Source: an uncultured Planctomycetia bacterium (GTDB taxonomy: Bacteria; Omnitrophota; Gorgyraeia; JAGLLT01; CAZKQD01). Taken from it: a stretch of 29,156 nt of DNA. Every line of letters begins with the position of its first letter. Within the stretch, counting starts at the first letter, position 1. The position numbers and the translations under genes are program-made. The stretch is taken from NCBI GenBank assembly GCA_964596885.1, contig CAZQVU010000001.1:1-29156 (forward strand), in the 5' to 3' direction. Of the stretch, positions 1 to 29,156 are shown piece after piece. The notes beneath the pieces are model-generated. The model saw only the letters and a list, made by a program, of their open reading frames with translations. It searched no databases and had not been told where the DNA came from.

Positions 1-67
1 ATTCATCTGGAAATTAGACTTTTCTATTCTATTTGAAAAAATGGGTAAACTCCACCACTCTTCTTTA

Positions 68-97
68 TTGACAAATATACTATATCTAATTTATAAT
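68..97 (+). promoter_or_regulatory. sigma70-type promoter for the TPR gene
   Basis: Perfect TTGACA (68-73) and TATAAT (92-97) with an 18-nt spacer; SD-like AAGGGG at 111-116, 6 nt before the ATG at 123. Confidence 0.75.
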
Positions 98-122
98 ATG
101 AAATAGATATAAGGGGTTTTGT

Positions 123-1514
123 ATGAACCAAAATAATAAAGATATACCCAAAGAAGTCCAGCAGTATGTTGATAAAGGCAAAGAAGCCTTAAAAAAACAC
201 AATTATGAGTATGCAGTTGAATTATTTAATCATGCTTTAACATTAAACCAAGAACTGCCTGAAATCCGTCACTACTTACATCTATCCCAGATAAAAAACT
301 TTCAGGAAAACCCTCCCTCAATATTTACAAAAGGAATAAATAAAGCCAGAGTTCAGAGTTTTATTTTCAATGCCAAAAAACTTGAATCTCAAGGCAGAAT
401 TAAAGAGGCAATTGAAGAATATGAAAAAGCCATATCGATTGACCCGCTAAACGCAAGTACCTTTAATAAACTCGCCTACTTATTTGTCAAAAATGGCCAG
501 GAGCAGATGGCTATAAATACATTTAATGAAACTTTAGTAATTAACCCGGAGAATCTGGAGGCTTTAAAACAATTAGGAAAGATATACCAGAAAAAAGAAG
601 AATACGAAAAAGCGCAAAATTTCTTCAATAAGGCAAAACAGATTAAACCTGATGATATTGATGTGCAAAAGGGCCTAAAAGATCTGGCTGCACTTCGGAC
701 TATTGATAAAGGCAAGTGGCAGGAGGAGTCCAGTTACAGGGAAAAGATTGAGGATAAAGAAGAGGCTGAAAGATTGGAAAAGGAAAGCAGGACTATAAAG
801 ACAAAGCAGGATATAGACTTTTTAATTAAAAACTTAGAGAAAGAAATAGAAAAAGAGCCTAAAAATGCATCACTTTTATATAAATTAGCAGACTATTATA
901 AACAAAAAGAAGACTATAACAAAACTCAGCAAATCTATAAAAGGATATTAGAATTAAAACCTGAAGATGATATAGCCCAAAAGAATATTGAAGAACTCGA
1001 ATCCAAAAAAATTGAAAAAGAAATCCTTTATCTCAAAGAAGAACTTAAAAAAGACCCTGAAAACAAAGAAATCCAAAATAGAATAAAAGAACTTGAGGAG
1101 AAAAAACAGAATTTGGACTTTGAAAGGATTAAAGATAGAGTTTCAAAATTTCCCAATGATGCCAGATTGCGATATCAATATGGAATTGCCCTTAAAGATA
1201 AAGGGAGGTATAAAGAAGCAATCAGCCAATTTCAGAAATCAGTAGAAGACCCTTCAAAGAGGCTTGATTCCTTAAATATGTTAGGACTCTGCTTTATGGA
1301 GAAAAAGATGTATGACTTGGCTGTTACACAGTTCAAAAAAGCCCTCACTTATGCTCCTCAAATTACCCCTAAAACAAAAGATATAATTTACAATTTAGGT
1401 ATCACCTATGAGAAGATGGGTAAAACTGAAGAGGCTATAAACGAATTTAAGAAGATATATGAAGTTGATATAAATTATAAAGACATTGCAGATAAAATAG
1501 AAAAAGCCTACTAA
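123..1514 (+). CDS. Tetratricopeptide repeat (TPR) protein, 463 aa
   Basis: About 8 TPR-like units (e.g. ASTFNKLAYLFVKNGQEQMAINTFNETLVINPEN; LEALKQLGKIYQKKEEYEKAQNFFNKAKQIKPDD; IIYNLGITYEKMGKTEEAINEFKKIYEVD) separated by E/K-rich coiled-coil segments; no signal peptide; has promoter and SD. Confidence 0.9.
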   Translation: MNQNNKDIPKEVQQYVDKGKEALKKHNYEYAVELFNHALTLNQELPEIRHYLHLSQIKNFQENPPSIFTKGINKARVQSFIFNAKKLESQGRIKEAIEEYEKAISIDPLNASTFNKLAYLFVKNGQEQMAINTFNETLVINPENLEALKQLGKIYQKKEEYEKAQNFFNKAKQIKPDDIDVQKGLKDLAALRTIDKGKWQEESSYREKIEDKEEAERLEKESRTIKTKQDIDFLIKNLEKEIEKEPKNASLLYKLADYYKQKEDYNKTQQIYKRILELKPEDDIAQKNIEELESKKIEKEILYLKEELKKDPENKEIQNRIKELEEKKQNLDFERIKDRVSKFPNDARLRYQYGIALKDKGRYKEAISQFQKSVEDPSKRLDSLNMLGLCFMEKKMYDLAVTQFKKALTYAPQITPKTKDIIYNLGITYEKMGKTEEAINEFKKIYEVDINYKDIADKIEKAY

Positions 1515-1517
1515 ATA

Positions 1518-3503
1518 CTAAAGTTCCTCTCTGGCGTCAATATCGACTGTTATAAGAAGCCCTGAGGGCCTCCTAAATCGCCTCAGGCTTTTATTTATAA
1601 TTTTTTTAAAAACAGTCAGGTCTTTACATCTTATTATTATATTCAGTCTATAGTTGCCTCTAATCTTGGATATAATTGAAGGTTGAGGTTGTATAATCTT
1701 TATCTCCTTATATCCTTTCTCATTCTTCTTGAGAATCTCAAAAAGTTCTCTTGCCTTTTCTATTATTTTTTTTCTCACCTTGCCTTTTAAGATAATGCAA
1801 TTAAAGTGATAATACGGCGGAAGATTTAATGCCTTTCTTTGTTTTAATTCATTTTTATAAAATTCTATATAATTTAATTCGCATGCCTGCTTAATGGCAA
1901 AATGTGATGGTAAAAAGGTTTGAATTATAACCTTTGTATCTTTATTTTCTTGCCTAACTTGATTTATTATATTATAGAGAGTTGCAAAGACCTTCTCCTG
2001 CATTCTAAAATCTGGAAGATGCATAGCGGTATCTGCATTAATTATACCTATTAAGCCTGTCTTTCTAAAACTAATTCCTTTAAATAAGATTTGAGTTCCA
2101 ATCAGGATATCTATCTTACCTTTATTAAAATCAGATAGAATCTTATAACGTTTGCCCTTCTGAGAGGCTACATCAGCATCTAATCTCTTTACTTTGCTTT
2201 GAGGATATCGGTGGCAGAGGATGCTTTCTAACTTCTCAGTGCCGAATCCAGAATAGTTTATATATGATTTCTTGCATTGGGGACAAATCTTAGGCGGTTT
2301 CTTGCGGTAATTGCAATAATGGCATATGAGTTCTTTTCTATCATAATGATAGATAAGATTCTTTTTACATCTGGGGCATTTAATAATATAGCCACATTCT
2401 CTGCATCTTATAAAAGTTGCAAATCCCCTTCTATTTAAAAAAAGAATAACATTCTTATCCTCCTTCAGTGAATTATCAATGGCATCTTTTAACCTATAGG
2501 ATAATAAACCTTTTCTTCCATAGATATCCTTCTCCTTTTTTAAATCAATAATCTCGACCTTCTCTAAACTATGCTTTTCTCCTCCTTTCTCTCGAATTAA
2601 GGAAAAGACTCTTCTTTTTGCCATATAATAAGACTCAATAGATGGTGTTATGCTGCTTAAAATCAAAGGGCACTTCAACATCTTGGCTCTTAACTCAGCC
2701 ACCTTCTTGGTATTGAATCTGGGTGCATCAGGTTTCTTATAAAGATCGGACTCCTCCTCATCTATAATTATTACCCCTATTTCAGCAAGAGGTGAAAAAA
2801 CAGCAGAACGGCTACCTATAACAATGCGGGCTTTTTTAGATATAATCTGAGCCAGATTATCCTTCTTCTGATTAGTTTTAAGTTGACTATGATATATGGC
2901 TATATCATCTGGATAAAATCTTTTTATTCTCGAGACTAAAATATCTACTGACAGAATCTCGGCAGCAAGCAGGAGAACGCTTTTTTTAATCCTGAATGCT
3001 TCTTTTATAAGTTTTAAATATAAGGCAATCTTATCCTCCTGGTTTCGTGCATGGTATAAATAGACTTTAAAAATCCTATCTGAAATAATCTTTCTTATCT
3101 TATTATATCCACTATTATCTAGTTTGCTATTTATTATCTCTTCTTTATCTATCTTCTTATCTATCCTTTTCCTTTCTATTTTAATCTTAGACTTCTTCAA
3201 GCCCAGGGGAAAGGCGGCATCTAAAACCTCACCCCAACTGGACAAATAATATTGAGACACCTTCTTAGTTAATCTTAACAGATGATTATCAAATATTGGT
3301 TCTTCATCTATGACATCCTGTATAGTTCTTAACTCTTTTATCCTGCTTTTTTTTGCAATGTCTACTACATAGCCTAATATTTCACTTCCCCTAAAATTAA
3401 CTCGCACTCGTTTACCTTTTTTTATCTTAGGAATAAACTTCTGGGGTATCCTATAATCAAAGGGGTCCTTTACCGGTCTTGGAATGGCTACTTTAGCTAT
3501 CAT
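1518..3503 (-). CDS. priA: Primosomal protein N' (PriA), 661 aa, with degenerate helicase motifs
   Basis: N-terminal 3'-DNA-binding domain (VAIPRPVKDPFDYRIP...GKRVRVNF...GYVV); GSRSAVFSP; LFLNRRGFA; 8-Cys Zn region CRECG..CPRC..CHYC..CPQC; GFGTEK; DILIGTQ; C-terminal LPPY and VDIDA. ATG overlaps the udg stop (ATGA). Confidence 0.93.
   Translation of the reverse strand: MIAKVAIPRPVKDPFDYRIPQKFIPKIKKGKRVRVNFRGSEILGYVVDIAKKSRIKELRTIQDVIDEEPIFDNHLLRLTKKVSQYYLSSWGEVLDAAFPLGLKKSKIKIERKRIDKKIDKEEIINSKLDNSGYNKIRKIISDRIFKVYLYHARNQEDKIALYLKLIKEAFRIKKSVLLLAAEILSVDILVSRIKRFYPDDIAIYHSQLKTNQKKDNLAQIISKKARIVIGSRSAVFSPLAEIGVIIIDEEESDLYKKPDAPRFNTKKVAELRAKMLKCPLILSSITPSIESYYMAKRRVFSLIREKGGEKHSLEKVEIIDLKKEKDIYGRKGLLSYRLKDAIDNSLKEDKNVILFLNRRGFATFIRCRECGYIIKCPRCKKNLIYHYDRKELICHYCNYRKKPPKICPQCKKSYINYSGFGTEKLESILCHRYPQSKVKRLDADVASQKGKRYKILSDFNKGKIDILIGTQILFKGISFRKTGLIGIINADTAMHLPDFRMQEKVFATLYNIINQVRQENKDTKVIIQTFLPSHFAIKQACELNYIEFYKNELKQRKALNLPPYYHFNCIILKGKVRKKIIEKARELFEILKKNEKGYKEIKIIQPQPSIISKIRGNYRLNIIIRCKDLTVFKKIINKSLRRFRRPSGLLITVDIDAREEL
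1555..1607 (+). terminator. Possible intrinsic terminator of the TPR gene, lying inside the priA 3' coding region
   Basis: CCTGAGG (1561-1567) pairs with CCTCAGG (1581-1587), extendable by AAG/CTT across a 1-nt bulge; 13-nt loop; followed by TTTTATTTATAATTTTTTT; about 40 nt after the TPR stop. Large loop lowers confidence. Confidence 0.35.
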
Positions 3504-4192
3504 CTCTTATTCTTAATACCTAATTCTCTCATAATCTTCTTCATATCCTCCCAGACTAACCTTTTATCCTGGGGATTCCTTAATAAATACGCTGGATGAT
3601 AGGTAGGCATTAATTTAATATCTTTAAAATTGTAAAACTTACCTCTAATCTGAGAGATTGACCTTTCTTCTTTCAATAACTCCTTGGCAGCAAACGAACC
3701 TAAAGCGCAAATAACTCTGGGTCTTATAATCTCAATCTGCTCTAAAAGATATCCTATGCAGGCCTTTATTTCATCCTCTTTAGGATTCCTATTGTTGGGT
3801 GGCCTATCCTTTAATATATTGGCTATGTAGACCTCTTCTCTTCTAAGACCCATAGCCTTTATTATACGACTAAGAAGCATTCCTGCTCTTCCAACAAAGG
3901 GTCTACCCTGTAAATCTTCTTCTTGGCCAGGCGCTTCTCCGATAAACATTAAATCGGCGTTGGGATCTCCTTCACCAAACACTAAGTTAGTTCTGCTTTT
4001 ATAGAGCGGGCATCTCTTACATTCAAGAACTCTTTTTCTTAATTCATTAAGCCTCGTTGCTTTTTGCATGCTTTTAGCATTATTATCTATAACATCTCCT
4101 TTTACCAAAAAATACTCACTAACACCTAAATTTCTATCAGTCTCAATCAATAATTTAATCTTTTTAATAACATTAGATAACTCTTCTTGCAA
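3500..4192 (-). CDS. udg: Uracil-DNA glycosylase family 4 (Fe-S type), about 230 aa
   Basis: CKRCPL, VFGEG, IGEAPG, PFVG, RPPNNR, TYHPAY motifs. Start placed at TTG 4192 because AGGAGG lies 9 nt upstream; the ORF-track TTG at 4201 directly abuts that SD. Confidence 0.92.
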   Translation of the reverse strand: MQEELSNVIKKIKLLIETDRNLGVSEYFLVKGDVIDNNAKSMQKATRLNELRKRVLECKRCPLYKSRTNLVFGEGDPNADLMFIGEAPGQEEDLQGRPFVGRAGMLLSRIIKAMGLRREEVYIANILKDRPPNNRNPKEDEIKACIGYLLEQIEIIRPRVICALGSFAAKELLKEERSISQIRGKFYNFKDIKLMPTYHPAYLLRNPQDKRLVWEDMKKIMRELGIKNKR

Positions 4193-5291
4193 AATCTGCA
4201 ACCTCCTTGACTGCTTCAGGTTTTACAATCTTAGAGATGTTATTCCTCATCCTTAGTAATATACCTGGATTATCAATTAAACCTTTTAGAAAATCATAAG
4301 CCTCTTTTTTATTATTCACCACTTTCATAACGCCCAATTCTTCCATAAGTTTTGAATTTAAACCCTCCTGGCCAGGTATGGGTGAGATAACTAGCATAGG
4401 TAATCTTTTTACTAAAGATTCGGTCAAAGTTATCCCTCCTGCCTTGGTAACAATTATATCGCTTATTTCCATCAATTCATCCACATTATTGACATATCCA
4501 TAAACCTTAAATGGCGCATCTATCTCTTTGCAAATAAATGTCAGGCGATTATATAACCTTCTATCATAACCACAAATAAATAACAGATTAACCATATCTT
4601 TATAAGGAAGAAATCTCCTCAATAGATATTCATAAGGTCCGATACCTGCTCCTCCTCCCATAATCATTATGGTAAGCTTTTTGGATTTAATACCTAATTT
4701 ATCCCTTATTAAATCCTTATCCTTGCAAGTAGAAAATTCCATCCCTACTGGTATGCCTAATATCTTTATCTTATCCTCATTGATATTACCTTTGATTAAA
4801 TCTATTTTGGTCCTATCGTCTGCAACAATAAAATAATCACTTTCTTTTACAAACCAGACTGAATGGGCTCTATAGTCAGTTACCACTGTCAATAACTTAG
4901 TCTTTATCCTCTTGGTCTTCTTTAAATAACTAACAATATAAGATGAGGAAAAATGGGTAGAGATAACAACATCAAATCCTTCTTTTATCAAAAGACATTG
5001 AAATCTTTTGGTATTAGATATCTCAGCCAGTGCTTTAAAAGATTCAAATATAGGAAGAAAAGTTCTACTATTCGACAGATAAAACAAGAAACCCCAAAGA
5101 TCTTTGAGGTATTTTATCAAAAAGATATAAACATCTGAATATAGAAATCTAAATAGACGATTAGTATAATTTAATATATCTTCTAAGTATATCTCATCAT
5201 CTTTGTTATTCTCTTTAAGAACTTCATATATGCTTTCAGCGGCCTTCTTATGACCAATCCCTACTGAGGCATAAACAATAAGTATTTTCAT
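4173..5291 (-). CDS. UgtP / MGDG-synthase-like diacylglycerol glycosyltransferase (GT28), 372 aa
   Basis: ILIVYASVGIGHKKAA, STHF, VVTDYRAHSVW, MGGGAG, DIIVTKAGGITLTE, PIPGQE motifs typical of the family; AAAGGA 8 nt before the ATG. Confidence 0.85.
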   Translation of the reverse strand: MKILIVYASVGIGHKKAAESIYEVLKENNKDDEIYLEDILNYTNRLFRFLYSDVYIFLIKYLKDLWGFLFYLSNSRTFLPIFESFKALAEISNTKRFQCLLIKEGFDVVISTHFSSSYIVSYLKKTKRIKTKLLTVVTDYRAHSVWFVKESDYFIVADDRTKIDLIKGNINEDKIKILGIPVGMEFSTCKDKDLIRDKLGIKSKKLTIMIMGGGAGIGPYEYLLRRFLPYKDMVNLLFICGYDRRLYNRLTFICKEIDAPFKVYGYVNNVDELMEISDIIVTKAGGITLTESLVKRLPMLVISPIPGQEGLNSKLMEELGVMKVVNNKKEAYDFLKGLIDNPGILLRMRNNISKIVKPEAVKEVADFARRVI

Positions 5292-5321
5292 CGTGGGCTT
5301 CCTTTAATTGGTTAAACGCTT

Positions 5322-5349
5322 AAGGTTCAAGGTTAAAGGTTCAAGGTTA
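5322..5349 (+). repeat. Heptamer tandem array (4 x 7 nt) downstream of the four-helix-bundle gene
   Basis: AAGGTTC AAGGTTA AAGGTTC AAGGTTA read directly (two perfect copies of a 14-mer), in the largest intergenic gap of the - strand run. Confidence 0.92.
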
Positions 5350-5357
5350 AAATATTT

Positions 5358-5741
5358 TTATAAATCTTTGCGATAATGAATTTTCTTTAAGATGCTTCCA
5401 AATATCTTTTTGAACTCGCTTGATTCTTGAATTAGGTGCTCTAATTTCTTACCTTTTGCTATATTAGTTGCCTTTACTATTCTTAACCAATAATTGCTTT
5501 CTTTTGCTTCGCGTAAACAAATAGATATCTTGTATTTGAAATCTTCCTTACTATAGGCACCCTGACTCTCTTCGTAATTAGCCCCTATTGAGGTTGCAGC
5601 TTTTGCTAATTGATACTTAACAACGTCATTGATCTTTGAATACTTAATTTCTTTTAAAAAATTTATTGCTTCTACTGAAAAATCAAACGTCCTTTTTTCT
5701 AAATCTCTTCTCTTTTTGAATTCATCCTCTTTATCTTTCAC
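5358..5741 (-). CDS. Four-helix-bundle protein (23S rRNA IVS protein / Avd-related family), 127 aa
   Basis: DLEKRTFDFS, QLAKAATSIGANYEESQ, SKEDFKYKISICLREAKESNYWL match the family pattern (QL.RA..SI.AN..E; F...L..A..E..E..YWL); GTG start with AAGGA 4 nt upstream. Confidence 0.88.
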   Translation of the reverse strand: MKDKEDEFKKRRDLEKRTFDFSVEAINFLKEIKYSKINDVVKYQLAKAATSIGANYEESQGAYSKEDFKYKISICLREAKESNYWLRIVKATNIAKGKKLEHLIQESSEFKKIFGSILKKIHYRKDL

Positions 5742-5743
5742 TT

Positions 5744-5771
5744 TATCCTTTAACCTTTATCCTTTATCCTC
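5744..5771 (-). repeat. Heptamer tandem array (4 x 7 nt) upstream of the four-helix-bundle gene, inverted relative to 5322-5349
   Basis: On the - strand GAGGATA AAGGATA AAGGTTA AAGGATA; 22/28 identical to the + strand array at 5322-5349; overlaps the last codons and stop of gmhB. Confidence 0.88.
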
Positions 5772-6308
5772 TACTATTATCCAATCAACTGCTTCCTTTA
5801 AATCTTTCTTTATATAATCTGGCTTTATCTGCCAAGAAAGCACATCATCTTTTTTGGTATTACCTGATAAAACTAGAATTGTTCTACAACCTATTCTCTT
5901 GCCTGCTTCAATATCTGTCCTTTTATCTCCAATAAAAAAGGTTTCTTTAAAATCGATACTCAATCCCTCTGTAGCCTGTCGAAAAAGCCCTACTTTGGGT
6001 TTGCGACAGAGACAGTTATCCTCATCCCTATGTATACAGTAATGAGTAGACCTTATCCTGCCTCCTGCCTTTTCTATCTCTGAAAGCATCTTAGCGTTAA
6101 CCTTTTTAAGGTCTTCCTTCGTATACAATCCCTTAGCAATCCCTGCCTGATTAGAAATAACTATGATATCATATCCGCGGGAATTTAATTTCTTTATAGC
6201 AGAGAGGGAACCGGGTAGAAATTCAAAATCCTCTGGACTCTTAACATAACCACCTTCGGGGTCTTTATTTATTACTCCATCTCTATCTAAAAATATTATC
6301 TTATTCAC
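5757..6308 (-). CDS. gmhB: D-glycero-D-manno-heptose 1,7-bisphosphate phosphatase-like HAD IIIA enzyme, 183 aa
   Basis: FLDRDGVIN, ISNQAGI, Zn motif CIH...CLCRKP, IGDKRTD; GTG start overlapping the upstream stop. GmhB versus histidinol-phosphatase-type substrate is inferred from glycan context. Confidence 0.85.
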   Translation of the reverse strand: MNKIIFLDRDGVINKDPEGGYVKSPEDFEFLPGSLSAIKKLNSRGYDIIVISNQAGIAKGLYTKEDLKKVNAKMLSEIEKAGGRIRSTHYCIHRDEDNCLCRKPKVGLFRQATEGLSIDFKETFFIGDKRTDIEAGKRIGCRTILVLSGNTKKDDVLSWQIKPDYIKKDLKEAVDWIIVEDKG

Positions 6309-7434
6309 GATACTTCTTTTTTATAAAACTTGCTATTTTATCAATAATCAGATTCTGTTTATTCTCTGTCAACTCAGGATATATGGGTAACGATAAAACC
6401 TCTTTCGAACACCTCTCAGATATTGGAAAATCTCCTCTAATATAGCCTAAATCTCTAAAGACTGGCTGGAGGTGTAGGGGTCTAGGATAATATATAGCAG
6501 CAGGTATACCTTCTTTCTTGAGGTAATCATAAAGAACACTTCTTAACTTTAGGCGGATAGTATAAACATTATATACATGTCTACAATTAGAATGCGTAAA
6601 TGGTATAGTTATTTCATTCTTTAAATCAAAAAATGACTTATTATAATACTCAGCAATTTTTCGCCTTGCATCTATCCATTTATTGACATATCTTAGTTTC
6701 CTTCTTAAAATAGCAGCCTGCAATTCATCAAGTCTACTGTTATACCCATATAATGTATGGTAATATCTCTTTGTTGCACCGTGCAGCCTGAGTTTCTTAG
6801 CCTTTTGGTATAACTTCTTATTGTTTGTAACAAGCATACCAGCATCTCCATAGGCAGCTAATATCTTGCTGGGAAAGAAACTAAATATAGCAGCAGAACC
6901 AAAAGAACCTACTTTTCTTCCGTTATATTCGGCGCCAAATGCCTGGGCTGCATCTTCAATAATATGCAATTTATACCTGTTGGCTATCTTAATAATAGCA
7001 TCCATTTTTGCTGGCTGACCATAAAGATGAACTGGCACTATCGCTTTCGTCCTGTTAGTAATCTTTTCTTCAATCTTGGCAGGGTCTATATTATATGTCT
7101 CTGGTTCAATATCAACGAATATAGGTTTAGCACCTACCTCTATTATAGCCTCAGCCGTGGCAATAAATGTAAAAGGTGTTGTAATAACCTCATCGCCCTT
7201 ACCGATATCTAATCCTCTTAGAGAGATCTTCAAGGCATCAGTTCCACAGGCAAGACCAACAGCATATTTTACTCCTAGATAATCAGCAACCTCCTCCTCA
7301 AATCTAAAGACTTCTTCTCCAAGAATAAACTTGCCTCTTTTAAGAACTCCCTCTATTGCCTTATTAATCTCTTTCTGGATGTTCTTATACTGTTCAGTTA
7401 AATCTAAAAATGAGAGTCTTTCTTCAGTTTTCAT
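6301..7434 (-). CDS. DegT/DnrJ/EryC1/StrS PLP-dependent sugar aminotransferase, 377 aa
   Basis: ACGTDAL, VHLYGQ, IEDAAQA, SFFPSK (PLP lysine), GYNSRLDELQAA, LSLPIYP. Confidence 0.93.
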   Translation of the reverse strand: MKTEERLSFLDLTEQYKNIQKEINKAIEGVLKRGKFILGEEVFRFEEEVADYLGVKYAVGLACGTDALKISLRGLDIGKGDEVITTPFTFIATAEAIIEVGAKPIFVDIEPETYNIDPAKIEEKITNRTKAIVPVHLYGQPAKMDAIIKIANRYKLHIIEDAAQAFGAEYNGRKVGSFGSAAIFSFFPSKILAAYGDAGMLVTNNKKLYQKAKKLRLHGATKRYYHTLYGYNSRLDELQAAILRRKLRYVNKWIDARRKIAEYYNKSFFDLKNEITIPFTHSNCRHVYNVYTIRLKLRSVLYDYLKKEGIPAAIYYPRPLHLQPVFRDLGYIRGDFPISERCSKEVLSLPIYPELTENKQNLIIDKIASFIKKKYRE

Positions 7435-8282
7435 CTTTTATAATATTCTGATTTCTTTCTAACTATAGCCCAGATATCTGGTCCCCAGAATCTTTTGCAT
7501 ATTATTGAAATGATGTTACTTGATCCATCCTCACACCAGATTTTAAAATCAAAATCAAATGACTTAAGAAGTCTTTTTAAGGAAGTTGGGGACTGTTCAT
7601 TTATGTGCATATGAGGACTATAGTTATAATAATCTCTCCTGTAATATAAATCAAGATAAGACAAGATTCTTTTCAAAAAACTCCCTCCCTCGGGTGGGCT
7701 ATAAGATTTCTTTTTCCTCAATCTTTTAATTATAGTAGCAGGAATAGTAAAGAAACGCTTCAGAGGATATTCAAAGCGGATCCAGTTAATATTAGGAGCG
7801 GTGTGGATAATTATTCTTCCTCTTTCAGAAAGATGCTCCTTCAATTCGGAAAACAAATATTCAAGCTGGCTCTGAGTTAAGTGTTCGACGACATCTGTTA
7901 AAAAACAGCAGTCATACTTATCTTCTAATTTAAGTAAAGATATATCTTGATGCAAGAGTCTTGCTTTATCTTGTAAATCTTTCGGTAAGGTCTTTATTGC
8001 CTTTTTTGCTATCGATAGGGCAGCCTCAGAGTAGTCAATGCCCACAACAGATGAGGCACCCTTTAATAAAGAAAAGTATAAAAGTTCACCCCTTCCACAA
8101 CCTATATCTAAAACCCTTTCTCCCTCTTTTAATCCTGCAAGCCTAAAGACCTCAGCAAATCTATTATCTAAATTGCCTGAGGTAAGACTCTTTAAATACT
8201 CATCAAGAGAATCTCCAAATGCTTTAAGATAATAATGCTTTTTATAGATATCTGATTTAACCGGTTTGCTGGTCTTGCTCAT
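7431..8282 (-). CDS. Class I SAM-dependent methyltransferase, about 283 aa
   Basis: VLDIGCGRGE, VGIDYS, DVVEHL, IIIHTAPN, HINE. Start taken at ATG 8282 (MSKT) to minimise overlap; 8312 is the alternative. Confidence 0.85.
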   Translation of the reverse strand: MSKTSKPVKSDIYKKHYYLKAFGDSLDEYLKSLTSGNLDNRFAEVFRLAGLKEGERVLDIGCGRGELLYFSLLKGASSVVGIDYSEAALSIAKKAIKTLPKDLQDKARLLHQDISLLKLEDKYDCCFLTDVVEHLTQSQLEYLFSELKEHLSERGRIIIHTAPNINWIRFEYPLKRFFTIPATIIKRLRKKKSYSPPEGGSFLKRILSYLDLYYRRDYYNYSPHMHINEQSPTSLKRLLKSFDFDFKIWCEDGSSNIISIICKRFWGPDIWAIVRKKSEYYKR

Positions 8283-9042
8283 TTTGTTTTTTAAGTTGTC
8301 TATATTTAGCATAACTTAGAAATTGATAAAGTCCAGAGAAGACTGCTACTATTAAACCAATAAATCCATCTCTGAAGCCTTGTTTTATTATATAGGCTCT
8401 AAAAAACCTATCTACGGTTTTTCTCATTGCTCGCAGAAAACTCATCCTTCTTTTGTCGTTATACCATTTCTCTGCCTCTTTTGTCGTCTGATAATTAAGA
8501 CTGTTTAAAAAATGGGTTATATCAGGATATCCTCTATGTATTATATCGCCTCTTAGATGACCGCACTCACCTTCTAAAAATATCCTGGGATGAACTCCTA
8601 CCTCCTCATATCTAAACTTGTCCTTCCTGAATAATCTCACTTTAGCGGCTGGATACCAACCACCAAACCTGACCCAATAATCACCAATATAATTCTTAAG
8701 CGGAATAGAGAAGGCATTATATTTAGTATTAACAGATAAGGTTCTATCAATCTCGCTCTTTAACTCATCTGTTACAATCTCATCTGCATCTAAACTCAAA
8801 ACCCAATCGTTTTTACTTAAAGAATAGGCATAGTTTCTGTAACGGCCTTCAATATCCATCTTTTTAGTGTAAACCTTATCAGTATATCTTGTGGCGATTT
8901 CAACCGTTTTGTCTGTGCTCTCATCATCCAAGACTATTATTTCATCAGCCCAACCAGAGACTGATTTAAGACATTTATCTATGTTCTCCTCTTCATTTTT
9001 TGTGATAATGACAACTGACAATGGAATTTTTTTGCTTTCCAT
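8257..9042 (-). CDS. GT2 glycosyltransferase, WaaE/KdtX-like beta-glucosyltransferase subfamily, 261 aa
   Basis: LSVVIITKNEEENI, WADEIIVLDDESTDKT, WVLSLDADE, RLFRK, VH, DGFIGLIVA. Confidence 0.88.
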   Translation of the reverse strand: MESKKIPLSVVIITKNEEENIDKCLKSVSGWADEIIVLDDESTDKTVEIATRYTDKVYTKKMDIEGRYRNYAYSLSKNDWVLSLDADEIVTDELKSEIDRTLSVNTKYNAFSIPLKNYIGDYWVRFGGWYPAAKVRLFRKDKFRYEEVGVHPRIFLEGECGHLRGDIIHRGYPDITHFLNSLNYQTTKEAEKWYNDKRRMSFLRAMRKTVDRFFRAYIIKQGFRDGFIGLIVAVFSGLYQFLSYAKYRQLKKQNEQDQQTG

Positions 9043-9046
9043 TAGT

Positions 9047-10075
9047 CTATAACCCTCTAATATCTTTAAAGGAAGTTACCCTGGCTTTATGAAATACCCT
9101 CATAATTTTTAAAATCCTTCTTAATCTATCAGACTGTATTAATAATATATCGTATCTTTTCTTAATCCTCCTTATAATCCTGAAAAGACATTTTAATATA
9201 AACAATCTCCTATTATATAAAAGAGATTTGATATTTGAGTGATTTATATTCTTAATCTTAGCATTTTTCTCCTCTGCAATTATAATCCAGTTGCCTTTTC
9301 TTGCCAATCTTAAACACTCTTCTTTATCTCCATTACCTAAACCATCTCTTGCTTCTATAAAAATCCTCTTAGGCTTTCCCCATCTGCTATAAAAAATCTT
9401 CTGGTTCTCTTTAAACATTTTATTATGGTCTTTAAACTTAAGAAAGGAAGTACCTTCATAATGATAAACATAACTTGCTTTGCATCTGGCAATAGTAAAA
9501 CCTGCCTGGCTTGCCCTTCTCGAATAGTCGGTATCTTCAAAATAACCCCTTCCATATATCTCATCAAATACACCAATTTTATCAATAACCTCCCGCCTGA
9601 TGAACATACAGAAACCACTTGCCTGCGCCATCTCCTCAAACTGACCATGATATCTCTTTAATGACTGAGCATAATTGTCAATATCCTTTATATTTGTCTT
9701 TTGTCCCAAAGTATTGCTTGAAGGATTAAGAAGGCCTAAACCTGGATTCTCCAAAGCAAGATAGACAAGCTCATTGAGCCAGTCTTCTGTAACTAGTGTA
9801 TCATTATTTAAAAGACAGACAAAATCTGCCTTTGAATGTCTTAATCCTTGATTTGCCGCCTTTAGATAACCTAAGTTTTCTTCATTTCTGATGAGATTAA
9901 CTCTATCATTATATAAAGAGGTAAAATCCTTCAAGTATTGGGAGGTTTCAACATCGCTTCCATTATCAATTATAAGAAGTTCATAAGGGGCTTTTGTCTT
10001 TAAAATGATACTTTTCAGGCAGTCTTTTGTTCTTTTTAATTCATTCCAGACAATTACTACAATCTCAGACTTCAT
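9047..10075 (-). CDS. GT2 glycosyltransferase (WbbL/GT2-like) with C-terminal extension, 342 aa
   Basis: IIDNGS, NLGYLKAANQG, LLNNDT, GFCMFIRREVIDKIGVFDE, YFEDTDYSRR, VYHYEG; about 110 extra residues after RWGKP. Confidence 0.88.
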   Translation of the reverse strand: MKSEIVVIVWNELKRTKDCLKSIILKTKAPYELLIIDNGSDVETSQYLKDFTSLYNDRVNLIRNEENLGYLKAANQGLRHSKADFVCLLNNDTLVTEDWLNELVYLALENPGLGLLNPSSNTLGQKTNIKDIDNYAQSLKRYHGQFEEMAQASGFCMFIRREVIDKIGVFDEIYGRGYFEDTDYSRRASQAGFTIARCKASYVYHYEGTSFLKFKDHNKMFKENQKIFYSRWGKPKRIFIEARDGLGNGDKEECLRLARKGNWIIIAEEKNAKIKNINHSNIKSLLYNRRLFILKCLFRIIRRIKKRYDILLIQSDRLRRILKIMRVFHKARVTSFKDIRGL

Positions 10076-10941
10076 AGTTTTAAATCTCTAAACCTATCCT
10101 CATCCCATTGTCTAATTATAGCAAACATCTTGGACAGTCTATCTTTATAGGTATGATAATTGATTGCTAAATCATAGCCAGATCTGGCTATAGTCTCCCT
10201 TTCTCTATCGTTTTCTAGATAATATCGTATTAATCCAATCAACTCTTCTTTTGAGTTATAAACTATCAAGTGACGATTTTCAACAAATAACTCGCCAAAA
10301 CCATTATCCTTTATCCTATTTGTAAGAAGCATAGTGCCACAACTTAAAATCTCAAACATACGCATATTAATATCGTTATTCAGGGAGCAATTTAAACCTA
10401 TCTTTGAACTACTATAAATTTTACTCATCTCAGTATAATGAGCCTTGCCAATAAATGAATTAGGAAATTCTCTTTTAACAGTCAGGAGAATATCTTCCCT
10501 TAAACTCCCTTTACCACCAAATGAACCCACAAAACCCACATCATATCTCTTTTCAATGTTCTCTCTTTTGTGAATTTCGGGCTCACAGGCAAGAGGCAAC
10601 CAGAAAACCTTTCTCTTTAAATCCTGACTGAGTTTTTCAGCCCCTTCTTTCTGGCTTGCAAATACAAAATCATAATGTTTTGCTTGATGCAATATCTTCT
10701 TGTAAGGTTTTTTAAGATGGGTATCTATAGCCAAAAAGACGGCTGGATGTAGTCTCTTTGAAATATCAAATTTATAATCGCCGTGGTCTATCCTGAGATA
10801 TAAATCAAATCTCTCCCTTACCTTTTTAAAACCTTCAACCGGAAAGTGCTTAAACTCTAAATTGCTTTTTTTAAGCACTCTTTCAAAATAACATCCAGTA
10901 GTATCATCTCTATCCTTATTAAAAAGCAGGGCTATTCTCAT
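10072..10941 (-). CDS. CgeB-like GT-B glycosyltransferase (Glyco_trans_1_2 type), 289 aa
   Basis: WLPLACEP, YDVGFVGS, YSSSKIGLN, NMRMFEILSCG..LLT, ERETIARSG, HTYKDR. Confidence 0.82.
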   Translation of the reverse strand: MRIALLFNKDRDDTTGCYFERVLKKSNLEFKHFPVEGFKKVRERFDLYLRIDHGDYKFDISKRLHPAVFLAIDTHLKKPYKKILHQAKHYDFVFASQKEGAEKLSQDLKRKVFWLPLACEPEIHKRENIEKRYDVGFVGSFGGKGSLREDILLTVKREFPNSFIGKAHYTEMSKIYSSSKIGLNCSLNNDINMRMFEILSCGTMLLTNRIKDNGFGELFVENRHLIVYNSKEELIGLIRYYLENDRERETIARSGYDLAINYHTYKDRLSKMFAIIRQWDEDRFRDLKL

Positions 10942-10949
10942 AGCAGATA

Positions 10950-11756
10950 TTATAATTGTATATCGTATAATAATATACTAGCCGGACCAGCCTTAGTGTC
11001 TGCCTTGACCAAGATTGGTATTCTCTTTTTATTATCTGTAAACCAGATAGTTCCGCTTACCTCATGTCGGGTGGTGGCCTTAACCGGCCTTAAATGAAAA
11101 TATAATTTAATTGTTTTAATCCTGCCAAAAGGTGTTTTGAGTTCTTCCCTATCCTTTAACTGGACATAAAGAAATCTATCCCTTTTTCTGCTTTTTATAT
11201 TGATTTCATATCCCTCTTTCAACTTATCTATATCTAATAATCGTATAAGATACAAAGCACTAAGGGGATCCTGGGTATCAGGTAAGATTCTTATCTTCTC
11301 TCCCTCTATTGTAAGATAGAGGTCTTTTTGATTATAGAATACTTCTTTTTTATTTTTTCTATGTCCTCTTGCCTGAGACTCCTCTTTAAAATATAGTGAA
11401 TGCAGTCTATCTACATCCATATAAGAATGGAGGCTACCTTCTATCTCAAAAAATAATGAGACGAAGTCTGATGTCCTACCCCAGGCTAACAGATGATAGA
11501 CAAAACGATCTTTGTATCTTTTTATCTCCTCAACTCGAATAACTACCTTACCTGCAGGAAGACCTAAGTATCTAAGCGTATAAGCTATCTTCTCACCGGC
11601 TTTAAATGGTTCATCTAGTGACGAATGTAAGGTTGATTCAATTTGAGACTTATATTTTTTTGTGGCTAAATCCCAACCAAATAGTTGATAGAATATATAT
11701 AGACAGATAAAACCAATAATAAAAAATATAAAAAATTTAGTAATCTTATTTCTCAT
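10950..11756 (-). CDS. DUF3108-like exported protein with N-terminal membrane anchor, 268 aa
   Basis: N-terminal hydrophobic stretch; GEKIAYTLRYLGLPAG, TQDPLSALY, IWFTDNKKRIPILV resemble the DUF3108 pattern as recalled. Confidence 0.7.
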   Translation of the reverse strand: MRNKITKFFIFFIIGFICLYIFYQLFGWDLATKKYKSQIESTLHSSLDEPFKAGEKIAYTLRYLGLPAGKVVIRVEEIKRYKDRFVYHLLAWGRTSDFVSLFFEIEGSLHSYMDVDRLHSLYFKEESQARGHRKNKKEVFYNQKDLYLTIEGEKIRILPDTQDPLSALYLIRLLDIDKLKEGYEINIKSRKRDRFLYVQLKDREELKTPFGRIKTIKLYFHLRPVKATTRHEVSGTIWFTDNKKRIPILVKADTKAGPASILLYDIQL

Positions 11757-13525
11757 TTCGAATCCTCCAATTTAAACACCTTAATGTCTCCAAAGTCTTT
11801 AATTAGTATCAAATCAAGTTTTTTATCAAATTTATCAAGTTGCTTCTCAATTGCCAAACGGTAACTTTTTTCATATCTATCTAGATGCAGAATAACATAT
11901 CTAACTCCTAAACTCTTTAAGATTTCTGTTGCTTCAGGCTTAAGTATATCTCTAACCTTCTCGCTTATTGAATAAGCCTCAGTATCTGGCTGTGCTCCAT
12001 TTAATAACCTTTTTTTATGAACCCTTTGATAGAATAAATATTCAACATCATTACCTATAGGATACTCGGCTACGATCATATCATTATTCTGCTGCTTTAA
12101 CCATTTATAAACTTGAGGAATTCTACTCATATCTACTGTCTTAAAGGGTGGGAAGTTTATAAATTCAAAAATAAGAAAAATTATTAAACAGAAACTAACT
12201 ATCATTTTTTTCCAATTATTAGATAAGCACTCAATCAAAAATTTAAAACCGAAACCAGCCATAGCGCATAAAGCAAGCATAACTACTATTCCAAAACGTG
12301 CCCCATTACGAAAAAAAGGTGCAATCTTATAGACCCAATATGAAGGCAGATAGATGTTAGTATTCAAGATAATAAACTTAGGTGGAAGGGAAAACAAAAA
12401 AGCGACTATAGCTAAAGACACAAAGAATCCTAAGGTAAAATCATCCTTTTCTTTCTTTATTGCTTCTTTAATTATAGGCTTTTTTTGATTGTTCCAATAG
12501 CGGTATCCAAAAATTGAAAATAAAATAATACTAATCCCCAGATATAGACTATGCTCCTGCAGATTCTCTCCATAAAAGATTGAGCCTACAAGCCTCTGTG
12601 CAAAAGAACCAAAAAATGGATGATTGGCAGCAGGTAAAATATAATTAAATACTCTGGCAGCATAAATGTGGAGTTGACTTATTGGTCGCTCAGCCATTTG
12701 TCTCTGTAGCCAGGGCGTCAGCTGGCCTTCAAAAAAATATGACTTAAATATGGGGTAGATATATGGAAGGCACACTAAAACAGCAACCAGAATGCAAACA
12801 GATAGAAGAAGTATATTTTTTAATATTCCCACATTAGGTGTAAATATTGTCTCTCTTTTAATAAATAATTTCCTAAAAAATTTAAAAGCAAGAAATGTTA
12901 AGGCTGCAATCAGCATAAAATAGCCATAATATGTATCAGATAAAAGAGATAGAGCAAAAAATAATCCACATAATCCTGCACTGCTAAATGTCCTTTCATT
13001 ATGAAATTTAAACATAAAAAGAATAAAAAGCGGCATCCACTGAATATTAGCCAGGGTTATATGACAAGCATGAGCAAAGTGATATGGACAAAAAGAGAAT
13101 GCAAAACCAACTAAAAAAGAAGCCCATTTATTCTTGGTTAAATAATAGGATAGAAAATACATAGCTATGCCAGCTAATGGAAAGGTAAGAAATATTATAA
13201 AGTTATAAGCAAATATTTCATCTACTAAAACAGTTAAAATTAGAAGTGGGTAATTGGCAAAAGAAAGATTTATGTTTTTTGTTATATCCTTAGATAGATC
13301 TACGCCAAAAGGACTGGCTATAATAGGCACAAATTGCGGTGATAAATCATGCTGCCAGGCATATTTTACCCACCAGGCATACCATAAAGCCTCAAGTAGA
13401 TCCCCTTTATAATCATATATCTGAGATCGCATATTAATTATAAGGGGCCAGGTAAACAAAGCAGCCAATAATATAAATAATATAAAGATTATAATCTCGA
13501 ATTTAAACCTTCTTAAAAGACTCAT
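11753..13525 (-). CDS. Polytopic YfhO-like membrane protein, putative GT-C glycosyltransferase, 590 aa
   Basis: About 11-13 hydrophobic segments; acidic GD after TM1 then W..WW; FAFSFCPYHFAH, QWMPLF, FRNGARF; C-terminal soluble domain IPQVYKWL...EYP...LGVRYVILH. Confidence 0.7.
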   Translation of the reverse strand: MSLLRRFKFEIIIFILFILLAALFTWPLIINMRSQIYDYKGDLLEALWYAWWVKYAWQHDLSPQFVPIIASPFGVDLSKDITKNINLSFANYPLLILTVLVDEIFAYNFIIFLTFPLAGIAMYFLSYYLTKNKWASFLVGFAFSFCPYHFAHACHITLANIQWMPLFILFMFKFHNERTFSSAGLCGLFFALSLLSDTYYGYFMLIAALTFLAFKFFRKLFIKRETIFTPNVGILKNILLLSVCILVAVLVCLPYIYPIFKSYFFEGQLTPWLQRQMAERPISQLHIYAARVFNYILPAANHPFFGSFAQRLVGSIFYGENLQEHSLYLGISIILFSIFGYRYWNNQKKPIIKEAIKKEKDDFTLGFFVSLAIVAFLFSLPPKFIILNTNIYLPSYWVYKIAPFFRNGARFGIVVMLALCAMAGFGFKFLIECLSNNWKKMIVSFCLIIFLIFEFINFPPFKTVDMSRIPQVYKWLKQQNNDMIVAEYPIGNDVEYLFYQRVHKKRLLNGAQPDTEAYSISEKVRDILKPEATEILKSLGVRYVILHLDRYEKSYRLAIEKQLDKFDKKLDLILIKDFGDIKVFKLEDSK

Positions 13526-14703
13526 TTCATTTTCTTCTTCTGCATCAATAACATAACAATACCTAAAGCAAATATTGTCACCACTACCACAAAGATAATT
13601 TTCGGTATATTGCTATACGAAATCTTTTCGGTGGAATTGATTGATTGATTCTCTTTCTCTTCTTTTTCTTCTGATTCTTCTTCTAAAAAAGCAATATTCT
13701 TTCTTAACAAGGCTTCTTCCCATACGGGCTTAAAGCCTACACCTTCAAACTCTAACTTAACGAAATCATGCGTAATATCAATATTGCTAATCCAATTTAT
13801 ATTTTCTTTAGTAAAGGAACGACCAATAACCTCTGCAAAAAAATAGGCATCATCCTCTATGCTGGTAATATCAGCAGTAGACTTTGGAATAAATATAATC
13901 TTGCCACTTACCGCATCATTAGTCTCCAAATCAAAAGAAAGTCCTGCTGAATTAATTGACTCAGATGATAAAAGCAACCGCATACCTTCCTTTTCCTCCC
14001 ACCTGCGTAGGTTATCAGAAAACATCTTATCTTTGTTATTGGCAAAGATAAAAGCATCTCCTTTATTTAATATGCCCTCGAGTTTAACAAATTCCTCATT
14101 CTTAGAGACAGAATCAACCTCACCTCTGTATGTATCTATAGCCAGTCTAAGTTCCTTAGGGCTGGTAGCAATCAGGAAAAAGTCATCTATCTGGGTGTAG
14201 GCAGCCAAATCCTTTTGTCCATGAAAAGGTTCAAGTTTCTTATCCCGGTAGGTTATCCTATAACCCTCATAATTGACTTCTTTTAAGGGCTTTCTTTTCT
14301 TTATCAAAATATTTAGAGCCTCTCTGAAGATATCATCTTCGCCAGTTATCTTAATAATAACAATAAACTTAGAATAGATTGGTTCACCCTCTTCATTATA
14401 AGGTTTATCAGGTAAAAAAATGGCTCCGGCAATTGTCTTAAGAGGAAGTTCTGCATAAAGCTCTTTTATAGCCGTGTATTTCTCAGGATATTCTCTTATT
14501 TCAAAACGCTCTCTCCAGAGATTCATTACAAAAGAAAGGCCAGGATCATCAGGATTATTCTTAATCAAGATTATACCGTCTGACTCTGCAGGGAGAAACT
14601 TTAACTCTTCAATCTCAGAATAGACTACCTCAGTTAAACTTAAAACAATTAAAATGCAAACTCCTGTAATAATACAAAGTAACTTGCTATGACCCTTAAT
14701 CAT
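13522..14703 (-). CDS. Exported protein with N-terminal signal and C-terminal TM anchor, DUF3352-like, about 393 aa
   Basis: Signal-like MIKGHSKLLCIITGVCILIVLSL; EVNYEGYRI and YTQIDDFFLIATSPKELRLAID resemble DUF3352; acidic linker, TM, then QKKKMK. Start at ATG 14703 (GAGGAG upstream, overlaps the upstream stop). Confidence 0.65.
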   Translation of the reverse strand: MIKGHSKLLCIITGVCILIVLSLTEVVYSEIEELKFLPAESDGIILIKNNPDDPGLSFVMNLWRERFEIREYPEKYTAIKELYAELPLKTIAGAIFLPDKPYNEEGEPIYSKFIVIIKITGEDDIFREALNILIKKRKPLKEVNYEGYRITYRDKKLEPFHGQKDLAAYTQIDDFFLIATSPKELRLAIDTYRGEVDSVSKNEEFVKLEGILNKGDAFIFANNKDKMFSDNLRRWEEKEGMRLLLSSESINSAGLSFDLETNDAVSGKIIFIPKSTADITSIEDDAYFFAEVIGRSFTKENINWISNIDITHDFVKLEFEGVGFKPVWEEALLRKNIAFLEEESEEKEEKENQSINSTEKISYSNIPKIIFVVVVTIFALGIVMLLMQKKKMK

Positions 14704-15661
14704 CTTTTTCTCTCCTCTTTTTTGCCAATTCAAAATTCAAAACAATGTGACTATCTGACATTTTAACATTATAGTTAAATTGATAAAAATTTGCTTCAAA
14801 TACCCTCTTTAATATCTGAGAAACAAACCAGATATCTTTTCTGGCGTCTTTGAAATCAGTCTCTGGCTTGAAGATAAAATTGACCTCTCCTTTATTTATT
14901 CTATTTTTATAATCATTGGACAAGTAGATATAAACCTCATCTAAATTATCTATAGTCAGAAAAAAATTATAAGAGGTTTTCTCTAAAACTTTAGTCAGGT
15001 AATAATCTATTATACCAGTTTTATTGTCTATGTATATAAATAATGGTTTGCGATAGCGCTCATTTAAAAAATTCTTCAACCGATTCTCCTTTCGCTTGGT
15101 TATGTTAAAGCAATCAATTAGGCTGTGTAATCTTTCTTTAGACGTAGATAAGAAATATGTATCTTTATATTGGGCAAATGACTTAAAATCCTTCCCTTTA
15201 TCTAATTCAGTTCTATCCCAAATTAAAAACCCCTGTCTTTTAGTTAACTTATAATCTTTACTTATGCCCGGTCTATTTAAATATAAAAAGAGTGGAATCT
15301 CTGCAAAGCGAGTAAGTTTCTTTGATTTAATTAATAAGGTGTAGTCAAATTCCTCCTTTTGAGATTCATCAACCAGCACAATAAAAGAAAGTGGTGAAAA
15401 AAAATATCCTGCTACCTTAAGAACACATCTTGAAAGGCGTCCAATTAAAAACTTTTTTCCAAATCTAAAATTGATAATTTCATCAAATAGAGGGAAGCTC
15501 TCTTTGTCTAAATTAAATCTTAAGGCTACAAAATGTCCCTCAACAGAAATCTTGCCTAGATTCGCTTCTTCTTGCGGCAAAAAGCTCCAGATAAATATAA
15601 TGAATACAAAAACAATAATGATAAAGAAAACCAGACCAAAGATTCTCTTAATTAAACTCAT
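14696..15661 (-). CDS. Membrane-anchored exported protein, paralog of 13522-14703, 321 aa
   Basis: N-terminal TM; FAQYKDTYFLSTSKERLHSLID aligns with the neighbour's YTQIDDFFLIATSPKELRLAID; C-terminal halves also align by eye. Confidence 0.65.
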   Translation of the reverse strand: MSLIKRIFGLVFFIIIVFVFIIFIWSFLPQEEANLGKISVEGHFVALRFNLDKESFPLFDEIINFRFGKKFLIGRLSRCVLKVAGYFFSPLSFIVLVDESQKEEFDYTLLIKSKKLTRFAEIPLFLYLNRPGISKDYKLTKRQGFLIWDRTELDKGKDFKSFAQYKDTYFLSTSKERLHSLIDCFNITKRKENRLKNFLNERYRKPLFIYIDNKTGIIDYYLTKVLEKTSYNFFLTIDNLDEVYIYLSNDYKNRINKGEVNFIFKPETDFKDARKDIWFVSQILKRVFEANFYQFNYNVKMSDSHIVLNFELAKKRREKDD

Positions 15662-16764
15662 TCTTCTTTAAGGTATTCTTTCTCTTTAAAGAACTTTATT
15701 AATTTTAGAATTAGCCCGATTACTACAAAAAGAAAAGCCCAGTTTGCCAGTTGTTCTGAAATAATCTTCATATCGAGAATCAATAAAATAGCGCATACAA
15801 GAAGCAGAATAGCAAAAGTGCCAATAAAGATATCGGCATATAGATTATATCTGCCGAGGGTATTATCTCTTAACTGCCTCATCCTTAACTTAAATTTATC
15901 CTTCCTACCGTATTTAACCACCTGATAGATCTTACCTATAGAAATCGAGCTAATTAAAATTAGCCAGAAATCTAATTCATACCAAAAAAAAGTATAAGTT
16001 GATATGATTTTACTTATAAGATATAGGATGGAAAAAATTGAAATTGCTGGAAGATATGTCCAAAAATCAGATTTTATTATTGCAACTAACCTCTTATCAG
16101 TGATAGAGAAGAAGGCGATAGAGTATAAAAGCCATAGGCTTAAAAAACCAATTCCACCCCACAAACACAATTCCCAGTTAACTGGCTTGTTGCCGCGCTT
16201 AGCAAACCAACGAGTCGTTTCCCAGATTGTATATGCCCTCATAAAGACCAAATTTCTATTCTTATAGTTTTTTACCGTTAGTTTCTTAAAATCAGGTTTA
16301 GAATTAATCCTTTTTTTAATAAATACTAATTTATTCAACCCTTCTTTAGTTAATTCAACTGGTAAGATGAGACTTTTCTTAAGCCACACTCCAGTCTTTT
16401 CAGCCTTCAGATTGCCCAAATGATGCTCTCTACAATATACCTCAATAACTTGATCTGGGTTATGAAAACGAAGGATAAAATTGAGAACCAAACCATCTTT
16501 CTGGGGTGTATAAAAAATAAGGGTTGCTCTTTTTTCTTCCATTGAAACATAGAAGTCTTTATCTCTTCTGTTGCCCCAGCCAGTTAATAAATAAAACCTA
16601 TCAGTCTTTTCAGTTGGATAGAAATTATATGTCGCCTCAAATTTTATAAAATTGGATTCTACCATAGTTTGATAAAAAAAGATTAGCAAGAAACCAAATA
16701 TTACCGCTCCGATAATATAGAAAAGGAGGCTCTTATCTTCTATGAATTTCGCGAATATAGACAT
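15658..16764 (-). CDS. Membrane protein with an extracytoplasmic beta-rich domain and about 5 C-terminal TMs, 368 aa
   Basis: N-terminal TM; soluble domain LTGWG...KEGLNKLVF; multiple TMs ending ISEQLANWAFLF; ATG with AGGAG. Confidence 0.7.
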   Translation of the reverse strand: MSIFAKFIEDKSLLFYIIGAVIFGFLLIFFYQTMVESNFIKFEATYNFYPTEKTDRFYLLTGWGNRRDKDFYVSMEEKRATLIFYTPQKDGLVLNFILRFHNPDQVIEVYCREHHLGNLKAEKTGVWLKKSLILPVELTKEGLNKLVFIKKRINSKPDFKKLTVKNYKNRNLVFMRAYTIWETTRWFAKRGNKPVNWELCLWGGIGFLSLWLLYSIAFFSITDKRLVAIIKSDFWTYLPAISIFSILYLISKIISTYTFFWYELDFWLILISSISIGKIYQVVKYGRKDKFKLRMRQLRDNTLGRYNLYADIFIGTFAILLLVCAILLILDMKIISEQLANWAFLFVVIGLILKLIKFFKEKEYLKEE

Positions 16765-16769
16765 CTCTC

Positions 16770-19700
16770 CTATCTACCCTTTTTTCTTCTTATAATTGGT
16801 TGTATAAAAATAACCAGTATACAGGATAAGAATGTTGGTATACTTGCCAGAAGGCCTATCCAGAACTGATTTTGAGGAGCATATTTTATCACAATGATTA
16901 CTGGTTGTCCACTCTTTTCTATTTTAGATACATACCAACCATTGGCATAACCATTTATTATAAAGTGATTTGAGATTATTTTGCGCCTGCCATCTGGCTT
17001 AAGAATATAGGCTTGCCATTTGTCATCATAAGACTCATTGAAGATAAGAAAAAAGTTGCTATCCTCTTGACAGTTAACCTCTAATTTATACCTAACAGGA
17101 CTTTTATCTAAAACTTTGACTGGATTCAGCCTTCGCGTCATTTTTAACGACTCAGGAACGAGTAGCAGATAATAGCCTTCTCCTCTATGATGAATAAATC
17201 TTATTGAATTTAAACCCTCCTTTAAACTGATTGCTTCTTTATGAATATATTCAATCTTTCTTCTATTAAACCTTAAATTAAACCTTTTTTGATTGACTAC
17301 AATCTTCTTTGATGCTGGCAGATAATTAATGTCATCTACTGGATAAGGATAAAGATAAATGTAAAATCTATTATTAAAGGGTATCTTTAAGTTGATATTG
17401 AACTCATTTGCATAAAAAATGAAATCTTTACTAAAACTAATACCTCTTTTAAGACCATTATGTAAAATAGACTTTTGATTTGTTGCAAAAGACAAAATAT
17501 TTATACCCGGTTCTAACTTAAGGTCAATAAGTCTCACTTCACTATCCTTATCGGCTTCTAACATATTCTTTTGAACCAACTCATCATTTAAATAAACATA
17601 AAGCCCTCTTCTCATCCTAAAACTCTTACAGGAAAATTTTAGATTTGTACGTATTATATCCTGGCTCTGATTAATAATCTTTAACTTAAGTGGTAATCCT
17701 GGACCTTTTATCCACAATATCTTTTTTGAAGTTGTGTCGCGATAATAGGTGTCCTCAATGAAGTAAAAGTTCAAATATTGTCTAATCTCCTCATCTGGTA
17801 CTTCCTTCTTATAAAAAATATTATCCTCCTCGGTTGAAAATAAAAAACAGGGGTTGCGGTTAATCTCATTAGATATATCCTTATTATTATAATGAATCTC
17901 TATATCAAATAGATTCTCTCTTTGCAAAAGATTAAGCAGTGACGATGGTAAATCTTTCTCAAAGACGATATGGTAATTAAACAAATCCGTGCGACTTAAA
18001 GGTTCAAAAGCTCTGATATCGCCATTTAAAAAGATAATCTTCTTGGTCGTATAAATATGAGGAATCTTATTCTCTAAGAGATAAAAATCCCATCTACCAA
18101 AGGATCTTTCAAATCTTAAATCTCTTTGCATAGCCAGTTTGTTAGATATCAATTCGGGACTTTCGTATCTATCATAAAAGTCCCATCTGATATCTCTTTC
18201 ATATAAAAGATAACCGATATTAAAAAGTGGCAAGACTTTACTGGCAATCATATGAGATTTCTGTAATCTCAAATCTTTTAGTTTCTTTCTCTCATCAGTA
18301 TTTGTTTTATCTATATTTAGATAAAGCCACTTATATAACAAATTATCCATATTCGGGATGTGATAAGGCGAGCCAAATATTCCCTCAACAACAGGAGTTA
18401 TAAGAGGCTTTTCAGTAAAATAACTAATAACTGGTTCATATCCTGTATAACCCCAATCAGTAATTCTTCTACCCATAGAGGGCAAAACCATTATTCTAAA
18501 AAAATCCCTTTTTTCTGAAAGCCATCTACTGGCATCATATACATAGTGAGGAATCTTAATATAGTTAGGAGGAAGAAATTCTCTTTCTTCTTCAGTAGCA
18601 AACATCCTGCCGGTGATAATGGGATAGGCATAAACCATAATAGCCACGAAGATTAAAACAGGTATAATTATAGAACCTAAAGGCGCTCGTCTTATCCTCT
18701 GTATAAGCCAATCTATAAAGATTCCAATCATAACTGCAAATCCTAAGACTGTCAAAAGAGACCATTTATACCAGGGACTCCTTATAATCCAAAACCCTGG
18801 AATAACCTTTAGGCAAATCTTATAAATAAAGGAAAAAGGAGGATGGATACCGCAGGAGAAGATAATCCCTAAAAGCGCAATGATTATAAAGAATGGGGCA
18901 AAGATTGAACTCCTCAAGTTAAATATAGACAAAAAAGCGCAAATTGCTGGAATAATACCCAAAATTAAAAAAAAGGCATTCTTTTGATAAAATTCACTAT
19001 AAAGAACATAAGGCTCCTCGTATTCGGCATACCAGGTCCAGGCACCCTGCAATCTTAAAACATTAAGGAAACTGGTATCCTTTGACCTTTCTTTAATACC
19101 TTGCTGGACAGACTCCTTATAAGAAACTAAAGGTCCTATCTGGGTTGATTTTAATAGACGCATACCTTGAGGATAAATCCAGAATGCATTAACCAATAAG
19201 ATAATTAATATAAATAAGGTCAAGAATTTTAAAAATCTCTTAGCGCTTAATTCCTTTTTTAAAAGTACTAAAATAATAAAATTATACAAAAACCACAAGA
19301 TAAAAATGCTTATGCAGACATAGGCAATAGGCGGATTAACTCCAATACCCGAAAGCAAAATAGCCACAATACCTGCCAGACAAACATACTTAAGCACCTG
19401 ATTAGTCTTAAGTCCATTGACAAATAAACCCATAAGTATTGGCATAGCAACATACGCTGAGATGTTGGCAATGTTAAACCCTAACCATATGGGTTCTAAG
19501 TACAGATTAAACATATAAAAACCAACTACACAAAGCGCAATGGACGGATGCGGATGTCTTCTATTCAGGATTGAAAATAGAAGATAGTAGATAGATGCAC
19601 CACTCAGCATAAACCAAAAAATGAATTGAAACTTTTGAGCCGAAACAATGGAAAAACCAAGTTTCTGTAACAGGGCTGGTAAGAAAAGAAAAAATAAGGC

Positions 19701-19913
19701 TGAAAAATTGTCTATTGGATAAGAACCGGTAGCACGTTGATTAAACCAGGAATAGGCGTAGGCTTTCCATTCGGTAAAATTAAGAGGTAAACCCACATCT
19801 TCAGATTTAATAAGATATCCGTCTTTAAACCATAATAGTGGAGCCAATCCCAGAATAAAAATTATTAAAAAATTGAGTAAAAGCCTCTTATTATCACCAC
19901 TAATTTTCTTCAT
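16770..19913 (-). CDS. Large AftD/YfhO-like membrane protein, putative GT-C glycosyltransferase, 1047 aa
   Basis: TM1 LGLAPLLWFK then SED; about 11-12 TMs with NAFWIYP, LRLQGAWTWY, IRSPWYK; long extracytoplasmic region; C-terminal SPVRY..FNESY..W..H..INGYANGW..YAPQ plus TM. Confidence 0.75.
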   Translation of the reverse strand: MKKISGDNKRLLLNFLIIFILGLAPLLWFKDGYLIKSEDVGLPLNFTEWKAYAYSWFNQRATGSYPIDNFSALFFLFLPALLQKLGFSIVSAQKFQFIFWFMLSGASIYYLLFSILNRRHPHPSIALCVVGFYMFNLYLEPIWLGFNIANISAYVAMPILMGLFVNGLKTNQVLKYVCLAGIVAILLSGIGVNPPIAYVCISIFILWFLYNFIILVLLKKELSAKRFLKFLTLFILIILLVNAFWIYPQGMRLLKSTQIGPLVSYKESVQQGIKERSKDTSFLNVLRLQGAWTWYAEYEEPYVLYSEFYQKNAFFLILGIIPAICAFLSIFNLRSSIFAPFFIIIALLGIIFSCGIHPPFSFIYKICLKVIPGFWIIRSPWYKWSLLTVLGFAVMIGIFIDWLIQRIRRAPLGSIIIPVLIFVAIMVYAYPIITGRMFATEEEREFLPPNYIKIPHYVYDASRWLSEKRDFFRIMVLPSMGRRITDWGYTGYEPVISYFTEKPLITPVVEGIFGSPYHIPNMDNLLYKWLYLNIDKTNTDERKKLKDLRLQKSHMIASKVLPLFNIGYLLYERDIRWDFYDRYESPELISNKLAMQRDLRFERSFGRWDFYLLENKIPHIYTTKKIIFLNGDIRAFEPLSRTDLFNYHIVFEKDLPSSLLNLLQRENLFDIEIHYNNKDISNEINRNPCFLFSTEEDNIFYKKEVPDEEIRQYLNFYFIEDTYYRDTTSKKILWIKGPGLPLKLKIINQSQDIIRTNLKFSCKSFRMRRGLYVYLNDELVQKNMLEADKDSEVRLIDLKLEPGINILSFATNQKSILHNGLKRGISFSKDFIFYANEFNINLKIPFNNRFYIYLYPYPVDDINYLPASKKIVVNQKRFNLRFNRRKIEYIHKEAISLKEGLNSIRFIHHRGEGYYLLLVPESLKMTRRLNPVKVLDKSPVRYKLEVNCQEDSNFFLIFNESYDDKWQAYILKPDGRRKIISNHFIINGYANGWYVSKIEKSGQPVIIVIKYAPQNQFWIGLLASIPTFLSCILVIFIQPIIRRKKGR

Positions 19914-19958
19914 TTAGATAAAAACTAATTGTAAAAAAAATTTAGGCAAAGTTTTAGT

Positions 19959-20924
19959 TTAAATATTATTCTCTTTTTGAGCAAAGATAACTATACAATC
20001 TCCCATCTTAAACAGATCTGTAATAAAATCAAAAGGAGCAGTTATAATTATTAAGAATTTAGAAAACTTGCTTTGAGTGATACTAGAAGCTATAGTTCCA
20101 ACCGATTTAAAAAAAAGTTTTTTTATTTGAAAACCATTATTACTAATAATTTTTTTTAGCGTTTTGTCATTGAAATGATATAAATGACGAGGAACATCCA
20201 AGCCTGCCCAAGATTTACCAAAAATTTTTGACGCTAAACTCTCAATATTTGGGGTCTCAATTATAAGATAACCCCCTGGTTTTAAAATCTTATATGCCTT
20301 TTTTAAATATTTGGATGGGTGGTGTAAATGCTCTAAAACACTTAACATCCTAACTACATCAAAAAAATCATCAGGAAAATCTGAATCTAACAAATCTAAA
20401 GTCTTTACATTTAGACCTCTTGCGCGAGCTCGTTGGGCAGCTTCATCATTTATTTCGAGCCCATAAACCTGCCAACCCAGCTCTTTTAGAGGATAAATAA
20501 ATAAGCCATCTCCACAACCTACATCTAAAATTTTCCCCTTTCTAATATTATGGGGAGCAGAAATGAATCTACGCCTCCCTATCAGAGCTAAACCTTGTTC
20601 TATCTTCCTAGACCAAAAAGTTTTACTTTGATCAAAACTCCCATAATAATAAGAAAATGTAGCTTCTCTTATTTTATCTTTTATTCTATCAAACAAAGGA
20701 TAAAATCCTTTAAGCTTCCGGTCAAGCTGCCTAAAGGAGTAATAATCATCGTGGTAATATTTGTTTATTTCATTATTATCAGGTCTTGGATTCAAATAAA
20801 CCAAACCACAATTTTTACATTTAACTATATTAAATTTCTTATCCTTGTTTTGGCAATTGACTAAATCTCTATAATATAATTCATAAACAGAGCTACCGCA
20901 AAGATCGCAGTTTACATGTTCCAT
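19959..20924 (-). CDS. Class I SAM-dependent methyltransferase with N-terminal Zn ribbon, 321 aa
   Basis: CDLC...CKNCGLVYLNPRP; ILDVGCGDG; GLEIN; VLEHLHHP; LKPGG; PRHLYHF. Confidence 0.9.
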   Translation of the reverse strand: MEHVNCDLCGSSVYELYYRDLVNCQNKDKKFNIVKCKNCGLVYLNPRPDNNEINKYYHDDYYSFRQLDRKLKGFYPLFDRIKDKIREATFSYYYGSFDQSKTFWSRKIEQGLALIGRRRFISAPHNIRKGKILDVGCGDGLFIYPLKELGWQVYGLEINDEAAQRARARGLNVKTLDLLDSDFPDDFFDVVRMLSVLEHLHHPSKYLKKAYKILKPGGYLIIETPNIESLASKIFGKSWAGLDVPRHLYHFNDKTLKKIISNNGFQIKKLFFKSVGTIASSITQSKFSKFLIIITAPFDFITDLFKMGDCIVIFAQKENNI

Positions 20925-23900
20925 TTTTTTGTTCTATGAGTAATTAACATTGATAAAATCAAAACAGCACTAATTAAAGAAATTAAACCGCCTAATTTAG
21001 TCAGTCTTTGAAGCCAAAATTCTAATATTAAATGCTGAATTTCTGCCTGCTCACTGTCTATATACCAAGCATTTGCATAACCATTTACCTTGAAATGGGT
21101 TTTTATATCTGCGCCATCAGCATAGAGTTTCCAATTCGGACTATAAGCCTCATTAAAGATTATAAAACAAGGTCTATCTATATCTGAAGTCAGTTTATAT
21201 TTTGTAGGGTTGCATTGGGTGAATTTTATCTTTTTATTTATGGATTCTTTTCTCTTTGTATAAGTTGAAAATTCAACATAGTAGTCCTCCGTGGAAAACT
21301 GCCCAATCTTAAATGTATGCATACCCTCATTTAAATATATCTTCTGCTTCCTAAGATGGTTTTCTCCTGCATAATCTAATCTTACTGATTTACCATCAAT
21401 AATAAACTCCTTACCCTCTTCAAGATTAATATCATTCTTTTCTAAGACTTCAAGTGAATATGGAAATACATCTATATTATAATAACCATCTTGAGGAATA
21501 AAAACCTTGCCCCTATATAGCAGACTACATATCCGAAAATCCCTAAAGGCAAAAGAGACTAAATGTCCTTTTCGCCTTTCAAGTTTGCAGGGAGTATAGA
21601 AACTAATTACATTTCTTCCTGGTAAAAGAGCAAGTTTCTTAAGTTTTATAGTTGTAACTTTATTGGCTTCTAAATGAGGACATTGAAGAAGGTTATCATT
21701 TAGATATATATAAAGACTCCTGTCGGTCTCATACGAAAATACATCAAATATCAAGTTAACCATCTGTTCTTTATTATAAGAATTAGTAATGATGATATTA
21801 GGCTTTTTATTTGTATACAACCACATCCAATCTTCGCCATCTTCTAAATTCTCTGGGCTGCTAAAACCTAACTTTTTCTCTACTTTTATACCTTCAGCTA
21901 AGGCATAATCGCTTTTAAACTCAAAAGGCAATATATCTGTTGTATAAAAAAGACTGAAGTTATAATTCTTATAGTTCAATTTCCTTTCTTTTAACTTATC
22001 CTTTATCTTATCTGCTGGATAATTAAAAAATGTTATCTCTTTAATTAAATCCGTCTGAAACAAATAATTAATCTTCTCTTCTGAATTTTGCTCTTCAAAA
22101 ATAAAAGCAGAGTCATCTATATTATGTCTGTTGCATAATGCCGCTAAGGCTTTAATATCACCAAAGACCATATTACCTCTATAAACGACACCTATCAATT
22201 CAGATGTATTGGGAACTTTATAAAACTCCCACTCCCCTATTCTCTTGGTAAATTGAACAGGTTTCATCCTCATAATCTTTTCCTTTAAATCGGCTGGCGA
22301 TATAGTATCACCATAAAAATCATACCAGGCATCATGTCGCAGCCATATATATTTCACACTTAATAGCCGTAATATCTTATAAACATTTACAGAAAATTGA
22401 TTATAAAGGTTATCATAGAATAAATCTCTAATCTCGTTCTTACCTGCAAAAGCCGCCCTACCCCATATAACAGGCACATTACTTTCAATAAGATTTAATA
22501 AATTTGTTGGCGCACCATATCCCCAGCGATAAGTATCTAAATTTTCGCGTGGTAGGGAAAGAAGTCTAAAACCTTCCCCTTGTTCATCCAGCCATTTAGT
22601 GGTTTCAAAGACATAGGGTGGAATCTTTAAATGTAGTGGAAAAAGTTTCTTTCTGTCTTGAGGAATAATTTTCCCAGTCAGCATAGGAAAATTATAACTA
22701 AGATAAAAAATAATCAAAATTAAAATCAATAAATTTGGTACTAATTTATACTCTTTTGTACTACTTATTCTAAAACTCGCTTTAAAGCGTTTGGAAAAAT
22801 TACACTTGTGGTATATGGCGCTTACACTAACACTCACTAAATAAGCATAGGCAAAAAGAGTTGCCAAGGAAAATTTATAATAGGGGCTTCTAAAAACTAA
22901 AAAAACAGGAATTTTTTTGGTTATCCACAAAAATATACAACCAAAAGGTGGATGGGCACCTGTAGCAAACAGAGTCCCTATAAAGGCAACTACCATAAAA
23001 AATAAAACCTCTTTATTTCTTTTAAAAAGAACAGCCATATATGCTAAAATCGGCAAGGCCACACTCATTAACAGAAAAAAAGAGTGATTAAAATAAGTCT
23101 TAGCATAAGCGACATAAGGCTCACCTTGCCATGAATAGTACCAATCCCAGGCACCCTGAAAGCGGATAACATTCAGTATACTGGTGTGAGTGCTTATGCC
23201 TTTTAACCAATTGACCATATTAAAAGCCTCAAGGACCTCTTTTGAGGTTGAAGTTTTAAGGGTATTAAGCAGTTCAAAAGAATAAGGTAGTATCCAGAAA
23301 AAATTGAATAATAAATACACACCGAAAAATAAACCCAAAAAACCAAAAAGCAAAAAGAGGTGTTCTACCCTTGCCCCTTTTAATATTTCTATTATACAAT
23401 AGAAAACAAAATAACCCAAACAGATACCTACCGGCATAACAAATACTGAGGGACTGGCGCCCATCTCAGAAAATAATAAAGATAATAATCCTGCAAATAC
23501 AGAGGCCTTTAAATAGTTCAACCTGCCATCCAGACCCTGAATAAAAAAACCTAACATAACAGGCATGGCTACCAAACTGGAAAGTTCAGCCGCCTTAGCA
23601 ACTTCCCATATATTAAAAACAAAAGGGTTAAAAGCATATACTAAAACGGCTACAAACCTCTGAAGTCTATTAGGGTTTTCTTTCTGGATGACAGAAATAA
23701 AATAATACATAGAGAGGCAGATGGCTGTAAACCAGAAACAATAACTGGCCTTCTGGGTCAAAAATAGAGAACTGCTTATCCAGTAAAAGAACGCCTGGAT
23801 ACCATGGAAGAAAATAGTAGTAATATTACTAGCTGATGAAAGGCCTGTATTATTTAAATGGTTCCATGTGAAGAAACGATTGATGAAAAATCTCACAGGT

Positions 23901-24040
23901 GCAAGTGGAAAACAAACATCAGGACCATTTATAATACAACCTGACTTAAACCATAATAAAGGAACTAAACCCAGGATAAAAACAATAATTAGGTCTTGAA
24001 ATAACTTCTTTTTAGGATATCTTCTCTTAACTTTCTCCAT
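20912..24040 (-). CDS. Large AftD/YfhO-like membrane protein, putative GT-C glycosyltransferase, about 1042 aa; paralog of 16770-19913
   Basis: LGLVPLLWFK..GPD, NFFWILP, IRFQGAWDWY, FRSPYYK, NPTKY..FNEAY..W..H..VNGYANAW plus C-terminal TM. Start uncertain (24040 chosen by alignment to the paralog; 24043, 24082 or 24094 possible). Confidence 0.75.
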   Translation of the reverse strand: MEKVKRRYPKKKLFQDLIIVFILGLVPLLWFKSGCIINGPDVCFPLAPVRFFINRFFTWNHLNNTGLSSASNITTIFFHGIQAFFYWISSSLFLTQKASYCFWFTAICLSMYYFISVIQKENPNRLQRFVAVLVYAFNPFVFNIWEVAKAAELSSLVAMPVMLGFFIQGLDGRLNYLKASVFAGLLSLLFSEMGASPSVFVMPVGICLGYFVFYCIIEILKGARVEHLFLLFGFLGLFFGVYLLFNFFWILPYSFELLNTLKTSTSKEVLEAFNMVNWLKGISTHTSILNVIRFQGAWDWYYSWQGEPYVAYAKTYFNHSFFLLMSVALPILAYMAVLFKRNKEVLFFMVVAFIGTLFATGAHPPFGCIFLWITKKIPVFLVFRSPYYKFSLATLFAYAYLVSVSVSAIYHKCNFSKRFKASFRISSTKEYKLVPNLLILILIIFYLSYNFPMLTGKIIPQDRKKLFPLHLKIPPYVFETTKWLDEQGEGFRLLSLPRENLDTYRWGYGAPTNLLNLIESNVPVIWGRAAFAGKNEIRDLFYDNLYNQFSVNVYKILRLLSVKYIWLRHDAWYDFYGDTISPADLKEKIMRMKPVQFTKRIGEWEFYKVPNTSELIGVVYRGNMVFGDIKALAALCNRHNIDDSAFIFEEQNSEEKINYLFQTDLIKEITFFNYPADKIKDKLKERKLNYKNYNFSLFYTTDILPFEFKSDYALAEGIKVEKKLGFSSPENLEDGEDWMWLYTNKKPNIIITNSYNKEQMVNLIFDVFSYETDRSLYIYLNDNLLQCPHLEANKVTTIKLKKLALLPGRNVISFYTPCKLERRKGHLVSFAFRDFRICSLLYRGKVFIPQDGYYNIDVFPYSLEVLEKNDINLEEGKEFIIDGKSVRLDYAGENHLRKQKIYLNEGMHTFKIGQFSTEDYYVEFSTYTKRKESINKKIKFTQCNPTKYKLTSDIDRPCFIIFNEAYSPNWKLYADGADIKTHFKVNGYANAWYIDSEQAEIQHLILEFWLQRLTKLGGLISLISAVLILSMLITHRTKKWNM

Positions 24041-24059
24041 CACAGCAGATTTGAAATTA

Positions 24060-24470
24060 TTATCTATCCTCTTTAATCGCATCGCTGAATTCACATATTA
24101 CTGCTGCAACTAACATAAAATAGGCAATATTTGAAATCTGTTTAGTAAAAAAAATAAACTTAGTATATGAAAAGATAACTCCCGTAACAATCAATAATAT
24201 AAAAGCTATTGCAAACGGAATGCTGCTTTTTTTAAATAGAAAACTGCCCACTTTATTAAATTTAGAGATGATTATCGGCTTGAGCAATTTAGATAAAAGG
24301 CCATAGACCAATACTGTCAGAATCTCAGCAAAAGCCAAAAGATAATTGATCCTTTTACCCGCTTCTTTTTCTATTGCTATACCTTTTAGATAGAGAAATA
24401 AACAGAGAGTAAACAATAGAATAAAAATCCACAACCATCCCTTTTTCAAGAATTTTGGCAACCTTTTCAT
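24060..24470 (-). CDS. Small 4-TM membrane protein, 136 aa
   Basis: Four hydrophobic segments; C-terminal TKQISNIAYFML resembles the end of the 368-aa protein; ATG overlaps the upstream TGA. Confidence 0.7.
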   Translation of the reverse strand: MKRLPKFLKKGWLWIFILLFTLCLFLYLKGIAIEKEAGKRINYLLAFAEILTVLVYGLLSKLLKPIIISKFNKVGSFLFKKSSIPFAIAFILLIVTGVIFSYTKFIFFTKQISNIAYFMLVAAVICEFSDAIKEDR

Positions 24471-25945
24471 TTTCTCTTTCTTATTCCTTTTTTAACAAAA
24501 TGAATAATAACCCAGATTAACATTATAATAAAAAATATAGATGAGATAATAAGTCCTGATTCATATAATCTTTGAGGATAAAACTCCATAATTATTTTAA
24601 AATTATAAGGAGCCTCTTTCTTGAATAATTCTTTTACCGGCACAAACCAGCCATTAGCATAAGCATTAACCCTCCTATGCTCGCTCAATCTTATCAACTT
24701 ACCCTTAGAATTAAGTGCAAAAAGTAAAGCTGATTTTTCAGTTCCCAAACTTACATCTATATCCTTGGCAACATAAGCCCTCCAGCCAGTATGATAATTT
24801 TCACATAAACTTATCCAGAAAGAATCACTGGCTTTTACATCAACTACATATCTTGTAGGATTCACTCTCTTAAATTCTATAACAGGTTCTTCTCTTTTCT
24901 GACTTATATTCTCTGAAAGAAAAAGAGTTTCCAGGTTTACATATTCATTTTCAAAAGAGTTTAATTTTACCTCCTCTCCTTTTTTTAGTTCTAAAGTGGA
25001 AAAGTCTACCTCGCTTTTTTCTCTCAATATTTCATTTATAGTATTCCTTTTAAGTTGGTTTAAATAATATTTTTTATTATTCAATTCAAAAAGTGGACTG
25101 TTTAAAAGAGCGGCTAACTTGCCTTTTTCCTCCATAAAAGAGTAAAGGTCGCCTTCTTTATTTTGTTTCTCTCTATTGTATTCTTGTAAAATAACGGATT
25201 TATCAAGTGATTCTTCATTGTATAAACCGACATCTTTTATTATTAGTTCTTTTCCAAGATTGCTGCCCTTAATTACCATAAGAAATTTCCTCAAGATAAA
25301 AGAGACTCTATCTGGTCGGTGTATTCTTAACTCATTATAAAGATTAGTACTAATACTTTTTTCTCTTCCCTTATCATCATGCTTCATATAATAACTCATA
25401 GGATATGATTTGAGACCGCCTGATATAGACTCATCCGGCTTGTTTCCATAGTATGCTAGAAAATCAATCTCCTTGTCATTGTTTACATCTACATAAAAAT
25501 ATAAACTTATATCAATTTTAGCTGGCGAATTATAGTTTAAATAAAAATAAGGATAGATATAAGTATTAATGTCTAACGATTTAATAGGAGGAAATACCAC
25601 TTTTTTACTTTCTGAACCTGGTTTTATAGAGACTGAAATGCCATCTCTAACAGTATTAACTTTGATGGAGGTTGTCGATTTTGGTATATTCAAATCAAGA
25701 GGATATATATATTTCTCTTTTACCTTTGTAGTCTTTGGACTTATGAGTGCCTTTATCGAATATCGACCTGTTCTATCTATAATTTTAGTTAAACTATCCT
25801 CTTCTTTTGTATCAAATATGTAAAGATAACTTTTATGAGCCAGTATATCAGGCTTTATATCATATTCATCGCCTTTAGCTGATGTGTTCTGAATAATACT
25901 TAAGATAAATAGTAAGATAAAAATTATGGTCTTTATATTCTTCAA
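24467..25945 (-). CDS. Exported/anchored protein carrying a stand-alone YfhO-type C-terminal module, about 492 aa
   Basis: TTG at 25945 with GGAGG 7 nt upstream, 2 nt after the upstream stop; signal-like IIFILLFILSIIQNTSA; C-terminal NPTRY..ENY..W..H..VNAYANGW..FYPQ plus TM and basic tail. Confidence 0.72.
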   Translation of the reverse strand: MKNIKTIIFILLFILSIIQNTSAKGDEYDIKPDILAHKSYLYIFDTKEEDSLTKIIDRTGRYSIKALISPKTTKVKEKYIYPLDLNIPKSTTSIKVNTVRDGISVSIKPGSESKKVVFPPIKSLDINTYIYPYFYLNYNSPAKIDISLYFYVDVNNDKEIDFLAYYGNKPDESISGGLKSYPMSYYMKHDDKGREKSISTNLYNELRIHRPDRVSFILRKFLMVIKGSNLGKELIIKDVGLYNEESLDKSVILQEYNREKQNKEGDLYSFMEEKGKLAALLNSPLFELNNKKYYLNQLKRNTINEILREKSEVDFSTLELKKGEEVKLNSFENEYVNLETLFLSENISQKREEPVIEFKRVNPTRYVVDVKASDSFWISLCENYHTGWRAYVAKDIDVSLGTEKSALLFALNSKGKLIRLSEHRRVNAYANGWFVPVKELFKKEAPYNFKIIMEFYPQRLYESGLIISSIFFIIMLIWVIIHFVKKGIRKRK

Positions 25946-25947
25946 CT

Positions 25948-27771
25948 TTACCCCTCCCCCACCACTAACCTCTCCATAACCATTATATCCACACAACCTC
26001 TTTTGTAACTTCTTATGGCATCCTCTGGTGAACAGACTATAGGCTCTTCATGGACATTAAAGGATGTATTTATTATCACGGGGATACCTGTAAGTTTCTC
26101 AAATTCCTTTATTATATCATAATATAGAGGATTGGTTTCTCTCTTTAAAAGCTGTGGTCTGGCTGTGCCATCTACATGGACAACAGCAGGAATCTTCCTC
26201 TGCCATTCCTTTTTGACATCATAGGTGATGGTCATAAATTGAGCAGTGTATTTAGAACCTTTTATCTTACCATCTAAGATATCTTCTGCCTGTTCATACG
26301 GTATGACTGGTGCAAAGGGCATAAATTCAGTTCTTTGTAAGCGTCTATTTAAGACATCGTGCATCTCTTTCCTGCGGGGATCAGCCAAGACTGATCTATT
26401 ACCCAGGGCTCTTGGACCATATTCCATCCTGCCTTGAAATAGACCTACTATCTTAGCCTCCTGAATATATTTGGCTATTAGTCTGGCTAAGAGTCTTGGG
26501 TCTTCTATCTTTCTATATTTAAGGTTGTGGGTTTTAAGGGCTCTTTCTATCTCATCCTCTGTATAAGAAGGGCCTAAATAGACATCTTTCAGGGGTTTTC
26601 TTTTAAAGTCAGGGTTGATTTGAGATAATACCTGATAGGCTGCACCTAAGGCTAATCCTTCATCTCCCATACCTGGATGGATATAGATATTCTCTACTTG
26701 AGGCAAGTTAAATAATCTCTGATTTAGCTTGACATTGGCAAAGACACCGCCTGCTAAGGCTAGATTCCTGCAGTTATATTTTTTTAAGTAGAAGTCTATA
26801 AATTTTGTTACCCGATCTTCTAAGATATACTGGATGCCAGCAGCAATATCTTCCCGCTCTTCATTAAGGTTCGGTAAAAGCTCTTTCAGTTCCCTAACAC
26901 TATAGAGATCAAGCCACTTATAAATAAAATCCTCTATGGGTTTTTTAGAAAAAAGCCACCTGATATATTCTATAAATACTCTATGAATAACCTTCTTATT
27001 TACTTGCTCGGCTACCCTCAGAACTGGAGATTTAAATATAAGATTACCATTTTCATAATCAATAGATAATAAATGTTTCAATTTTTCATATGTTTTATGG
27101 GGATTACCATAGGCAGCCAGACCTGTAACTTTACCTTCATGCCTATTTTGTTTAAATCCTAATATAGTGGTGGCAAAAGCGTAGAGATTGCCAGCAGAAT
27201 CGTATCTGGACAGATATTGAATCTCTTTAATGCCTCCATTATCATCTACAAAAGCAGAAGAAGATTTTTCATTTCCCTGTCCATCCATTGTTATAGTTAG
27301 ACTATTTTCGTAATCAGTGGAGCAATAAGCTGAGGCTCCATGAGAAAAATGATGCTCAATAAAATCGACTTTACCATTTATTTTGTACAGTGAAAGCCTC
27401 TTCTTAATCTCCTCAATAATATTGAACCCCTTCCAAACAAAATCAATTGTCTGATAGGACCTTAAGAAATTAGCAAGCATATTGAAAGGATTCCTAAAGA
27501 AACGAGTTCGTTCTTCTGAATTTAGCAAACTACGGGGAGAATTATAAAATAAATTTGTTAATAAATCCTCTCCGATAGCAACATAATTTATATTTTGGGC
27601 ATCGACTAGATTAACTAAGTAAGCTATAGCATTAGCGGGAAAACCGACTTCATTCTTCTGTCGAGTAAATCTCTCCTCTGAAACAGCACCTATAATATTT
27701 CCCTCAAAATCTATCAGTGCTGCTGTGCAATTATGCGAAGTAGAAATTCCAAGAATTAACTTTTGATTCAA
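25948..27771 (-). CDS. NodU/CmcH/TobZ-family O-carbamoyltransferase, 607 aa
   Basis: EERFTRQK, EHHFSH, DGQG, EGKVTGLAAYG, LAGGVFANVKLN, GDEG, GPRALGNRS, FMPFAP, HVDGTARPQ, NTSFN; TTG start with AAGGAG and TTGA overlap. Confidence 0.95.
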   Translation of the reverse strand: MNQKLILGISTSHNCTAALIDFEGNIIGAVSEERFTRQKNEVGFPANAIAYLVNLVDAQNINYVAIGEDLLTNLFYNSPRSLLNSEERTRFFRNPFNMLANFLRSYQTIDFVWKGFNIIEEIKKRLSLYKINGKVDFIEHHFSHGASAYCSTDYENSLTITMDGQGNEKSSSAFVDDNGGIKEIQYLSRYDSAGNLYAFATTILGFKQNRHEGKVTGLAAYGNPHKTYEKLKHLLSIDYENGNLIFKSPVLRVAEQVNKKVIHRVFIEYIRWLFSKKPIEDFIYKWLDLYSVRELKELLPNLNEEREDIAAGIQYILEDRVTKFIDFYLKKYNCRNLALAGGVFANVKLNQRLFNLPQVENIYIHPGMGDEGLALGAAYQVLSQINPDFKRKPLKDVYLGPSYTEDEIERALKTHNLKYRKIEDPRLLARLIAKYIQEAKIVGLFQGRMEYGPRALGNRSVLADPRRKEMHDVLNRRLQRTEFMPFAPVIPYEQAEDILDGKIKGSKYTAQFMTITYDVKKEWQRKIPAVVHVDGTARPQLLKRETNPLYYDIIKEFEKLTGIPVIINTSFNVHEEPIVCSPEDAIRSYKRGCVDIMVMERLVVGEG

Positions 27772-28949
27772 GAGACTTTCTCCTTTATTGAATAACCGCT
27801 AACCTCTAATGCTCTTTTGCAAATGTTATACCAGTTATATCTTTTAGATAATTTAACAGCATTGTTTCTCATTATAGCATAAAGATTATCATCGCTTAAT
27901 AATCTAATAAGCGACTCTTTCAACTGAATTTCATCGTATTGAATAGCAAATCCTGCATTCTCCCTTTCGATTTCATAAGCAATTAACGGGAATTTAGTAA
28001 TAATAACTGGAAGACCACATCCTAAATAAACCTTTACTTTTCCAGGATCGGCATAGTAGCTGAAACTATCTTCATCTGTCCTATAGGTAGCCATACCTAT
28101 AGCACATTTACAAAGTATCTTCTCTAACTCTGTATGTTCTTTTATGTATCCTTTAATTTCAACACTTTCTTCTATATTTAAATCCCTTATCAATCTTCTA
28201 ATCTCTGATTCATATTCGCCGATACCAATTATAATAAACTTTATATTTGGAATCTTCTGTCTTACCTCCGGCAGAACACTTAAGACTAATTGAATCCCTT
28301 GTTTATGTAAGAACGCTCCCATATATACAATAGTATTTCTTTCTATTTTCTCTATAGGTAATGGATTTATTCTGGATAAATCAACGCCCATTGGAACAAT
28401 ATGACTTGGAGCACACCTTGAAAGATTTATCCCTTTCTGTTTTCTCCCTTCTTGCATACGAGATGATAAATTCCAGATATAATCTACCTGATAACAACAT
28501 TGTCTATCTATAAAATGATAGATAAAATTTTTCAATTTATTTGGAAAACGCACTGGTACATAATCTATAACATAAAAAATTAACCTTTTAATTAAGCCTA
28601 TTTTTCTAAAGATTAAAAGAGAAAATGTATTAAGTGGGTCTAGACTTATACAGAGGTCAATTCTGCCAGATAGTAAAGTCCAGAAAATATTTAGAAAAAC
28701 ATCTTTTATATAAAAAAAGATATCGCTTAACTTTCTAGAAAACGGAACACAATGTCGTTTAATCTCTATTCCTTCCTCAAAAATAGTAATGGAAGAACTA
28801 ATGTCTCCTTTCTTATAAGAAAAAGGGTGGTCTATATAAATTAACTTCTTGCATCTTGTTTTTAAAAATTCTACCCACTCATCTTTGGGTGATGAAGTTA
28901 ACGAATGAGTCACATAAAGTATAGTTAATTTTGATAAATCCTGACCCAT
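27768..28949 (-). CDS. GT4-family glycosyltransferase, 393 aa
   Basis: IWNLS..M, VPMGVD, IVYMG...KQG, FIIIGIG, PGKVKVYLGCGLPVIIT, AGFAI, YNW. Confidence 0.85.
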   Translation of the reverse strand: MGQDLSKLTILYVTHSLTSSPKDEWVEFLKTRCKKLIYIDHPFSYKKGDISSSITIFEEGIEIKRHCVPFSRKLSDIFFYIKDVFLNIFWTLLSGRIDLCISLDPLNTFSLLIFRKIGLIKRLIFYVIDYVPVRFPNKLKNFIYHFIDRQCCYQVDYIWNLSSRMQEGRKQKGINLSRCAPSHIVPMGVDLSRINPLPIEKIERNTIVYMGAFLHKQGIQLVLSVLPEVRQKIPNIKFIIIGIGEYESEIRRLIRDLNIEESVEIKGYIKEHTELEKILCKCAIGMATYRTDEDSFSYYADPGKVKVYLGCGLPVIITKFPLIAYEIERENAGFAIQYDEIQLKESLIRLLSDDNLYAIMRNNAVKLSKRYNWYNICKRALEVSGYSIKEKVS

Positions 28950-28960
28950 CTATTTTAAAA

Positions 28961-29156
28961 TTAAAAAGAAGTTATTTTTAATTTAATCCCTCTAAAAATA
29001 TGAAACATATAGAATGGAAAGAATTGACCACTTCTAAAATTTAGACTTTGTAAAAAAGGAGAAAAATTCAGCAATCTCAAAGGAATAATACCAAATCGTT
29101 CTACTCTTATTTTACTTAAACCGGCTTCCCTAAAATATCTATATATATGTTTCATA
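28961..29156 (-). CDS. 3' end of a gene truncated by the window edge (possibly a methyltransferase C-terminus)
   Basis: Open frame reaches the window end; stop lies 11 nt before the next ATG, matching operon spacing. FREAGLSKIRVERFG resembles methyltransferase C-termini but is not diagnostic. Confidence 0.45.
   Translation of the reverse strand, partial: MKHIYRYFREAGLSKIRVERFGIIPLRLLNFSPFLQSLNFRSGQFFPFYMFHIFRGIKLKITSF

Follow-up and report, generated by a model that had tools for sequence, protein, structure and literature searches.

The priA gene and the state of its motor motifs

The window analysed here is a stretch of 29,156 nucleotides (CAZQVU010000001.1:1-29156, assembly GCA_964596885.1) from a genome that we place in the Candidatus Omnitrophota on the basis of the source names of the closest homologues. 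Its minus strand carries a gene for the replication-restart protein PriA (primosomal protein N'), the ATG of which shares bases (ATGA) with the stop codon of the gene upstream, for a uracil-DNA glycosylase (UDG) of family 4. The encoded protein, P0001, matched the NCBIfam PriA equivalog model TIGR00595 with 466.5 bits, for a cut-off of 230.35, and its Pfam domains followed one another in the order typical of PriA (PF17764, PF18319, PF00271, PF18074), namely a 3'-DNA-binding domain (3'BD), two RecA-like lobes with the zinc insert of the Cys-rich region (CRR) in lobe 2, and finally a C-terminal domain (CTD). The 3'BD contains the FDY pocket motif (F15, D16, Y17), and the CRR has the eight cysteines of PriA proteins (C367, 370, 376, 379, 394, 397, 407 and 410), all of them invariant in the relatives. 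The first-pass annotation, made from the sequence alone, had described the 3'BD, the cysteines and the CTD as remaining, in agreement with these matches. The same Pfam scan found no DEAD or ResIII match in P0001, domains that its canonical relatives carry.

Table 1 Features of the priA gene and of its product P0001 (nucleotide positions counted from the first letter of the window).
Feature	Residues	Position	Strand	Remarks
priA gene		1518..3503	minus	ORF of 661 aa (P0001); TIGR00595 match
PriA_3primeBD (PF17764)	4-99	3207..3494	minus	92.6 bits; intact
Linker	100-144	3072..3206	minus	stands where E. coli PriA has the winged-helix domain
Former Walker A / motif I	149-162	3018..3059	minus	LYHARNQEDKIALY; canonical LLHGxTxSGKTEVY
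Former motif Ia	180-186	2946..2966	minus	AAEILSV, first 7 residues of the extended AAEILSVDI; canonical VPEISLTPQ
Former motif II	248-252	2748..2762	minus	DEEES; canonical DEEH; His to Glu
Former motif III	283-288	2640..2657	minus	SSITPS; canonical GSATPS
Cys-rich zinc region (CRR)	367-410	2274..2405	minus	8/8 Cys
Zn_ribbon_PriA	376-402			Pfam
Helicase_C	423-491			Pfam
Former motif VI	511-518	1950..1973	minus	NIINQVRQ; canonical QVAGRAGR
PriA_C (PF18074), CTD	563-656	1536..1817	minus	54.5 bits; retained

We read the motifs by residue-by-residue alignment of P0001 to E. coli PriA (PDB 6dcr and 8fak) and to 19 canonical PriA proteins of the same class. At the position of the Walker A sequence GxTxSGKTE, P0001 has ARNQEDKIA: every glycine of the former P-loop is gone, together with the Mg-binding threonine, and the Walker lysine (K158) is kept and invariant in the clade. 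Motif Ia has lost the ssDNA-contacting TPQ, such that lobe 1 may bind DNA in another way than it does in canonical PriA. Motif II is followed by an aromatic-rich loop that is partly kept (YKKPDAPRF), and motif VI has lost both arginine fingers. The patterns GK[ST], DExH and GRxxR were all absent from a regular-expression scan of the whole of P0001, and the protein has no alternative P-loop. P0001 therefore lacks the signature of active SF2 helicases (Walker A GxxxxGK[T/S], DExH and the arginine fingers of motif VI), a state that predicts the loss of ATPase activity and, hence, of translocation and unwinding. The first-pass annotation had drawn attention to the Walker A region and to motifs Ia, II and VI; the residues that it gave were exact and its coordinates fell within about a dozen bases of ours, being identical for motif II and given as about 3025-3060 for Walker A and about 1955-1985 for motif VI.

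The distribution of these changes along the protein is uneven. We scored in the window's clade the 141 positions that are invariant in at least 18 of the 19 canonical class PriA proteins. The 3'BD has kept eight of its near-invariant positions, three more partly, and has lost none; the CRR has kept eleven, one more partly, and has also lost none. The corresponding numbers are 15 kept, 12 partly kept and 23 lost for helicase lobe 1, and 16, 7 and 19 for the post-CRR part of lobe 2, two segments that contain 42 of the 51 lost positions. Losses concentrate in the nucleotide-binding and translocation motifs, and the positions kept include NRRG(F) 357-361, GT 469-470, DFR 498-500 and Q528.

The overall fold is preserved in an AlphaFold2 model based on an alignment of 56 sequences (mean pLDDT 90.1, pTM 0.90), the PDB matches of which were PriA structures from E. 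coli and Klebsiella (8fak_H from E. coli as the best, with a TM score of 0.84, followed by 6dcr_A and 4nl4, both 0.75). The helix after strand beta-1 starts in this model at Q155, three residues before K158, an observation from which we draw nothing about the P-loop. Residues 101-129 are modelled as low-confidence coil (pLDDT ~50) and residues 130-142 as a single helix; the linker between 3'BD and core, of only ~30-45 aa, thus shows no winged-helix fold of the E. coli type. This bears out the absence of the winged helix proposed in the first-pass annotation, which had counted about 35 aa, but a coupling of this absence with the loss of the motor does not hold: canonical Omnitrophota PriA proteins are equally short (~660-700 aa) and NF004072, the curated NCBIfam model for short PriA, aligns to P0001 from end to end. 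For these reasons, we consider that the missing winged helix is a trait of the lineage, separate from motor loss. Short linkers between 3'BD and core also occur in the winged-helix deletion variant of E. coli PriA (PDB 6DCR, the best full-length PDB sequence match of P0001 and its second-best fold match) and in the NF004072 and NF004069 proteins. All of these keep an active motor, unlike what is predicted for P0001, and in the class studied here the lack of the winged helix is general. The winged helix does not define the PriA family as a whole.

Copy number, selection and partner proteins

A TIGR00595 search of the window's own genome recovered a single PriA (P0001, 467 bits), and a protein search of 40 relatives found one PriA per same-order relative. 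The weaker matches in the own genome were RecG, Mfd and UvrB, which were also the only cross-matches in the 40 relatives, which leads us to reject both a second, canonical priA and the option, raised in the first-pass annotation, that P0001 is itself a divergent second copy. Support for the missing second copy, as for the missing adaptor proteins mentioned below, comes partly from the relatives, the own genome (1.10 Mb in 161 contigs) being 88.8% complete. RecG, Mfd and UvrB provided in addition an internal control: their Walker A, DExx and motif VI sequences are canonical throughout and, because these are kept, a general decay of motifs by AT-rich drift can be rejected.

The same substitutions were found in all six other same-order genomes with PriA, that is, in seven PriA sequences including that of the window, which share 36-58% identity and represent seven genomes, four genera and two families of the order. 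A profile search of 5.8 billion proteins, in a database where the g3 and g4 genera are not represented, added only P0002-P0004 as further members of the clade. Despite this divergence, L149, Y150, K158, Y162, E250, E251, S252 and K256 are invariant. Pairwise dN/dS values were 0.19 (L007/L009), 0.115 (L021/L024) and 0.11 (L021/L026), with dS up to ~2. All domains appeared constrained when considered separately, with values of 0.05-0.23 for the helicase lobes (0.13-0.22 for lobe 1), and the linker was the least constrained segment (0.28-0.55). The proposal in the first-pass annotation of a pseudohelicase that lost its ATPase motifs under purifying selection is supported by these data, and the three features that characterize the Deinococcus case, a sole PriA orthologue, lost catalytic motifs and purifying selection, are all found here.

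The invariant residues around the former nucleotide site deserve attention, since K158, E250 and E251 could mean that the old site still binds a ligand or acts as a switch, beyond a purely structural role. The site might have been remodelled, instead of simply decaying, into a non-hydrolysing ligand or nucleotide switch, or into a salt bridge between K158 and E250/E251 that locks the lobes in place, with a regulatory or structural role. Besides the eight invariant positions, this would agree with the dN/dS of lobe 1, no more relaxed than that of the other domains, and with the regular Arg-Trp found at the former Lys-Thr in the other large clade of degenerate PriA proteins (see below), which suggests a regular filling of the pocket and not drift. 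However, the P-loop glycines and the Mg-binding threonine are all gone, the acidic residues E156 and D157 directly before K158 would repel phosphate, and both arginine fingers are lost, making us regard such remodelling as improbable.

The survival of some weak or unconventional ATPase or helicase activity seems more improbable still. A second, weaker nucleotide site of E. coli PriA, of unknown location, has been reported (PMC5778457) and might sustain such activity, and P0001 still has the Walker lysine and two Walker B acids. Nevertheless, the single change K230R deprives E. coli PriA of its ATPase, helicase and translocase activities (PMC5778457), whereas five motifs are altered here and nothing like a P-loop occurs elsewhere in the protein. 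Moreover, the PriA of Deinococcus radiodurans has no measurable ATPase activity despite milder changes (PMC4504706).

As for the potential partners of P0001, we detected DnaB (597 bits) and DciA in the own genome, where the gene order is dnaA-dnaN-dciA-gyrB. The two genes lie at G000 C5:12459-13754 and G000 C10:3420-3725, respectively. All seven relatives of the same order have DnaB, and DciA was found in six of these. The genome search did not find PriC, and a search for DnaC/DnaI with the IstB/DnaC-type profile PF01695 had DnaA itself as best match; we discarded these matches as cross-matches to DnaA. The genome also encodes one UvrD/PcrA-type helicase.

PriA across the Omnitrophota class

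A degenerate PriA is not a peculiarity of this order. Sequences retrieved from 38 genomes of the class, covering 33 of the 35 sampled families, were divided equally into 19 canonical and 19 degenerate PriA proteins. When 301 genomes of the class were scanned with TIGR00595, 278 gave a match, and the scores of these were distributed bimodally. At E <= 1e-170 we found 173 of the 278, containing all 19 verified canonical PriA proteins, and at E > 1e-150 another 103 (~37%), containing all 19 verified degenerate ones, although some of these low-scoring matches will be fragments; two genomes fell between both thresholds. One family (f6) appears to have lost PriA altogether, as it was found in none of the five sampled genomes, with completeness of 90-96%.

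We mapped these states on an RpoB tree of 40 genomes. The window's order formed one clade with G013 (support 100/99). A second clade (100/100) grouped eight families that have degenerate PriA and a common deletion of ~75 aa in RpoB. G027, with dead PriA, was nested among the canonical G034 and G029 (99/97), and three other genomes with dead PriA (G031, G021 and G018) were placed elsewhere. The minimum number of state changes on this tree was five. An AU test rejected the grouping of all dead-PriA genomes as a single clade (p = 0.0038) and did not reject a tree in which the window's clade joins the eight-family one (p = 0.58), though the RpoB trees place them apart. It is thus well supported that the motor was lost more than once in the class, and a common origin of the window's clade and the eight-family clade is neither shown nor excluded.

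The PriA proteins of the eight-family clade (for example L031 and L056-L058) belong to the same class as P0001, resemble it in having the same length and the same domains, and have also lost motif I, the histidine of motif II and motif VI. They differ in the way in which this happened: the former GKT site reads [D/E]-K-[I/M] in the window's clade and R-W (within G-x-R-W) in theirs, their motif VI is deleted, and their RpoB clade, marked by its deletion, is separate and strongly supported. A link between motor loss and genome reduction had no support, since outside the window's order the genomes with dead PriA (~1.3-2.4 Mb) span sizes similar to those with canonical PriA (~1.2-2.7 Mb).

That P0001 is just a decaying relic without cellular role, or an artefact of metagenome assembly or binning, is hardly credible: some class genomes do lack PriA, as in the f6 family, the priA gene of the closest relative (G001) is split in the linker and the genomes of the order are small (0.9-1.5 Mb), but six of the seven order genomes have an uninterrupted reading frame of full length, the dN/dS values are low at considerable dS, no residue invariant in canonical proteins has been lost from the 3'BD or the CRR, independent assemblies from many samples show the same sequence state, and the UDG-priA-TPR synteny is common to the window and G001.

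P0001 as a candidate ATP-independent scaffold

We consider it likely that the sole PriA of this organism is a pseudohelicase, namely a scaffold for fork recognition and DnaB recruitment that works without ATP, in the manner of D. radiodurans PriA. In the mechanism that we propose, modelled on that protein and on E. coli priA300, abandoned forks would be recognised via the intact 3'BD, the CTD and the zinc-binding CRR, and the two RecA-like lobes would persist as a rigid structural platform, maintained by selection, that neither binds nor hydrolyses ATP. The resulting scaffold would return DnaB, with its partner DciA, to the lagging-strand template without ATP consumption, and the clearing of duplex at the fork would be left to RecG and to the UvrD/PcrA-type helicase, whose motifs are intact. 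By analogy, P0001 is expected to bind forks and to recruit DnaB; direct contact between PriA and DnaB is extrapolated from one in vitro report in another phylum.

The closest known parallel is indeed the D. radiodurans PriA (Lopper, Boone & Morrow 2015, PMC4504706). Its motifs I and II are degenerate, neither ATPase activity nor unwinding could be measured for it, its binding of ssDNA and forks is normal, and it interacts with DnaB. The first-pass annotation had cited this precedent, which is thus well documented; for the helicase-inactive actinobacterial PriA that it also cited, our literature search found no paper. Both P0001 and the Deinococcus protein are the PriA of their organism, have degenerate Walker A and B motifs and a conserved DNA-binding architecture, and have been proposed as ATP-independent scaffolds, in genomes that encode DnaB and DciA and not DnaC or PriB/DnaT (D. 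radiodurans was DciA-positive in our control panel). Nonetheless, the erosion is wider in P0001, which has also lost motifs Ia, III and VI and all the P-loop glycines, although it keeps the Walker lysine that is replaced by arginine in Deinococcus. P0001, known here from sequence, is also a protein of ~660 aa without winged helix, and comes from a different phylum in which sister families have canonical PriA. Because around half of the sampled class families keep a fully canonical PriA, the loss must be independent of that in Deinococcus, as the first-pass annotation had suggested. A 2017 review described helicase activity as conserved 'except in Deinococcus' (PMC5778457), we found no publication naming both PriA helicase and Omnitrophota, and a 2026 article on PriA domain dynamics (PMC13594977) contains nothing on pseudohelicases. 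The best-supported view is, therefore, that P0001 is a so far unpublished counterpart of the Deinococcus pseudohelicase, which arose separately and in which the erosion is more complete, the Walker lysine is kept and the old active site is re-fixed.

Genetic work in E. coli shows that the motor can be separated from restart: priA300 (K230R) and the K230A/D variants are dead as ATPases and helicases, still assemble primosomes and allow near-wild-type growth, and only the PriA-PriC route depends on the helicase (PMC5778457). These alleles are single engineered changes in a system with PriB, DnaT, DnaC and PriC, whereas P0001 exemplifies a natural loss of multiple motifs in a DciA system without PriC. 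The absence of PriC would fit the E. coli genetics, as the PriA-PriC route is the one that requires the PriA motor.

The interest of P0001 comes mainly from the recurrent and widespread loss within one phylum. If this repeated loss is true, fork recognition and helicase recruitment would be indispensable, and the helicase accessory, in DciA-type bacteria without PriC. We tentatively extend this into a broader conjecture, which as a whole is less likely than not: that the motor was discarded repeatedly, in approximately one third of the species, being lost at least twice and probably some five times, that fork recognition and helicase recruitment constitute the indispensable ancestral PriA function in such bacteria, and that in the window's clade, where K158, E250, E251 and S252 are invariant, the old site was re-fixed as an internal salt-bridge lock holding the lobes competent for fork binding. 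The question concerns the reloading of DnaB in most bacteria, which use DciA and for which we know of no PriB, DnaT or DnaD adaptor. With canonical PriA proteins, several motor-dead kinds and possibly PriA-less lineages, this single class offers a natural comparative series for the minimal role of PriA, able to show which surfaces (3'BD, CRR, CTD) are indispensable. The label 'replication restart helicase' applied to such genes claims more than their sequence supports.

RpoB deletion and the clade with degenerate PriA

A deletion of ~75 residues in RpoB (TIGR02013 positions ~220-296) was common to eight families, represented by genomes G009, G011, G012, G014, G023, G025, G033 and G036 (loci L093-L100), and coincided with a degenerate PriA. 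This shared deletion identifies the eight families as one clade. Within it, the RpoB tree nested G011, a member of family f6. None of the five f6 genomes sampled (G011, G050, G081, G109 and G133; completeness 90-96%) contained a match to the NCBIfam PriA model TIGR00595 at E ≤ 1e-30, and a search of G011 with the PriA of the window (P0001) as query gave no match at E ≤ 1e-20. This family may have lost PriA entirely or may encode a version too diverged to be recognised.

Some or all of the ATPase motifs were also missing from several PriA homologues among the top matches (P0080, P0104/P0073, P0077 and P0039), two of them 816 aa long, whose source labels read just 'bacterium' or 'subsurface metagenome'. 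Judging from these sequences, motor-degenerate PriA may extend beyond the Omnitrophota class of the window.

A split priA and its uracil-DNA glycosylase neighbour

In G001, the closest relative and a member of the same family as the window, priA occupies two ORFs in different frames that share 11 nt, with the break falling within the linker between the 3'BD and the helicase core. This corresponds either to a genuine two-piece PriA or to a frameshift error within an A-rich stretch. In E. coli, a PriA split inside the winged helix is tolerated (review PMC5778457).

The gene order UDG-priA-TPR is common to G001 and the window. The UDG of the window carries an N-terminal extension of ~70 aa without Pfam match. 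In both genomes the stop codon of UDG and the start of priA overlap (ATGA), an arrangement suggestive of translational coupling between this repair gene and priA.

Features of the G001 priA locus and of the window
Feature	Sequence	Coordinates	Strand	Remark
3'BD ORF, 121 aa	G001, L008	1149..1514		
Core ORF, 535 aa	G001, L008	1504..3111		
Family-4 uracil-DNA glycosylase	window	3500..4201	-	PF03167, aa 75-220
Small ORF	window	5358..5741	-	PF05635 '23S rRNA-intervening sequence protein'; in glycolipid/glycan cluster

Wider gene neighbourhood

Between positions 1518 and 28949 of the window, 22 ORFs in a row, each 120 aa or longer, are all encoded on the minus strand. A glycolipid/glycan cluster located upstream of priA and UDG encodes an MGDG-synthase-type GT28, a HAD phosphatase, a DegT aminotransferase, a methyltransferase and several GT2/GT1 enzymes.

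Follow-up and report, generated by a model that had tools for sequence, protein, structure and literature searches.

What is a small gene for a four-helix-bundle protein doing between the host genes gmhB and GT28, and what is to be made of the two inverted arrays of heptamers that enclose it? The locus lies in a stretch of 29,156 nucleotides, hereafter the window, from an uncultured bacterium of the Omnitrophota lineage (assembly GCA_964596885.1, contig CAZQVU010000001.1). The initial annotation of this DNA had proposed that the gene and its flanks form a cassette resembling the intervening sequences (IVSs) of 23S rRNA, located inside an mRNA. Work published by Ralph and McClelland in 1993 is reportedly the founding paper on the S23p rRNA intervening sequences and, to our knowledge, the origin and spread of the rRNA IVSs and the role of their ORF have stayed without explanation for about 30 years. 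The protein family concerned, PF05635/TIGR02436, is very large and of unknown function.

Anatomy of the cassette and its encoded protein

The genes at this locus are on the minus strand, a point that the initial annotation had not stated, and the purine-rich array beginning with GAGGATA is therefore the 5' arm of the transcript (Table 1). Re-reading of the sequence returned both arrays exactly as first described, namely AAGGTTC AAGGTTA AAGGTTC AAGGTTA on the plus strand (5322-5349) and GAGGATA AAGGATA AAGGTTA AAGGATA on the minus strand (5771-5744). Their reported match of 22 in 28 positions was recovered in register 0 as 22 Watson-Crick pairs, with one additional G.U pair, the remaining 5 of the 28 positions being non-pairing and the stem thus imperfect. 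The perfect 11-bp inverted pair between 5329-5339 and 5747-5757 (AAGGTTAAAGG) is present, and the arrays bracket the ORF as tightly as claimed, with gaps of 2 nt on the side of the 5' array and 8 nt on the side of the 3' array. Pairing in several registers was also confirmed, since 79-86% of the positions are paired at shifts of 0, ±7 and ±14 nt and 17-67% at other shifts.

The arrays stand alone in the window, as had been noticed: no further run of AAGG with a period of 7 and at least three units was found there, and the window holds no second copy of the four-helix-bundle gene. The pattern AAGGWTMAAGGWTM, with one mismatch at most, gave nine matches, of which six are the two arrays themselves, when 0.46 were expected; none of 100 shuffles reached nine.

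Table 1. Features of the cassette and of its host genes in the window
Feature	Position	Strand	Description
Whole cassette	5322..5771	-	450 nt = 150 codons: 5' heptamer array, four-helix-bundle gene, 3' heptamer array
5' arm, GAGGATA AAGGATA AAGGTTA AAGGATA	5744..5771	-	purine-rich; ends 2 nt before GTG
3' arm, TAACCTT GAACCTT TAACCTT GAACCTT (sense)	5322..5349	-	pyrimidine-rich; starts 8 nt past the ORF stop
127-aa four-helix-bundle gene, PF05635 / TIGR02436 ('S23p'/Avd-like)	5358..5741	-	384 nt, GTG start
gmhB (D-glycero-D-manno-heptose 1,7-bisphosphate phosphatase)	5757..6308	-	NF006506, 185 bits (cut-off 178)
Host UUGAUUGG (gmhB codons V-D-W)	5781..5788	-	predicted to pair with CCAAUUAA
CCAAUUAA, partner of UUGAUUGG	5304..5311	-	predicted to lengthen the closing stem by 8 bp
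Displaced host segment	5292..5321	-	putative former gmhB tail K-R-L-T-N-stop, then AGGAAGcccacg; from in-silico excision
GT28 / MGDG-synthase-like glycosyltransferase	4173..5291	-	downstream host gene; overlaps or abuts gmhB in relatives

The proposed membership of the 127-aa protein in the 23S-IVS family was borne out by its profile scores (Pfam PF05635, 55.9 bits for a cut-off of 33.8; TIGR02436, 76.6 bits for a cut-off of 24) as well as by a sequence match to PDB 2RLD (E = 8e-25). Its AF2 model (pLDDT 90.5) contains four helices, at residues 2-29, 36-59, 65-91 and 98-122. When this model was submitted to Foldseek, 2RLD (TM 0.75-0.87) and 2GSC (TM 0.62-0.80), structural relatives of five chains each, were retrieved together with 4DWL, which is Avd, and 8UB7. 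The last two matches, both with a probability of 1.00, uphold the kinship with the DGR protein Avd that had been noted in the initial annotation, with TM values of 0.65-0.67 when normalised to the query and 0.75 when normalised to the target and an identity of about 12%.

The family is known for a conserved motif, GxxRxxxSxxxNxxE (PMC3936711), which reads Q44-x2-K47-x3-S51-x3-N55-x2-E58 in the window protein, with G replaced by Q and R by K; the S, N and E of the motif are invariant in alignments A1 and A3. The protein is basic (pI 9.5) and had no match in PADLOC or PHROGs, while a single-sequence search counted 6,968 clusters at 50% identity for the PF05635/TIGR02436 family. Codon comparison showed the cassette ORF to be under strong purifying selection (dN/dS 0.04-0.11).

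Filled and empty alleles

The end of the present gmhB is made of cassette sequence. The 5' arm supplies the final four codons (E-D-K-G) and the stop (5759-5757) of this gene and also holds AAGGA Shine-Dalgarno-like motifs, while the native C-terminus, as seen in L014, L015 and L017, consists of AVDWII followed by five variable residues. Alleles that lack the cassette, with gmhB followed directly by GT28, were found in L014, L015/16 and L017-19 and, by a metagenome scan, in at least 17 lineages, as expected if the initial annotation was right about an insertion. In-silico removal of exactly 5322-5771 restored a plausible gmhB end and the Shine-Dalgarno of GT28, AGGAAGcccacg being the Shine-Dalgarno and spacer of this gene. 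The displaced segment that carries it is not common to the cassettes found in other contexts.

A second site with both kinds of allele was observed between proA and nadD, filled in L002, L003, L162 and L161 and empty in L163. Identity to the empty alleles is 45-62% for GT28 and 86% for nadD, which places the insertion junctions approximately and not to the base. Comparison with the empty relatives showed that the insertion point lies six codons short of the gmhB end, where gmhB and GT28 of the relatives overlap or nearly touch. An 11-nt direct repeat, TTAAAGGAAGC (sense; 5801-5791 and 5307-5297), was considered as a target-site duplication and rejected, because the stretch from its upstream copy to the 5' arm holds the AVDWII codons, which belong to gmhB itself and are conserved in the empty relatives.

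Cassettes with 78-82% protein identity and the same arrays were found in the proA-nadD, tRNA/frr-PTS and epimerase-aminotransferase operons. The proposal of a 450-bp cassette was confirmed with homologous units from five unrelated operons, which can be aligned no further than the first heptamer on one side and the last CCTT unit on the other, and these alignments showed the arrays to be the ends of a transferable unit. On this comparative evidence the cassette at 5322-5771 is horizontally acquired, and we infer its mobility from its distribution.

Pairing of the arms in relatives and in the transcript

The survey of relatives took in the 80 loci nearest to the query clade and seven plasmid copies, a sample of the neighbourhood of the query and not of the whole PF05635 family. 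If the arrays belong to the gene, its homologs should carry such flanks, and 62 of the 76 non-redundant relatives indeed exceeded the 95th percentile of control genes for flank complementarity. Period 7 was the best period in 55 of 76 upstream and 54 of 76 downstream flanks, the median stem measured 27 nt with 22.5 Watson-Crick pairs, and the arrays hold three to five units. The polarity is fixed relative to the ORF, with a purine fraction above 0.6 in the 5' arm in 61 of 66 cases; one cyanobacterial plasmid copy has a flipped arm polarity.

The units themselves are lineage-specific (AAGGATA, AAAGTAA, GATGAAA, AATTCGC or AGGTCGG, for example) and the arms stay complementary. Matched arms were read as AAGGCTC/GAGCCTT in L006, as AATTCAA/TTGAATT versus AATTCGC/GCGAATT in Nostoc, and also as AGGTCGG/CCGACCT, and the plasmid copies of Nostoc and Aulosira have perfect inverted arrays of 4-5 x 7 nt. 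RNAalifold recovered the closing stem with compensatory pairs. Between lineages the two arms change together, with the period of 7 and a length of about 27-28 bp preserved. At least eight bacterial phyla have the array-gene-array architecture, with unit sequences that differ; the number of units in the 5' arm varies between strains at one locus (L002, L003, L162). None of the 76 related loci has 16S or 23S rRNA motifs nearby.

The predicted folding of the cassette RNA agrees with such a stem. The arm-arm RNA duplex has a predicted energy of -24.1 kcal/mol (z = -4.0), and none of 500 dinucleotide shuffles was as good. The proposal that the flanks pair was supported by a 491-nt sense RNA, which is predicted to close through the arms with an MFE of -94.2 kcal/mol (z = -3.3); the arms form the closing stem in the predicted MFE, centroid and ensemble structures, with 22 of the 28 bases of the 5' array paired to those of the 3' array in the predicted ensemble. 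No RNA family was detected in the window at the Rfam gathering thresholds. In the predicted fold the stem is lengthened by host sequence, UUGAUUGG pairing with CCAAUUAA. This extension was examined as a sign of insertion into the loop of a pre-existing hairpin and rejected, since it is absent in L002 and L006; L004 has at most a weak, AT-only extension of 5 bp (read by eye), and the pairing is not conserved in the empty alleles. The 8-bp extension may be due to chance.

The host operon is one of sugar biosynthesis. The location inside an mRNA is supported by a co-directional cluster of about 27 kb, by neighbours that overlapped ancestrally and by the lack of any promoter- or terminator-like site on the sense strand of the cassette. 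Of the 76 cassettes in the relatives, 51 point the same way as the genes on either side, and in none are both of these genes on the opposite strand. Sense orientation is not universal, since among the seven copies sampled on cyanobacterial plasmids three run antisense to the two adjoining genes, two of the three lying between cas2 and cas1.

Two simpler readings of the units were tried. That the 5' arm is merely the preferred Shine-Dalgarno sequence of the host was found to be weak, as only 7 of 22 host genes in the window have such a leader. A stop triplet is contained in the heptamers AAGGATA, AAAGTAA and GATGAAA and not in AATTCAA, AATTCGC, GGACGAA or AGGTCGG, so that a 'stop in all frames' device was rejected as a general property of the arrays. 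As an impression only, the composition of the units resembles the initiation style of the host, SD-like in Omnitrophota and A-rich in Bacteroidota.

Competing explanations and known systems

Taken together, 5322-5771 is probably an IVS-type cassette in an mRNA, the arms of which form a closing stem in the transcript. The cassette, devoid of its own promoter and terminator, would be transcribed within the operon mRNA and, once the 3' arm is made, the arms would anneal into an imperfect helix of about 28 bp with the ORF looped out. The rRNA IVSs loop out in the same way at helix 45. Since the arms are tandem heptamers, the helix could form in several registers and slippage would be tolerated; slippage may also be what alters the number of units between strains. 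Lying 2 nt from the GTG, the helix would hide the Shine-Dalgarno-like motifs of the cassette, and with these motifs buried the protein would be made mainly co-transcriptionally or while the stem is held open by ribosomes. Ribosomes ending at the gmhB stop, within the 5' arm and 15 nt before the GTG, may keep it open in this manner. IVSs have been studied experimentally in Coxiella, Leptospira and Salmonella, and by analogy with them the helix would be a substrate of RNase III, whose cut would release the cassette RNA and leave gmhB and GT28 on separate messages.

A further and more speculative step concerns the protein. Across independent contexts, identity reaches 82% in the 5' arm and 72% in the 3' arm versus 55% at third codon positions, and the similarity of the units correlates with protein identity (rho = 0.40), the unit type thus following the protein clade. 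Because the conservation of the arms is well above that of synonymous sites and tracks the protein clade, these comparisons suggest that the putatively pentameric protein may recognise its own heptamer repeats. In a stronger form, the heptamers would be primarily binding sites, in RNA or DNA, of the encoded, putatively pentameric protein, serving autoregulation or the assembly of an RNP, and the complementarity of the arms would be secondary. This stronger form is possible, though clearly less probable than a closing stem. It agrees with the different units carried by different cassettes in one locus (L021, L040, L006), with the three to five units per array set beside the five chains of 2RLD and 2GSC, and with the basic charge of the protein and the presence of its relative Avd in an RNA-protein complex (8UB7). 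However, the units could also be kept uniform by concerted evolution, whether through slippage or through gene conversion, and binding alone needs no reverse-complement arms, yet the arms co-vary. As a side remark, heptamers that bind the protein are compatible with the IVS-type explanation.

Extended further, Avd/S23p-like pentamers might be sequence-specific binders of heptamer repeats and the cassette a 'self-addressed' RNA or RNP, with arms that act both as closing stem and as binding sites. It would spread through transcripts (rRNA, tRNA operons and mRNAs), possibly via an RNA intermediate because the protein is akin to Avd, the cofactor of the DGR reverse transcriptase, and the intergenic heptamers of cyanobacteria (STRR), Beggiatoaceae (TAACTGA) and Bacteroidota would be orphaned arms of such cassettes, derivatives without the ORF or targets in trans. 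This extension is a conjecture, and we hold it to be rather improbable.

An element acting at the DNA level is likewise unlikely. The arrays would then be the terminal inverted repeats, or ssDNA hairpin sites, of a non-autonomous mobile element served by a transposase or recombinase encoded elsewhere, and the RNA stem a by-product. The exact ends of the transferable unit and the filled and empty alleles at both sites would fit such an element, and so would the ORF-less array pairs and arm-arm hairpins that exist elsewhere, as expected of MITE-like derivatives. Counts of G.U and A.C mismatches in the arms, meant to separate selection on RNA from selection on DNA, were 55 versus 43 (p = 0.27, not significant), so that G.U is not favoured. 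Against such an element, no target-site duplication is visible at the gmhB-GT28 or the proA-nadD site, no transposase or recombinase was found in the window or beside the cassettes, and neither the fixed polarity, purine 5' and pyrimidine 3', nor the 51:0 sense bias is expected of symmetric DNA termini. Moreover, the single relative studied by experiment acts at the level of RNA (PMC4990558).

Still less credit can be given to a domesticated and immobile stem-ORF-stem module by which the host uncouples or tunes the expression of gmhB and GT28. The cassette does split an ancestrally overlapping, translationally coupled gene pair, and in the predicted fold the base of the stem brings the end of gmhB beside the ribosome-binding site of GT28; nevertheless, the closely related cassettes in unrelated operons contradict a restriction to one operon, and the cassette is missing from most orthologous loci. 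Finally, a chance complementarity between a Shine-Dalgarno-rich leader and an unrelated pyrimidine tract, for which the AT-richness of the window (32.9% GC) and the likeness of AAGGA to a ribosome-binding site might speak, is refuted by the comparative data and can be discarded, given the recurrence of the architecture with different units across phyla, the shuffles of both kinds that never reached the observed values and the scarcity of SD-like leaders in the host genes.

The IVS-type explanation suggests that the rRNA IVS represents one of several habitats of a cassette of wider occurrence, a gene capped by inverted arrays of about 4 x 7 nt, whose other habitats are ordinary operons, the sites after tRNA genes, the inside of cas operons and plasmids. 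The literature was searched for earlier accounts of PF05635 genes flanked by inverted heptamer arrays, or of IVS-like cassettes in mRNAs, and only a note on a single IVS of Coxiella was returned, an absence that is no proof. Insertions of this type separate genes that are coupled in translation and change the ends of genes, and annotation treats them as ordinary 'hypothetical' genes. As a defined RNA element of which compensatory variants occur naturally, the cassette offers a handle on RNase III processing and protein binding, and the natural filled and empty alleles offer another for insertion studies. Perfect examples occur in culturable hosts, among them Nostoc punctiforme PCC 73102, Flavobacterium, Chryseobacterium and Elizabethkingia.

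Several known systems resemble parts of this architecture. In integrons attC occurs once, on the 3' side of the gene, IntI recombines it at attI, and the cassettes form arrays at one locus. Like them, the window cassette is a promoterless and co-directional single-gene unit that would be expressed through transcription of the host, with imperfect inverted repeats able to fold, but its repeats bracket the gene, its copies are dispersed over operons that are unrelated to one another, and an integrase was not found in the window. The Correia elements of Neisseria are small non-autonomous repeats, transcribed together with operons and cleaved by RNase III, and they affect how the host transcript is processed; they are non-coding and have defined non-repetitive TIRs and a TA duplication. 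The window cassette shares with them inverted termini that can pair in mRNA and a location between co-directional genes, and it differs from Correia elements and MITEs in its conserved gene, its tandem-heptamer termini and the absence of a visible target-site duplication.

The STRR heptamers of cyanobacteria are intergenic tandem repeats. Direct repeats of the heptamer TAACTGA have been described in front of many genes in Beggiatoaceae, Cyanobacteria and Bacteroidetes, with one inverted case (PMC4679880). The arrays of the cassette are similar to both in their tandem 7-nt units (there in 2-6 copies), which are usually intergenic, often abut a start codon and sometimes overlap the end of the upstream ORF, and in a patchy distribution over phyla that overlap the cassette hosts. 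In contrast, the window unit is AAGGWTA, and the description of TAACTGA draws no link to four-helix-bundle proteins, S23 or intervening sequences (PMC4679880). Only the Chondrinema copy (L157) has ACTG-type units that resemble TAACTGA.

With Avd (4DWL, 8UB7; PMC10053308) the window protein has in common the four-helix-bundle fold and a basic charge. Avd contacts RNA in its complex with the reverse transcriptase, and the relatives are pentamers. The sequence identity is low, as given above. Unlike the Avd systems, the window holds no template or variable repeat, and no RT domain was found in the 24 window ORFs of at least 110 aa, nor is one listed beside the cassettes. Inverted heptamer arrays are not described around the genes of Avd. 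A scan of viral contigs with the family alignment found no relatives, and only two weak phage matches were obtained, one of which was inspected (31% identical) and has no arrays.

The 23S rRNA IVSs with an S23p ORF, as in Coxiella and Leptospira, encode the same protein family as the window cassette. The latter lies between gmhB and GT28 and not in helix 9, 25 or 45 of the 23S rRNA, and its unit is AAGGWTA versus GACAGAT in Coxiella burnetii. Its ORF is under strong purifying selection and preceded by an SD-like leader; that of Coxiella is in decay and seemingly untranslated (PMC4990558). In Coxiella, RNase III has been shown to cut at the first repeat (PMC4990558). The 'IVS-like' label of the initial annotation is nevertheless well founded. 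The two share a sporadic, insertion-like presence and, for the window cassette as the operon context would have it, transcription as part of a host transcript. They are also of the same size class (428-444 nt for the Coxiella IVS and 450 nt here), and the Coxiella IVS has a terminal stem of 28 bp, to be compared with the arms of 28 nt that enclose the window ORF, and three to four tandem heptamers just upstream of the S23p ATG, in a copy number that varies between strains (PMC4990558), as it does in the arrays 5' of the start codon in the cassettes described here.

The cassette and the operon that carries it

The four-helix-bundle (4HB) gene of the window is enclosed by two mutually complementary arrays of tandem heptamers, named here the 5' and 3' arms on its sense (minus-strand) transcript. 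A period of 7 was called for both arrays by Tandem Repeats Finder, and a repeat search of the window returned them as an inverted pair (29 nt, 83%). A degenerate two-unit pattern matched nine times against 0.46 expected in the window, a count that none of 100 shuffles gave, and the two arrays account for six of these matches. The three others, 14 nt long with one mismatch (10305-10318, 14226-14239 and 19076-19089), are isolated, all lie within coding regions and had no inverted partner noticed. Across the 29-kb window, neither a further AAGG period-7 run of at least three units, in agreement with the initial annotation, nor a second 4HB gene copy was found.

Features of the cassette and of its two neighbouring genes
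Feature	Coordinates	Strand	Remarks
5' arm	5771-5744	-	reads GAGGATA AAGGATA AAGGTTA AAGGATA
4HB ORF	5358-5741	-	GTG start, 127 aa, PF05635 / TIGR02436
3' arm	5322-5349	+ (as read)	reads AAGGTTC AAGGTTA AAGGTTC AAGGTTA
gmhB	5757-6308	-	upstream of cassette
GT28/MGDG-synthase-like glycosyltransferase	4173-5291	-	downstream of cassette

In register 0, the arms form 22 Watson-Crick pairs and one G.U pair per 28 positions. The claim that they pair in several registers was correct, since shifts of ±7 and ±14 keep 79-86% pairing versus 17-67% for other shifts. The arm-arm RNA duplex was predicted at -24.1 kcal/mol (z = -4.0; equalled by 0 of 500 shuffles). RNA folding, which had been suggested as a check, gave for the 491-nt sense RNA a structure with the arms as closing stem (MFE -94.2 kcal/mol, z = -3.3), and in the ensemble prediction the 3' array pairs with 22 of the 28 bases of the 5' array. 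L001 is the same locus from a strain with 98% identity; its 5' arm reads GAGGATA AAGGTTA AAGGTTA AAGAATA, with 3/28 differences from window 5744-5771, whereas the 3' arm is identical and the ORF differs by about 1% (our own count on the A2 alignment). From this pair of sequences, the 5' arm appears to be changing faster than the remainder of the unit.

By profile comparison, the 4HB protein matches two crystallised pentamers, 2RLD (E = 8e-25) and 2GSC. The AlphaFold model of the protein, with four helices and a pLDDT of 90.5, superposes on the same two structures and then on the DGR accessory protein Avd, alone (4DWL) and in an RT-RNA complex (8UB7), with a probability of 1.00 each and a target-normalised TM of 0.75 for the Avd matches. 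The protein is basic (pI 9.5) and its ORF is, judged by a dN/dS of 0.04-0.11 with dS saturated, under strong purifying selection.

The genes around the cassette are all on the minus strand, and the envelope-glycan genes of the window form a single block of about 27 kb with a common orientation. The 5' array contains the stop codon of gmhB (5759-5757), which precedes the GTG by 15 nt. No promoter- or terminator-like site was found on the sense strand of the cassette, and no reverse transcriptase, recombinase or transposase among the window's genes. The glycan cluster includes ORFs of 590, 321, 368, 1060, 136 and 509 aa with no Pfam match at E <= 1e-5 (11753-13525, 14696-16764 and 20912-25996), adjoining a GT-C/AftD-like 1047-aa protein and a carbamoyltransferase. 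The cluster seems to encode a pathway for envelope polysaccharide, so far uncharacterised, in an Omnitrophota bacterium.

Transfer and insertion of the unit

Relatives with 78-82% protein identity were found at unrelated sites: between proA and nadD, between a tRNA-Lys/Leu/Gly cluster and a PTS gene, and between epimerase and aminotransferase genes. In nine cassettes from five contexts, alignability begins at the first heptamer and ends at the last CCTT unit, and identity between the host flanks (33-48%) is at background level. Judged from these boundaries, the arrays belong to the unit. Across six independent contexts, the 5' and 3' arms are 82% and 72% identical versus 55% at third codon positions (86% at first and second positions), and the unit sequence is therefore constrained beyond complementarity alone. 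At two loci (L004:5382-5480 and L005:1100-1250), a stretch of about 50 nt (GATATCTAAtgtattttactttaacc...) that comprises the final 9 nt of the ORF and the 3' arm is repeated in tandem, with two copies in L004 and three in L005; as the cassette directly follows the tRNA-Lys/Leu/Gly cluster there, it would be co-transcribed with the tRNAs.

The closest GT28 orthologs on usable contigs, from Omnitrophota (62%, 51% and 49% identity), lack the cassette; in these three loci the synteny DegT/methyltransferase-gmhB-GT28-UDG-priA is preserved, and the genes gmhB and GT28 either share 4 nt (ATGA) or are spaced by 15 nt. Searching metagenomes with gmhB yielded 53 loci, filled only in the window's own species (98% gmhB and 100% 4HB identity), with a gmhB-GT28 gap of -4 to +25 nt in at least 17 other lineages. 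The empty alleles that the initial annotation had proposed to look for were thus found in both sets. Native gmhB ends with ...AVDWII and five variable residues. In-silico removal of 5322-5771 (450 nt, 150 codons) gives ...AVDWII-VKRLTN-stop, then AGGAAGcccacgATG and a gap of 12 nt, a gene end and ribosome-binding site that are normal by sequence; the insertion point is therefore placed six codons ahead of the gmhB stop. The codons E-D-K-G-stop of gmhB are now provided by the 5' array.

The second site, proA-nadD, is filled in L002, L003, L162 and L161 (nadD 89-100% identical), where the cassette is exactly the TAA-to-ATG interval, and empty in L163 (86% identical), where 12 nt separate the proA TAA from the nadD ATG. 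By comparison of these alleles, the cassette at gmhB-GT28 is an insertion and the proA-nadD site behaves likewise; the empty alleles are too divergent from the filled ones for base-exact junctions, and no target-site duplication is visible at gmhB-GT28 or proA-nadD. A direct repeat of 11 nt without mismatches, TTAAAGGAAGC as read on the sense strand, is present just beyond both arms (5791-5801 and 5297-5307), adjoining an 8-bp complementary host pair, UUGAUUGG/CCAAUUAA (5781-5788 / 5304-5311), and conceptual excision would leave its copies about 44 nt apart. It was rejected as a target-site duplication because conserved gmhB codons separate the upstream copy from the 5' arm.

Recurrence and variation among relatives

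A one-genome-per-species scan confirmed 347 relatives, of which the best 80 loci gave 76 non-redundant cassettes, a survey biased to the query's clade. These 80 span Omnitrophota, Cloacimonadota, WOR-3, Latescibacterota, Stahlbacteria, Marinimicrobia, Calditrichota and many cultured Bacteroidota. Inverted heptamer flanks, which the initial annotation had suggested seeking in family members, recur widely: flank complementarity exceeds, in 62/76 cassettes, the 95th percentile set by 384 control ORFs of those loci, and period 7 is best in 55/76 upstream and 54/76 downstream flanks. Arrays mostly have 3-4 units, the stem has a median of 27 nt and 22.5 Watson-Crick pairs, and the purine fraction of the 5' arm is >0.6 in 61/66 and <0.4 in 0/66. 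The loci, 588 kb in total, hold 63 strong period-7 arrays, and 38 of these are no more than 130 nt away from a 4HB gene; DNA this close to such a gene makes up 9.4% of that sequence.

The unit is AAGGATA / AAGGTTA in Omnitrophota and allies, AAAGTAA in Flavobacteriia, GATGAAA in Latescibacterota and CAAGTTC / CAAGAAC in Stahlbacteria; second copies at the same loci carry GGACGAA, GTCCGAA or the hexamer TAAGGT. Unit similarity increases with protein identity (rho = 0.40). In L006, the rare unit AAGGCTC is matched downstream by GAGCCTT, and RNAalifold recovered the closing stem in the close clade with compensatory pairs (pair 97/571 is UA, CG, GC or AU). As far as these alignments indicate, the design of a gene between inverted arrays is general, the unit varying by lineage and the arms staying complementary.

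Several variants were also observed. One polysaccharide operon holds two cassettes 2.4 kb apart (L006:426-791 and L006:3170-3553), one with AAGGWTA-type heptamer arms and the other encoding a divergent protein of 121 aa between hexamer arms (TAAGGT / ACCTTA), so that period 7 is common, not obligatory. The AAGGTTA-type copy L021:4001-4384 has an in-frame TAG within the invariant GANYEE motif (N-Y-stop-E) and would be either a pseudogene or recoded; a second divergent cassette (L021:3043-3417) with GTCCGAA / TTCGGAC-type units lies about 600 nt upstream. ORF-less array pairs and arm-arm hairpins occur as well. In L095:5760-5925, (CACAGAT)x4 and (AGTGAWC)x4 surround just some 100 nt (fold predicted at -54 kcal/mol), and heptamer tracts of up to 122 nt occur in this locus without an adjacent detectable 4HB gene. 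In L076:4366-4425 and L082:1817-1863, the cassette 3' arm and a neighbouring purine arm form perfect hairpins of 24 and 19 bp.

Complete cyanobacterial plasmids supplied especially clear examples: arms of (AATTCAA)x4-5 with (TTTTGAA)x4-5 were found in Nostoc flagelliforme and Aulosira, (AATTCGC)x4 with (TTGCGAA)x4 in N. punctiforme PCC 73102 pNPUN02, and (AGGTCGG)n with (CCGACCT)n in pNPUN01. On a Chondrinema litorale plasmid (L157, 368-724), the cassette separates the adaptor gene of an RND efflux operon from the permease gene, and its ACTG-type heptamers (AACTGTA, TAACTGA, CAGTGAA) resemble the TAACTGA repeats of Beggiatoaceae and cyanobacteria (PMC4679880).

Probable transcript-level function and known systems

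Among the 76 cassettes, 51 point the same way as the genes on either side and none opposes both of them, and arm polarity relative to the ORF is fixed in the surveyed relatives. This co-directionality and fixed polarity, with the absence of transcription signals in the unit, favour a function linked to the sense transcript; G.U versus A.C counts (55 vs 43) were not significantly different. Sense bias and polarity have exceptions among cyanobacterial plasmid copies, 3/7 being antisense to both neighbours and one flipped. Two of the three lie between cas2 and cas1 (L156, Nostoc sp. TCL26-01 plasmid; L158, Anabaena cylindrica PCC 7122 pANACY.01), and L158 is the flipped copy, with its pyrimidine arm upstream and its purine arm (AAAGTAA units) downstream. 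An earlier survey had reported 18 family members in cas loci without explanation (PMC3936711). Most likely, the arms would form a closing RNA stem around the insert that insulates it and gates translation of the 4HB gene; by analogy, this stem is probably an RNase III substrate.

Earlier reports mention PF05635 ORFs in CPR rRNA insertions, inside cas loci (PMC3936711) and as Avd relatives. Heptamer direct repeats abutting start codons were catalogued in Beggiatoaceae, Cyanobacteria and Bacteroidetes with no link to the 4HB family (PMC4679880). Within the literature covered by our search, no description of the inverted-heptamer-array rule or of operon-borne IVS-like cassettes was found. The finding is real. 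It is an S23p cassette of the IVS type that resides in an operon, and it exemplifies a cross-phylum design rule that was apparently so far unformulated. The structural and evolutionary parts of the first interpretation, an IVS-like 450-bp cassette inside an mRNA, hold.

Coxiella burnetii's 23S intervening sequence (IVS) has a length of 428-444 nt, its two ends pair in a 28-bp stem (Warrier et al. 2016, PMC4990558), and the S23p ORF that it encloses follows three tandem GACAGAT heptamers and a degenerate fourth; heptamer number differs among strains, and RNase III cleaves at the start of the first repeat (PMC4990558). This anatomy as published matches that of the window unit, rRNA-borne copies being known here from description. 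As in Coxiella, unit number is strain-variable (L002, L003, L162); in these loci it varies in the 5' arm but not in the 3' arm. Unlike the Coxiella IVS, which sits in rRNA helix 45 with a decaying gene, the window unit lies at an mRNA junction and its 4HB gene is conserved.

Follow-up and report, generated by a model that had tools for sequence, protein, structure and literature searches.

Nine adjacent genes in an uncultivated Omnitrophota bacterium raise the question of whether the recurring parts of the membrane proteins that they encode make up an undescribed, multi-enzyme glycosylation machine working outside the cytoplasm, as an earlier note on this DNA had proposed, and to which pathway such enzymes would belong. 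The genes lie at positions 11753-25945 of a stretch of 29,156 nucleotides, called the window below.

Organization of the locus

The region 11753-25945 contains nine back-to-back ORFs on the minus strand. By hydropathy, eight of the products contain TM segments or signal anchors, the ninth being a 321-aa SAM methyltransferase, and the earlier count of nine contiguous genes, eight of them encoding membrane or exported proteins, was thus borne out by ORF coordinates and hydropathy. For two genes the shorter start chosen in the earlier note was favoured: a TTG at 25945 preceded by GGAGG, giving a 492-aa protein (p492) rather than the 509-aa ORF (p509) that begins at an upstream TTG, and an ATG at 24040, giving a 1042-aa protein (p1042) rather than the 1060-aa ORF (p1060) that begins at an upstream GTG. 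Gene junctions range from -13 to +45 bp, 4-bp overlaps being the commonest. Because all genes are on the same strand with overlaps or gaps of at most 45 bp, they most likely form a single, translationally coupled transcription unit on the minus strand, running at least from 28949 to 5757. The genes delimited by 11753-25945 are real, but the conserved unit is larger and includes a DUF3108 gene and cytoplasmic transferases downstream as well as a carbamoyltransferase upstream. The region probably represents the membrane-enzyme part of a long operon building a modified cell-envelope glycan.

Family searches found no Wzx, Wzy, Wzm or Wzt protein among any of the window proteins, as had been remarked before, and recognised no initiating transferase, polymerase, ligase or exporter in the window. 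Neither a polyprenyl-phosphate sugar synthase nor a flippase was found in these 29 kb, so that the system as delimited is incomplete.

Three large proteins of the GT-C type

The 1047-aa protein p1047 (16770..19913, minus strand) was assigned to the AftD family by the Pfam GT-C_AftD model (39.2 bits, cut-off 26) and a family profile. The protein combines about 11 TM segments with a proximal soluble domain, two beta-sandwich units and an NGYANGW module, and has a further TM at its C-terminus. Its orthologs, sharing 46-58% identity, stand at the head of a conserved gene block. BLASTP identified p1042 (20912..24040, minus strand) as a paralog, p1060 and p1047 sharing 27% identity from end to end (E 7e-108). 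In p1042 the polytopic core at the N-terminus is joined to a beta-sandwich region, an NGYANAW module and, at the C-terminus, a TM. The GT-C_AftD score of p1042 (20.5 bits) is under the cut-off of 26; its ortholog in locus L002, 57% identical, carries PF11847. The profile of the p1047/p1042 family matches the M. abscessus AftD structures 6W98 and 6WBX (E 1e-15), and the aligned AftD regions, 438-569 and 1197-1282, include the C-terminal module. An Asp located after TM1 (D39) is present in 44/44 AftD-like sequences of alignment A2, which includes p1042. Judged by sequence, p1047 and p1042 are AftD-family GT-C paralogs, both of which carry beta-sandwich modules and are anchored at the C-terminus. 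The residue corresponding to D474, essential in AftD, is Tyr492 in p1047, in a column that is not conserved in the family, and given this Tyr the chemistry of the family may differ from that of AftD.

The third large protein, p590 (11753..13525, minus strand), covers the GT-C superdomain of AftD-like proteins, i.e. the TM core and proximal soluble domain, without the distal modules. Its AF2 model (pLDDT 91.2, pTM 0.91) matched STT3, DPY19 and PglB in Foldseek (E 1.6e-9 to 2e-5, probability 1.0, TMq 0.40-0.52), and GT-C enzymes were the sole strong fold matches; a fold check of this kind had been suggested beforehand, and its outcome agrees with the GT-C assignment. Comparison of the p590 and p1047 families by hhalign gave a probability of 99.5% and an E value of 4.6e-23 over 517 columns. 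Homologs of p590 carry PF09586 (YfhO) and PF19830 (DUF6311), p590 itself being under the threshold of the Pfam YfhO model, and the D42 column holds D or E in 64/64 homologs. We therefore consider p590 a minimal YfhO/DUF6311-like GT-C enzyme. The polytopic core with an acidic residue after TM1, earlier described in all three proteins, is thus confirmed by the p1047/p1060 alignment, the hhalign match and the two conserved columns. As all three large proteins are classified as GT-C enzymes by profile, fold match and hhalign, the terms multi-GT-C and extracytoplasmic stand.

The p590 gene and the next one, encoding a 268-aa DUF3108 protein with an N-terminal anchor (10950..11756, minus strand; Pfam DUF3108, 86.8 bits), overlap at their ends by 4 bp. 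This order is kept in L001-L004, L023 and L028. In more distant Omnitrophota, DUF3108 forms, by fusion, the C-terminal part of three p590 homologs (P0092, P0093, P0099). Since no TM separates the halves of these fusions, DUF3108, which lay outside the coordinates first given, is predicted to be a periplasmic partner of p590.

Accessory membrane proteins built from shared modules

The 6-TM protein p368 (15658..16764, minus strand) belongs to a rare family, and in related loci the p1047 ortholog is always followed by p368. Only 35 representatives were found at E <=1e-3 among 1.84 billion proteins, and 22 members showed no Pfam match. Residues 37-198 of the protein form a periplasmic domain of some 160 aa, and its C-terminus carries a hairpin module (AEQxANWAY...). 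We infer that both of its ends are cytoplasmic, the C-terminus being placed there because P0196, a member of the family, ends in a SAM methyltransferase.

Two neighbours of p368 are DUF3352 proteins, as first suspected. One of them, p403 (13522..14703, minus strand; 393 aa from an internal ATG), exceeds the Pfam DUF3352 cut-off (28.0 vs 26.8 bits). An N-terminal TM or signal precedes its alpha/beta periplasmic domain, and a disordered acidic linker leads to the TM at the C-terminus. The p403 family holds only 23 clusters, each at least 46% identical. The AF2 model (pLDDT 77, pTM 0.71) contains a compact alpha/beta domain, for which a Foldseek search of the PDB returned no credible match (best TMq <0.2). 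The other, p321 (14696..15661, minus strand), is a periplasmic protein with an anchor at its N-terminus, and is a divergent paralog of p403 (BLASTP E 8e-8, with jackhmmer cross-hits between both families). A Pfam IL1 hit on p321 scored under the cut-off and was disregarded.

Further upstream, p492 (24467..25945, minus strand) comprises a signal peptide, a domain of about 300 aa of no assigned family, an AftD-type C-terminal NAYANGW module and one TM anchor. The motif and BLASTP of the p509 C-terminus against those of p1060 and p1047 (E 5e-6 and 2e-6) link it to the AftD-like proteins, of which p492 would in effect be the soluble half without the GT-C core. The sharing of an NGYANGW-type motif by p1047, p1042 and p492, against 0 expected, agrees with the earlier reading. 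The small protein p136 (24060..24470, minus strand), with about 4 TM, has no Pfam or NCBIfam family and, by jackhmmer, no homolog in any locus compared. A hairpin shared with p368 had been claimed for it, and an HMM of the p368 C-terminal hairpin did reach 22.6 bits over residues 84-133 of p136, compared with a maximum of 13.8 bits in 2000 shuffled controls.

The beta-sandwich motif fared less uniformly. L..G.N.[IL].F has 3 occurrences in p1047 and p1060 vs 0.013 expected, but p368 contains a relaxed form only. Its residues 58-153 align to p1047 717-814 with an hhalign E value of 4.8e-4 and a probability of 32%, which points to a weak link between the two proteins.

A gene block conserved in one Omnitrophota clade

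The order AftD-like, p368, p321, p403, p590, DUF3108, Glyco_trans_1_2 was observed in every related Omnitrophota locus that was long enough (L001/L003, L002, L004, L022-L029 and L031), that is, in three further genomes of the phylum and in each metagenome contig reaching far enough. A p1047-type AftD-like protein, p368, two DUF3352 proteins, p590 and DUF3108 are thus encoded by a fixed six-gene block in one Omnitrophota clade. The order of this block is constant while upstream content varies, with 2 to 4 AftD-like paralogs, differing methyltransferases, and p492/p136 present or absent. Co-occurrence of the accessory genes with the large ones accordingly holds for p368, p321, p403 and p590, found in the same order behind the p1047 ortholog, but not for p492, absent as a separate gene from L001-L004 and L021-L031, nor for p136. 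None of the related loci has either as a separate gene, and these two are not part of the conserved system; they are lineage-specific additions assembled from shared modules.

AftD-like relatives also occur in Nitrospinaceae, Chloroflexota and Methanoperedens. The multi-AftD loci of other phyla lack the accessory genes, and AftD-like enzymes hence do not need them. A physical complex, or machine, is at most a candidate, suggested by synteny and one fusion.

Cytoplasmic enzymes and donor supply

The operon run visible in the window starts with a GT4-type (GT-B) cytoplasmic glycosyltransferase of 393 aa (27768..28949, minus strand; Pfam Glycos_transf_1, 68 bits, no TM), homologs of which adjoin the carbamoyltransferase in L002, L005, L006 and L017. 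It is followed by this NodU/CmcH-type O-carbamoyltransferase, a cytoplasmic protein of 607 aa (25948..27771, minus strand; Pfam Carbam_trans_N E 2e-48 and Carbam_trans_C E 4e-64; NCBIfam NodU 137 bits, under cut-off). The 321-aa SAM methyltransferase (19959..20924, minus strand; Pfam Methyltransf_23, E 2e-29) is cytoplasmic and bears an N-terminal Cys4 zinc ribbon; full-length homologs (E <1e-50) lie beside AftD-like genes in L002, L005, L006, L009-L012, L016, L029 and L031. In a set of 10 loci, each 16 kb or longer and belonging to other phyla or to Omnitrophota of greater distance, the carbamoyltransferase accompanies AftD-like genes in 8/10 and the zinc-ribbon methyltransferase in 7/10, showing that modification enzymes travel with AftD-like genes across phyla.

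Downstream of DUF3108, a cytoplasmic tail (6301..10941) identified with Pfam and NCBIfam encodes, all on the minus strand, Glyco_trans_1_2 (10072-10941), two GT2 proteins (9047-10075 and 8257-9042), a SAM methyltransferase (7431-8312) and a DegT-type sugar aminotransferase (6301-7434). The first four recur in the same order with 55-73% identity in L001, L002 and L004. They are followed by GmhB, D-glycero-beta-D-manno-heptose 1,7-bisphosphate 7-phosphatase (5757..6308, minus strand; NCBIfam NF006506, 185 bits vs cut-off 178), also found downstream in L002. The two GT2 proteins resemble soluble GT2 enzymes (GalT1; GmaR and SunS) rather than ArnC or GtrB. The orthologous clusters L030 and L031 encode one protein that is a full-length homolog of both ArnC (E 8e-53) and GtrB (E 3e-47), with two C-terminal TM; the same homolog lies beside AftD-like genes in six Chloroflexota loci.

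Proposed mechanism and alternative explanations

The explanation that we favour, and hold to be reasonably probable together with its mechanism, is a three-GT-C operon building a modified envelope glycan. Sugars or a lipid-linked oligosaccharide would be made and modified by the cytoplasmic enzymes of the operon (GT4, Glyco_trans_1_2, two GT2s, DegT aminotransferase, GmhB, two methyltransferases and carbamoyltransferase), while polyprenyl phosphate would be loaded with single sugars by an ArnC/GtrB-type enzyme encoded outside the window but inside orthologous clusters. After flipping, each GT-C would extend the growing glycan at the periplasmic face by a sugar taken from lipid phosphate, and differing paralogs would make differing linkages, as do the Aft and Emb enzymes of mycobacteria. 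The beta-sandwich modules may hold the acceptor glycan, and DUF3108 may act as a detachable periplasmic domain of p590. As a guess, p368 and the DUF3352 pair would be clade-specific subunits for acceptor handling or scaffolding. A lipoglycan, LPS, a wall polymer and a surface protein are all candidates for the acceptor.

The constancy of the six-gene block, against variable upstream genes, speaks against the reading of the locus as an ordinary O-antigen, LPS-core or capsule cluster, in which the GT-Cs add only side-branch decorations like GtrC/ArnT and p368, p321, p403 and DUF3108 are unrelated envelope proteins that inheritance of the operon in one narrow clade has left close by, with no dedicated machine. 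GmhB and the DegT aminotransferase are indeed typical LPS or O-antigen genes, Omnitrophota surface-glycan loci are hypervariable, and the multi-AftD loci of other phyla do without the accessory families. As these families are confined to close relatives, the synteny could also reflect shared ancestry rather than selection. However, more distant Omnitrophota have p590 homologs with a fused DUF3108, p368 modules are common to AftD-like proteins and p136, and two to four large GT-Cs with CBM-like modules exceed the needs of side-branch addition. We regard this reading as rather unlikely. Protein glycosylation, with p590 and perhaps the AftD-like enzymes moving lipid-carried sugars or oligosaccharides onto an S-layer, pili or giant surface proteins, would fit the way in which STT3/PglB, DPY19 and PMT enzymes act. 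All best structural matches of p590 are protein glycosyltransferases, GmaR and SunS, which glycosylate a protein and a peptide, are the nearest relatives of GT2_261 with a solved structure, and Omnitrophota encode very long surface proteins (bioRxiv 10.64898/2026.06.07.730766). Yet the fold match of p590 is at GT-C superfamily level only (TMq 0.4-0.5, 9-14% identity) and the protein has no WWD motif. By sequence, its homologs are YfhO/DUF6311 and the two large proteins are nearest to AftD, YfhO and AftD both acting on glycopolymers. The beta-sandwich modules, moreover, resemble the glycan-binding CBMs of AftD (bioRxiv 10.1101/2019.12.22.885152), and the operon has no candidate acceptor protein gene. 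Protein glycosylation thus appears unlikely.

The DUF3352, DUF3108 and p368 proteins might otherwise form a periplasmic transport or insertion route carrying finished lipoglycan to the outer membrane, rather than act as catalytic partners. Each of them has an inner-membrane anchor and a periplasmic domain, and no exporter of known type was recognised in the window. This is very improbable, since neither sequence nor fold links them to Lpt, Lol, Mla, AsmA or Wza-type proteins, no component of the outer membrane was identified, and the p403 model is a compact alpha/beta domain, neither groove nor bridge.

Comparison with known systems

Mycobacterial AftD (PF11847 GT-C_AftD, formerly DUF3367; 6W98, 6WBX), whose architecture and essential residues have been reported together with homologs in Actinobacteria only (bioRxiv 10.1101/2019.12.22.885152), has the same layout as p1047 and p1042, with a polytopic GT-C core at the N-terminus, then a proximal soluble domain and beta-sandwich modules, and a membrane anchor at the C-terminus. 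The invariant Asp right after TM1 has its counterpart in the essential D41 of AftD (bioRxiv 10.1101/2019.12.22.885152), and several paralogs per pathway are found in both, as with AftA-D and Emb. In contrast, AftD has about 1400 aa against about 1040 aa here, its C-terminal five-helix region binds acyl carrier protein where a single C-terminal TM is found here (same source), and its essential D474 is replaced by Tyr. The host is moreover an Omnitrophota, and arabinofuranose should not be assumed as donor sugar.

Multi-component transmembrane glycosylation systems, including the YfhO/GtlB type of Firmicutes, have been reviewed, and further membrane proteins can participate in them (PMC8035078). 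A YfhO-type GT-C working outside the membrane is shared, the homologs of p590 carrying PF09586, as is the expected GT-A partner making the polyprenyl-phosphate sugar, represented by the ArnC/GtrB homolog of the orthologous clusters. Unlike these systems, which have one GT-C, the present operon has three; neither a flippase of the GtrA or Wzx type nor a donor synthase lies in the window, p368, the two DUF3352 proteins and DUF3108 are without Firmicute counterpart, and the host lineage has LPS-type genes such as GmhB. The logic of the Gram-negative systems ArnC/ArnT and GtrA/GtrB/GtrC, in which a GT2 loads undecaprenyl phosphate and, after the flip, a GT-C transfers the sugar to LPS in the periplasm, is the same, down to the ArnC/GtrB homolog in an orthologous cluster. 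ArnT and GtrC are, however, each one small GT-C, lacking both CBM modules and accessory DUF proteins, and no window protein matched their families by sequence.

A literature search found no description of the gene set, nor of DUF3352. The earlier designation as an undescribed system therefore holds for the gene set, but not for the principle, as multi-component transmembrane glycosylation has already been described (PMC8035078) and the parts are existing Pfam families. Taken together, the locus is a clade-specific form of multi-component transmembrane glycosylation with an undescribed gene set, not a categorically new system, in which three related extracytoplasmic GT-Cs travel with four unstudied membrane proteins, p368, p321, p403 and DUF3108.

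Results and Discussion

Organization of the gene run

Nearly all genes of the AT-rich window (29,156 bp, G+C approximately 32%) are carried by the minus strand, and from 28949 down to 4173 they are consecutive, with overlaps or short gaps. An earlier note had proposed that nine genes located between 11753 and 25945 encode a multi-subunit extracytoplasmic glycosylation machine. All nine were recovered at the positions it gave, with junctions ranging from -13 to +45 bp (6 out of 8 within 5 bp), and the gene run is operon-like and translationally coupled. The shorter starts chosen in that note were also found more plausible: the 492-aa protein (p492), endowed with a signal peptide, begins with a TTG codon at 25945 preceded by GGAGG, and the 1042-aa protein (p1042) with an ATG at 24040, located just past the stop codon of the gene before it; p509 and p1060 denote the longer ORFs of these two proteins. 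As announced, eight of the nine proteins are membrane or exported proteins with TM segments or signal anchors in a hydropathy scan, which detected neither feature in the ninth, a 321-aa SAM methyltransferase. Promoter and terminator scans of the window remained at chance level, and no Rfam or tRNA feature was found in it.

A minus-strand gene at 5358-5741, encoding a member of the "23S rRNA intervening sequence protein" family (a four-helix bundle; PF05635, 55.9 bits), occupies an odd location within a glycan operon, between GmhB and a glycolipid synthase gene. At the end of the run, the minus-strand gene at 4173-5291 encodes an MGDG-synthase/GT28 protein resembling diglucosyl-diacylglycerol synthases (191 bits in NCBIfam, below the cut-off of 500), and may synthesize a glycolipid anchor; the homologous locus L001 does not have it at the corresponding position. 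On the plus strand, a 113-aa Ser- and Leu-rich ORF (13859-14200) is antisense to the gene of p403, a 403-aa protein, and is most likely not a gene since it lies entirely within a conserved one. A 3362-bp contig from a JGI metagenome (L021, Ga0190361_1009726) encodes proteins 99-100% identical to p403, to its 321-aa neighbour p321 and to the first 388 residues of the 590-aa protein p590, indicating that the same organism was sampled independently.

Two AftD-like proteins

The 1047-aa protein (p1047) scored 39.2 bits against the Pfam family GT-C_AftD (PF11847), above the cut-off of 26, and p1042/p1060 scored 20.5 bits, below it; the ortholog of p1042/p1060 in L002, another homologous locus, carries PF11847. 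In an all-against-all BLASTP comparison, p1047 and p1060 were found to be full-length paralogs (27% identity, E 7e-108). From these sequence comparisons, p1047 is assigned to GT-C_AftD, with p1042 as a divergent paralog. In the hydropathy scan, some 11 TM segments at the N-terminus are followed by about 570 soluble residues and a single C-terminal TM segment, a layout matching that of AftD. A PDB search with p1047 as single sequence returned no match. A family profile of 44 AftD-like sequences matched the cryo-EM structures of Mycobacterium abscessus AftD (6W98 and 6WBX, E 1e-15) in two portions, one aligning query residues 454-586 with AftD 438-569, corresponding to the membrane-proximal soluble domain, and the other aligning residues 933-1017 with AftD 1197-1282, corresponding to the NGYANGW module and the last TM segment. 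The latter alignment identifies the NGYANGW module as the C-terminal unit that AftD family members have conserved.

The acidic residue that the earlier note had singled out after the first TM segment proved to be a family feature, in keeping with the conserved acidic residue expected in the first extracytoplasmic loop of GT-C enzymes, since D39 is present in 44/44 AftD-like sequences and the D42 column of p590 holds D or E in 64/64 homologs; K383 and R378 are nearly invariant in the AftD-like family. In AftD itself, K39, D41, E251, K361 and D474 are essential (bioRxiv 10.1101/2019.12.22.885152). The HMMER alignment pairs the AftD "TRDEP" sequence with "TGYEP", placing D474 opposite Tyr492, a Tyr that is not conserved, and the N-terminal TM part aligned with AftD at -0.1 bits, too weakly for the remaining essential residues to be assigned. 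AftD also ends with a C-terminal helical bundle which binds acyl carrier protein (bioRxiv 10.1101/2019.12.22.885152), whereas p1047 and p1060 display a single hydrophobic segment after the soluble region (1016-1042 and 1031-1055, respectively). Because of this single C-terminal TM segment in place of the bundle and of the non-conserved Tyr at the D474 position, p1047 and p1042 are AftD-like proteins and probably not AftD orthologs; homology to AftD and to p590 predicts a GT-C fold for both. No gene of an arabinose-donor pathway was seen in the window with Pfam or NCBIfam. AftD is an alpha-(1->3)-arabinofuranosyltransferase that uses decaprenyl-phospho-arabinose as donor, and nothing indicates arabinofuranose chemistry for p1047 or p1042.

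p590 is a predicted minimal GT-C protein

No Pfam or NCBIfam family matched p590 itself at E up to 0.1. Many of its homologs (32-40% identity) carry YfhO (PF09586) and/or DUF6311 (PF19830) in precomputed annotation, one is named "YfhO family protein", and the homolog P0138 scored 33.4 bits against the YfhO/DUF6311 family HMM, above the cut-off of 28.5. PDB searches with the single sequence and with the family profile gave no match, and only fold comparison succeeded. The AlphaFold2 model of p590, built on 64 homologs (pLDDT 91.2, pTM 0.91), retrieved 16 PDB structures at E up to 1e-3, all 16 of them GT-C enzymes, namely STT3 of the OST complex, DPY19, which is a C-mannosyltransferase, and PglB. 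The strong matches had E values of 1.6e-9 to 2e-5, a probability of 1.0 and TMq of 0.40-0.52, and EmbA/B, Pmt1-Pmt2 and ALG6 appeared further down as weaker matches. The modelled protein is thus predicted to adopt a GT-C fold, with a TM core and a periplasmic domain superposing on those of solved GT-C enzymes. In a profile-profile comparison, p590 residues 27-590 aligned with p1047 residues 25-622 (probability 99.5%, E 4.6e-23), which makes p590 a minimal AftD-like GT-C superdomain devoid of the distal sandwich modules and of the anchor. The three large proteins are therefore GT-C enzymes homologous to one another, each having kept its signature acidic residue.

Distant homologs of p590 occur in other large glycan clusters devoid of the four accessory families, among them p321, p403 and the 368-aa protein p368. 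In two distant homologs, P0144 and P0146 (929 and 943 aa), a C-terminal ILEI/PANDER-like domain (PF15711) replaces the DUF3108 domain found in other p590 homologs, which would fit a swappable periplasmic binding domain.

A six-gene block with a conserved order

The gene following p590 (10950-11756), overlapping it by 4 bp, encodes a DUF3108 protein scoring 86.8 bits against PF11306 (cut-off 26) over profile positions 2-206 of 209. In three Omnitrophota genomes (loci L001/L003, L002 and L004), the p1047 ortholog is followed by p368, p321, p403, p590 and DUF3108, and further downstream by Glyco_trans_1_2, GT2, GT2 and methyltransferase genes in a kept order. L031 provides a further case, and a metagenome scan seeded with p403 yielded nine more contigs having the same neighbours in the same order wherever the contig was long enough. 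Given this common order, p368, p321 and p403 accompany the AftD-like gene and p590 in every observed case, in line with the co-occurrence of accessory and large genes proposed beforehand. The upstream content varies, with 2 to 4 AftD-like paralogs and different methyltransferases, around a fixed six-gene block. Two parts of the earlier delimitation did not hold: p492 (24467-25945) and the 136-aa protein p136 (24060-24470), taken as components, are separate genes in none of these loci, and the unit does not stop at 11753 and continues to DUF3108.

Named homologs belong overwhelmingly to MAGs of Candidatus Omnitrophota. The AftD-like subfamily comprises 51 clusters at E up to 1e-5, p403 (DUF3352) has 23 clusters, all at least 46% identical, and p368 has 35 representatives at E up to 1e-3 among 1.84 billion proteins. 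In the AftD structure study, the homologs described are confined to Actinobacteria (bioRxiv 10.1101/2019.12.22.885152). A genome scan for AftD-like loci, seeded with the 17 closer sequences, was also performed, and distant AftD-like relatives were found in Nitrospinaceae, Chloroflexota, Actinomycetes and a Methanoperedens archaeon. The four accessory families were undetectable by iterated HMM search in the multi-AftD loci of other phyla, which argues for clade-specific partners and not for general requirements of AftD-like enzymes. Among ten long loci (>=16 kb) from other phyla or more distant Omnitrophota, a carbamoyltransferase gene was present near the AftD-like genes in eight and a zinc-ribbon methyltransferase gene in seven, an association across phyla which suggests a methylated, carbamoylated product.

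Other features recur in these loci. Four AftD-like paralogs (1039, 1031, 1034 and 1041 aa) are grouped in one cluster of L031 (4288-20621), ahead of the p368 and DUF3352 genes. B12-binding radical SAM enzymes recur in Omnitrophota glycan clusters containing p590 homologs (L018, L019, L020 and L030, positions 1-942), suggesting unusual C-methylation or other radical chemistry on sugars. L030 also encodes a 508-aa polytopic membrane protein (2078-3604) with no Pfam match on record, accompanied by a truncated 75-aa copy (1673-1900); it has homologs of 40-43% identity in the AftD-like loci L005, L006, L010 and L011 of Omnitrophota, Nitrospinaceae and Chloroflexota, is not present in the window, and may be a further GT-C enzyme or the missing flippase.

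Accessory proteins and recurring modules

p403 scored 28.0 bits against DUF3352 (PF11832, cut-off 26.8), a match restricted to profile positions 125-279 of 536, and 18 of its 22 database homologs carry this family. p321 is linked to DUF3352 through p403 only; the pair recognized in the earlier note was retrieved by BLASTP (E 8e-8). In the moderately confident model of p403 (pLDDT 77, pTM 0.71), an N-terminal helix precedes a compact alpha/beta domain made up of repeated hairpin-plus-helix units, which is followed by an acidic, disordered linker (335-365) and a C-terminal TM segment. Its Foldseek matches (ligases, Arp2/3 subunits and ABBA prenyltransferases, TMq <0.2) were considered as low-TM noise and no fold was assigned. 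Below-cut-off Pfam matches of p321 to IL1 and of p368 to DUF7081 were likewise rejected. PDB sequence searches with DUF3108 and with the DUF3352 profile gave no match, and our literature searches retrieved no publication on DUF3352, none that addresses the function of DUF3108 and, among Omnitrophota papers, none describing this set of genes.

Three more distant Omnitrophota proteins (about 825 aa) consist of a p590 homolog with DUF3108 fused to its C-terminus. The lack of a TM segment between the two parts of these fusions places DUF3108 on the side of the GT-C soluble domain, which we infer to be the periplasm.

p136 (4 TM) and p368 (6 TM) are small membrane proteins without family-based function assignment. 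P0196, a 700-aa member of the p368 family, ends with a SAM methyltransferase domain and connects this membrane family with the methyltransferases that populate the clusters. This domain being necessarily cytoplasmic, and the p368 loop 283-307 being rich in Lys and Arg, p368 would possess six TM segments, two cytoplasmic ends and a periplasmic domain of 160 residues.

The recurring motifs on which the earlier note had relied exceed the expectation from shuffled sequences, with three occurrences of L..G.N.[IL].F (0.013 expected), three of the NGYANGW type (0 expected) and two of Q[LI][AS]N.A[FY] (0 expected). The NGYANGW module of p492 was borne out by BLASTP, the C-terminal part of p509 matching the C-termini of p1047 and p1060 (E ~1e-6). 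The hypothesis that p492 and p136 are remnants of a third AftD-like gene was discarded because p136 has no similarity to the GT-C core above chance (BLASTP). The TM hairpin proposed to be shared by p368 and p136 looked like the weakest of these claims, its motif not being conserved in the four closest p368 orthologs. An exhaustive search established that the C-terminal hairpin of p368 (AEQxANWAYLxLVIGxIxK) is a module also existing as stand-alone proteins of 60-85 aa, and on residues 84-133 of p136 the module HMM reached 22.6 bits, compared with a maximum of 13.8 in 2000 shuffles of this protein, so that the claim stood. Stand-alone hairpin mini-proteins of 47-85 aa include P0184, P0188, P0190, P0192, P0198, P0199 and P0204, and the 139-aa P0200 contains two hairpin copies in tandem duplication. 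This hairpin seems to represent a small membrane module not described so far. The beta-sandwich link between p368 and the large proteins fared less well and is weak: using a 22-sequence profile, hhalign aligned p368 58-153 with p1047 717-814 (E 4.8e-4, probability 32%); with four orthologs only, no sandwich similarity to the AftD-like family was seen (probability 0.4%).

Donor synthase and flippase

The use of lipid-phosphate-linked sugars is established for the GT-C superfamily (PMC8035078; bioRxiv 10.1101/2019.12.22.885152). The multi-component transmembrane glycosylation system (PMC8035078) is defined by a multi-spanning GT-C enzyme, three of which are encoded here, a membrane-linked GT-A enzyme making the C55-P-sugar donor, and a flippase; these last two parts were sought in the window and not found, no window protein matching a GtrA-, Wzx- or MATE-like family. 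p136 was rejected as a GtrA-type flippase for want of such a match. The two GT2 proteins of the window were rejected as lipid-phosphate sugar synthases, since neither shows a convincing TM helix and the closest solved structures belong to soluble GT2 enzymes (GalT1 and chondroitin synthase in one case, GmaR and SunS in the second). The second protein, of 261 aa (8257-9042, minus strand), resembles the flagellin O-GlcNAc transferase GmaR (E 1.6e-18) and the peptide S-glycosyltransferase SunS, a faint hint at a protein substrate.

A candidate donor synthase was found in Omnitrophota locus L030, in which a 317-aa GT2 protein with two C-terminal TM segments (5698-6651), homologous over its full length to ArnC (E 8e-53) and GtrB (E 3e-47), is encoded about 3.3 kb upstream of the first AftD-like gene. 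Homologs are also present in L031 (3-878) and L020, and lie 0.03 to 2.4 kb from AftD-like genes in six Chloroflexota loci; among the loci with the homolog are L007 (14292-15209), L016 (14140-15048), L009, L010, L012 and L013. The presence of this synthase in orthologous clusters supports a lipid-phosphate donor model for the family. A tblastn search of the window with the L030 protein gave no match, so that the system as first delimited is incomplete. Some 200 bp of the window lie upstream of the GT4 gene (27768-28949), and an ArnC/GtrB-type gene may lie beyond this end.

Proposed function and alternatives

The three GT-C enzymes, the six-gene membrane block, the p590-DUF3108 fusion and the ArnC/GtrB-type synthase in orthologous and analogous clusters are compatible with what we consider the most likely model, in which cytoplasmic enzymes would make and modify sugars or a lipid-linked precursor, single sugars would be loaded onto polyprenyl phosphate and then flipped, and each GT-C enzyme would add a specific residue to a growing periplasmic envelope glycan. 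The sandwich modules would hold the acceptor, and DUF3108, p368 and the DUF3352 pair would be acceptor-handling or scaffolding subunits serving p590 and the adjacent AftD-like enzyme.

Glycosylation of proteins is a live alternative to such a glycan, as the solved structures closest to the p590 model are those of protein glycosyltransferases. However, the WWDxG motif of STT3/PglB is missing, neither WWD nor WW.[YW]G being present in p590, p1047 or p1060, and the sequence families involved act on glycopolymers. It is also possible that the genes perform an ordinary decoration of LPS or capsule and that recent shared ancestry alone has kept the neighbours together, but a six-gene block remaining fixed amid variable surroundings, and the fusion of p590 with DUF3108, argue against this explanation.

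A more ambitious pair of linked proposals, which we consider rather unlikely, combines a six-gene lipoglycan assembly complex of Omnitrophota with a cross-phylum pathway for a methylated, carbamoylated surface polysaccharide. In the former, the block would be a self-contained, undescribed periplasmic assembly complex for an Omnitrophota-specific lipoglycan, with DUF3352 and DUF3108 as new classes of subunits that handle glycans or glycolipids. On account of a sandwich domain in the periplasm, the hairpin module and a family member fused to a methyltransferase, p368 would either link modification in the cytoplasm to transfer in the periplasm or flip the donor. In the latter, the pathway would be defined by a wider cassette seen in Omnitrophota, Nitrospinaceae, Chloroflexota and Actinomycetes, which consists of 2 to 4 AftD-like GT-C enzymes together with an ArnC-like synthase, a zinc-ribbon methyltransferase and a carbamoyltransferase.

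Taken together, the observations of the earlier note were accurate and its core inference stands; its boundaries do not, since p492 and p136 fall outside, DUF3108 and the cytoplasmic enzymes belong inside and the donor synthase is missing. The "machine" itself is hypothetical; the gene set is an undescribed, clade-specific variant of a known system type, built from known superfamilies and unstudied accessory families, and in this respect represents an informative extension without surprise of principle. The known AftD-type enzymes belong to arabinan pathways of Actinobacteria, and the known YfhO-type enzymes decorate teichoic acids in Firmicutes. In the present case, the two types occur together in one operon of an uncultivated phylum with LPS-type genes, locked to four unstudied membrane proteins. 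If the block acts as a unit, it would provide the first functional context for DUF3352, DUF3108 and the new hairpin module, and would imply that glycan assembly by multiple AftD-like paralogs is widespread beyond Actinobacteria. It would also point to a surface glycan, which could be relevant to the host-attached mode of life that has been proposed for Omnitrophota.
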